Shown here: piece after piece, positions 1-64,000 of the stretch | How the letters are laid out: each line of letters begins with the position of its first letter | How positions within the stretch are numbered: position 1 is the stretch's first letter | From: Amoebidium appalachense | Lineage: Eukaryota > Protista > Ichthyosporea | Length of the DNA: 64,000 bases | Direction: 5' to 3' | Assembly: GCA_963693365.1 (NCBI GenBank) | Contig: CAVNZM010000007.1 | Coordinates: 2,837,979 to 2,901,978, forward strand | The notes under the pieces: model-generated | The model's database searches: none | The model's input: the letters and a program-made list of their open reading frames with translations, nothing else | What the model was told of the DNA's origin: nothing | Program-made: the position numbers and the translations under genes

Positions 1-177
1 AGTTAGAATTGGTAGATAACACAAAGAGCCAACTCAATACGGATCAAGTCATGTGGATGTGACAAAATGGACGCGCGCGCGCATGTGTGTGTGTGTGTGT
101 GTGAGGGGGGGGGGGGGGGGGGGGGGGGGTAGGCCGGGGAGGGGAGGGGAGGAGATTTATGATAAAGAAAGAAGATA

Positions 178-212
<35 letters not shown>

Positions 213-548
213 GGGCACCTGGAGGGCGCGCAGAAGTTGCGGTTCTTTGCGTCACAGGGTGAGTAGCACCGGGGAGGGGGGGGGGGGGGGGGGGGGGGGG
301 TCAGAAAGCGGTTCTTTGTCAGTAGAGCAATTCAGGGTTACATAACGAGGAACAGGATGTGGTGCATAAAGCGACATAATGAACGATTTTCAACAAATTG
401 GAACAATAGAGTAGGAGGCATCAAAAAACACAAAGCAGAACGTCACAACAATACAGAATCCAGACCCACCCTTTTTTTGAAAAGAAAATAGCACACACAG
501 AAAATTAAAGGGGGGGGGGGGGGGGGTTCCATGTGCATGCACACGCAC

Positions 549-4361
<3,813 letters not shown>

Positions 4362-4867
4362 GTTTGGTTGATGTTAGACGTGCAGGCACGCAGGTGTTAG
4401 ACTTGATGAGTATTTTTGGAGGCTGAAACCTGGTAAAAGTAGGAGGCCAAAAAAACTGCCAAGTCTATCATTGAGCATGGGCAGTTCTACAACCGAGGGG
4501 GCTGTCAAGTAAAGTGCCACAAGTTGCCCACACTCACGAAAACAAAAAAAACTCGCAACCTTGTGGATCTATCACCCTAAACCCTCTGAATGTGCCATGG
4601 AATGCACAACATTGATGTTGAATCAGATATGGCTCACGCGTGACATGACGTGATGCTTGAAGCTTCCAAGCCTCACAGGTGTGTCTTATAAGCCCCAAAT
4701 ATTGAATATTTGTCCTATTCCAGGACAAGGAACTTATAATATACAAAAAAATTGAGCTTCAGCTTACCACCCGGTGAAGAACAATGCAGAAGTATCAGAC
4801 GCCTCTAGATCTGTCATCGCGGCGACGGTGGTAGCGCCGGACGGTGCGGCCCTCAGTAGGGTCACGG

Positions 4868-4946
4868 TGACGTCAGTGAACGTGTCCTATTGGTTCATAC
4901 CTCACTTTCGTCATTGAGATGCATGATCATGCATGCATGATCATGC
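4868..4946. promoter_or_regulatory. Candidate regulatory sites in the divergent ALDH/YrhK intergenic region: TGACGTCA (CRE/bZIP-type, 4868-4875) and a perfect 26-bp palindrome (4921-4946)
   Basis: Motifs read directly: TGACGTCA and GCATGATCATGCATGCATGATCATGC. Function is inferred from position only. Confidence 0.3.
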
Positions 4947-5662
4947 CCAACTAGGCTGCCAGCCCCAGGGCCCATAGCCGCGAGTCCAGGGCTGCCCGAG
5001 AGTGCCACCCAGTCCACTTCTAAACCACGGACTTACCTTGCCTAATATTCTTTCTATTTGACTGGGTATCAAGGCCCCCGACCTATTTATCATGTTAGGA
5101 GACAGCCGCCGGTGCACAGAGCACATTGATCATCGCCATCAAATGAAGCCACCGTTCTCCATAAACTACATATGCCGGCAATTATATTTTAAACCGCTCG
5201 GCCGCTATCGGCTGAGCGGCTGAGTTTTTGGTTCTCAAACAGAAGTGGAGAGCTAATTTTATGGAGCAGCAACCTTCAAAAACAGCACATAAGGAGGACA
5301 AAAAAAGATACAAAAAGAGATTTTGGGCTATTTGTTACTTGTTCGCAGGTGTATATGATTAGATATAATCTACAGGTATTGCATTCAAATTTAGAAGTCA
5401 GAACTTTGCAAATCTTGAACAATCAGTTTTGATTTGCGCATTGTCACGAACAGCTTTTCCGTTTACATGGGCGCCCCAATAGGAGCTCAGGGTCCGGGGC
5501 CAACTTGCCGCCCAAGCTGTTCTCACGGAAACATGTGCTCACGTGATCACGCACACTCTTCACTTGGCAAGGCTTCACTTCTTGATAACTCCAACCAAAA
5601 AACCAACTTGTAGCAAGCAAATAAGTTAGGGTGGCTTGGTTTGGCAGCGCGTGACTGTGAAA

Positions 5663-6379
5663 ATGGCTCAATATGACGACACTGTAGTCGCTGTTGACGA
5701 ACGGGCGCCCCTCATCAAGCCCAAAGAGGAACGCAATGCCACTCTCATCCACGGACACCTTGAGTCTGTTCCCATAGAGTCGACCCCACTCTGGATGTTC
5801 TTCCACTTCATCGGCTTCTTCATTGGTGGCACGACTTTCATTGCTGGCACCAGCCTCTACTACTACCCAGAATGGGCTCCAGGGGCGGAGTGGTCCGGCT
5901 GGCTCTACACCATCGGCTCGTGTGGTTTCCTTCTTGTTGACGTGATGGAGTTTTTCACCTTTACCTCCGACTTCCTACTCCGTGTGAACATCTCTCTGTC
6001 CATGATTGGAAGCACGTGGTACATCATTGGCTCTATAGGTTTCATCCCCGAAGTAGCTGAGAAGTGCACCTGGATTGGTGTGTGGGGTTTCATCCTTGGC
6101 AGCTTTTTCATCGGGAGCTCCCAGCTATGGAAAACATACCGCATCGGTGCCACACACGGGGGGCTTTTTGCGAGTCTGAGCGCGGCAACACAGGTGGGAG
6201 TGGAGTTGAGTGCTGGCTTGGGTGGGTGGTCGTTTTTCGTTGGCACGCTGATGTATCAGCAGGGACCCCTTGAAGGATTGTGGTATAGCGCCATTCTGGC
6301 CATCTGGATGGCTGGTTCTTGTTTCTTCACTAACGGGGCACTATTCTTGGGTTACCGCCATGCTATCATGGGCGAGTAA
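5663..6379 (+). CDS. YrhK-like multi-pass membrane protein (~238 aa, intronless)
   Basis: About six hydrophobic helices with repeated YrhK-like patterns (FIGGTTFIAGTSLY, WLYTIGSCGF, IGSTWYIIGSIGF, WGFILGSFF). Confidence 0.75.
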   Translation: MAQYDDTVVAVDERAPLIKPKEERNATLIHGHLESVPIESTPLWMFFHFIGFFIGGTTFIAGTSLYYYPEWAPGAEWSGWLYTIGSCGFLLVDVMEFFTFTSDFLLRVNISLSMIGSTWYIIGSIGFIPEVAEKCTWIGVWGFILGSFFIGSSQLWKTYRIGATHGGLFASLSAATQVGVELSAGLGGWSFFVGTLMYQQGPLEGLWYSAILAIWMAGSCFFTNGALFLGYRHAIMGE

Positions 6380-7700
6380 AAGTTTTAATTGCGAAAGCTT
6401 TGGCACCGCAGGTAGCTATGTAAGGCAGAGGGATAGTGAGGTTACCGGTTAGAACTGTACAGTGTATAAGTAAATACGTCCGAGTCACCTGAAATGTGTG
6501 GTTTATGTTGGAACAGTTGATTACAAGTAAAGCCTGGAATGGGAACATGGCATATCTACTCGCTGAGCGCCAACTATGCATGATCCCTATTCGGCGATAT
6601 TTTCTGGATGCATGACGTGCAGGTGCCTGTGAGCATCATGATTGTAGCGCTATAGACATACTTCTCGAACAAGCGCTCGACATAGTTCACGCAGAAGTAG
6701 CTTTTTTACATACACATACACGTATATATACTTATTACTATGATTATATTAGCAGAAACCGTTAATAGGCCCGCGCGTGCTGTTAGCGATGCAGGCCACC
6801 TTGGGCGGCGTCTGCGCCAGATCTAGCCTAGGAGATAGTGAGAGAGGGAGGGGGGAAGACAAAGCAGGTGTGTGTGTGTGTGTGCGTGTTGTGTGGAGCT
6901 GTGTGCGTCTGTGCGTGCCGTGTGTGTGTGTTACGGTGTGCGTGTGTGCCACTATATGGGGCGTGCAAACTCTTGTCCTGTTGTTGTGCGCACCAAAAGG
7001 ACCCACATCGTTACTTTGATCGTGATGCAAACTTCACTGTACTTTTACCCTTAATTGAACTCTTGCCTGAAGACACTGCGGGCCATCCTGTGCGTGTTCT
7101 ATTCGATATCAACTGAGTGCATATCTGGTGATCTTTCTATGATGCTGCTCGATGCAAATGACAATAAGCAAATACGCCCCCTGAGAGAGCAAATAAAACG
7201 CTCGAAAGAACCGTTTAAAAGAGAATAGTGAGCTATAACGTACGTCCAAGATAATGTGCCAGAAGCTCTGAGGGCCTTTGAACAGAGTCTAAAAACAACT
7301 TCGAAAGTGTACCTAACGTGAGGCAGCACATTCCCCACCCCGTGAGGCGGCCCGGGGTGCATATCTGAGGTGACCCTTTTTGAATTCCCGGGCGACCAGG
7401 CTGGCAGGCCGGCAAGGTGTAACCTACGGCCATGCTTGCTAACCCTGGCAGGGCTGATCTATGAGTGCTCGTAACGGTCATGCAATAAATTCAAATTCAA
7501 CCAATAATAACCAACTTTATGTATGGTTATTTGTGCGTCTGTGGGGCAGGGTTCGAACTCTGTTTTTGAAACTTTGGGGTAGGGTCTAAATTGTTTGGGA
7601 TTCGCCAAAAAAAAACTTTGGGAAAACGGTTTGGGAAAATCCTGGGCCCAGTAGCCCAATACCGGAAGACGAGTATACCGCAGCGGCTACCCAGTCACAG

Positions 7701-7749
<49 letters not shown>

Positions 7750-8074
7750 CCGCCTTCCCGCCCCCCCACCCACCCACCCACCCACCCACCACCACTACTA
7801 CGGGTCACCGCCCACGTGCACATGCAACACAACGGTTACCACACACCGCATTGCCCACACCATTTAAAGTTTAGCCCCCGGGGCCCGGTTCAAACGAGTC
7901 CGGATCCCAGCGCATGCTCTACTAAACAATGAACCCCCCCCCCCCCCCCCCCCCCCCCCCCGCCCCCGGAGCCCTCCCCGAAATCCCCCTCCCCGTACCC
8001 GGGACATGTGCTGTTCCCCCACCCCCCATAACTTCTGAGCCTCCCTCCCTCCTCCCCCCCCCCACCCCCCTCCC

Positions 8075-8762
8075 CCCACCCCCCGGGCCCTCCGGCCCCC
8101 CCTTCTCCCCCCCCCCCCTCCCCTCCCCCCCCACACACACAAATGTAACACACATACACGCACACACACTCAGAAACACGCACACCATCAGCTTCCCCCA
8201 CCGTGATCCACGTGCACCCACCCTAGGCCTCCCCCGGGTCCAACCAGCGCAACCGTATGATATGTCATTGATCCACAAAACACCAATGCGCTGTAATTTT
8301 CCCACTTACAGTCGACGTCAATCCCCCCCCCCCCCCCCCCCCCCGGCTCCTCCCACAGAGATCACGTGTGTGCACAAACACGTTAACAGGGCGCGCCCTC
8401 CTCCGTATCCCTAGTACCCGGCCACTTCCACCCCCCTCCCCCCCCCCCCCCCCCCCCCCCAGTGACCCACTGTAGTATCGGTACCCACTCGCGGCCCGCA
8501 AACCCTCCCCTCCCCCTTCCCCCGGCCCCTCAAAAAAGGGTCCCCCCCCCCCCCATTCAAACCCCCCCCCCCCCCCCCCCCCCCACGCTCCCCGCCTGGA
8601 GGCTGCCCTTCCCCTCCCCAGCTCCCCCCCCACCCCACCGTGCCCCCCACCCCCCCCCCCCCCCCCCCCTCTCCCCCTGTCCCCATGGGCACCAATATTC
8701 ACCCACAGGCCAGTGACTTTACCCACTCGAGCCCCTCCCCCGGCCCCTCCCCCGGCCTCCCC

Positions 8763-8794
<32 letters not shown>

Positions 8795-9155
8795 ACCCCC
8801 CCGGGCCCTCCGGCCCCCCTTCTCCCCCCCCCCCCCTCCCCACCCCCCCACACACACAAATGTAACACACATACACGCACACACACTCAGAAACACGCAC
8901 ACCATCAGCTTCCCCCACCGTGATCCACGTGCACCCACCCTAGGCCTCCCCCGGGTCCAACCAGCGCAACCGTATGATATGTCATTGATCCACAAAACAC
9001 CAATGCGCTGTAATTTTCCCACTTACAGTCGACGTCAATCCCCCCCCCCCCCCCCCCCCCCCCCCGGCTCCTCCCACAGAGATCACGTGTGTGCACAAAC
9101 ACGTTAACAGGGCGCGCCCTCCTCCGTATCCCTAGTACCCGGCCACTTCCACCCC

Positions 9156-9186
<31 letters not shown>

Positions 9187-9500
9187 AGTGACCCACTGTA
9201 GTATCGGTACCCACTCGCGGCCCGCAAACCCTCCCCTCCCCCTTCCCCCGGCCCCTCAAAAAGGGACCCCCCCCCCCCCCCCCCCACGCTCCCCGCCTAG
9301 AGGCTGCCCTTCCCCTCCCCAGCTCCCCCACCCCCCCCCCCCCCCCCCCCCCCCCCCCCACCCCACCGTGCCCCCCACCCCCCCCCCCCCCCTCTCCCCC
9401 TGTCCCCATGGGCACCAATATTCACCCACAGGCCAGTGACTTTACCCACTCGAGCCCCTCCCCGGCCCCTCCCCGGCCTCCCTCCCCCCTCCCCCCCCCC
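8075..9500. repeat. Tandem direct duplication with ~720 bp period, poly-C rich
   Basis: Identical unique blocks recur, e.g. AAATGTAACACACATACACG at ~8141/8858 and GGGCACCAATATTCACCCACAGGCCAGTGAC at ~8687/9411. Confidence 0.9.
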
Positions 9501-9769
9501 CCCCCCCCCTTCCCCCCAAACTTTTTTTTTGGGATTTTCGATCCCTGTTGTGGGGGGCCACGATCTATTATAGCCATGTGTCAAGATCTCAGAAGTTTGC
9601 AAACCAAGGCCGCGTCGCGAACAGGTTCATGAAGCACATATAGTACTGTACTATCTTCAAGTGCGCTTACGTACTGCCTGATGAGAACGAAGCATCTTTC
9701 TCCGACGAACATTTACTGGTTAACCTGGATAATATATTTTGGTTGGGCGTAAGTGCGTGAAGCTATGAA

Positions 9770-10345
9770 AATGACTCAACGTGAGGGCACAGTACTCGCC
9801 AGGCTGTGGGCGAACGGACACCTCTGATCAAACCCAAGGAGGCACATAACGCCAAACTGATCCACGGGCACTTGGAGTCTGTTCCCATCAAGTTGACCCC
9901 TATCCGGGTATTCTTCGAGTTACTCTGTCTCTTTATCGGTAGCACGACTTTCATTGCTGGCACCTGTCTCTACCACTTCCTGGAGCGGAGTGGTCGGGCT
10001 GGCTCTACACCATCGGCTCGTGTGATTTTCTTCTGCTTGATGTGATGGAGTTTTTCACGTTTACCTCCGACTTCCTACTCCGTGTGAACATCTCCCTGTC
10101 CATGATTAGAAGCGCATGGTACGTCATCGGCTCTATTGGTTTTATTCCCGAAGTAGCTGAGAAGTGCACCTGGCTTGGTGTGTGGGGGTTCACCCTTGGT
10201 AGCATTTTCAACGGCAGCTCCCAGCTATGGAAAACGGCGGCAGGCCACCTTGGTGCTACAAACTGGCCCGGTCGGTTTGCAAATCTGAGCGCGGCAACGC
10301 AGGTGGGATTCCACGGTGGAGTCGAATTCTGGCTTGGGTTGATGG
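9770..10345 (+). pseudogene. Decayed paralogue of the YrhK-like gene at 5663-6379
   Basis: ER[T/A]PLIKPKE..NA.LIHGHLESVPI and MEFFTFTSDFLLRVNISLSMI are near-identical to 5663-6379. The copy has a frameshifting deletion, a TGT->TGA stop near 10022 and a degenerate 3' end. Confidence 0.88.
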
Positions 10346-10835
10346 TTGTTACTCTTCATTTGCCAAGGCTTAGTGATTGATGCACAAGCACATGGTATGA
10401 CGGGTCCCGCGGCCGGCTTCAACTTGTGTGTCACAGTAGGCTAGTTACAGCACTCGGAGTGACCGTGCGTAATATAATTCAGTTGAGGTTGCCTCTCTGG
10501 ATTTTGGCTTTGGTCGTCACCATTTAAGCCAAAGGTGATCATGAATGAACTTCAATTTCGAAAAAATTATAATAAAGGGTTAACATTAAATCTCCACATA
10601 TGATCCATATTCTGTAACGTCGTTTTCTACGTATGTATTATCTTTTTAGGTGGAAGTACACACACACTACGGTGCTGTCCACACACTACATACACCAGGT
10701 GGCAGGGCAGGGCTGCCCTGGCACCAGTAAGTCTCATAATATCACGATGTCATCTAGCCGCTTTTTCCCGCCAAAACCCCTACAGGCCCTCGGCCGCATA
10801 GGAGGCCCTTGGGACGTCGGGCAGTCCTAATACTC

Positions 10836-10947
10836 TGCGTGCTGTCTTCCCTGCCTTTTTTTTTTTTAATGTTGCCGCAGGCAACAAGTCGTGCCCGGCC
10901 ACTTACGTAAGCTAGTGGGTACATAGCCTTGGATCCGGAGACTAGCA
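10836..10947 (+). repeat. Short dispersed repeat, related copy at ~51430-51570
   Basis: Both copies share GTGCTGT..CCCTGC, a T-run, TTGCCGCAGG, GGCCACTTA and GGGTACATAGCCTTGGA in the same order. Confidence 0.55.
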
Positions 10948-11550
10948 ACATATACCATTCGCTGGCTCCTTGGTCTAGTTACGGACGGTCTCCTCTTTCT
11001 AGCCAGAGAACATGGAGAGGTCGGGTGCATGCGGCAGCCCTTTCCCGAGGCTGCTCAGGTGCGGCACCTCTTACTTAGCGGGTGTTTTCAAGGTACAACG
11101 CTTTGTTCCTTTCAGGCTTCGCCGTGTCCCATGGGCCATACTTTTGAAGTGGCCTGTTGTGTCACCTATGAAACATATTATACATGCTGCAAAACAAGCG
11201 CAACCACAAACTTTGAACACACAAACACGCCCCGGCGCACACAACCACATGCACACGTACACTTGTGCTCGTACACGCACACACATCCACCCACTCACCC
11301 ACACATACGCACGCACACACAACTGCATCATATGCACTCGCTCGCCACAGACGCACACCGTGACTTACTCACGCACACGGCACACACACACACGTGCGTG
11401 TGCATACACACACGCAGACACACACACACGCGCGCACATGCACACGCACACGCACACGCACACGCACACACACACGCACAGGCACACACACACGCACACG
11501 CACACGCACACATTCACACACATGCACACGCCCACCCATGCGTACACAGG

Positions 11551-11587
<37 letters not shown>

Positions 11588-11722
11588 TCGCACACAGTGT
11601 CACTGTTGGAATACGTCACTACGTAGGACAGCAAGAGTCTTCAAGTATGTATGTGTCTTAGCTTTGTTTGTATTCGTGTCTGCTCTCCTTCTTTGTGCTC
11701 TCCCCCCTCTCTCCCTTTTTCT

Positions 11723-11760
<38 letters not shown>

Positions 11761-11999
11761 CCCCCCCCCCCCCCCCCCCCCCCCCCGTATCTCTCTCTCT
11801 CCCTTGTTTCTGTGTGCACAGATATCTGTAGATCTGTGCACACCTGGCTCTCTTGCCTGATAGAACTTATTGTATTTTATCTGTGTTTGCTCTGCTCTGT
11901 TTATCTGAGAGGTAGCATGATTGGCTAGCTATATTCGTTGTCTTTGTTTTAGTTCAAAGAGGTTTAGTAGTACCTCTAAAAAGCTTTGCTTCTTCACTA

Positions 12000-12045
12000 A
12001 TTTGTTTCATTCAATGATATGGAGCTAAGCCTTACTGATTCTCCC

Positions 12046-12077
<32 letters not shown>

Positions 12078-12571
12078 CTCCCCCTCCTTCGCACACTTAC
12101 CGGTCACCTAAGGCGAAGGTTTCAATTATACCTCCTTGCATCTTTGCCAGTTTGCTTCTACCCACCTCCCTCCCCCCTCCCCTCCCCCCCCCCCCTCCCC
12201 CCTCCCCCTCCCCCCCTCCCCCTCCCCCCCCCCCCCTTCTTTCCCCCCCCCCCCCCCCACCACCCGAAAAAAAAAAAAAAAAAAAAAACCCACATCATTA
12301 CCTCTAGGAAATCGTTCCTTAATAAATGGTCTCGGTAGCTGGGGGATTCCACCACTCTCTTGCTTGTTTACTCCTTCATCCCCCCCCCCCCCCCCCCCCC
12401 CCCCCCCCACCCACCCACCCTGCCCTCACTGTCGCCACCGCCGTTTTATTTTGACTCAAAATATTTATTATATGTAGCATTGCGTCTTTGTTGGCCCCTT
12501 GTTCTTGGGCTTCTTTTGCCTCTGTGCGAGCTCCTTTGCTTATTGATCTTCGTTCTTTATTTGCTTCCGTT

Positions 12572-12617
<46 letters not shown>

Positions 12618-13714
12618 ACCCACCCACCCAGCTTTTCATTCCTTGTTTCCTTGGTTCTTTGGTTCTTTGGTCGCTAGCTTCTTTGCTTCCATACCCCCCC
12701 CCCCCCCCCCCCCCCCCCCCCGGGGGTCCTCCCCCTTCTCCCCGACTCGATCATTCTTCATTCGTTGCTCCGTTGCCTCATTTTTCCTTTGCTTCTTTTC
12801 TTTGCTTCCATACCCCCCCTCCCTCCACACACACACCCATCAATTTGTTCATTCGTTCCTTATCACCAACTTCCATGATTCTTTTGCAATTGACTCTTTG
12901 CTTCTTTTATACTTTGCTTTCACAACCCCCCCCCCCCTCCCCCCCCCCTCGGACCTCCCCCCCCCCCCCCCCCCTTTCCCCCCCTCCCCTCCCCCCTCCC
13001 CCCCCCTTCCCCACCCTCGCCCGGGAGAAAGGGGGGGGGGGGGGGGGAGAGGGAGGGGGAGGTGGGGGAGGGGATTTGTTCAATCGTTACTAATTTATTT
13101 CTTTCAGTTTTTGGCTTGTTTGCTCTTTTGCTTCCTTGCAATACCCCCCCCCCCCCCCCCCCCCCCCCCCCGCGCGCCCCTTCCCGTCCTCCTCCCCCTC
13201 GGAAACTCATTCATTTGTTGCTTTATTGCTTCTTTTCTTCTTTCCTTCTTTGTTTCCATACGTCCCTCCCCAACCCCCCTCCTCTCCCTCCCCCTCCCTC
13301 TCTCCGGTGACTGCTTTCGTTCGTTGCGTCTCTGCTTCATCGGGTTCGTTTTCTTCTGTTATCCTTCCCCCCCCCCCCCCCCCCCCCCTCCCCCTACCTC
13401 CCCCCCTCCGGAAAGGATTTACTCATTCCATGCTTCAGAATCTTTGCTTCTTTAGTTCTTTGCTTCTTTGTTTCCACCTCCCCTTCCACCCCCCCTCCCC
13501 CCCCCCCCCCCCCCCTCTCCCCCCCTCCCCTCCCCCCCCCCACTTCCAGTGAATATTTCATTCGTAGCTCCTTTGCCTCTTCTGCTTCTTTGCTTTTTTT
13601 GGTTCCCGTTTTACCCCCCTCCCCCCTCCACTCTCCCCCCGGCGGAGGGTTTTATTTATTCCTTGCTTCTTTGTTTCTTTGCCTTTCTGCATCCACATCA
13701 TCCCCCCCCCGCCC

Positions 13715-13766
<52 letters not shown>

Positions 13767-13772
13767 CCCCCC

Positions 13773-13803
<31 letters not shown>

Positions 13804-14877
13804 TTCTCTCTCTCGGTTCAGCTGGTGTGGTATGTTAGTCAGATAGTATCGGACTTAGGCAATGACCGGGGAGCTTCCCAAAGGCCCCGTCTCCTGCGTT
13901 CTCAGTATTTATATTTTTCTTGCTTCTGCTTACTGCTGCAACTCTGACACCCGGCATTTCCCACTGCTCTTGCCTGTTGCCTGCTCGCGTGAGTAACTCG
14001 TGCTTTGTGCTCGTCTCTGACTAACTGAGACGGGTGACCTCCGGTGAGTCTAACACAACGGTTATCACCTTTGTTCTGAGGTGTTTTTTGCTTCTTCTTC
14101 TTCTTCTTACTTTTCTTCTTCTTCTTCTTCTTCTTCTTCTTCTTTCGTTGACGAGGTGAATGGGTCGAAATTCGAGTACTGTGGATGACGGGGGCCCTCC
14201 GAGCCTGAGGATGGGCTCTGCTTCTTATGCATACTCTTTATGTGTGGTTTACACTCTGCATTGTGTTCCTGTCAATGGTCCGTTGTGAATGTGTTCTTGT
14301 GTGTTCTGTGTTCTGTTTTCTCGAAAAGCCGCAATGGCAGGCTCAAATTTCTGTGAGTTTGCATCCTCACACTTATATTCCAAACTATGTCACCCATGCA
14401 GGATAAAGCCACGTTGGCTATCGTGCACAATACAAAGCCTGGCACGGTTCTCTGGCTGCAAACAGGCAAACGGACAACGTTTTTGTCGTTGTATGGCGCG
14501 TGCAACGCTTATTAGCGTTCTCGGCGCGGCCGCCAGTCTCCCCTCGAAGTCCACCTCCATCGACCCCTCGTTGTTTCTGCTGGACAGTTATGTCGACAAA
14601 ATTGGTAAGCATGAGTAGCGGGTCCCCCCCCCCCATGCCTCCCTGAGCACACATAAATACACACACACTCGCGTGCGCGCATGCACACACACACACACAC
14701 ACACAAACACCCCTTCATCAGGTTCTGCCTACCTTTTCGTCCCATATCATGCTGGGTTTCCTCCCAAATGTGCTTCTTTAGTACGTCTTCAGTGCTCGTT
14801 CACTTCACTGCTGTGTATTCACACCATTGGCTCGGTGATACAGAACTGAGCCCTACCGATCCCCCTCTTTACCCCCG

Positions 14878-14938
<61 letters not shown>

Positions 14939-15053
14939 ACCCCACCCAGCCTCTCTCACACCCCCTTACTGATTACCTAGGGCCAAGGTTTCAAATAGAC
15001 AAATACTAATAGAACCTCTTTGCTTCGTAGCCTGCCTGCTTCATGGTCCCTCT

Positions 15054-15097
<44 letters not shown>

Positions 15098-15260
15098 CCC
15101 CCCCCCCCTCCCCCCCCTCCCCCCCCCCCCCCCCCCCCCGGCCATTTAATTCATTCCTTGCTTCCGATTGCCAATGGTTGCTTCATCATCTCATTTTCAG
15201 TCTTTGTTCTAAAATTTCCCTGTTTTCCTTACACATACCTCCCCCCCCCCCCCCCCCCCC

Positions 15261-15298
<38 letters not shown>

Positions 15299-15851
15299 CC
15301 CCAAGTGATCACCACAAGGAAACATTCCTTCATAACTTCTAAACTTTGGGCTGTAGTGAGGGAGTCGATCACTCTTTTGCTTGTTTACACTTTGTTTTCC
15401 TTACATTACCACCCCCCCCCCCCCCCCCCCCCACACACACACCCGAGGAATTTATTCAGGGCAAAATTTAATGCTTCTTTTCTTCTTTGCTTATTTGTTT
15501 CAAAAGTCAAAAATCGGGAGATATTGTTCATGAGATGCTTCCGAAGTTATTTCTATACTAGTCTTTGCTTCCAGTGCTTCTTTACTTGCTTGCTTCTCAG
15601 CTTGAGGCTGCTTCATTGATAAACTTATTCTTTGTATGCATCCCCCCCCCCCCCCCCCCCCCCCCCCCTCTTAGGGACTTATCTATTCGTTCCTTCTTTG
15701 CTTGTTTCGTGATTTGCTTGATACTTGCCTTGTCCATCGTTTGCTTCTTAGGACTTGTTCAATACGAACGCCGGGTTGCTTCTTGGCTACTTCACCACTC
15801 CGAACGGAATGTGCATTGGTTACTTTGTTACCTCTTTGATGCCGCGTGCAT

Positions 15852-15882
<31 letters not shown>

Positions 15883-15961
15883 GGGCTCTCCGCCGGATGT
15901 TATTCATTTGCTGCACCCTTGCTTCTTGCCTTCTTTGCTTCCATACAACCCACTTCCCCTC

Positions 15962-16039
<78 letters not shown>

Positions 16040-16126
16040 ACACATCGTCGGACACACACACACACACAGAAACACACACACACCGTGGCATACACACACA
16101 CACACACACACACCACATCACACTGA

Positions 16127-16170
<44 letters not shown>

Positions 16171-16172
16171 CT

Positions 16173-16247
<75 letters not shown>

Positions 16248-16510
16248 CTGGGCTACTTCATTCGTTGTTTCAAGGCTTCCGACAGCTGCAGGCTGAAGGC
16301 TTTGCTTTTACTCTCCCCGGCCCGGCTAGGCCTCCTCTCCTCCTTGTTAACTAAACTCTGACTCATCATTCGTTACTTCTTTGATTCTTTGATTCTTGGC
16401 CCCTTTGCTTCCATATCCCATCCCCACCTCCCCCCCCCCCCCCCCCCCCCCCCCCCACCTCCCCCTCTCCCCTTCCCCTTGGGAGGCTCCCCCCACCCCA
16501 AACCCCCCTT
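12000..16510. repeat. Degenerate satellite: pyrimidine-rich units (TTCATTCGTTGCT...TTTGCTTCCATAC) alternating with poly-C tracts
   Basis: TTTGCTTCCATA and close variants recur at ~12682, 12801, 13250, 15935 and 16404, mostly followed by C-rich runs. No credible ORF. Confidence 0.6.
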
Positions 16511-16597
16511 GCAGATTTGCCACACGGCCGTCGATTACACATTTTGACTGACACACACAAACACACACTGTCACCCACGCATACACACTGTCACGGT

Positions 16598-16676
<79 letters not shown>

Positions 16677-16723
16677 CACACGCACGTACACACACACACA
16701 CCGTCACACACTGTCAGTCACAG

Positions 16724-16758
<35 letters not shown>

Positions 16759-16812
16759 CACACACACACACACACACATGCATGCACACACACACACACA
16801 CACACACGCACA

Positions 16813-17115
16813 CACTGAAGGCACTTTAACGAATTTTTGAGGCAAATTTACATTTACTTAGTAAGTAAAATTGTATAACGTTATGCAGGTTTGAGCATAA
16901 CGTTATGTACGTTTCAAAAAAATTAAAAATGTATTAACTTGGGAACCGTTCAACCAAAATGCACCAAGTTTTCACAGTTAGTGTGTTGTTATACCCCCTG
17001 CACACGTACACTGAGATACCAGCAAAACAGTTTGATCTGCTCAAGCGATCACGAAAAAACATGAAAAAACTTTTAAAAAACTTTAGGTCAAAATTTTCAG
17101 TAAAATCCCTTACTG
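16813..17115. mobile_element. Possible old MITE (~300 bp, AT-rich) sitting in a (CA)n microsatellite
   Basis: The left end CACTGAAGGCACTTTAACGAATTTTTGAGGCAAATTT is an imperfect match to the reverse complement of the right end (CAGTAAGGGATTTTACTGAAAATTTTGACCTAAAGTTT). Both sides are (CA)n. Confidence 0.4.
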
Positions 17116-17144
17116 GCACACACACACACACCACACAAACACTA

Positions 17145-17217
<73 letters not shown>

Positions 17218-17218
17218 G

Positions 17219-17349
<131 letters not shown>

Positions 17350-17784
17350 TACACACACACACTGTATTACACACGCGTGCGCGCGCACACACTACACGCA
17401 CAGTGTCACACACCATAGCTCGGAATCTGAAGAATGAGTACGGCTGAACTGACTCGGTTAGTACCGGCGCAGGGCGTCCCACTTCAACGGTTAACGCTGA
17501 GGCCGAGAGTGTAAGTGTATGTGTGGATGACCTCAAGCTCTAGCTAGTGTCTCTGCTCCGGCATGATGCTTTTTTTTTTTTCAGTACCCCCCCCCCTTCC
17601 CCCCCCCCCCCCCCAGGCACCCCTCCCAACGGTTTAAAATATGTGTACACGGGCGGCCTGGGGTATCATGGGGGGAGGGAGTATGTACGGTGGGGGACCG
17701 TGACTCGGGGGGACACTACTGAGGCCGGAGGAGGGTTAGAAAATCCATGCCGTGCAGCACGGGGAACGAATGATTCAGGCTTAG

Positions 17785-17819
<35 letters not shown>

Positions 17820-18041
17820 ACGACTCCGGCACCTACTATTCCTCCCGCCCCTCGTCTTTCCGGAGACCTCCGATGACGGCGGGGAGCAGTAGACGGAGCC
17901 TCGGACCAAGTACCTAATAGAGATCGAGGTCGTGTATGTGAGGCTTATAATAAGGTTGAGGGCCCGGGGGTGCACGACTCCTGGGAGGGGTAACTCAGTG
18001 AGCCTGAAGAGGGGGAGGGAGGATGAGGGGCCTTTTTTTTT

Positions 18042-18072
<31 letters not shown>

Positions 18073-18165
18073 GAGGGGGGACTGAGGTAGAGACTCTCGG
18101 AGAGAGGCGGGGGGGAGGGGGGGGGGGGGGGGGGGGGAGGGGATAAGGGGGTCGGGGGAGAGAGT

Positions 18166-18203
<38 letters not shown>

Positions 18204-18216
18204 GACCTCGGGGAGG

Positions 18217-18252
<36 letters not shown>

Positions 18253-19718
18253 AAGGGAGAGACTAAGAGAGCGAGAGAGAGAAAGAAGAGAGGGGGGCTC
18301 GGGAAAAGAGAATGGCCGAGACAACTTGGAGAGCCTCGATATTAAGAGACAGCTCTGAGCCTCAGTCGGAGAGAGTCAGACTATGAAAGAGAGAGAGAGC
18401 CTCGAGCTCGGAGAGAGGGAGAGAGATTCTGAGAGGCTCTGAGAGGGAGAGAGGTCGGACTCTGAGTTACAGAGACTAGAGAGAGAGGAGACTCGCCGAG
18501 AGAGAGAGAGAGGTCTAGATCTAGAGAGAGGACTCGCTCGGAGAGGAGGAGAGGCCCTGTGAAGTCACGGTGTGTATGTGTGTGTGTGTGTTTGTTGGGG
18601 GGGGGGGGGGGGGGGGGGGGCTGTGGTGGGGGGGGGGGAGGGGGGGGGGGGGGGTTACTTTTTTATAAACTGGCAGGTCTGACTCAGACTAATACATAAA
18701 TCAAGTTCAACCGTCAGTGAACGATGCCTGGCTGAGAATGGTAATAACTTGAACTTGTACCGTTATGGTACCGTTCAAGTTTTTGTGTTCATGTCATGCA
18801 TGACGGTCGACCGTATTCCAAGTCTCAGAGCCGATCACCAAAATTAATATACAATAGTAGTATCATTGCGGCGCTCAGTGACAGTACTGTAACCGTGTTA
18901 CAGTGCGCACAGTCACCAAGTTTCTCAGTTGAATTCTCAGTCGAGTCGTGCCTTGCTGCGTAGATCATCGTGTACGGTATCATGGTGGCACTTAATATTA
19001 GTCGGGCAGCCTCAGGTAGGACCGGGCTGCCTGGCCTTGTTTAACGTTTGTAGTAGCAGACTTCGGGCCTTGAGGTTGCTATATGATATCGAATATTAGC
19101 TACACTGAGTACCGTCACCGCCGGCGGGCTGATAATGATGTACATGTCACATGTGGCCAGTCAAGTTGACTCGAGCAGGATGGCCGTGAGTGGCACGTAC
19201 GCATCCATGATGCATGGTCATGAACACTAAGTTATGTTACTGTGTTATTGGTGGCGCCCACGTGCTCTTGCGCCGTCACACGTATGTACACGTGTGCGTG
19301 GTGACCCGGCAGCCTGCGGTGACCGGGTGGTCCGACTGTCAGACGGTACATGTATGGCTCACGAGTCGACTGCCACTTTCCGATGTCCATAGCCTCTCTC
19401 CGTTGAAGTGCCATGTTACCCGAGCGCCGGCTCGTTCGTACACCAGCTTTCAAACGAGCAGGGGCACATATATATGTCACCGACAACAGATTCCGGAGCG
19501 GCTGGCAGCGCACTGCCGCGCGCGCTACAGAACAAACCGAAATGATGAGTTATCCTCAAAAGAATGCCATCACAGCCAGCCTCCGAGTGAAGTGAACCAG
19601 AAATTCGAGAGAGCCTCGGGCATCATTACTGGATATTATTAGCGAAAGGATGATTATATACCTTTTTCCTCGTTCTTACATTGTGAAGGCTTGTTTGACA
19701 GCTTATTGGATTATCATA

Positions 19719-20011
19719 TTGGATTGGGCGATGGACTTGGTAAAGTTCGAATCGCGAAGGGCCGCCAGGCCCGGAGTCCGGGGCACGGCGCCCGGCCCGG
19801 CCCGCGCGGGGGTCTGGGGGGACGGCGTCTGGGGGGACGGCGTGGGCAAAGAGAGAGGGGGTCTGGGGGGACGGGGTCTGGGGGGACGGGGGGGTGAAAT
19901 CTCGCCGTCCCCCCAGACCCCCGCGCGGGCCGGGCCGGGCGCCGTGCTCCGGGCTCCGGGCCTGGCGGCCCTTCGCGATTCGAACTTTACCAAGTCCATC
20001 GCCCAATCCAA
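19719..20011. mobile_element. 293-bp foldback/MITE with 109-bp inverted arms, flanked by TA on both sides
   Basis: 19719-19827 is the reverse complement of 19903-20011 with 2 mismatches. TA lies at 19717-18 and 20012-13. Termini are TTGGATTGGGCG...CGCCCAATCCAA. Confidence 0.85.
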
Positions 20012-20013
20012 TA

Positions 20014-20375
20014 TTGGATTAGTCACGTGGCCTGGTAACTTTGAGATCACACCACACCAACCACCTCCGATCCGATCGCGATCAATCTATTTCCCACTTT
20101 CCACTTTTCCCACTTAAAATCGAAAAAGAGAAAAAAAAAGGAGACAAAACAAACGATACAGCATTACCCACTTTTAAGTGGGTAAGTGGCCAATGACAAC
20201 AAACACTTATCGATTTAAACCTAAAACACAACCATATAGTACTAGGGAACGGGGAACGGGGACATGCCAGGCACACGCGGCACACGAGGCACAGGAGGCA
20301 CACGCGGCATGCGAGGCGCGCGTGCCTGCCAGGGGCCTCCCCGCCCCGCCCAGCCACGCCCAGCCCCGCCGGTGA
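20014..20375 (+). repeat. Left terminal inverted repeat of the large element
   Basis: TTGGATTAGTCACGTGGCCTGGTAACTTTGAGATC...CAGCCCCGCCGGTGA matches the reverse complement of 50624-50984 apart from a few substitutions and indels. Confidence 0.95.
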
Positions 20376-21004
20376 GAGAGAGAGAGCAGAGAGAGAGAGA
20401 GAGAAAGAAAAAAGCTAAGTCTACACGAGAGAGAGAGAGAGAGAGAAAAGAGAGAGAAAGAAAAAAGCTAAGTCTACACGAGAGAGAGAGAGAGAAAGAA
20501 AAAAGCTAAGTCTACACGAGAGAGAGAGAGAGAGAAAAAAGCTAAGTCTACACGAGAGAGAGAGAGAGAGAGAAAAGCTAAGTCTACACGAGAGAGAGAG
20601 AGAGAGAGAAAAGCTAAGTCTACACGAGAGAGAGAGAGAGAGAGAAAAGCTAAGTCTACACGAGAGAGAGAGAGAGAGAGAAAAGCTAAGTCTACACGAG
20701 AGAGAGAGAGAGAGAAAAAAGCTAAGTCTACACGAGAGAGAGAGAGAGAGAAAAAAGCTAAGTCTACACGAGAGAGAGAGAGAGAGAGAAAAGCTAAGTC
20801 TACACGAGAGAGAGAGAGAGAGAGAAAAGCTAAGTCTACACGAGAGAGAGAGAGAGAGAGAAAGCTAAGTCTACACGAGAGAGAGAGAGAGAGAGAAAAG
20901 CTAAGTCTACACGAGAGAGAGAGAGAGAGAGAAAAGCTAAGTCTACACGAGAGAGAGAGAGAGAGAGAAAAGAGAGAGAGAGAAAAAAGCTAAGTCTACA
21001 CGAG
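20376..21004 (+). repeat. Subterminal tandem array, ~16 copies of AAAAGCTAAGTCTACACG(AG)n, mostly 36-bp period
   Basis: The core GCTAAGTCTACACG starts at 20505, 20541, 20577 ... 20829 (exact 36-bp steps). An inverted array lies at 49138-49621. Confidence 0.95.
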
Positions 21005-21037
21005 TTAGTAAGTCTTGACCCGGGCAGGGGGGGGGGG

Positions 21038-21230
21038 GCACGTGAGGCAGGTGAGGCAGGTGAGGCAGGGGGGCAGGTGAGGCACGTGAGGCAGGGGGGG
21101 GCAGGTGAGGCAGGTGAGGCAGGGGGGCACGTGAGGCACGCGAGGCAGGGGGGGGGGGGGGCAGGGGGGGCACGTGAGGCACGTGAGGCACGTGAGGCAG
21201 GGGGGGGCACGTGAGGCACGTGAGGCAGGG
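21038..21230 (+). repeat. 9-bp GAGGCA[C/G]GT repeat cluster (many CACGTG/CAGGTG E-box-like hexamers)
   Basis: Repeated GGCACGTGAGGCAGGTGAGGCAG is read directly. Confidence 0.75.
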
Positions 21231-21484
21231 GGGCCGGGGGCGCGGGGGGGGGGGGGGGGGTTATTTAAAAAATATTCACCAAACATATCGAGTAACAACA
21301 CAATGAAACTTTTTACATATATATATATATATATTGACAAGCCAAGTCGATATAAGAAACAAGCACAGAAACACATATGCATACTAATAGAAGCCGAATC
21401 TACTGTTAAGACTAAGAACACGCATACATCGACACTAATGACATGATTTACATCCGTGTAACACATCGTAAAGCAACACAAAAC

Positions 21485-22693
21485 CTATTCATCAGGCTTT
21501 GACTCGTCTTCGATTCTCTTCTGCCAGGCCGCAATTTTAAACTGTTTAGCCTGCTCCTGTGTCAATATATTCTTCTTTACCAGTTTACAAATATTCTTGC
21601 AAGTATCCATATATTCAGAAAATGCACGTTTTCTACTCTCTGGGTTATTACAGTCGGCAATGTTGTTGGGTGCGGGCGATTGGGGCAAGGGAGCCGACTT
21701 AGACTTCTTAGACTTCTTGGGCTTAGACGTCTTGGGCTTGGAGTGCTTTTGAACACCGGCATTCGCGATCTTCCGAAGTGCCTCGGCAGTCCCGGGGGGG
21801 GTCTTGCCCACCGATGGAATCGCCAACTTGCGGCCAGTGGTCTTACTGATCCCATTAGAGACGACGGGCTGAGCGACAGGCGGACGATCTTGAGTGGTGT
21901 CATCGTCAGAGGAAACATCGATCGGAGCGGTTTGGGGGTCGGCGATTGGATGGCGTGACTCGACAAAGATCGGATTGCCCAGTTCATCGAACATAGCAAA
22001 CCGCGAGGCTGGCACATCGATAACCACGTTGTCCTGGCTCTCACGATTCTTCTGCATAAGACTGTAGAACTCTTTGAGACAGATAGCCCCCTTGTTGTCA
22101 TCGTTGTCATCGTTGTCATCGTTGTCATCGTCATCAGATGAAGACGAAGACGACGACGATTCGGTATCAGACCTACTACTGGAGCTCCTTGCCGAATTGT
22201 GATCACCCGCCTTAGTATCATCTGGGTCTTGCTCGGCCATCTCGGTGTCGACATCTTGAGGCGGGGCGATGGGGGCGACATCTTGAGGCGGGGCGATGGG
22301 GGCGACATCTTGAGGCGGGGCCATGGGGGCGGCACCCATAGACTGGGCGAGATCACCGGCACGTGATTCGACATTCCGAGCAATCTTGGCGTTGCGGTTG
22401 CTACTCTTGCAGTAAGAAACGATGGCGGTCCTCAGACTCTCTTCGTCTTCTGAAGTGAAACCCCTCGGGTATTGCGGTATCCCTTCAGGTAACATACACT
22501 TGATAGCAGAAAGGATTTCCTTGAGCCCCTCGTCGTGGGTATAGTCGGCAAAAGTAGCCATCAGATCACGGACAACACATCCGAACCCAGCAACGCGCAC
22601 AAGGTTTTTGACATTCCTAGGAATGGCAAGGGCCGCCTCGATTGCAGCACCATCAACCCCCAAGTCGTAGTCTCGAGAGCTAAGGTTAGACAT
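21485..22693 (-). CDS. Hypothetical protein (~402 aa from MSNLSS); acidic/Ser-rich middle, 3x APPQDV repeat, Lys-rich C-terminus
   Basis: Long intronless ORF with non-random composition. No recognisable domain; the start codon is inferred. Confidence 0.7.
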   Translation of the reverse strand: MSNLSSRDYDLGVDGAAIEAALAIPRNVKNLVRVAGFGCVVRDLMATFADYTHDEGLKEILSAIKCMLPEGIPQYPRGFTSEDEESLRTAIVSYCKSSNRNAKIARNVESRAGDLAQSMGAAPMAPPQDVAPIAPPQDVAPIAPPQDVDTEMAEQDPDDTKAGDHNSARSSSSRSDTESSSSSSSSDDDDNDDNDDNDDNKGAICLKEFYSLMQKNRESQDNVVIDVPASRFAMFDELGNPIFVESRHPIADPQTAPIDVSSDDDTTQDRPPVAQPVVSNGISKTTGRKLAIPSVGKTPPGTAEALRKIANAGVQKHSKPKTSKPKKSKKSKSAPLPQSPAPNNIADCNNPESRKRAFSEYMDTCKNICKLVKKNILTQEQAKQFKIAAWQKRIEDESKPDE

Positions 22694-22929
22694 GTTGAAA
22701 ACAGCCTCGTTGAGAGCTAGAGTAGATGTGAAGAGAAAGCTGCGACTGTAGGATGAGCATACTGACACACACGCAACACTTCTTATAGCCAGGAGACACA
22801 CAACGTAGCGACAAAAACAAAGTATCAAGAGACATCCATTAATTGGACCGCCCGGTTTAAGATTGTTGTACACCAATCACAGAAGGAGGATAAAATAACA
22901 AAAAAAAACAACAACAGAAATATCACACA

Positions 22930-23978
22930 TCAGATTGCGCGTTCGACACGATAGGGTCTTCGAACTCTTGACCACACGACCACGCCCCAACCGCGCGTTC
23001 CGATTTGTCGCCACACAGAACCCGTGTTTCCGTCCCACCAATCAGATTGCGCGTCCGACACGACAGGGTCTTCGATGATGCTCCTACTCTTGACCGCAGT
23101 CCCGTCACCACGACCACGCCCCAACCGCGCGTTCCGATTTGTCGCCACACAGAACCCGTGTTTCCGTCCCACCAATCAGATTGCGCGTCCGACACGACAG
23201 GGTCTTCGATGATGCTCCTACTCTTGACCGCAGTCCCGTCACCACGACCACGCCCCAACCGCGCGTTCCGATTGGTCGCCACTCAGAAACCCGTGTTTCC
23301 GTCCCACCAATCAGATTGCGCGTCCGACACGACAGGGTCTTCGATGATGCTCCTACTCTTGACCGCAGCCCCGTCACAACGACCACGCCCCAACCGCGCG
23401 TTCCGATTGGTCGCCACACAGAACCCGTGTTTCCGTCCCACCAATCAGATTGCGCGTCCGACACGACAGGGTCTTCGATGATGCTCCTACTCTTGACCGC
23501 AGCCCCGTCACCACGACCACGCCCCAACCGCGCGTTCCGATTGGTCGCCACACAGAACCCGTGTTTCCGTCCCACCAATCAGATTGCGCGTCCGACACGA
23601 CAGGGTCTTCGATGATGCTCCTACTCTTGACCGCAGCCCCGTCACCACGACCACGCCCCAACCGCGCGTTCCGATTGGTCGCCACACAGAACCCGTGTTT
23701 CCGTCCCACCAATCAGATTGCGCGTCCGACACGACAGGGTCTTCGATGATGCTCCTACTCTTGACCGCAGCCCCGTCACCACGACCACGCCCCAACCGCG
23801 CGTTCCGATTGGTCGCCACACAGAACCCGTGTTTCCGTCCCACCAATCAGATTGCGCGTCCGACACGACAGGGTCTTCGATGATGCTCCTACTCTTGACC
23901 GCAGCCCCGTCACCACGACCACGCCCCAACCGCGCGTTCCGATTGGTCGCCACACAGAACCCGTGTTTCCGTCCCACC
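22930..23978. repeat. 134-bp tandem array (7 full units plus partial units) between divergent ORFs
   Basis: CAGAACCCGTGTTTCC recurs at 23016, 23150, 23284 (+1 nt), 23419, 23553, 23687, 23821 and 23955. Units carry CCAATCAG, GATTGG (most units), CCACGCCCC and CGCGCG motifs. Confidence 0.95.
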
Positions 23979-24064
23979 AGACTAGCCGATTGGCGTGTCT
24001 GTTACGAGACCAATAATTTGTTGCTCGGGCGGTGTCGATATTTTCACAGCAATGATAAGCAGAA

Positions 24065-25045
24065 ATGTCAACCGACAACGAAGAAATTCTAAGCGGAATT
24101 CGGAATTCACTGAGCGCCACACACGATGACATCGTCAGATTGTTATCGGAAATACCAAAAGAAAGCGACACCGCTGGATCGGGAACAGTTGGGGGTGGCA
24201 CTGATGTCGACGACCCAAACAAAATAGACGACATTAAAAATATAATAAACATGTTTAACAGAACCTCCACACAGACACTCAAAATTTTGAACCATTTCAC
24301 GACGATGGCTGCTCATTTGCAACCAGGCACAACAGAAAAAACCAAAGACGATCCACTCGAGAAGGGATTGGAAAATATCATGTCGCAAATAAGCAATGCG
24401 ATCAAGCTCTTAAATAATCAGAACAGGCTTATAAATTCATTACAAGAGACGGAAAAGGATAACATTAGGCTTCACCACGAACTCGCCAATTACAAAAGAC
24501 TCTACCAGGAAAATAACGAACCCCAACAGAAAACGGCCACATCGAGGGACCCAAACATCCATAGAATTGCATTTCTGGATGTACACGGCGGCCGCGTATT
24601 CACACACGGATCGTCTCCGTGGATGACATACGACGGGACAGTTCACGGGGCAATATCTTCAGGACTGATCCACTTCTCTGGAGACAAACAGAGCCCTTGT
24701 TGGACCGTCAAGGGTGCTTTTGAAGGCACATATGTTGCGTTTCCACTGCACGACTGTGGAACGGTCACGGCCGTCAAATCCGGCTCGACAACAATCTCAA
24801 AAACACTGGCGAGATGCGAGTCTTTCTTCGACGACAAAGCATTTGCATGTGCATCCCTCAAGGCATACCAAGTGACACTCGCGTCAAGCCGAACAATCGC
24901 GACCCTCACGACAAATTTCTTTGTCGGCCACGAACGCAAGCTCGACCCGTACGCACAATCCACAACACAAACGCAACACACACATGGCTGCCCTGCAAGG
25001 GACGCCGCACCCACCCGAGGATACATCGAATCAGTGGTCATATGA
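24065..25045 (+). CDS. Hypothetical protein (326 aa), N-terminal coiled-coil and beta-rich C-terminal part
   Basis: Intronless ATG-initiated ORF with a heptad-like stretch (LEKGLENIMSQISNAIKLLNNQNRLINSLQ). Confidence 0.7.
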   Translation: MSTDNEEILSGIRNSLSATHDDIVRLLSEIPKESDTAGSGTVGGGTDVDDPNKIDDIKNIINMFNRTSTQTLKILNHFTTMAAHLQPGTTEKTKDDPLEKGLENIMSQISNAIKLLNNQNRLINSLQETEKDNIRLHHELANYKRLYQENNEPQQKTATSRDPNIHRIAFLDVHGGRVFTHGSSPWMTYDGTVHGAISSGLIHFSGDKQSPCWTVKGAFEGTYVAFPLHDCGTVTAVKSGSTTISKTLARCESFFDDKAFACASLKAYQVTLASSRTIATLTTNFFVGHERKLDPYAQSTTQTQHTHGCPARDAAPTRGYIESVVI

Positions 25046-25349
25046 GACTAACCCATTATTTTACTTGCTATTATCGAGCATGCACGGAACGGGGAACAAC
25101 ACACAGATACAGATACAGTTTATATATAATATTTGATGGATACAAACTTTGGCAGTGCTGGCAAACAGAAGCAAAGACTATGAACCGTCGACACATGTCG
25201 GTGTGCAATTACATATCTTAGTGCCAACACCGAAACCAAATGACAGAACATGGTGTGTAAATTGAATACTAATGAGCGAGCACGAAAGCAAAAATAGCCA
25301 GCTGTGTAGCTTCAAATCGTTAGTACACCGGGCAATAGTAGCCCACACA

Positions 25350-26660
25350 TCACTCGATCTTCCACCGAAAAACCTGAAAGATACTCCCTCCATCGGCGGT
25401 CACGTGTGCCCCCAAAACAACGAATCGACTGGCGACACTCATGGTCAGCGCGTGCACGACACCATCCAGAAACACGCCATGCTGGCTGACAAGACGCACC
25501 ACATCGTTAACGCCGACTTCGTATATCAGCACATCGCTATCCCCTCTACTGAAACCCAGGCGACCAACATACAATCGGTCGCCCCCGCGGCACAACACCG
25601 TCCTCTCGTACATATCCACCCAACAAGTACATAACGCACGCTTGGCAAAGTATCGATGTGTGGGCTCGAGGGGTGCCTTTGAACAGAATGCACACCCGAC
25701 TTCATCACCGCACCAATGAGGTCTACAAGTCGTCAGCATATCCACTCTGCATTCCCCAAGAAGTCGGCCGTCCCGCAGACCGATCGCGTCCACCACCGCG
25801 AGCGTCCCGTCCTCACCTGGCGCATGATTGTGGTACAGAACACGGATATCGACACTCGACACCGACAACACCCCCATCGCGCCCATCCACCCACCCAGAC
25901 AGACACTCCAGTTCCGCGCACCCGTGACCCAATCAACCGACACAACAAACGTCGATCCTCGCTCTCCCCGACACAACACAACAAGTGAGTCGCCCACAGA
26001 ACACGGATGCTCGGAGACCACATGTCGGTCCATCGACCAAAGCGGCAACCCGGGTCCTTTCCCAGCCCCGGCAGTACCGGTCCCATATCCCCGGAGCTGC
26101 GGACAGGCCCAGTCACCCAGATCTGGGCTGCTGTGGATCAAAAATACCACGACCCCGTGGCGACCGCTGTATCCAACGAGACGCGCACCGGTTACATCGA
26201 ACGGCAGCAAGACGTCCAGCGCGAGTATGTCACCCGACGCGGCCCCAACCCGCCTATCCGCGTTTGCACTGCCCGGTGACGCGCGCAGCAACGCTGATTG
26301 GCCAACGCCAGGTTCCGCGCGATGGCGATTAACCAACGAGATTGTACATTTGCCCCACACAACAAACGTCGGATAATCGACTACCAGCACGACGTACGCT
26401 GTGGTCAACTCGCAAAACCGCGCCAGACCAGCGCTCGCGAAGCCAACGGGGCCCGTCTCAAGGCTCCACCTCTCGACACCCCCAAATGGATTGTAGGCAC
26501 GGGGTCGGGCTAGGAACACGGAGGCTCCTTCGACAGGATGGTTGAAAAAGCACAGCGGCACACAACTCGCCCCGGTCGTCGCAAAACGCATCTTGGGGTT
26601 CACACGGACAAATCCAACCAATGATCGAAACGTCGGGCTCGCGGTCGATGACATCGTCAT
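25350..26660 (-). CDS. Hypothetical protein (436 aa), possibly beta-propeller-like
   Basis: Long intronless ORF. The segments VVSVDWVTGARNWSV and VDAIGLRDGRLLGE resemble PQQ-type propeller blades (weak). Confidence 0.6.
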   Translation of the reverse strand: MTMSSTASPTFRSLVGFVRVNPKMRFATTGASCVPLCFFNHPVEGASVFLARPRAYNPFGGVERWSLETGPVGFASAGLARFCELTTAYVVLVVDYPTFVVWGKCTISLVNRHRAEPGVGQSALLRASPGSANADRRVGAASGDILALDVLLPFDVTGARLVGYSGRHGVVVFLIHSSPDLGDWACPQLRGYGTGTAGAGKGPGLPLWSMDRHVVSEHPCSVGDSLVVLCRGERGSTFVVSVDWVTGARNWSVCLGGWMGAMGVLSVSSVDIRVLYHNHAPGEDGTLAVVDAIGLRDGRLLGECRVDMLTTCRPHWCGDEVGCAFCSKAPLEPTHRYFAKRALCTCWVDMYERTVLCRGGDRLYVGRLGFSRGDSDVLIYEVGVNDVVRLVSQHGVFLDGVVHALTMSVASRFVVLGAHVTADGGSIFQVFRWKIE

Positions 26661-26764
26661 TTATAATCGTCGATGACGCAAGCAGAACAAGACTCGATGA
26701 CGCAAGCAGAACCAAGACTCGATGACGTAGGCACCACGACATCGCCGAAAACACCACAAAATAT

Positions 26765-27653
26765 GGCCCGGGTACCATATCAGGAGCGGGCAATTTTTGA
26801 ATTCTCCCTCCCCGGCCCCGCCGGGGAAAATTTGAGGTTTTTGGACCTCAAAGAAGTCAAATCCTGCAAAATCCACTACCGGGAGGCCAAAAAGGGTGAT
26901 TTTACAAAAAAGGAGGGACATACATGAAAAAGAGAAAATGGGCGAGTTCAGTGGGCTGCCGATAAGTATATTTCGTGCTGGGCCGGTATACATGCTGCCG
27001 TGGTTGTTGCTGTAGACGGCAGTATGGCATCGCATGTGTCACGTGACCTGCACGTGAATGCGACCATGTGCAGGCACTGAGTCTAGGGGGATTTGTATGT
27101 GTGTTTTGGAGCACCGACAAGGCAGAGCCAGGGTGAGGGATGTGTAAACATGGAGTTTAGGGAGATCGTGCTGCTATTGTAACATGTGCACAAAACAGCC
27201 ACGTGCACCGGCACACTCCGGTGTACAGAACAATAATATGCACATGCGTCACTGTAATATCATGTATGCGCATGCCGCACAAGGTTTAGGAGACCACCAC
27301 AGTATATACTATTTTCTTTTGGTTGATATCCATGTAGGAATGGTGTGTTGCAGTTGTCATGATCAGCCTGAGGCAGGCACGTGCACTCACTGAATCACTA
27401 GAACTCATGAATAAAAAATACATTCGCTAAAAACGGCAAGGTAAATTTGGGGCCAAGCTATTATTTCCCCCTTTTAAACGTTTTTTTAGCTCCAAGAACT
27501 TCGACGCCAAAATTTCTATATTTGGCCATCGTATATGATAATGAACACGTGTACTTAAATTAAAGTAGTTATATAAATATGAGCGGCCCGTTACAAATAC
27601 AGTGACGAAAAACAGTGACCCACGAGCAGTTTTTCTTTCTATCCCCCCCCCCC

Positions 27654-27684
<31 letters not shown>

Positions 27685-29019
27685 ACACACACACACCAGA
27701 CACACACACCACCACCACGGTGACCACCACCACCACCACCACCACCACTCACCCCTTAAAAAAACCACACACATACGTGCACGTGTACACACACACACAG
27801 AACACCACCACCACCTCCACTGGACCCCATTTCCTCGTTGTTTTCTTAAGCCTTCAGACCAGTCCTGCACACTGGAGTTAAACAATTGAATTCACCTAGG
27901 CTGACATGCATCCACCCCCGCCTTCCACTTCCCTCCCCCCACCCCCTCCCCCCACCCCCCCCACCCCCACCCCCTCCCCCTCGATGAAGAAGGGCCCCCG
28001 TAAGCCTTGGGGGGGGGGGGGGGGGGGAGGGGGGGGGGAAGGGGGAAGGGGGGAGCTCTTGAGCCTCCGGGTAGGGAAGTGGGGTCCGGGGATCCGGAGA
28101 GGGGAGGGGGGGGGGGGGGGGGGAAGGGGCATATAATATTGGGCCTAGATATCATAGTATGGGGCCCCGGGGGAGGGAGAGGTGGGGGGGGGAGGGGGGG
28201 AGGATCCACGGGAAAGACCTTTAGGTGCATGTTCTTATTTATACCCCCTTCGAATCATCCCCCTCTCCCCCCCCCCCCTCCCCCCTGAGTGCAGGCCGTG
28301 ACGTAGCTACGATAACCCTGCAGAAGGCAACAAAAATGTATTAATTACTAGCACTATACATGTGTTCATAGTGCAGCTTGCACCACGTATGATCTCAGCA
28401 ACTTTAAAGTAGTCACAAAGTTTAGTTATTTTCATTATTTTCATTGCTCTGAACTCTATTACTCTGAAATGATCACCGTGCATGTGCCGCAAGATAACAA
28501 CCCTATATGTGTGCAGCTGCTGCCTGCAGGTTAGACTCGCTGAAAAGACAATTGTCAGTGTGCATCCGACGCTTGCAGCTGCAGCTAGCCTCTGCAACAT
28601 TAATACTTGCCAAGTGAATGCTCTTACACTTGATCATCATTCACTCAAAAAACCGAGGACCGACAGATTAAATATTAATGTCGATCCGAATGATCAGCAA
28701 GTGTCTATGCGTACTACTATATATACACACACGTAAAATGCGAAGCTATCAGTTACAAGGCACACCTGCTGCACTGGCACACATACACATACACACCGGC
28801 AGATCGATGCTGTCAAAATTTACTTTCATGTACTTCGTAGGTCCGACACAGGTGCACATGAACACGTACATATGTACAAGCCGCGCACACACCACACCAC
28901 ACATACACACACACACACACACACTCACACACACACACGCACACACGCACACACGCACACACGCACACACGCACGCACGCACGCACACACACACACACAC
29001 ACACGCACGCACGCGCGCG

Positions 29020-29083
<64 letters not shown>

Positions 29084-29409
29084 GACACACACACACACAC
29101 ACACATCACTGGGTGCGCTCGCTGGGGATTAGTTTTTTGGCACGCTGTTGACTTTATCGTGTGTTTATTATTTGCTATTTATTGGCCAGCGGCCAACATT
29201 TAAAAATATACTATATACCTAAAAATAGATACTGACTACGGCCAGCAGACATTATACACCTTCCAGGACACATTAACACCAATAGTCTAACACACCATAC
29301 TCTCGATCACAAAGAATTCCTAACAAACAGAGAAAAGTGCAAAGGCTCTGTACTATTACTCAGATTCTAAATTTTAATTCTTTACAGTAAACTTCGGAAT
29401 GAAAGCTAG

Positions 29410-29445
<36 letters not shown>

Positions 29446-31191
29446 CATGACTGTACGAAGAACAGGTATAACTTGAAGCACTACAACACATATGAGATCC
29501 GTTACATTGGTGTACATTCCAATATTAGACACTAGTTTGGCTACTCTGACTACTCTGAGATCCTGATTGGCTGCCTGCAGACTTGCGGCCACGATTACTT
29601 TGCTTTCGATCGTGCCATTGCAGCTGCGTCTCTCCAGCAGGTGGCAACGCCAGGCCCAGCACAGCAGATGCACGAGAAGGGGGTGGGAACTGCCCACCAG
29701 CCGAGGGCTGGCCCACATGGCCCAAGTAAGGATGGGGACCGTGCTGCGGCAGTAGCCCAGGCATGGGGAAGGCAGGGCCGGGCTGAGGCGGCATGATGCC
29801 CCACGGTGGGGGCCAGCCATGTGGGTGGTGCGGGCCTGGATGGGGTGCAGGGGGCATGTGCGGCACATGGCCCTGCTGCATGTCAAGCGCGGGTGCTGGT
29901 GGCATGGCATCCTGATTGGCTGCAACCCAACGTGGGCAGCTCTTGGCCCGATTGGAGCCGGGGCAGCCCTTGCCCTGGCGGCCACACGTCTTGCAGGTCT
30001 TGGGGGCTCTCTGGGGTGGCTGCATAGGAGGGGGCACCGGCAAATCCATCTGCAGGGGCCCCTCAGGGCCAATGTTGCGATGCTTTTTGCCCACTAGCAT
30101 GGGCAAGGGCCGCTCACGCTGCGCCCCTGCATCGACACCGTCTGGAACAGGGAGGGGTGGCAAGGGGGCAGGCCGTATGGTTGCTGGCACAGCGTCTGCC
30201 CTCTCCTCGCGCATACGCTTGCGGTGATCTGCCAGGCCCTCGTGTGTGGAGCGCTGTGCATGTGCCGTCTGCCAGGTCTTCCACTTGTCGAAATGCTTCT
30301 TGATGTAGGCCGCATCCTTCATGTAGATTCCCCCAGCCACAGAGGCAGCCTTGTTGAAGTCTTGGGCCAAAGCCTCGAACAGCTGGCCGTTGGGCTTTGC
30401 ATGTGCCTTGTAGGTGCCCAGGAGCAGCGTGCTGAATAGCTTGCGCTCCTGAGGGGTAAGCACCGGAAGGAAGGGGATGGCCACATGTTGCTTCTGCGCC
30501 AGGAACTTGTAGTCGCCCCTCAGTGCAGGGTCCGGCTGTGGTGCACCACGCGCCACCTGGTTGCCCCCCCCCATGGCAGCACCGTCACCCTCCTCGACCT
30601 CACAGTCCTCTGGCCCGCCCATCACGCCATTGGCTGCAGGCTCGATGTTATCAGACGGAGGTGGGGGTGCGGGCACCGCAACTGGCTCCTGCGCCGGGGC
30701 ATTGGCCACACAGGAGAGCGGGGCAAAGTTGAAGTACTCCTCCGGTAGCTTGTAGCAGCCTACGGGTACCCACTGGGGGTCGAGGTGATGGCCGTACAGC
30801 ATCAGCGCCAGTGCCTCCATGTCGTCAACAATCCAGGGGCTGTAGTGGGGGGGCCCCGATGCCTGGCCCAGGCGGTTGCGGTAGTGTGCACGCAGGTTGT
30901 GGCGGTGGCGCCTATTGGACATGGTGGCGTCCAGCAGGCGCAGCGACATGCGTGTGGCCCCAAAGTGGGTGGCCAGGGGGTTGTGCACTGCCCCCTCCAC
31001 CTCGTTGGTGCCCCGGATGCAGCGGTAGCGCATGAGCCCATCTGCGTCGGCAGTGGTCTCGTAGTAGAGGGGCAGGCCGGGGGGGTCCGACAGACAGCCA
31101 TTTTGGGCGTGTTCGAGCAGCGACTGTGGGGGCACAAGCAAACATCAGAGAGATGGGTGGGTGGTGGTGGTGGTAGTGTGTGTGTATGTGT

Positions 31192-31238
<47 letters not shown>

Positions 31239-31310
31239 TGGGGTTGCTAAGGAAAAAAACGAGCAGGGAAAGGCAAAAAACAACTGGCTAGGCAGCAAGG
31301 GCCGTGCGGG

Positions 31311-31382
<72 letters not shown>

Positions 31383-31967
31383 ATGTTTGGGGGGGGAGGG
31401 GGGGGGGGGGGGGGAGGCTAGGGTGTGCGTGTGTGTGCAGATGAACCAAGGATGACAAATAAGCGAAGAATCTTTTCTGTGGTGGTGGAGTTGTTGGGCG
31501 CCTGCAGGGGGAGGGGGGGGGGGGGATGTTGCCTCGAGTCTTTCAAAGCCATCCTTCTTGAACAGAGGCTTGCCATCCGGTCCGGGCGGCACATCCTTGT
31601 AGGTGTTTTTGAACTCCACCAGCCGCGAGACCAGCGTGTATGGGTCGGGAATAACCCGCCGGATGCGCTCCATGAAGTAGCTCAGGTCGCCGCCCTTGAG
31701 CTCGGTTTCAATGTCGATGCCCTTCTGCTCCAGCACCCCCTGTGAGGCAGGATGCCAATATTAATTTACTACGCACACTGCAATTTGGGTTTGGTAGACT
31801 TTGATACCTGCCGTTATTGTAGGACCCCTCCCCTCCACCCCCCCCATCTTCTCCCCCAACACAAGTAAAAAATGCATGTGGCTATTTCCCCCCACAACCC
31901 TACATTATTTCTCTCTAGGCATATGAATAACCCCCACTCTCCTCCCCCCCCTCCCCCCCCCCCCCCC

Positions 31968-32002
<35 letters not shown>

Positions 32003-34701
32003 TTGCCCCCCCTCTCTCTGAGGCTCAGGCTCTCTCTCTTCCCTCAGAAGTTTTGTCGAAGGTGTGCATGGTTGTGGGTGGAATGGTGAGTGTGTGCTAA
32101 CGAGTGTATGTGTGTGTGCGCGTCAGTCACGCATGTTGTTGTTGCCGTTTTTTTTATTTTTATTTTTTATTTTTTATTTTGGGGGGGGGGGGAGGGGGGG
32201 GGGGGCACCTTCACATGTCCGTAATCCTCTTCATTCCACACAAATATTGCCTCGCTGAGTGCGCGTGCGTACTCAGCCCTGCGGGGGTGTGACTTGTACG
32301 TGCCGTCCGCCGTGTTTGCAATGGAGTGGAAGGCGTCATTCAGCACAGTCTGCCACACCACCTCCCCAGGCGGTGCCTGGCCCAACATGCCCTCTCTGGG
32401 AGCTGCCTCGGGTCCCCCTGGGGCTGCCTCAAGGCCCCCCGGGGCTGCCTGGGGGTCCTGGGGGGGTGCCTGTGGGCCGGCAAGGGGTTGCTGCTGCTCG
32501 GCAGGGGGGAGGACTGGCAGGGGGAGGGGCTGGGTCAGGGACCACCGGCACCTCGGCACCTGGGTCCGGTGGGGGCTGAATGGGCCGTAGCCACTGCAGG
32601 TGCACCATCAGCTCAAAGGGCGGCGGGCCCAGCTCTCCCAGGGTCTTGCCCTTGTCGGGGCCAAAGGGCACCTGCATGGCCGGCGACAGCACCTGATCCA
32701 CCCGCACCACTGCATGCTTCTTGCCCACCTTCATGCCCCCCCAGCGCTCCGGCTGCACAGCCAGCACCACCCCGGTGGCTGCTGCAGCATGTGGGCCCCG
32801 CCGGGGCACAATCTCAACCCCTTCACCGAGTGCCTTTGCATGAAGCCGCGCTGCATGTCATAGAGGGAAGCAAAAAACTCAGCCAAAAAGCCACAGCACC
32901 AACGTTTTTCTCTTCGCTCCACAAAAATCAAATGCATATTCCTTAGCAACCCCCCCTCTCCCCCCCCCCCCCCCCCCCCCCTTCTCCCCTCCCCCCCCCC
33001 CCTCTCCCAGTGCCCAGCTTGTGTGGCACTTGCACGTGTTAACAGTGCTATAGCCCCCCCCCCCCCCCCCCCCCCCCCCCCACCACCACCACCACCACCA
33101 ATCACCCCCTCCTTTGATAGCCACCCGACACCCAGCATAACACAACTGGAACACTGGCCCATGTGGTCAGCCACCCCCCCCCCCCCCCCCCCCCCCCCCC
33201 TCCTCCCCCTCCCCTCTCCTCTGGGGGGCCCACAATCTTTCTATATCTGGCATAAGCACATAAGCACTGGGGCAAAAAGCAGGTGGGATACACACCTGAC
33301 AGGTTTGGCCTATCGACCACGGCCGAGTAGACCTGCAGGGACGCATATGCATCAAGGGCAGCGTAGGTGGCCTGCACCTCTGATAGCGGCTCGTGCCAGT
33401 TGGAGCATCGAACAAGTGCCGGCTTGGGCAGCTTCTTGCCTATGACCTGGGCAGTGATGTCGGCCAAGCCCCGGGCCGCAGAGGTGATAGCTGCACGGGC
33501 ATAGCAGAACCGGCCCAGCTCCAGATAGCTGGCCACAGGGGTGCCGTAGTCCTTGTTGAGGTGGGCCGAGTCCGTGCCGATCTGCTTGCCCACCTTGATG
33601 ATGCTGGGGTCCCTAAGCAGCGCAATCAGCTCGTCCACCAGCCGCGCGGGCGGGCTGTGGTTGGGGCCCATGCGTGCCAAGTGGAAGATGTACACGGCCC
33701 GTGCGGTGGCAATCTGCAGCGTGCAAACCTTGGACCGCGCCTGGCCCACCCGATAGACCCACTCGCAGTCCAGCCCCACCACGCGGTGCTGCTGCCCCTC
33801 CAGGTCGGCACGAATGGCCGCTGTAGCCACCACCGCCCCCTGGCAGTCGGTGTACACCGGCTTAGGGTAGTTGGCCGGCAGCTCCAGCCCAGGCAGACCG
33901 TCCGTCACGCTTACCAGCGCAGCCTCGTTCAGACGGACGGGGCATTTTGGCCGGGCTAGGGTTGGAAACATGCGCTCAACAAACGCCCGGTCTTGGCAGC
34001 ACCGATCTGTGTAGAAGAAGGCCGGGCCCTTGCTGTTGAGCGCCGCCGTGGTGGCAGAGATGCGCTGGATCACGGGCTCAATCTCCTGGTGGCTGCAGTC
34101 CCGTGTAAATACCTGCGCCCGGATCTCTGGGGTGCCGCACTGTGTGAGAGGGCATCTCCGAGCGGCCATGCATGTTCTAGCTTCCCTTACCACATGGCCC
34201 TTCACGAGACTTCAGTGCCCACACAATCCTTTCCCCCTCCCTCCCCCCAAACCCATGTGCCCACATACTTTCCCCTCCCTCTCCCCCAAAACCCTTCCCC
34301 CCTCCTTCCCCCCAAACCCATGTGCCCACATACTTTCCCCAGGCCTCCCTTTCCCCCAAAATCTTCCCCCCCCCCCTCCCCCCTAAACCCATGTACCTAC
34401 AATCCTTCCCCCTTCCTCCCCCTAAACCCTTGTGATCACAATCCTTTCCCCCTCTCTGCCTTCCCCCCAAACCCATGTGCCCACGATCCTTCCCCACTCC
34501 CCCTCCCCCCAAACCATGGGACAGCCCTCCATATGGCACCTACTGTCCCCCCCCCCCCCCCCCCCCCCCCCCCCACCCCACCCCGGGCCTCTTGCCCTCT
34601 CTACCTTCAACCCCGACGGTGGTGTCTCCCCCCCCCCCCCCCCCCCCCCCTGCATCCCTTGCAATCACTGGCCCCTACTCCCATTCTGCTTGGCAGAAGC
34701 T

Positions 34702-34777
<76 letters not shown>

Positions 34778-35010
34778 ATTCCCCGCCAAAAGAAAGCTCC
34801 ACCCCAGCCCACCCCAATCTCTACCCAGCAAAAACACATACACACATATCTGGAGCTTCCTAGTTTTTGCTCGACAGGGCAAGAATTGTCCCCAAAACCC
34901 ACATACTACAAACCTCTACTCACAGTGTGCCACCTCATTAAATGTGGAGCCTAAGAGATTTAAAGGCCCTAGAGGGGGGAGGAGGGGGGAGGGGGGGGAG
35001 GGGGGCGTGT

Positions 35011-35041
<31 letters not shown>

Positions 35042-35475
35042 GGGGGGGCGTGTGTGGGGGGGGGGGGGAGGGGGGAAGGGGGCCTGGGGGAGAGTGGGGG
35101 GAGGGGGGAGAAGAGGAGGGACCACACACCGCCAAGCTCGTTTACACAAGTCCATAGGCCTCGGTACAGAGGCTCCCCATTGATGCCGGTGAGCTTCCCA
35201 ATTTGGAAGGTGTGGTCGGCCTTGAGCACGTTGTTTACGGGCTTGAGCTGCGTGTCCAGGCTCTGGTACTTTGCCGTGCGGTCGCTGAACTCAGTATACA
35301 CGGCACTCAGGTATTTGCCTGAACCCCAAGTACTGTTAGAACTCCACCACCCTCCCATCAGGACCATCCCCCCCATTCCCTCTAGTCCCTCGTGTTCATC
35401 TCACCTCTCTGTATTTTCGTAAGTCTGTATGGCTTTTCCCATCTCAAAAACGCTACACACCCATCTCCGGCCGTT

Positions 35476-35521
<46 letters not shown>

Positions 35522-35707
35522 CCTCCCGGCGCGCGCAAACCCTCCAAGTCATTGCACCAACTTTCACCTTCTTTCCCCTTTGTGCCCCATCTGCAGTTTG
35601 TCCCCTGCACGTCCGTTTGCCCTTCCCCCCACACCCTCCTGCCACTACTATAATAACCATTAAGTACCGCCACCAAGATCCAGTCTACCACCATGTGCCC
35701 CCCCCCC

Positions 35708-35760
<53 letters not shown>

Positions 35761-36039
35761 CTCTCCACCTCCTTTCCCCCAACACACACAGACACACATG
35801 CGCACACCCACCATCTAATTTCAGGCATAACAGTTCTCCACGATTTCCCAAGCACACTCACTGGTACATGGACCGTTATGCTTTCACCCCTCTGATGATC
35901 CCTCTGCCCTCCCCCCCCCCCCCCCCCCCCCCCCCCCCCACCACCACCACCACCACCACCACCACCATGACTGATTGCCACCACCACCACCTAATCCATC
36001 ACCATGTCCCCCCTCCCCCCCCCCCCCCCCCCTCCCCCC

Positions 36040-36070
<31 letters not shown>

Positions 36071-37782
36071 ACGGACCCACAAGTACACGCACACTCACAG
36101 GCGCACATCCACCACCACACATCCACCACCACCATAATAGAAACTTATTGACCACACTTCCAAAACCCATTTCCAAGTCCCCCCCCCCCCTAAAAAAAAA
36201 ATAAAAAATAATAAAACAAAACCCTACCAAGCCAACCCAAAAAATGCCCAAGCACGTGCATACAAAACAATGGGGACCATTTACACACCCAAAATGCAGT
36301 GCACACTTGCCTGAAGGCACATGTCCAGCGTAACCATTTTTGTCACCAAACGCCGAGAACTTAGCCGCCTGCTCCTCTGGGGGAAGTTCTGTCAGGCGCT
36401 GGTCGTGGGGGCGGAAATCGTTACGCTTTTTGAGTTCATACTTGGTCCAATGCAGCGCCCTCGAGTAATACAGGAGCCGCTGCTCGTCGTATCGCTGCTT
36501 GTGGAGCTCCGAGAGGAGGGTGGCAAAGGCGTTTGGGCCCACACCTTTGTCTGCCAGTGCACGCAACAATGTTACCACCTTTAGGTCGAGCCCACTGCGG
36601 TGGCTAAGGTAGGCCGGAAACTGATCACGCATGAAGAGTGGAAGGCGTTTAATTGTCTGGGGGTTTGTGCCGGCAAAGTTTTTTTTGCATGTGTCACAAA
36701 AGTACCGGGCCGTGATAATGTAGTAGCAGCTGTCAAAGTCGATAACACGCCGTCCTACGGGGTTGCTCATGAACCCATTGCGAGAAGTACGGTGTGGGTT
36801 GGGGTGGTTGTGGGGGTCCACGTAGTGATCATCGAAGGGGCACGGCACCATGAAACCGGGAGACAACCTTTCCGGAAGCCAGGCAAAACATCTGGGTTTG
36901 TAGAAAGGCGCTGGATCGCCCCCAAATTTAAAGCCTATAATGGGAGGTGGAAGATGCCACCCCACAGGCGTCTTCTCATCTTTGAGACTCTCTTTCACTG
37001 TGTGCAGGTGCGACTTGATTGTTTCGCCCGCCGCGTCAGAAAACTCCTCTCCACCGTCATCCCCGTCCGTATTATCTTCTCCCTCTTCCTCCCCTTCATC
37101 CTCGTCTACCCGGTACGCATCTGCTGCTGCATTTAGCAAAGGTTCCTCGTCGGGTTGCACCTGTATGTCTGGTGGGTGTGGAGCAGGGGCCCGATCCATT
37201 TCTCTTGGTAACGAATGGACGCTACCTGCCTCAACTACACGGGCCCTTATGTCGGCGGCCTTAGATAGAGGGGGCTGTTCGGGTTGTACGTTTACGTTTA
37301 GTTCCTGCAAAACAGCTTTGTTTGCCGTCCCAAAACCTGCAAAGTTCGCTAAAGGCTGAACAAATGCAGCATCTTTTTTTTTTTGCGCCCAGCTCCCTCC
37401 CTAGCTCCGCCTGTTTTATGCCCAGGGCGCTGTGTTGTGCCCTTAGGGCAGCCTGGCTTCATTTTAAACACTTGGGGCCTGGCCCCCTGCCCCCCTAGTG
37501 CGACTACGTTACCGCAAACATTCCCGTATTCCAGTGTGCTCGGCAATGCTGCTCATGGCCTTCCCGGACTGGTTGTGACCAGTAAAGAGCGCGCCAATTC
37601 CTGACCGCCGCCTACAGCAGTGTATGATCTGTTATCCATATTCGGCAAAAGGGGTCTTGCCCAACCAATGGCTTGAATCCTTGTAACTTTGCTTTATCCA
37701 TATAAGGTTAGCTGAACACCCCCCCCTCCAATCATACCCCCCCCTTCTCTCTAGTAGTAGCTCCTGGCATGCCGCACCCCCC
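26765..37782 (-). mobile_element. Nested 11,018-bp DNA transposon with 8-bp TSD and short imperfect TIRs
   Basis: CAAAATAT occurs at 26757-26764 and 37783-37790. The ends GGCCCGGGTACCATATCAGGAGC and rc GGGGGGTGCGGCATGCCAGGAGC match at 14/23, with CAGGAGC in register. The interior switches to host-style poly-G/C introns. Confidence 0.8.
29525..37462 (-). CDS. Multi-exon DDE transposase (MULE/IS256/ISL3-like signature) with DUF6729-like N-terminal Cys domain, inserted WRN/DnaQ-type 3'-5' exonuclease and C-terminal Cys4 motif; ~1540 aa; exons ~37462-36311, 35318-35130, 34126-33296, 32850-32209, 31739-31533, 31123-29525
   Basis: Transposase motifs in order: LKADHTF, YTDRCC, VLNDAFH, GCLSDP, RGTNEVEGAVH. 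Exonuclease motifs: VVGLDCEW, KVGKQIGTD, YAALDAY. Also CKTCGRQGKGCPGSNRAKSC. Two frameshifts fall in homopolymers (~37380, ~32510). Confidence 0.82.
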
Positions 37783-37809
37783 CAAAATATTATGTGTGTG
37801 TAATAGCAA

Positions 37810-38235
37810 ATGGGAAAACCAAACACCGAGATCTCCAATGTAGAGAGCTTGAAGGGCGTTTTGCGTGACTATGCAACCCTCCACGCACAGATCAAGGAGC
37901 ACGCGGCACAGACAAAACCTGTTACCAAGAAAATGAATACTATAAAGAAGGCCATTCTGAAGTACATGTCGTCTGGAAATGTCAGGTCACTCGAGCTTCC
38001 CACGAAAGACCTTCTGATTCTTCAAGAATCAATCAAAAAGCCACAACTAAGCGAACAGTATCTCCGCCGTCAGCTCGAAACGTACTTCAAGGACACGAAA
38101 AAGGCCAACGACCTGGTATCCTTCCTGACTGCCATACCGGACAAAGACCTCGCCACAAAGCAATCACTCAAACACGTCGACAAGGACAACTATATAGAAA
38201 CAGATTCCATCCTCGACGACGGCGACTCGGAGTAG
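37810..38235 (+). CDS. Small helical protein resembling the nucleocytovirus DUF5760 family (141 aa)
   Basis: The pattern LKGVLRDYATLHAQIKE..KKMNTIKKAILKYM..NV..LEL....L.L....KKPQLSEQYL...LETYF....KA..LV.FL matches my recollection of this phycodna/mimivirus family. Confidence 0.65.
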   Translation: MGKPNTEISNVESLKGVLRDYATLHAQIKEHAAQTKPVTKKMNTIKKAILKYMSSGNVRSLELPTKDLLILQESIKKPQLSEQYLRRQLETYFKDTKKANDLVSFLTAIPDKDLATKQSLKHVDKDNYIETDSILDDGDSE

Positions 38236-38685
38236 AACGTCCGACCCGAGAGACTCAATAAAGCAAAACAACATACCGATGCATCTTCCAACGTGATACG
38301 ATTGAGCAACCAATCACAGCACGGGAATCTTTTAGCCCAAAACACTTGCATGACGTCTAGCCAATTAATATAACAGTAAAGCAAATTGTAGATATATGAC
38401 TGCTTGAAGATCAGCGATCCAACAAGTCAAGAAAAATGCGAGACATTTCGACAAACCAATCATTAATGACACATGGCAACAGCCCATTTGTTGGCTGAAT
38501 ATCATCCAATCACCGATTTCCTATCGAAATAACGATTGGTTGTTGGTTCATCGGAAGTGAACGATTGGCTGCGCGGCTCTTTGATAAAAAAAAACGTACA
38601 AAACCCAGCCCTGGCCAAATAAGCTGCCACAATGTACTAAATCGCTAGGCCGAAAATGCGTAAGAATTCGTAGACTCCGCGAGAT

Positions 38686-41001
38686 ATGGACCGAGCACAG
38701 TTTGCATGCTTATTGCGCCTGTTCGCCCCAGGCACTATTGGAGTCAGAGTTGGTGAAGATCGATATTTTGAGGCAGCGTTAGTGACGAGGGGAGATGATG
38801 TGTTTTTGGATGTGACTATAGATAAATCGTGCGCGTTGGGCGAGTGCACAGAAGACCACAACCACGTTTGTGTACCTTCTACAAAAACAGGACCAAATAC
38901 GCCGTTCCACCATTTCATTCACGTTGCTTCACATTCTTCATCGCGCACACAGCCAGATGAACACATCACGACACCTTCGCTTTCTGATTTCCTCCGCCTG
39001 AGAAAAGCAGCCGGGATACTAAGGCATGTAGCCGATGAGTTGAAAGTCCTCTATGTTGAACCTTTAACGGCTACACGTTTGACCGGTGTGAACACGTTCG
39101 TTTATTCGTGTTCATTGGCAACATTTTTGCAACGTTTTACACCCGGAAAGACTTTCCGCCCTTCGATGACAATTCCGCCCCAGGACATAGATTGGTTGGC
39201 GATTGAAAGTTTCGAGTGGTTGCTCCCACAAGAGGAAGTGATTGATTTTCCTGTAGATTGGTTTCCCGATATCAATCTTCCACCCGCGACAGCACCGTCC
39301 TCTGCATCCCCGTTCGATCTTCCACCCCTGACAGCACCGTCCTCTGCATCCCCGGCAGCTCCCACCACGGGACCCCAAACCACGACCGGCGGCACCAAAA
39401 ACAGACCAATTCTACCCAACACTCTCGACCCTCGGCAATTCGGGTTTCAGCCACAACCAATGACACGGCCTCTGCAGGCCTCTCCACAGCCTATACCATT
39501 TGCACAGCCACGACTCTTCTCTCCTGGGGCACACACGGGGCAACACCAACCATTTTCCACGACCGGACTGTTCCATTCGCCTGCTGGGGCCCAGCAACAG
39601 AAACAGCTGCAGAGTCAGCGGCGAGGGGAGGCGCGAATTAACCGAGAGAGAGAGCAAGGTCGAGAGAGAGATCGAGAAATGGAGCGAAAGAAGCGAAAGG
39701 ATCGAGAGGACAACAAGAGAGAGAAGGAGCGAGAGATGGAACGAGAGAAGGAGCGAGAGATGGAGCGAGAGAAGAAGGAGCGAGAGATGGAGCGAGAGAA
39801 GGAGCGACTAGAGAAGAAGGAGCGAGAGAAGGAGCGAGAGATTGAACGAGAGAAGAAGGAGCGAGAGAAGAAGGAGCGAGAGATGGAGCGAGAGAAGAAG
39901 GAGCGAGAGATGGAGCGAGAGAAGGAGCAAGCGGAGGAGCGAGTGCGAGAGAAGGAGCGAGAGAAGGACCGAGAGAAGGAGCAAGCGGAGGAGCGAGTGC
40001 GAGAGAAGGAACGAGAGATGGAGCGAGAGAAGGAGCAAGAGAAGGAGAGAGAGGAGCAAGTGCGAGAGGAGCGAGATTTGGAACAAGATCCACAGAACGA
40101 GGGAACGGAGCGAGATGAGCGTGAAGAGAACAAGGGAGCGGAGCGAGAGTTCGAACGAGAACGAGAGACTGAGAAGGAGCGAGCGGAGGAGCAGGAGCAA
40201 GACGTTAGACGGCCCGCGCGCCTCGCACTCCCACCCTCAGCCGACCCCTTGAGCGACCTATCCGGTCTACTCGGCGGCGACTCCGTGGCCACTATGGAGG
40301 TGGTTTCCACCATCACGCGCCTCGTCGGCATGGTTTCGGGGCGGTACCGCGCGCAGATCGTTAAGCTCGAGCAGGAAAGCGCGACGCTGAAGCAAAATTT
40401 GAAGATCGCAGTCGTGGGAGGAAAAGAGACGAGGGAAAAATTAGACAAGCTTAGCGCGGAGAAGGAAGCGAAGATCGAGGAGCTCACACGTCGTAACAAC
40501 GCGGACTCGACAAAGATCAACGGCCTCGAAGAGAAAGTTCGCAAACTCGAAGCCGAAAATACGAAATGGAAGGAGACCAAGGAAACGGAGCGAAAACGCC
40601 TCGAGCAGGAACTTAAAGAACTCAGGACGGAACTCGCTGGCGAGATAGGGAAGGCGGCCAACCTCAAACGGGAGGTGTCAAAGCTCAAACAGTCCTATGA
40701 GACTGAACATAACAGGAACCAGAAATTGGAATCGATATTGGAATCCCAATATTCTAAGATTGCCGCACTGGTCAAGGAAAAAGAAGACCTGGAAAAAGAC
40801 ATAGAATCTCGCATCGAGGCCGGGGTCGGCGCCCGGTTGAAGGGTTTAATGGAAGTGTTCGAGTCGCAATCCACCCAGAAAAGGCGGAGTTCGGAGGCGG
40901 ATGATGGCGACGGGCGGGACGAAGAAACACCTCGCAGACGCCATCGCGCCGACGGCCCCGGCAACGACGAGCCCCCCTCCAACGCGGCCGCGGCCTTGTA
41001 G
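38686..41001 (+). CDS. Hypothetical protein (771 aa): globular N-terminus, P/Q-rich linker, EREKEREM charged repeat, C-terminal coiled coil
   Basis: Long intronless ORF. The E/R/K repeat spans ~39640-40200 and is followed by a heptad-rich region. Confidence 0.8.
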   Translation: MDRAQFACLLRLFAPGTIGVRVGEDRYFEAALVTRGDDVFLDVTIDKSCALGECTEDHNHVCVPSTKTGPNTPFHHFIHVASHSSSRTQPDEHITTPSLSDFLRLRKAAGILRHVADELKVLYVEPLTATRLTGVNTFVYSCSLATFLQRFTPGKTFRPSMTIPPQDIDWLAIESFEWLLPQEEVIDFPVDWFPDINLPPATAPSSASPFDLPPLTAPSSASPAAPTTGPQTTTGGTKNRPILPNTLDPRQFGFQPQPMTRPLQASPQPIPFAQPRLFSPGAHTGQHQPFSTTGLFHSPAGAQQQKQLQSQRRGEARINREREQGRERDREMERKKRKDREDNKREKEREMEREKEREMEREKKEREMEREKERLEKKEREKEREIEREKKEREKKEREMEREKKEREMEREKEQAEERVREKEREKDREKEQAEERVREKEREMEREKEQEKEREEQVREERDLEQDPQNEGTERDEREENKGAEREFERERETEKERAEEQEQDVRRPARLALPPSADPLSDLSGLLGGDSVATMEVVSTITRLVGMVSGRYRAQIVKLEQESATLKQNLKIAVVGGKETREKLDKLSAEKEAKIEELTRRNNADSTKINGLEEKVRKLEAENTKWKETKETERKRLEQELKELRTELAGEIGKAANLKREVSKLKQSYETEHNRNQKLESILESQYSKIAALVKEKEDLEKDIESRIEAGVGARLKGLMEVFESQSTQKRRSSEADDGDGRDEETPRRRHRADGPGNDEPPSNAAAAL

Positions 41002-41003
41002 AC

Positions 41004-41240
41004 TTACATACGGGAAATGTTGTAGTGTAGGGGGTACTCGTAGCTTGTGATGTCCCACCCGTTTTTGGTTGTCATGGTCGGTATGCCGGTCACATAGTCA
41101 AGTACACGATAGGATGGTTCCCATATGCGTTTTAGATGTTTCTTTTGGACTTTGTACTTTTTTCGTGCGTTTCGGAGCTTTCGGCGGTAGATCCGTTTGC
41201 CTCTTCTACAATACCGTCCCTTGACATACTTGGGCTTCAT
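41004..41240 (-). CDS. Small highly basic protein (~78 aa from MKPKYV)
   Basis: K/R-rich RYCRRGKRIYRRKLRNARKKYKVQKKHLKR. The ORF converges on the 771-aa ORF, and ATATTATG lies just upstream. Confidence 0.5.
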   Translation of the reverse strand: MKPKYVKGRYCRRGKRIYRRKLRNARKKYKVQKKHLKRIWEPSYRVLDYVTGIPTMTTKNGWDITSYEYPLHYNISRM

Positions 41241-41496
41241 TGCATAATATATTAACCATAAAGCAGTCATGGTGTCACAGGATCCATTTTCACCCACCAT
41301 ACAGGCACCTGGCCTCCCGGACCAGCACACTTACACAAAAAAACAAAATTTGATAAAGCGGTACCTGTTGATGCTCTATCTTACCGTACATCCCTTTGTC
41401 GTATATATACTGCCGATGCCGCTACTGCGGCTGATGGCCGGGGCCGGGGTGTAGTCGGTGGATTGTGTCCATCTATACACACACTGCCCTGCGAGC

Positions 41497-42153
41497 TTAT
41501 ATAAAATCGGGAATGTGACAAATCGCTGTGTCTTGGTCCTCTGTCTCCCATCCCTGCAGCTCGTGATCTGCACGTATGTCTAACACTTTGGCCTGAAAAC
41601 TCATTAATGTCTTGCCGTGCTTGGCCCACCACTCCTTGTCGCGCGGGATCTCGTCGATGCGCAGCGACCCGTCGCGCGGGTCGAACTGCACAAAGTCCGC
41701 GACCTCCAGCCCCAGCACAAACAGCTGTGTCTGCACCTGCGCCACATAGTGCTCGGGGATCGGCTGTCCGTCCATGAACTTGCGCTTGTACGGCACCTTG
41801 ATCTCCACCGCGCGCCCGCACAGCGTCACCCGGTCCGGGCTCGCCCCCAGCCACCGGTGCTCCGCGTGCCGGATCAGCCCAAGCTCGATGCACGAGCGCC
41901 CCGTCGCGCGCATGTACGCGTCCGCTGCGTTGGCCTCGTGCTTGTGTCCGAATGCCACGAACACGGGGTCCACGACCCGCCGCTTCAGCCCGGACATGTG
42001 CTCGATCAGGTCCTTCCGCGTCTCGTACGGGTTCACCCCCAGCGCGGCGCCCACGTCCGAGGCCGTGAGCATGGATGCGCGGGCGCGCAGCCACTGTGTA
42101 CTTCCCTGTGGGTAGGGAATCTCGTTTTGTTTCAGACGCTCGATGAAGTCCAT
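41497..42153 (-). CDS. YqaJ-like viral recombinase / lambda-type alkaline exonuclease (~218 aa)
   Basis: QGSTQWLRAR..MLTASDVGAALG.NPY, FGHKHE, LGASPD, VEIKVPY and IPEHYVAQVQTQL form the PD-(D/E)XK YqaJ signature. Confidence 0.93.
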   Translation of the reverse strand: MDFIERLKQNEIPYPQGSTQWLRARASMLTASDVGAALGVNPYETRKDLIEHMSGLKRRVVDPVFVAFGHKHEANAADAYMRATGRSCIELGLIRHAEHRWLGASPDRVTLCGRAVEIKVPYKRKFMDGQPIPEHYVAQVQTQLFVLGLEVADFVQFDPRDGSLRIDEIPRDKEWWAKHGKTLMSFQAKVLDIRADHELQGWETEDQDTAICHIPDFI

Positions 42154-42350
42154 TCTGCACACATCTCTCGTGCGAGTCGGCGTTTTATATGCGCAACTTG
42201 GATGCAAACCAACTGGCAATCACTCATCTTGAGTGATTGCTTGAGTGATTCGTGATCTTCAAAGATGATGAAGAGTAGACGGTTTTATAGGTGCGGTTCG
42301 TGAACACAGAAGTCCGTGACTGGTTCACGGACATCCAGATACATCCAGAA

Positions 42351-43733
42351 TCAGACAAAGCGGATGTCGTCGTCCCCGTACACCTCCTTGAACGCGTTTG
42401 ACACGCGCACGTAGTCCGCCGCGAACATCTCGCGCTTGTTGCCCACCATCACGCGCACCTGCTTGAGCTGGTTCTGCACCAGCTTTTCGAACTGCTCCGC
42501 CTCGTTCTTGTTGCGGTGGGGCATACATATGATGATGAGCTCCTTCATGTCGTGGGACCACAGGTCATACTTGTAGCGCTGGAAAAGCGAGTTGCCCGTG
42601 TGCCCGATCTTAATGTAGCCGTCGATGTGCAGCGCATACACGCACGCCCCACCGGCCGCCTTGAGCGACCAGTCGAAGTTCAGCTGCCGCCAGGCCACGA
42701 AGTGCACGTCCAGACCCTTGAGCTCGGCCTTCATCTCGCGCACTGCCTTCACCATGGCAAGCGTCGAGTCGATGCCCCGCTGGATCGTGTCCTGCTTGGC
42801 CCGCTCCTGTCGCTCTACCTCCTCCGCGCGCTTGACCGCCGCGAGTGCCTCGGGGCAGTAGTTGGTGCAGATGTCGCGGTGCGCGGTGGTGATGAACTTG
42901 TTGAGTTGCTCGAGCGCGGTGTCGAAATCCACTCCCGGCTTGAACCAGTTGCCCGGTTCCAGCATCGCGTCCAGCGGGTTGCGCTTGGCCACCTGCTGCT
43001 CCCCGTCGTCTTCGCGCTCACGCTTGCCCGCGCGCGGGCCCTCCGCGTCCGCGGCCTCCATGTCGATGTGCACGGACTTGGTCTTGGCCCCGTCGCCGCG
43101 TCCTTGGTCGGCGATGCGCACCAGGTCCGCGAAGTAGTCCATCTGGCCCAGGTGCGACTTGACCATCACGTTGTCCCAGAAGTCCCGCAGCGCGGGAAAG
43201 CAGTAGCGCAGAAACGGCGCGGTCAGCTCGAACGCGAACCAGGTCCCGCGGTACATCTCGATGGCGGGTATCAGACCATGCGTTGCGAAGGCGGCGACAG
43301 AGCCGTCCGGGTTGCCCACGGCGGGTAGTTTCTTGATGTTTGCAAAGGTAGGGCGAATCAACCAATCGGAAGACACAACAGAGGACGTTAGGGCATCCCC
43401 TAATGTCGTCTGGGACGCCTGCACCACCGAAACAACCTTCGAAATCGTATTTGCATTGTCCTTTTTCCAGTCAACCGGGTTCTTCCTCACACCCGCCTCC
43501 TTGCTCCCGAGCGACGCGGAGTACCCCGCGTTGAAGAACACGTGCCCGTCGAACTTCGTCAGGTACGTCAGCACCTTCTCCCCGTCCGGCGCGAAGAACG
43601 GGCGCACGCCGGGCCACGCGGGTACCGACGACGTGTCCACGCGCGACTCGTGGCCCGCGGGCGGGCGCCAGTCGGGGCCAAGAGCCTGAGGGGTGGGAGA
43701 GTAAGAGGGTGGGGGAGACGTGTTTGAAGTCAT
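42351..43733 (-). CDS. KilA-N/APSES-like DNA-binding domain fused to T5orf172 (GIY-YIG-like) domain (460 aa)
   Basis: N-terminal DGHVFFNA...KNPVDW...RGTWFAFELTAPFLRYCFP is KilA-N-like. C-terminal GACVYAL..DGYIKIGHT..L.QR...EKLVQNQLK..R....REMF is T5orf172-like. Confidence 0.75.
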   Translation of the reverse strand: MTSNTSPPPSYSPTPQALGPDWRPPAGHESRVDTSSVPAWPGVRPFFAPDGEKVLTYLTKFDGHVFFNAGYSASLGSKEAGVRKNPVDWKKDNANTISKVVSVVQASQTTLGDALTSSVVSSDWLIRPTFANIKKLPAVGNPDGSVAAFATHGLIPAIEMYRGTWFAFELTAPFLRYCFPALRDFWDNVMVKSHLGQMDYFADLVRIADQGRGDGAKTKSVHIDMEAADAEGPRAGKREREDDGEQQVAKRNPLDAMLEPGNWFKPGVDFDTALEQLNKFITTAHRDICTNYCPEALAAVKRAEEVERQERAKQDTIQRGIDSTLAMVKAVREMKAELKGLDVHFVAWRQLNFDWSLKAAGGACVYALHIDGYIKIGHTGNSLFQRYKYDLWSHDMKELIIICMPHRNKNEAEQFEKLVQNQLKQVRVMVGNKREMFAADYVRVSNAFKEVYGDDDIRFV

Positions 43734-44006
43734 TTCAGAGTAAGACTGCGATTTTATTTTGCGCGCGGCGCCTTTTGTACCCGGCCAGCGGGAGGGTGCA
43801 ACACATCCACTTCACTGGTTAACCATTTCAAAGGCCTCAATTTGAGGCATTTGGCTGCCAAGTACCCCAGTGCCTAGCGAAATGACAACCGGTCACATTG
43901 ACCGATTGCAGGCTGCGCGTTACGGCACACACACACACAACCAGAATGGCTATCGATCGATCACATTGATCGATTGCCAATTGATTACCAAAATACACAC
44001 CCGGGT

Positions 44007-45482
44007 TCAATCGCCGTCGACGAGCACAATATCCAATTCCGGCAGCACCTGCTCCTGGTAGTAACGACCAAGGGCGTAATCCTTGCCCTCGCGGACGTCG
44101 TGGACGTACCATGTCGGAACCTCGGGTCCCCACAAGCTGGTTGGGTTCAGCTCCGCATCCCTGTGCTGTTGGAGTGCGTGTGCAAACCCAGGGGGCATCG
44201 TTTCGCCGCGCCGCCATTCAATATTGATCTTGAATGCAAATAGCTCGATGTAGTCCGCGGTGTATGCCATGTCATCGTCAAACTTTGTAAACGCGGGGAG
44301 AACAGTATTTGCCGCCGACAGGAAATCCCGCACTGCCAGTGGCTTGGGCTGTCTTTCGATCAGCCCTTTGAGCTCTCCGGCAAAGCTGCCTGTGCCCGAG
44401 GGTGACTGAAAAATCTCCCGAATGCGCCGAGACATTGGCGCCATCGCAGCCTGCTTGATTAGATTGAGGATGTCCGATGTGGAATACGACTTGAGAAACA
44501 TCCAGTACGCCAACTTCTGCAGGGCCTCTCGCGGGGTGTGAACCCCGTCATTAACTACTAGCAGCGTTGGGTCGACGCTCAGGGGATACTCCGCTTGGAA
44601 CTCGTCCAATTTTTCCAATATCAGTTCGAGGATGTCGATCGGTAGCGGCAGGTCAACAAACACGCGAATGGGAAATCGCCTCAGAATCGCCCGGTCCAGG
44701 TCGAACGGCAGGTTTGTCGCGGCCACATACAGCATATGGTCATTGTTCTTGCGCAGCCCGTCGTACTCCGAAAGAAACTGGTTTGTGATCTTGTACGAGT
44801 TGCCCGACCCGCTCGCACTGTTGCGGTTTCGGGAGCCCAGTATCGACTCGGCCTCGTCCAGAAACATGACAGTGGGACGCAGGCACCTTGCGAGCGAAAA
44901 CACCGCCTGCACCGCCTTCTCCGAGTTGCCCTCCCACTTTGAGTTGAGCACAGCCGACGACACGTTCATAAACGTCGACCTGCCCACCTGCGCCAACTTG
45001 CTCGCAATAAACGTCTTGCCGGTCCCGGGTGGACCAAACATCAGAATTCCCCGCCCAGGCGTTCGCAGGCTGCGGAACAGTTCGGGCACAAATCGTGGAA
45101 CAATAACGGTTTCAAAAAGCTTCTGCTTCGCCTCCTTCAGCCCATTAATGTTCATAAACTCTGCCAGGTCCTCGTCGCGTGGCTCGAGGCCGTCACCGTC
45201 GGGCGGGAAGACGATCTGTCTGATTGGGGTCGTGATCTCGCGGTTTTCTACGTCGTTGTGGATACTGGCAAAGATATCGCAGTTGGTCATGTAGTCCTTG
45301 TACAGCGCGTCCCTTTGCTCCGGTGTCAACTTGCTTGAAGCCCCCACCGCGTCCGCACGGTCCCTTGTACGGTCGGCGGTCAGCTGCCAAATCCCAGAGA
45401 ACCATGAGGTGAGCGGGTCATCGTCCTCCGGCTCCTCGGTTCTGGCACGTTTCGGGGGTCTGCCGCGCGGGCGTGAACTCAT
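44007..45482 (-). CDS. AAA+ ATPase, Vps4/katanin/spastin ('meiotic') clade, intronless, no MIT domain (~491 aa)
   Basis: INGLKEAKQKLFETVIVP, GILMFGPPGTGKT (Walker A), SKWEGNSEK (pore loop), VMFLDEAE (Walker B) and AATNLPFDLDRAILRRF (SRH). Confidence 0.92.
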   Translation of the reverse strand: MSSRPRGRPPKRARTEEPEDDDPLTSWFSGIWQLTADRTRDRADAVGASSKLTPEQRDALYKDYMTNCDIFASIHNDVENREITTPIRQIVFPPDGDGLEPRDEDLAEFMNINGLKEAKQKLFETVIVPRFVPELFRSLRTPGRGILMFGPPGTGKTFIASKLAQVGRSTFMNVSSAVLNSKWEGNSEKAVQAVFSLARCLRPTVMFLDEAESILGSRNRNSASGSGNSYKITNQFLSEYDGLRKNNDHMLYVAATNLPFDLDRAILRRFPIRVFVDLPLPIDILELILEKLDEFQAEYPLSVDPTLLVVNDGVHTPREALQKLAYWMFLKSYSTSDILNLIKQAAMAPMSRRIREIFQSPSGTGSFAGELKGLIERQPKPLAVRDFLSAANTVLPAFTKFDDDMAYTADYIELFAFKINIEWRRGETMPPGFAHALQQHRDAELNPTSLWGPEVPTWYVHDVREGKDYALGRYYQEQVLPELDIVLVDGD

Positions 45483-46030
45483 TGCTCCTCGACTACAAAA
45501 TCGGAAGCGGCGGAGGCGCACACACAACCAAAATGGCCATCGGTCATATTGGTGGGTGGCTGCCCAAAACCCCGCGTGAAAATTCCCCGCGCCGGGGCGG
45601 GGCATGGGGGCATGCGTGGCACACGCGTCTCGCCGGGCGGGCGGGCCGGGCGGGCCTCTCGCTGCCCCCTGGGCCATTTGTACTCCCGGATAATCCGATA
45701 CACAATGTTGTATGCATGTGGCCTGCGGCCTGGCATACTACTGCACTCACGACTTAGACACAGTGGAAAATGTTTTATCACGCGGCCTTTTGGCCTCCTG
45801 GGCCTCGCCGCCCCCTACACCCCGAGTCTCGGTGGGGCGCGCTCGTGTGTTTTTGTGGTTTATTTGCGCGCTGCGCGTTTTGACCCATCCTGGGGCAAAT
45901 GACCAACACAAATACACCCCCACCCCCCACACAACCCTTAGGGGTTAGGCTCACATATGCGCAACCAACACAAATACACACCCAGCCCCACCCCCACACA
46001 CCCGGCTCACATATGCGCAATCACCAAGTT

Positions 46031-47071
46031 CTACAGGTTCACCCGTCTGTCACGAAAATGATACTTAAACGTGTGGCCCTCGAACGGGAATTTGGACTCC
46101 ATGGTGTCCACGTCACAATCCAGCTCGTACACTCTGCATGGTGCAATACAAAGCACCTCCTTCCTGGTAGCATCCATTTGCAGCATCTGCCGCGACAGCA
46201 CCCCCAACCCGAAGTGCTGGCCGAGCGCAATGTAAATCTGGAGGTAGAACGCATCCTCGCTGCCCACCGCCCTTCGCCCAACCACCGCTCCGGCCCTCCA
46301 CTTCCCGTGCTCGTCGATCTTGGCCTCGACCCAGTCGCCTTGGACGATGATGTCCAGGGGCAGAAAGCGCTCGGCCAGCTTCCGCTCGGCCAGCAGGTAG
46401 TAGAGACCCAGGCGCAGCGCGGGCTGCCCACAATGAAGCACCGGCCAGACCTCAAACATTTCTACCGTCCTGGCCTCCTCGACGCTGGCCAACGTGTTCA
46501 ATGCGTACACGGAACACTGCTCGTCCGGCACCGGTGCCGCGCGGACCGTCGCGCTCTCGACGACCTGGTGGAGCGGCCGAACCACGGTCGGAGCCGCCAT
46601 CGCCTGCCCAAGCCTCACACCCCAGACGTGCTCCGTCTCCTCGACGGTGATCACCTCGACGTCGTCCACATCGTCGAAGTCGGGGTGGGGGCACTTGCGG
46701 AGGAGAAACCCGAGGCCCGTGTCGTCGGGGATGAGGCTGCGCAGCGCCGGCGCCTGGAGCTCGTCGTACAGTGCACGCCACCCCGCGCTGCCACGCCCGA
46801 CGAAGTAGGGGTCGGGAGGTGTGTAAGTGTCCCGCTGGGTCCACCGCCCCTCCTCGTCGACGAACTGCCGCGCTACCGGCCCGGAGAGGATGACGTCGAC
46901 CGGCCACACCCTCTCCTCCCCCGTCTTCGTGCTGTAGACGGCGGCAGTGCCCATGCGGATCGAGCCAGGCGCCTCGGGGTGCAGGTGCAGCGTGTAGAAC
47001 AGGTCCGGGTGGTAGGCGAACCGGGGCTCGCGGTCCTCACCGAGAATGTGAATACGCTCAATGTGCGTCAT
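46031..47071 (-). CDS. Hypothetical protein copy 1 (~346 aa), C-terminal Tudor/Agenet-like barrel possible
   Basis: Intronless ORF MTHIERIHIL. VQGDWVEAKIDEHGKWRAGAVVG resembles Tudor-type barrels. A highly similar paralogue lies at 47788-48891. Confidence 0.7.
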   Translation of the reverse strand: MTHIERIHILGEDREPRFAYHPDLFYTLHLHPEAPGSIRMGTAAVYSTKTGEERVWPVDVILSGPVARQFVDEEGRWTQRDTYTPPDPYFVGRGSAGWRALYDELQAPALRSLIPDDTGLGFLLRKCPHPDFDDVDDVEVITVEETEHVWGVRLGQAMAAPTVVRPLHQVVESATVRAAPVPDEQCSVYALNTLASVEEARTVEMFEVWPVLHCGQPALRLGLYYLLAERKLAERFLPLDIIVQGDWVEAKIDEHGKWRAGAVVGRRAVGSEDAFYLQIYIALGQHFGLGVLSRQMLQMDATRKEVLCIAPCRVYELDCDVDTMESKFPFEGHTFKYHFRDRRVNL

Positions 47072-47787
47072 GTTGGCAATTCCAAAAGCCCTCTTGTCAC
47101 GCTGCAGCAAGTGTGAGGTTTTGACAGACCGTCTGTGCTTATGTACGCTTGTGCCGAGCTGTTGGGAGGCCCCGCTGTCTCCCATTGGCTGTGGCGGTCC
47201 CGGGCTCTCACGTGACGCCAATCAAAATCCCCAATTCGGCCCGCTGTACATGTTCTCCAATCGGACACAACTGATCTAAGGCACTCAACGCTCATTGGCT
47301 GTGGAGGGAGCAGGCGCTGCACTCACAATGGCCAATCAACACACCTGATCTCGCGGTTTTCTACGTCGTTGTGGATACTGGCACAGATATCGCAGTTGGT
47401 CATGTAGTCCTTGTACAGCGCAGCGCGTCCCTTTGCTCCGGTGTCAACTTGCTTGAAGCCCCCACCGCGTCCGCACGGTCCCTTGCACGGTGCATGGCTG
47501 CCCAAAACCCGGCGTGAAAATTCCCGCGCCGGGGCGGGGCATGGGGGCATGCGTGGCATGCGTGGCACACAGGGCACCGGCCACGCGCGCCACGCGCGCC
47601 TCGCGCGCCACTCGGTGGGGCGCGCTCGTGTGTTTTTGTGGTTTATTTGCGCGCTGCGCGTTTTGACCCATCCTGTGGGCAAATGACCAACGCAAATACA
47701 CACCCACCCCCACCCCCCACACAACCCTTAGGGTTTAGGCTCACATATGCGCAACCAATCACCAAGTTCGCAAGGTTCACCCGTCTG

Positions 47788-48891
47788 TCACGAAAATGCA
47801 TGCTTAAACGCGTGGCCCTCGAACGAGAATTTGGACACCATGGTGTCCATGTCACAATCCAGCTCGTACACTCTGCGTGGGTCAACTTCAAGCACCTCCA
47901 CCCTGGTAGCATCCATTCCCAGCATCTGCCGCGACAGCACCCCCAACTCCATGTGCTGGTCGAGCGCAATGTCAATCTGGAGGTGGAACGCATCCTCGCT
48001 GCCCACCGCCCTTCGCCCAACCACCGCTCCGGCCCTCCACGTCCCGTGTTCATCGATCTTGGCCTCGACCCAGTCGCCTTGGACGATGACGTCCAGGGGC
48101 ACAAAGCGCTCGGCCAGCGCCCCCTCGGCCAGCAGGTAGTAGAGACCCAGGCGCAGCGCGGGCTGCCCACAATGAAGCACCGGCCAGACCTCAAACATTT
48201 CTACCGTCCTGGCCTCCTCGTCGCTGTCCAACGTGTTCAATGCGTACACGGAACACTGCTCGTCCGGCACCGGTGCCGCGCGGACCGTCGCGCTCTCGAC
48301 GACCTGGTGGAGCGGCCGAACCACGGTCGGAGCCGCCATCGCCTGCCCAAGCCTCACACCCCAGACGTGCTCAGTCTCCTCGACGGTGATCACCTCGTCG
48401 TTGTCGTTGTCCACATCATCGAAGTCGGGGTGGGGGCACTTGCGGAGGAGAAACCCGAGGCCCGTGTCGTCGGGGATGAGGCTGCGCAGCGCCGGCGCCT
48501 GGAGCTCGTCGTACAGTGCACGCCACACCGCGCTGCCACGCCCGACGAAGCGGGGGTCGTCACAGGCCCCCGCTTCATCGCAGGCCATCGCTTCGTCGCA
48601 GGTCATCGCTTCGTCGCAGGCCATCGCTTCGTCGCAGGCTGTGGAACTGTCCCGCTGGGTCCACCGCCCCTCCTCGTCGACAAACTGCCGCGGTACCGGC
48701 CCGGAGAGGATGACGTCGACCGGCCACACCCTCTCCTCCCCTGTCTTCGTGCTGAAGATCGCGGCGGTGCCCATGCGGATCGAGCCGGGCGCCTCGGGGT
48801 GCAGGTGCAGCGTGTAGAACAGGTCCTCTTGGTAGGCGAACCGGGGTTGGCGGTCCTCACCGAGAATGTGAATACGCTCAATGTGCGTCAT
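47788..48891 (-). CDS. Hypothetical protein copy 2 (367 aa) with 4x (A/T)CDEA(M/G) insertion
   Basis: Paralogue of 46031-47071 with the frame conserved despite indels. An 18-nt repeat lies at ~48560-48640. Confidence 0.7.
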   Translation of the reverse strand: MTHIERIHILGEDRQPRFAYQEDLFYTLHLHPEAPGSIRMGTAAIFSTKTGEERVWPVDVILSGPVPRQFVDEEGRWTQRDSSTACDEAMACDEAMTCDEAMACDEAGACDDPRFVGRGSAVWRALYDELQAPALRSLIPDDTGLGFLLRKCPHPDFDDVDNDNDEVITVEETEHVWGVRLGQAMAAPTVVRPLHQVVESATVRAAPVPDEQCSVYALNTLDSDEEARTVEMFEVWPVLHCGQPALRLGLYYLLAEGALAERFVPLDVIVQGDWVEAKIDEHGTWRAGAVVGRRAVGSEDAFHLQIDIALDQHMELGVLSRQMLGMDATRVEVLEVDPRRVYELDCDMDTMVSKFSFEGHAFKHAFS

Positions 48892-49137
48892 GTTGGCAAT
48901 TCCAAAAGCCCACTGTCACGCTGCAGCAAGAGTGTGCTTTTGACAACACCGTCTGTGCTTATGTACCCTTGTGCCGAGCCGTTGGGTGGTCCCGTCGTCT
49001 CCCATTGGCTGCGGCGGTCCCGGGCTCTCACCTGACGCCAATCAAAATCCCCAATTCGGCCCTACACCGCTGTACATGTTCTCCAATCGGACACAACTGA
49101 TCGATGGCACTCGACGCTCATTGGCTGTGGAGGGAGC

Positions 49138-49591
49138 TTTTTTCTCTCTCTCTCTCTCTCGTGTAGACTTCGCTTTTTTCTCTCTCTCTCTCTCGTGTAG
49201 ACTTAGCTTTTTTCTCTCTCTCTCTCTCGTGTAGACTTAGCTTTTTTCTCTCTCTCTTTCTCGTGTAGACTTAGCTTTTTTCTCTCTCTCTCTCTCTTTT
49301 TTCTCTCTCTCTCTCTCGTGTAGACTTAGCTTTTTTCTCTCTCTCTCTCTCTTTTTTCTCTCTCTCTCTCTCGTGTAGACTTAGCTTTTTTCTCTCTCTC
49401 TCTCGTGTAGACTTAGCTTTTTTCTCTCTCTCTCTCTCGTGTAGACTTAGCTTTTTTCTCTCTCTCTCGTGTAGACTTAGCTTTTTTCTCTCTCTCTCTC
49501 TCGTGTAGACTTAGCTTTTTTCTCTCTCTCTCTCGTGTAGACTTAGCTTTTTTCTCTCTCTCTCTCTCGTGTAGACTTAGCTTAGACTTAG

Positions 49592-49621
<30 letters not shown>
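49138..49621 (-). repeat. Right subterminal array, ~12 copies of (CT)nCGTGTAGACTTAGCTTTT (inverse of 20376-21004)
   Basis: The core CGTGTAGACTTAGC is the reverse complement of GCTAAGTCTACACG. Confidence 0.95.
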
Positions 49622-49627
<6 letters not shown>

Positions 49628-49749
49628 CACCCCGCGTGCCTCCCGTGCCTCCCGTGCCTCCTGTGCCTCCCGTGCCTCCTGTGCCTCCTGTGCATTCCCC
49701 GTTCCCCGTTCCCCGGCCTGTTTCTGATTGGTTTCTTGTCTTTACTTTA

Positions 49750-50592
49750 TTAGGCAAACAGGCGCGTGATGCTGTTGGTCGGGACACACAGCTTGCCGGT
49801 GGGTCGGGCAGTGACGTCAGCCACGAATCCGGGCGCGATGATTGGCTTCACTTCCGGCTCTGGAATGTGTGGCTCCATCAACACCTCGAAGTCTTGCACC
49901 ATGCTTGGGTCGGTCCAGCCACGTGCCTGTGTGCAGTAAACACGCCAATGGGCTCTCGCCACGTGCACGGCCTCCGTGTAGTCGGTGTATGTGCCGATCT
50001 TGTGGTATTGCCCTTTCTTGTGCACCATTGGAAACCGCACCTCGAAGAAACCTTCGCGGGTGTTCACAAACCGGCATGGCTGCCCTGTGATTCGTCTCTT
50101 GAACTTGTTATAGGCCTTTGGTCGCGGGCAGAGATTGGTCCGTCGGTTGTCCTTTACTGATTGGTTTCGGTGATCGATCTCGAAGTCCGTACTCGCGGTG
50201 ATAATGCCCTGGAAATAGCACACCAACTGGTGTGCAGCCGGTGACTCAGCCACGTGTTGATTCCAGCCCGGTAGGTAGAGTCGTAGGTAGCCTTTGGTAT
50301 CGCGTACCCAGCCCACATGTGTTGCCCAGGTCATGTCCTCCTCGGAAAAACACCAATCGATTCCGCCCATTCTTATCGTATCCGTACCCACCGCGTGCAT
50401 CTCATTGGCTTCACTCCACGTGTTCATCACCGGCTCATCGTTTGCGTCATACCAGAACAGGCTGAACCCACTGCCCTTCTGAATGTTGCTGTTGTACCAT
50501 GTTATTAGTTGTAAAGGCTTGTATATGCCCAGAGCAACCAGAAATTTGCACCATTGTGGCGCGTTGTGTATTTCATCATCCATGATCGCCAT
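49750..50592 (-). CDS. HNH endonuclease with C-terminal AP2-like domain (280 aa)
   Basis: AHQLV...EIDHRNQSVKDNRRTNL (HNH_3-type), followed by FEVRF.....HKIGTYTDYTEAVHVA (AP2-like), as in phage and viral HNH-AP2 homing endonucleases. Confidence 0.85.
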   Translation of the reverse strand: MAIMDDEIHNAPQWCKFLVALGIYKPLQLITWYNSNIQKGSGFSLFWYDANDEPVMNTWSEANEMHAVGTDTIRMGGIDWCFSEEDMTWATHVGWVRDTKGYLRLYLPGWNQHVAESPAAHQLVCYFQGIITASTDFEIDHRNQSVKDNRRTNLCPRPKAYNKFKRRITGQPCRFVNTREGFFEVRFPMVHKKGQYHKIGTYTDYTEAVHVARAHWRVYCTQARGWTDPSMVQDFEVLMEPHIPEPEVKPIIAPGFVADVTARPTGKLCVPTNSITRLFA

Positions 50593-50623
50593 TCATGTCT
50601 ATGCACACATAATATTTTTCACA

Positions 50624-50984
50624 TCACCGGCGGGGCTGGGCGGGGCTGGGCGGGGCGGGGAGGCCCCTGGCAGGCACGCGCGCCTCGCATGCCGCGTGTG
50701 CCTCCTGTGCCTCGTGTGCCGCGTGTGCCTGGCATGTCCCCGTTCCCCGTTCCCTAGTACTATATGGTTGTGTTTTAGGTTTAAATCGATAAGTGTTTGT
50801 TGTCATTGGCCACTTACCCACTTAAAAGTGGGTAATGCTGTATCGTTTGTTTTGTCTCCTTTTTTTTCTCTTTTTCGATTTTAAGTAAAAAAAGTGGGAA
50901 GTGGGAAATAGATTGATCGCGATCGGATCGGAGGTGGTTGGTGTGGTGTGATCTCAAAGTTACCAGGCCACGTGACTAGTCCAA
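50624..50984 (-). repeat. Right terminal inverted repeat of the large element
   Basis: Reverse complement of 20014-20375; ends ...GGCCACGTGACTAGTCCAA. Confidence 0.95.
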
Positions 50985-51812
50985 GATTATAGTAGATTCC
51001 TGTCCCTCGCATAAGATCTCTACCTATCGTGAACCAATCGTCTCAAGAGATTTTATCGCCTACGCATTCCCATGAATATTGAGAATTTTCTGTTTTATAA
51101 TGACTTTATGAATGTGGCTGGGCCTCCGGCAGTGTCCACGCAATAAAAAGTGTGTAAACCCCTATTGATGTACTCAAGGAAAAGAGATATCTCAGATATC
51201 TGATAATTTTTTTTCTAATATGGGCTTTACTGCGCCCTTCCACTCGATGATGTACTAAACAAAACACCCATCAGATGACATGATCATTGGCGATCCAGCA
51301 AAGCCCACTTTTATGGCCAACATTCAAAATGCATGCAAGATTTCAGTGTGTATTCAGTAATATTTCAAGTCCGCACACCGTGATGTAAATAAGCTACCAC
51401 TACTAGTGCTACTGATTTAGAGTCTCTGAGTGCTGTATCCCTGCGGCCTCTTCTTCTTTTACGTTTTTTTTTTTTTTTTCCTTTTTTTTTTTTTTTCCCT
51501 TTTTGCCGCAGGTCCCGCAGCGTAGTAAGGCCGGGCCGGGCCACTTAGCCAGCGGGTACATAGCCTTGGAGACTACTATAGCTACAGTGCGCCTGTTCTT
51601 GAATTGTCACGGTACGAAGCAGCCGCTGATGTATTAGAAAAGAGATATACAAAAGATAGTCAAAACGTTTGGAACGGCAAAATTGGATAGTTGTACATGG
51701 GGGGAGTCCCGACTCATGTTATCGATCGATGGACGACATTTTGCATCAATAAAACCGAGTCAAAAGAAGAAAAAAAAAGAAAAAAAAAAAATTTGCATCC
51801 GACAGTACACAT

Positions 51813-53014
51813 TGTTATGATAGAATAGTCTATCTGTTTATTCCTGCTCTTCCCAGTCACGTACTTATGTAGCCTGTTCCCGCCTATCCCGCCCCCGCGT
51901 ATTTGGGGACCGCCTGGGGCCGCATACGCCAGGAACCATAACTGCCTTCCTATTGGCTAGTACATAATGCCGATCTATCCTGGGAGACTATCTGTAATCC
52001 TATTGGACGATGTATTCGCGGACTGGCATCCGCGCAGGTATATTAAGCAGCCGGACCATCCTCAGATGGTACCGGAGGATCCGAGATCTCAAACCACTTC
52101 CTGTGAACCTCTCTACTCTCGATCCGCTATGTAGAAGTGATTGTCTCTTACTGAGGTCACAGGACCGAATTCTGCCTCTGTTCCACATTTATTCTGATAT
52201 GGTAGCATAGAATATGGGCGTCACTGCCCACTTGAGATGGAGCACACTCTTACTCCTACGCGCTAGCTGTCAGACACGTCCATCAACAAGCTTCTACTAC
52301 GGTATACAAGCCACTATCTTAAGTCCAGTCAACTTCTACTCGTCACGACCATTTTCAACTGCACTGAGGAGGGACGGTGCTACACGTTGAATAGTTACAT
52401 CTACTTCATCTTCGGTCGTGGTACTACTGCAGCAACTGGACGTACATCTTCTAGATCTTCTTTTCACTTCTCTTCATGTCGCAGCATGAACATCTTCCGG
52501 TCCGCTACTACACAAGGACTCTGCTGAGCGCCGCCATGCTCACAACTCAACAGTTGCCCGAGGTTCCAGCCTTTGATGTGTGAGACTTGGTGGATTTCTA
52601 AGGACTGAAGCGCTAGTGTAGTTTTGCGTTACTTTCATGCTTTATACCTGCAACCTATTTTGGGTCTCTCTGACAAGGGGTGCTACGTGGCATATATGCA
52701 TCACCTGTAACGTTTTCGTTCTGCAGACATAGATTTCTGCCTTCGCTAGTGACTGCCATATCGCAGAAGGGGTGTGTTATGATAGAATAGTCTATCTGTT
52801 TATTCCTGCTCTTCCCAGTCACGTACTTAGCCTGTTCCCGCCTATCCCGCCCCCGCGCACTTGGGGACCACCTGGGGCCGCATACGCCAGGAACCATAAC
52901 TGCCTTCCTATTGGCTAGTACATAATCCCGATCTATCCTGAGAGACTATCTGTAATCCTACTGGACGATGTATTCGCGGACTGGCATCCGCGCAGGTATA
53001 TAAAGCAGCCGGAC
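51813..53014 (+). mobile_element. Small non-autonomous LTR retroelement (TRIM-like): 5' LTR 51813-52199, PBS, ~575 bp non-coding interior, PPT, truncated 3' LTR 52775-53014
   Basis: Direct repeats 51813-52056 and 52775-53014 start TGTTATG and contain a TATA-like box. TGGTAGCATAG at 52200 resembles an initiator-Met tRNA primer site. The purine tract AGAAGGGG lies just before the 3' LTR. Confidence 0.78.
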
Positions 53015-56912
<3,898 letters not shown>

Positions 56913-56919
56913 GGTTCGC

Positions 56920-56964
<45 letters not shown>

Positions 56965-57220
56965 ACACACACACACCCAGCCCCCTGTGCGGTGCCACTC
57001 CGTGAGTATGTATCAGCATAGTTGGTTATAAAATACACACCGTATAAACTTCTCACATGCGGGCCGCGACAGAAAAACTTTTCGCCCCTCCTCCTCCCCC
57101 CTTCCCCCTCCCCTCCCCCCCCCCCTCCCCCCCCCCCCCTCCTCCTCCTCCCCCACGACCACCATGCTAAACTTCTCGAGGCTCGCGACTATCATCACCT
57201 CCCCCCCCCCCCCAAAACCA

Positions 57221-57251
<31 letters not shown>

Positions 57252-57364
57252 TTTCCTGCCCCCGGGGCTCAGAGGTGCCTTAGACAGTTGGGTGAGCATC
57301 ACTCAAGTCGTAACCCCTTGCCTATTCTGTCAGCCTCGTTAAATGGCTTTTCTTTTTGGTGGAT

Positions 57365-57401
<37 letters not shown>

Positions 57402-59007
57402 TTCCCCTCCCCACCCCTTCTTCTTCTTCTTCTTAATATTCTTCCTCTTTTTTTCACCTGCTGCATTACTTCACTTCGGAGCAGTGCCAGTATGATGATG
57501 TATTCTGACACTCTCCTTTTCCCACACAGCTTCATTCGCCCACATACGGCCATACTCTTTACAACTGCAACCATCTTCAATCCTCCGTCACCTTAACATA
57601 CGACGGAAAAATTACCGTCGCAATCTCACGATCCGTCATCAGATGCCCCGCCGCACTCACAACCGCCATGTGTTCTGAACACATCCGCACGGGCGGTGGC
57701 GTGTGCACAATGTCTTTCTCATACACTGTCACCCCTGTTAACAACACGCTAGTCGCAAGTACTAACTCTCTCGGTGGGGAGACGATAACGTGTCCTAGCG
57801 AGACGGTGACATATACTGGAAAGGTTTTCGCTGCGGCCGGCGGGACGTTTGTTCTGTCTTTCGACGACGGGGTTAAGGGGGAGAATGGGGTCGGGTGGCT
57901 TACGAGAGGGGTGGATATGAAGTCCGGAGACTGGCTGTTTAGAGCCGTGTGCTAGTGATTTATAACAATACCCGGCGGTGTTGTGTTTTGACACGGGTTT
58001 CAAATGTTCGTTCGTTTGCACGAATTCTCTCGTAATACTCCTTTTTTTTTTTTTTTTTTTTTTTCTTTTGGCTTTTTGTTTTTCGTTTGGTGTCACCTGT
58101 GATCAACAAAACGAAGAGAGACTATGCAACTTTCGGACGACTTTTTCTCACAAGTGCATGCACTCCAATTTTTGAAGCGTATCTGTTGTTTTGCCCTGAT
58201 GATTGTCATATAAGCAGGTGCATTTGGTAACTTCAACTGAAGTTCGGGAACAAACCGAATACCCCGAATCATTTCCCACATACTAAGCACATGTTAGAAG
58301 GTGTGTATATATAACAGTGTGAAATGTGTTAGCTGGCTGACACGAAGCACAAGTACAACTTTCTTTTCTTTTCCTTTCTTTCTTTCGTTTCCTTTTCATT
58401 CCTCTCCTCCTCCTTTTCCTTTTTATAAACCGTTACTGGCCAGTAGCTATCATGTGTTTGTTGCTTCGGTGGGACTTCAGCTGGAGTAATACTAAGGGCT
58501 AAGTCTTTATGGAGTGATGCAAACCAGCCCGGGCTATGTTTAGTTAAGTTAGCCCATTGCTGTCGTACACAAACTTCAAAAGTAAACCATACCGTTCGGG
58601 AAGAAGGCGTATTCACTGAATGTATGTGCTGATGTGTGCATGGGAGGCAATGGCTTGGAGTGTGTCTATAACGCGAATATCATACATGCGCACACATTAT
58701 TGTTATCCCATTTTGCGCATGCGCATACCACAATTGCAACCTGTGTGTTGAGTACGAGCAGGAGTGTGCTCAAGAGTAAGCTTGCCCAGGCCTGGCCGGC
58801 GCTAGCGCACACACACACGTGTGGGTGGGTGGGTGGGTGCGTGTGTGTACTTGTGTGTGTGTGTTATGTGTGTGGACACGTGAATTCGAGAGCTCAAGGG
58901 GAATGAAACGAAGGAGAGAATTATCATAGTATTGTCACCTGTCACCAAACTAGAGTTGTGCACGTGTGTGTGTGTGTGTGTGTATAGTGTGTATATACAG
59001 TATCATG

Positions 59008-59059
<52 letters not shown>

Positions 59060-59498
59060 TGTGTGTGTGTACATGTGTGTGTGCGTGCGCGCGTGCGTGC
59101 GTGTCCGTGCGTGTCCGTGCGTGCGTGCGTGCACGCGTTCGTGTGTGAGTTTGTGTCTGTGTGTCTGGGTCACTCGTGTGCGCGTGAGTGAGCGTGTGCC
59201 GTGTACCGCGTGCGCGTGTGCGTGTGTGCGTGCGCGTATGCGCGCGCCCGTGTGCAGATGTGTGTGTGTCTGTTTCTGTGTGTGTGTGCGTATGCGTATG
59301 TGTGTGCGTGTGGGCGTGTGCGTGCGTGTGGCTTGTGTGCGTAAGTGCGTGCGCGTGTGTTAGTACGTGTTTGCGTGTGCATGCGTGCGTTCTTGCGTGC
59401 GTGCGTGTGTGTGTGTACATGTGTGTGTGTGTGCACTGTGTGTGTGTGGTATGTGCGGCTGTGCGGTGTGAAGGTGTGTGCGTGTATTTGTGTGTGCC

Positions 59499-59573
<75 letters not shown>

Positions 59574-60404
59574 CTTGTGCGTGTGCGATCGCGAAGTGCG
59601 AGCCTCCATCCGTGATTACGTAACGGCAAAGGCCGTATATTCGGCGAAAAGATCTGTGCTCAGATCCCTTGATATCATGCTTTCGTCTAACCAAATAATT
59701 TCATTAATGCTTGTTGATTTTATATTTTTATATTTTTATTAAAGTAATATAAAGTCACGTTCGTCATCGCAACAGCCATAATGCATAGAAACGACGCCAA
59801 TCACTCGTGTGTTTCTGAGATCCATAACATGGCAGACTCAGGTGACACCTCGGGCTTCTACATTTTTATTGTAGAAATTCCGTATGTATTCGAAAACATG
59901 ACAAAGTAGATGGGTAGATGGGGCTGATTGTAATGGTTGAGAAGTCTTGAGTTGCAAGGAATTTAGGTTGGGAGTTTCAATGTTGCCCAAGCTTGCGTGA
60001 ATTCCTGCCATTCTCTCGACCCTTACTCCCTCACTCTGTATCAAAGTCGTTGGTTGACATTTTCAGCCAAGATCAAACCATTTTACCTTATGAGTATAGC
60101 TCCTAGTTTAGCAGTGGAATCGAAATGAATCCTGAAAAGTAATTTGAAGATTAGTGTCCCTTTCGGCACTGCTAGCAAGTGCTTTTGAATGCAAATTCTG
60201 GGGCCTTTCAACATTTCTTACGCCCAGAAGCCAACGCCGTAAGGTCGATTCACATGCAGCTGGTAACTTGTGCTTGTTAAGGTTCAGCAAGCGGATGGGG
60301 TTCTCTTGCTGTATGACACAATATAACCCTCTTCTGGTAAACTAATAGACACAATTGACATCAAGTTTAAGCTTTGAATACGCCTTATTCGGTCAATCCG
60401 GAAG

Positions 60405-61322
60405 ATGCATCACGCAAAACTCCTTGGTGTGCCTGTTTTTGTGCTTATTACACAGGCTCTAGCCAAAGACCTCAACATACCATGCTATTTTGATGTCTAC
60501 GATACCGCTTACGGTGGAAAATATGACAGCTGCGGCCAAAATGCCAGTCTCGCATGCACAGTGCCTTTTTCTCCAACAATGGGAATGGGGGGAGTATGTC
60601 TTCTAACAGTCGGATCACAATGCACCACACACGATGAATGCAGTTCGCGAAGGTGTCTTAAAGGAACATGCGCACCTCAGAATGTTTGTGAACCAAACAC
60701 ACCGAGTGGTTATTGTGTGAGTGGGATTGGAAATCCACCTAAATGTAACGAGAACGGCCTGTGCTCCTACCCAATGGGGTCTATTTGCAGGCACGATGGA
60801 GAGTGTTTTTCGGCGAGATGCAGCGTCACATCTGGTCGCGTCGGATACTGCCTACCGAGAACGTGCACAAGGAATGCAACGGGTGACCCACTGAGGGATG
60901 AATGTGAAAGGATCGATTTTTCGTATTTTTGCGACAATGAGGAGCCTTCACCCTCATGCAAGCGGAAAACAGAGGTTAGATGTGACCCGAAAAAAATCCC
61001 GATGTGTCCAACGGTAGCCCATGGAAATGTGCAGATCTAACAGCAACATGTGCTGGAAATGGCTTCTGCCAAGCAAAATTCTCCAATCTGGGAGCTGCTT
61101 GTGATTACCAGGACGCATCGAGATGCATCACCGGGCAATGCACATTTCATTCTTTTCTGGGCCGGTTTGCCTGTGTGCTACCCGCCAGCTGCAGTACAAA
61201 CATGGATTGTAGGAGCCCACGGCATTTCTGTTTGCGCAAAAATGGTGTCTCCACGTGCGCTTTGAAGTTAAATGAGACTTGTACGAGCGACGGTGACTGT
61301 GTGTTGACTGAGGTGGGTCCCC

Positions 61323-61360
<38 letters not shown>

Positions 61361-61713
61361 GGCCCCTTACAATGCGTACTCTTTGTGTGTGCTTTACAAT
61401 ATGCTTGTGTTGTTAGTCGTGAATGTGTACTTCTTAGTCTGTGATGCATTTAAAATCCCCCCACCCCTCCCACTCCCTTTCCACCCCTCCCTAAAAGTCC
61501 GCCCCCCCCCCCCCCCCTCCCCCCCCTCCCGCCTGTTTCGTCTGATCTGGTGAGCCTTTGTCTCCCTCCCTGTATCTCCGAGTGGTACATGCACTAAAGA
61601 AATGACTTGTCACGGTGCATATCATACCATTCACGACTCAATCATGTGTGTCTGCACGTGCTAACAGGATGCTTACTGCACGAATGTAATGTCGATGTAT
61701 AACCACACACACA

Positions 61714-61790
<77 letters not shown>

Positions 61791-61815
61791 GCACACACAC
61801 ACACACACTGGCACA

Positions 61816-61869
<54 letters not shown>

Positions 61870-62655
61870 TATGAATACAGGCAGACAGATCCGCAAACTG
61901 TGTACATGCATACGGGTGTTACCACACACGCAGTCCACACAACCACACTTCCTCCCTGCTGCCTACCCCCCCCCCCCCTCCCCCCCCCCCCCTCCCCCCC
62001 CCCCCCCCCCCCCTCCCCCCTCGGCGTGTTGCCTGCCTGCCTCCATTGTCCACTGTGAATTTGAACTCACGTGGATTCCCATGATGTACCTCATTCTGTC
62101 CCCCCCCCCCCTCCCCCCTTCTTCCCCCCTCCCGCGCTCCTGTGGGGTGAGATAGAGGTGGCTACATTATCGAAAAGGCGCATTAACTAATCCACAACAC
62201 CCTCTTTCCCCCCTCCCCCAGCTTCCCTCTGCCCGTTACTCAATCCTCTGTCTCCCTCGGCGCTCTACCCCCCCCTCCCCCCCCTCCCCCCCTCCCCCCC
62301 TTTTCTGGATTGTTGCCCCCCCGTCAGCCCGTCAACACCTATCCCTCCTCCTCCTCCCTTACCAAAACCACACATTCACTTCTTCCTCCTTGCCAACCCT
62401 TCCTCCTTCCCCCCCCCCACCCCCACCCCACCCCCACCCCCCCCCCCGGGAGCCTCGGATAGGCTCTACTTATGACGCCACAGTTTCTATCTCGTGCTTT
62501 TGCTTTTTGTTGTTCGCCGTGAATGTGTACTTCGTGCTCCGAGTCTGTAACCCATTCTAATCCCCCCCCCCCCCTCCCCCCCTCACCTCCAATACCTCAC
62601 CCGCCCATCCCTCATCTCCGGATCCTCCCATGCACCTGGACCAATTGAATTACCC

Positions 62656-62700
<45 letters not shown>

Positions 62701-63160
62701 GCAGCAATGTGTTGCACGACTGGGGAAATGCGTGAAAAGGGGGTTCGTGCCGAATGACCCCCCCGGCCCCATCAGCACCTACGAGCAGTATGGCCGGCTG
62801 ACCCTAATTTCGACCATTGCCGTGCCGTTCCTCCTAGGGCTGGCATTCATAGCGGACGGAATTAGGCGGAAGTATAAGATCGGAATCAAACGGATACGCG
62901 GGAATGCACCCCCACGGTATGAAGCCCCCACCGAAATTAGGAACACGTCAGGTATTGTAGAGCAACCCCCAGACTATATTGCAATTCTCAGACTGGGGGC
63001 AGGGGGTCTTTCGGAAAGTGGCGCAAATTTGGGGTGTGAGGGGAGCACGGAGGGGCCCCAAGACGAAATTTCGGCAGAAAAGGAAAAGAACCCGTGGTTT
63101 GTTACCCCCCTGTTTTGGGTGCGGAAGGAATTTGTCGTTAAGGGTGAAACGTGTGAATAG
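60405..63160 (+). CDS. Cys-rich type I membrane protein: signal peptide, Cys-rich repeats (exon 60405-61312), TM and cytoplasmic PPxY motifs (exon 62705-63160); one frameshift in an A-run at ~60990
   Basis: MHHAKLLGVPVFVLITQALA signal peptide, repeated G..C....EC.S..C motifs, TM LTLISTIAVPFLLGLAFIA, and PPRY and PPDY. The two ORFs join if the A7 run is A8. Confidence 0.7.
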
Positions 63161-63169
63161 TCTTTTTTT

Positions 63170-63212
<43 letters not shown>

Positions 63213-64000
63213 ACGTGTCTGTGTGTGTGTGTGTGTGTGGGTGTGTGTGGGTGTGTGTTTGTGTGGTGGTGGTGGTGGTGGGGGGGGGGGGGGGGAGGGG
63301 GGGGGGGGGGGGGGGGAAGCACAAGGCTGTCCGCGATATCATCAATAGACGTAAGGCATTTTCATATTTACGGCATGGGTACGTGACAGATCCGATTGGC
63401 AATATTGTAGGTGAAAAGGCCACATCTTCGGATTTGGAGGTTTCTTGGATGTACATGTGATGTGTAAAGAATTGATTGGATGAGTCGAGTGGTGGTGATA
63501 CCTACACACGTGTGTGCATATTTTGTAGAGTGCTCAATTCATATTTTTCTTATTGTGGTTATGTACTACTCAGCCTTATCAGTCACATGTACAGTTATGT
63601 TGAAGTATTATGTATTATATGCATCACTGTATATTTATGTATACCGTGTATTCCTGTTTACTCTTGTATAGTCGCAATATTGATGTATGTAAGCCATTAT
63701 GATAGGGAATGTGAGGAATGGCATAGTCACGCTAGCCGTGGGGTAGCATTTATGAAATTGATAATGGCCAAACTAAAGGATGTTTCTCATGAAACCGAAT
63801 ATTGGATACTTGATGTACACCCAATCCCATGGACATTAACATTTAAATTATAATTTTTTTCTAAATTTTAAAGGGGAACTGTGACTGGATTCGCGCTCGT
63901 GAGGCGCCTAATGAGCGTACGGCACAGGGAACCTCAGATCTATGGACACGTACATGTACACAAGCACGTGCCATATTGCGGATAGAGATGTGGTGGTGGT

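Follow-up and report, generated by a model that had tools for sequence, protein, structure and literature searches.

What kind of element is bounded by terminal inverted repeats (TIRs) at positions 20014–50984 of a 64,000-nucleotide stretch of Amoebidium appalachense DNA (the window), and how did genes of giant-virus type come to lie in it? The original prediction described a giant element with viral accessory genes and placed it in no known class. The TIR-bounded structure is real, though viral genes do not make up all of its 31 kb. Its features are listed in Table 1.

Table 1. Features of the element and of the adjoining hairpin element (window positions).
Feature	Position	Strand	Remarks
Hairpin (MITE-like) element, 293 bp	19719..20011	.	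adjoins left TIR across TA
Left TIR	20014..20375	+	outer limit 20014 or 20022
Left subterminal GA-rich satellite array	20374..21004	+	TRF, period 36, 14.5 copies
9-bp repeat tract, CACGTG-like units	21037..21251	.	TRF
Orphan ORF, 402 aa, acidic/serine-rich middle	21485..22693	-	intact
134-bp tandem array, CCAAT-rich	22975..23979	.	TRF, 7.5 copies, 99% matches
Orphan ORF, 326 aa, coiled-coil-like N-terminal half	24065..25045	+	Pfam matches all below cut-off
Orphan ORF, 436 aa, beta-rich	25350..26660	-	Atlas feature matches 0.81–0.83
Nested host-type DNA transposon, 11,018 bp	26765..37782	-	imperfect ~23-bp TIRs, 8-bp duplication
DUF5760-like ORF, 141 aa	37810..38235	+	Pfam E 1.6e-4, 22.2 vs 27 bits, below cut-off
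771-aa ORF: orphan N-terminal domain, ER/EK-rich repeats, coiled coil	38686..41001	+	
Small basic ORF, ~98 aa	41004..41300	-	weak PHROG match, function unknown, E 4e-4
YqaJ/lambda-type exonuclease, 218 aa	41497..42153	-	Pfam E 3e-23, motifs intact
KilA-N-like + T5orf172 protein, 460 aa	42351..43733	-	T5orf172 23.3 bits vs cut-off 20 (Pfam)
Classic AAA ATPase (Vps4/CdvC/Cdc48-like), 491 aa	44007..45482	-	Pfam AAA E 2e-28
Orphan two-repeat protein, copy 1, 346 aa	46031..47071	-	internal repeat E 1e-6
Orphan two-repeat protein, copy 2, 367 aa	47788..48891	-	88% identical to copy 1
Right subterminal 34-bp satellite array	49147..49623	-	TRF; inverted relative to left array
HNH-type endonuclease ORF, 280 aa	49750..50592	-	between right TIR and right array
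Right TIR	50624..50984	-	self-BLAST and direct alignment with left TIR

Ends of the element and the adjacent hairpin

The two TIRs are 362 and 361 bp long and 98% identical. Direct alignment of 20014–20375 with 50984–50624 gave 355 identities, 6 mismatches and 1 gap, and self-BLAST returned the pair over 366 bp (97.8%, E 3e-178). The left array region has 16 copies of a 14-bp core (20414–20989), and the right one has 11 in inverted orientation (49194–49568). The near-identical TIRs of ~360 bp and the inverted subterminal arrays of the original prediction were thus both borne out. The inner TIR segment aligned a second time, as a degenerate copy, at ~49625–49715, beside the HNH ORF. The ends carry the signature TTGGAY...TGGTAA. 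No clean TSD was seen for the giant element in a scan of both flanks; the scan returned GATTAT, an exact 6-bp match on both sides with the left copy 4 bp out of register, a candidate 10-bp flanking repeat matching at 8 of 10 positions, and termini at 20022 and 50976 that are compatible with a TA duplication.

The hairpin element has arms of 112 nt that are 98% complementary (fold z −26.7) and TA on either side. Its end matches that of the giant element at 22 of 35 ungapped positions (binomial P 5e-6), or at 15 of 28 when the first 7 bases are left out (P 0.002). The hairpin ends are the window's best matches to the giant end after the giant element's own ends, and within the window the giant element shares its ends with this non-coding element only.

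These observations bear on the reading that the giant element is a non-autonomous cut-and-paste transposon that captured its giant-virus genes as cargo, with one host transposase mobilizing both it and the hairpin. The MITE anatomy of the hairpin (short, near-palindromic, TA on both sides; criteria in PMC4495683), the shared end signature, the fit of a TA duplication to 20022/50976 and the variant forms in public contigs described below all agree with it. However, autonomous/MITE pairs are described as typically having ~83% TIR identity (PMC4495683), against 63% over 35 bp here, and the cargo of natural TIR transposons is described as usually small (PMC6431247). Moreover, the transposase nested in the element has other ends and its own 8-bp duplication, and the ~1-kb ends of TIR plus satellite, together with an intronless, CpG-rich and CCAAT-rich interior, resemble one piece of a viral genome rather than captured fragments. 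We therefore consider this reading unlikely.

Nested transposon and composition

The interval 26765–37782 is flanked by an exact 8-bp direct duplication (26757–26764 and 37783–37790) and contains a split, intron-bearing gene with Pfam matches to DUF6729 (E 1.6e-18) and a 3'-5' exonuclease (PF01612, E 4e-15). Its composition is host-like, with a CpG o/e of 0.48–0.49 and 21 poly-C/G runs. Like the Zisupton/KDZ- and Mutator-like DNA transposons with which we compared it (PMC12730594), it has short, imperfect TIRs and duplicates 8 bp of its target, but it differs from them in carrying DUF6729 and the 3'-5' exonuclease. No KDZ or MULE Pfam match was obtained in the six exon frames scanned, and no mention of the term DUF6729 was found in the literature searched. 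Both this insertion and the hairpin element at 19719–20011 had been overlooked in the earlier description.

The element size given there was inflated because the 11-kb nested transposon was included; what remains without it is ~18–20 kb long and holds 12 ORFs, all intact and free of introns. The twelve predicted ORFs are indeed free of internal stops. Their packing is not uniform, since 36% of the interval is the host-like nested block with its split gene. The two core blocks on either side have a CpG o/e of 1.06–1.19, against 0.54–0.61 in the flanks, and no poly-C/G runs. The density of CCAAT[CG] reaches 10.9 per kb in 22694–24064, compared with 0.7 per kb in the flanks, and the 134-bp CCAAT-rich array may serve as an origin or enhancer.

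It is extremely improbable that the element is spurious, the product of an assembly join or of two fragments with no relation to each other. The right junction is bridged by no contig among those listed, and at some sites the contigs do not show the allele that the window has; contigs drop rare variants. Against such an artifact, the TIRs are nearly identical, the arrays are mirrored at both ends, the composition of the two halves matches, and the exact 8-bp duplication around the nested transposon joins them.

Gene content

YqaJ, the AAA ATPase and T5orf172 lie above their Pfam cut-offs, as the YqaJ ORF does for TIGR03033, whereas the DUF5760 and HNH_3 matches predicted with them were obtained only below the cut-off. 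The HNH call was supported by PHROG (E 2.5e-5; Pfam HNH_3, 14.8 vs 24.8), but the accompanying AP2 domain found no match in the element ORFs, and KilA-N was seen only in P0012 (E 5e-5, 23.5 vs 23.8 bits), a homologue of the 42351 protein, for which two homologues exist, both Logan-only. The AAA ATPase possesses Walker A/B and SRH motifs. Its top NCBIfam match is CdvC (E 1e-40, under the family's cut-off), and its PDB matches are VCP, Cdc48 and spastin. An assignment as an A32 packaging ATPase was rejected, because Pfam, NCBIfam and PDB all indicate a Vps4/Cdc48-type AAA. YqaJ, the Vps4-like AAA, T5orf172 and HNH are accessory genes, and none is a known integrase. YqaJ, HNH and T5orf172 occur also in phages and other elements.

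The remaining proteins are orphans. The 402-aa product of 21485 has no Pfam match above cut-off, and no family was found in profile searches for the low-complexity 771-aa protein, which is the longest of the element. Residues 160–326 of the 24065 product have no Atlas match, and the protein has no PDB match below E 0.08. For the 25350 product, one Atlas cluster was recognized at a low level, in which 52% of the members carry PQQ_2; there is no PDB match, and the predicted model has a pLDDT of 32. It is possibly a beta-propeller, which we regard as a lead only. The second copy of the two-repeat protein arises from a ~1.8-kb tandem duplication. This protein has two homologues among 1.84 billion representatives (31–36% identity) and no PDB match below E 0.1; its predicted model has a pLDDT of 29.

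Search for core genes

Profile searches with Pfam, PHROG and NCBIfam detected no capsid, pPolB, integrase, recombinase or A32 in the 12 ORFs or in 96 further reading frames, in agreement with the original prediction. The same ORFs and frames contained no match to the protein-primed DNA polymerase B or the rve-type integrase that mark Polintons and adintoviruses, to the Tlr1-like SF1 helicase that marks transpovirons and Tlr1, or to the Nucleocytoviricota core genes MCP, PolB, A32, VLTF3 and D5. The double jelly-roll major capsid gave no profile match, and the two predicted orphan models have pLDDT values of ~30. No A32/FtsK packaging ATPase was found, the classic AAA being the only ATPase detected. 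The DUF3435 tyrosine recombinase, which by definition lies at the 5' end of a Starship (PMC11162782), likewise gave no match in the ORFs and the 96 frames, and neither did the Plavaka transposase and tyrosine recombinase clusters in Pfam. A Plavaka giant repeat was also rejected on the basis of the termini, which differ from TGT or CATCA.

An autonomous element or small virus could have a capsid or recombinase hidden among the orphans (25350, 46031/47788, 24065 and the N-terminus of 38686). Every ORF is intact, homologues of the two-repeat protein exist, and divergent capsids were overlooked earlier in B. natans elements (PMC5499653). However, neither a packaging ATPase nor a polymerase was found, the 25350 product leans to a propeller, if only as a lead, and the two-repeat protein has no PDB match below E 0.1; we judge this reading very improbable.

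Derivation from a Polinton, adintovirus or Polinton-like virus (PLV) by loss of the whole core module is distinctly unlikely. The long TIRs are a trait of Polintons and adintoviruses, and the un-nested 18–20 kb with TIRs of a few hundred bp fit the PLV-type EVEs of 15–30 kb (PMC10120064). The terminal HNH cassette recalls HNH insertions in Tlr1 and PLVs (PMC5499653), and YqaJ appears in a figure legend on PLVs and NCLDV-like dwarf viruses. However, the 12 ORFs and 96 frames yielded no trace of pPolB, rve, YR, SF1/SF3 helicase, capsid or A32, 18–20 kb without any core gene would imply a parent above the usual size, and the cargo is of NCLDV type.

Relatives and variant forms

YqaJ relatives were found at 99 loci (26–45% identity), none of which contains a relative of the other element proteins. 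Three loci were annotated; L031 carries VLTF3, PCNA, P11 minor capsid and RNR, and L020 carries DUF5901. The YqaJ kin beside VLTF3, PCNA and P11, together with T5orf172 and the sub-cut-off DUF5760, make the gene content one of Nucleocytoviricota type. In a quick tree, the YqaJ ORF groups with nine Logan-only proteins in a clade of its own (SH-aLRT 99); the tree has long branches and no resolved sister that would place the donor lineage. Scans of viral contigs gave no match for the AAA, T5orf172, DUF5760, the two-repeat protein or a TIR 24-mer, and no full-length parent appeared in them. Apart from the distant NCLDV kin of YqaJ, the protein relatives found are Logan-only sequences without names, which suggests a virus lineage not yet catalogued.

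At one site of the element, up to 6 public contigs have another letter. Contigs of X2 and X9 skip 47079–48914 and represent a form without the 1.8-kb duplication. An X9 contig matches the window only from 37783 on, exactly the boundary of the nested transposon, and 1606 other letters precede the match. The variant contigs and the end-sharing hairpin help the earlier suggestion of a non-autonomous transposon or satellite.

Discussion

The closest precedent for the element is provided by the TIR-bounded deletion relics of the punuivirus GEVE in Chlamydomonas reinhardtii, for which a full parent of 617 kb and relics of 48.2 and 5.28 kb are described (10.1101/2024.09.03.611062). Like these relics, the element keeps both TIR ends around an interior of Nucleocytoviricota-type genes and has satellite arrays at or in the TIRs. 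The punuivirus differs in its ACC...GGT ends, clean 6-bp TSDs and TIRs of 10.8–14.8 kb, compared with TTGGAY ends, 362-bp TIRs and an end-sharing hairpin element alongside. Since such relics with both TIR ends have been published, the statement that the class could not be placed was overstated.

Medusavirus-related GEVEs have been reported in A. appalachense itself as intron-poor viral islands of disparate lengths in an intron-rich genome; none has the full core set, and some carry secondary TE insertions (PMC11244446). The element is similar in its intron-poor viral genes and inserted TE, but those GEVEs are defined by VLTF3, A32, D5 and capsid genes, none of which was seen here. The GO enrichment described for them (membrane fission, tubulin depolymerisation) would fit the Vps4-like AAA. 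In that study, terminal repeats are reported only for adintoviruses. Transpovirons, which are linear and helper-dependent, resemble the element in being TIR-ended; they have no capsid, and none was detected here. However, they measure ~7 kb and are defined by the Tlr1-like SF1 helicase, which is absent here (PMC5499653). Polintons, adintoviruses and PLVs share the 15–30 kb range, the TIRs and integration in protist genomes (PMC5499653, PMC10120064), but their pPolB, rve/YR integrase, double jelly-roll capsid, A32 and helicase were not detected.

The TIRs, the gene set and the lack of detectable core genes uphold an integrated element with Nucleocytoviricota-type accessory genes. The second option of the original prediction, an internally deleted linear virus with both ends, fits best in light of the punuivirus precedent. 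We accordingly favor, at slightly better than an even chance, an internally deleted linear Nucleocytoviricota-like virus genome that kept both ends and would need a helper to replicate or integrate. The CpG-rich core without poly-C/G runs, the YqaJ kin at loci such as L031, the variant contigs and the end match of the hairpin also speak for this reading. Against it weigh the failure to find a full-length parent, a YqaJ clade with no resolved sister, the lack of a clean TSD, the occurrence of YqaJ, HNH and T5orf172 in phages and other elements, and the low-pLDDT orphan models, given the divergent capsids missed earlier in B. natans elements. By analogy with the punuivirus relics, the interior was likely shortened by deletion while both ends stayed. 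A TIR-ended virus may have integrated intact, or may have been deleted first and then integrated as a defective genome. Capsid, polymerase and integrase would have been lost by deletion, and the cis-acting ends and terminal accessory genes would have been kept, as in the punuivirus relics. A trans-acting integrase supplied by a full-length relative could act on the TTGGAY...TGGTAA ends, whose signature the hairpin also bears; related forms would therefore be expected at more than one place. The nested transposon and the 1.8-kb tandem duplication may have been gained later by this copy.

We advance more tentatively, and with some doubt, that the element belongs to a helper-dependent satellite of giant-virus origin turned transposon family. 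Such a family would have a fixed ~18-kb unit at many loci without a copying, packaging or integrating enzyme, would be spread by a trans-acting integrase that mobilizes the MITE too, and under some conditions would be selectively amplified or activated.

The mechanism by which giant viruses enter host chromosomes is an open question; for the full punuivirus GEVE, clean TSDs are described yet no candidate integrase (10.1101/2024.09.03.611062). A small ends-only relic and a MITE-sized element with similar ends would define a minimal cis signal, which would make the search for the integrating enzyme testable. If the satellite reading is true, the ends are a handle on the unidentified integrase of TIR-ended giant viruses. 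If siblings are only differently truncated relics, the element is well preserved but otherwise ordinary. The variants among public contigs and the similar-ended 293-bp hairpin hint at a transposon-like spread of such relics. Should siblings at different sites have a common ~18-kb plan, then giant-virus genomes that are defective can become non-autonomous transposons, which would spread viral genes such as the Vps4-like ATPase and the YqaJ nuclease through a eukaryotic genome.

Termini and flanking sequence

The terminal inverted repeats (TIRs) of the element are as closely matched as the original prediction of ~360-bp near-identical repeats had stated, and self-BLAST gave 97.8% identity over 366 bp (E 3e-178). 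A GA-rich satellite array lies inward of each TIR. The predicted inversion of these arrays was also borne out, because a 14-bp core is common to both, occurring 16 times in the left array and, inverted, 11 times in the right one. A perfect hairpin inside each TIR and several short palindromes near the ends, read from the sequence, might bind proteins or act as origins. On the right, the TIR and the array are separated by the HNH gene, next to which lies a second, degenerate version of the inner segment of the TIR; the arrangement looks as if the gene had entered an inverted repeat of ~1 kb. An Rfam search of 19000-52000 returned no matches.

Coordinates of the features discussed (window positions)
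Feature	Coordinates	Observation
Diverged direct duplication	5636-6234 and 9739-10350	79% over 625 bp; YrhK-like ORF inside
GATTAT	19709-19714 and 50985-50990	4 bp out of register after skipping the hairpin element
Hairpin element	19719-20011	293 bp, near-perfect; fold z -26.7
TIRs	20014-20375 and 50624-50984	Aligned: 355 identities, 6 mismatches, 1 gap
10-bp hairpins in TIRs	20165-20186 and 50813-50834	Perfect
Left and right core parts	21300-26730 and 37510-49100	CpG o/e 1.19 and 1.06; no poly-C/G runs of at least 15
Middle part	26730-37510	CpG o/e 0.48-0.49; 21 poly-C/G runs of at least 15
8-bp direct repeat	26757-26764 and 37783-37790	Exact
Nested transposon	26765-37782	11,018 bp
Right part of nested transposon	36500-37782	Many variant contigs
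N-terminus of ORF 38686	38686-39000	Histidine cluster, then PS..D motif
Contig joint	47079-48914	In X2 and X9; removes tandem duplication
HNH cassette	49625-50623	Interrupts right-hand inverted repeat
High-depth repeat	51110-51550	Very high depth, just right of the element
GT..AG joint	53099-53903	Beside EGF exon; in X17 and X18, absent from X2

Between the MITE-like hairpin element and the left TIR lies only a TA. Over their first 35 bases, the hairpin element and the giant element agree at 22 positions (binomial P 5e-6; 0.002 without the first 7 bases), and apart from the ends of the giant element itself, nothing in the window matches better. Therefore, the termini 20014 and 50984, as originally drawn, are favoured. 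Counting the end motif gave four matches in all, which are the four ends that the motif was derived from, and the count is thus circular. A further TATTGGATTA occurs just left of the hairpin element, at about 19704. The hairpin element was ruled out as a resolved viral telomere because its arms are not the TIR.

Termini and target site duplication (TSD) were read from this one locus. Besides GATTAT, the TSD alternatives are a 10-bp comparison that matches at 8 of 10 positions and a TA duplication that fits inner termini at 20022 and 50976.

The window contains no Ns, and the element is flanked by host DNA comprising aldehyde dehydrogenase exons, a YrhK-like ORF and an EGF exon (Pfam matches in 4 of 118 frames scanned). 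No piece bridging the right junction was found among the contigs listed from public sequencing runs, and 16 contigs of run X2 extend upstream past 51110, where their letters differ from the window. A false join as the origin of the structure is extremely improbable.

Genes of the core

All 12 core ORFs are free of internal stops. YqaJ, AAA and T5orf172 passed their Pfam cut-offs, which upholds the predicted YqaJ exonuclease and one half of the predicted KilA-N/T5orf172 protein; KilA-N, however, was seen only in the homologue P0012, just under the cut-off. The DUF5760-like protein gave a match, but below its cut-off. The protein described as HNH-AP2 keeps its HNH part (PHROG HNH match, E 2.5e-5; HNH_3 below the Pfam cut-off), whereas AP2 was not detected in it or in the other core ORFs. 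The ATPase is a classic AAA protein, with CdvC/Vps4 as the best NCBIfam match and VCP/Cdc48 and spastin as the best PDB matches; this Vps4/Cdc48 type rules it out as an A32 packaging ATPase.

Pfam includes models for capsid, pPolB, integrase and other such core genes. In profile searches, the 12 ORFs matched no capsid, pPolB, integrase, recombinase or helicase family, and none of 96 further reading frames matched any family, in agreement with the original failure to recognise pPolB, integrase, capsid or A32. The 96 frames derive from 117 selected among 243 stop-to-stop frames of at least 50 aa, once 11 main-ORF frames and 10 repeat or antisense frames had been set aside.

The proposed check of the orphan ORFs for cryptic folds gave a partial answer. 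PDB sequence searches returned nothing below E 0.08, and AlphaFold pLDDT was 29 for the two-repeat protein and 32 for the product of ORF 25350, both models being of too low quality for a fold comparison. The latter has a weak beta-propeller lead from Atlas, and ORF 24065 had no Atlas match. In comparison with PLVs, no capsid profile match was found in the element, and these two pLDDT values apply to its orphans. The two-repeat ORFs, 46031 and 47788, share 88% identity and contain an internal repeat. Two homologues were found among 1.84 billion representatives, a word-index search with ORF 46031 gave no matches among 5640 candidates, and an exact look-up in the protein collection found none of 10 element proteins. 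The N-terminal motifs of the 771-aa ORF 38686 recall a degenerate JAB/MPN site, a likeness for which Pfam and PDB gave no support.

The motif CCAAT[CG] occurs 11-18 times per kb in four of the five intergenic stretches tested and is absent from the fifth, against 0.7 in the flanks. This density suggests host Pol II promoters and nuclear life.

Nested transposon

The original description of tightly packed intronless ORFs holds for the core, but not for the 11-kb middle part, which has a gene in pieces and host-like CpG (flanks, 0.54-0.61). The split gene encodes DUF6729 (E 1.6e-18) and a 3'-5' exonuclease (E 4e-15). An 8-bp direct repeat brackets the middle part, whose ends are imperfect. One X9 contig matches the window only from 37783 on; the 1606 other letters preceding that point are probably left core. 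Composition, split gene, 8-bp repeat and this contig together show that a DNA transposon is nested in the element. TSDs of 8 bp are characteristic of Zisupton and hAT elements (PMC12730594); no transposase family of either type was found among six exon frames scanned. The nested transposase was ruled out as the enzyme that moves the entire element, since the ends differ and the transposon has its own 8-bp duplication. DUF6729 is not mentioned in the open literature searched; therefore, the transposon may represent an undescribed lineage. Summed depth over its right part is far above the surroundings in X2, X17 and X18. Without the transposon, the element measures 19,945 bp (65% coding), and 18,111 bp without the internal duplication as well.

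Relatives and public sequencing runs

Among the ten closest YqaJ proteins, nine are Logan-only (51-74% identity) and one is from JGI/ENA (42%). The proposed YqaJ tree, a quick tree of 87 rows with long-branch warnings, united the window protein and the nine Logan-only proteins in a clade of their own (SH-aLRT 99), but yielded neither a supported sister nor a donor lineage. Those homologues of the T5orf172 and two-repeat proteins that were looked up are likewise Logan-only. More distant YqaJ matches (26-45%) lie in 99 loci, three of which were annotated: L031 has VLTF3, PCNA, P11 minor capsid and ribonucleotide reductase near the YqaJ relative, L001 a type II topoisomerase and L020 DUF5901. Judged by gene content, their context is that of Nucleocytoviricota. 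The ribonucleotide reductase (L031:12214-15699) is of giant-virus type and carries a Hint (intein) domain. The other 11 element proteins and the TIR had no match in the 99 loci, and viral-contig scans with YqaJ, AAA, T5orf172, DUF5760, the two-repeat protein and a TIR 24-mer found nothing.

Part of 43500-53000 is present in 20 of the 24 runs listed, eight of which have at least half of its words. Contigs of four runs were placed on 36500-54000, where up to six carry another letter at one core site. Runs with a small share, X19 and X20 among them, were left out of account. In X2, four listed core contigs (399-775 letters) have a depth of 35-102, against 7-8 in several of the minor variant contigs; depth being no copy number, this hints only roughly at more than one copy. 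Each version of the core could belong to a sibling of ~18 kb, to a longer virus or to a strain allele, and contigs cannot separate these options. In X9, in contrast to X2, core depth about equals that of the nested transposon. Eleven listed runs (X9-X16 and X21-X23) come from one sample, with 1-3 million contig letters each; eight contain 18-47% of element words and three 2% or less.

None of the runs is listed as RNA. X17 and X18 (guessed by the tool to be DNA) contain the GT..AG joint that X2 lacks, and may therefore be RNA. In both, contigs also lie over the 771-aa ORF and carry variant letters there. YqaJ and AAA have no cover in X17 and X18, nor has the TIR bin in X9; neither these gaps nor the depths were taken as evidence on expression.

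Origin of the element

The element encodes nothing recognisable for its own copying, packaging or integration, and its ends are intact; that it is cryptically autonomous is very unlikely. On the features tested, it does not belong to the Polintons, transpovirons, Starships or Plavaka repeats. Derivation from a Polinton or PLV appears quite improbable. The likeness of its ends to the hairpin element accords with a cargo transposon moved by a transposase that also serves that MITE-like unit, an origin we hold to be unlikely.

The features tested fit a TIR-bounded integrated giant-virus genome (GEVE) relic. The punuivirus GEVE (10.1101/2024.09.03.611062) carries satellite arrays in its TIRs and lacks a candidate integrase; its relics of 48.2 kb and 5.28 kb retain both ends with 6-bp TSDs, a close precedent for a deleted TIR-ended genome. 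The Amoebidium GEVEs (PMC11244446) are of disparate length and resemble the element in lacking full core sets. The originally suggested internally deleted linear virus with both ends is the best reading, with the punuivirus relics as precedent, but no full-length parent, donor lineage or clean TSD was found. We consider it somewhat probable that a TIR-ended giant-virus-like genome was shortened by deletion and that its retained ends would be served by the integrase of a helper. A relic family that is multi-copy, lacks core genes and shares its ends with a MITE was not described in the open literature searched by listing, abstract and, for PMC6431247, PMC12210455, PMC10120064, PMC11162782, PMC4495683, PMC5499653 and 10.1101/2022.07.28.501842, by passage. 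More boldly, and only tentatively, the element may belong to a satellite that turned into a transposon family.
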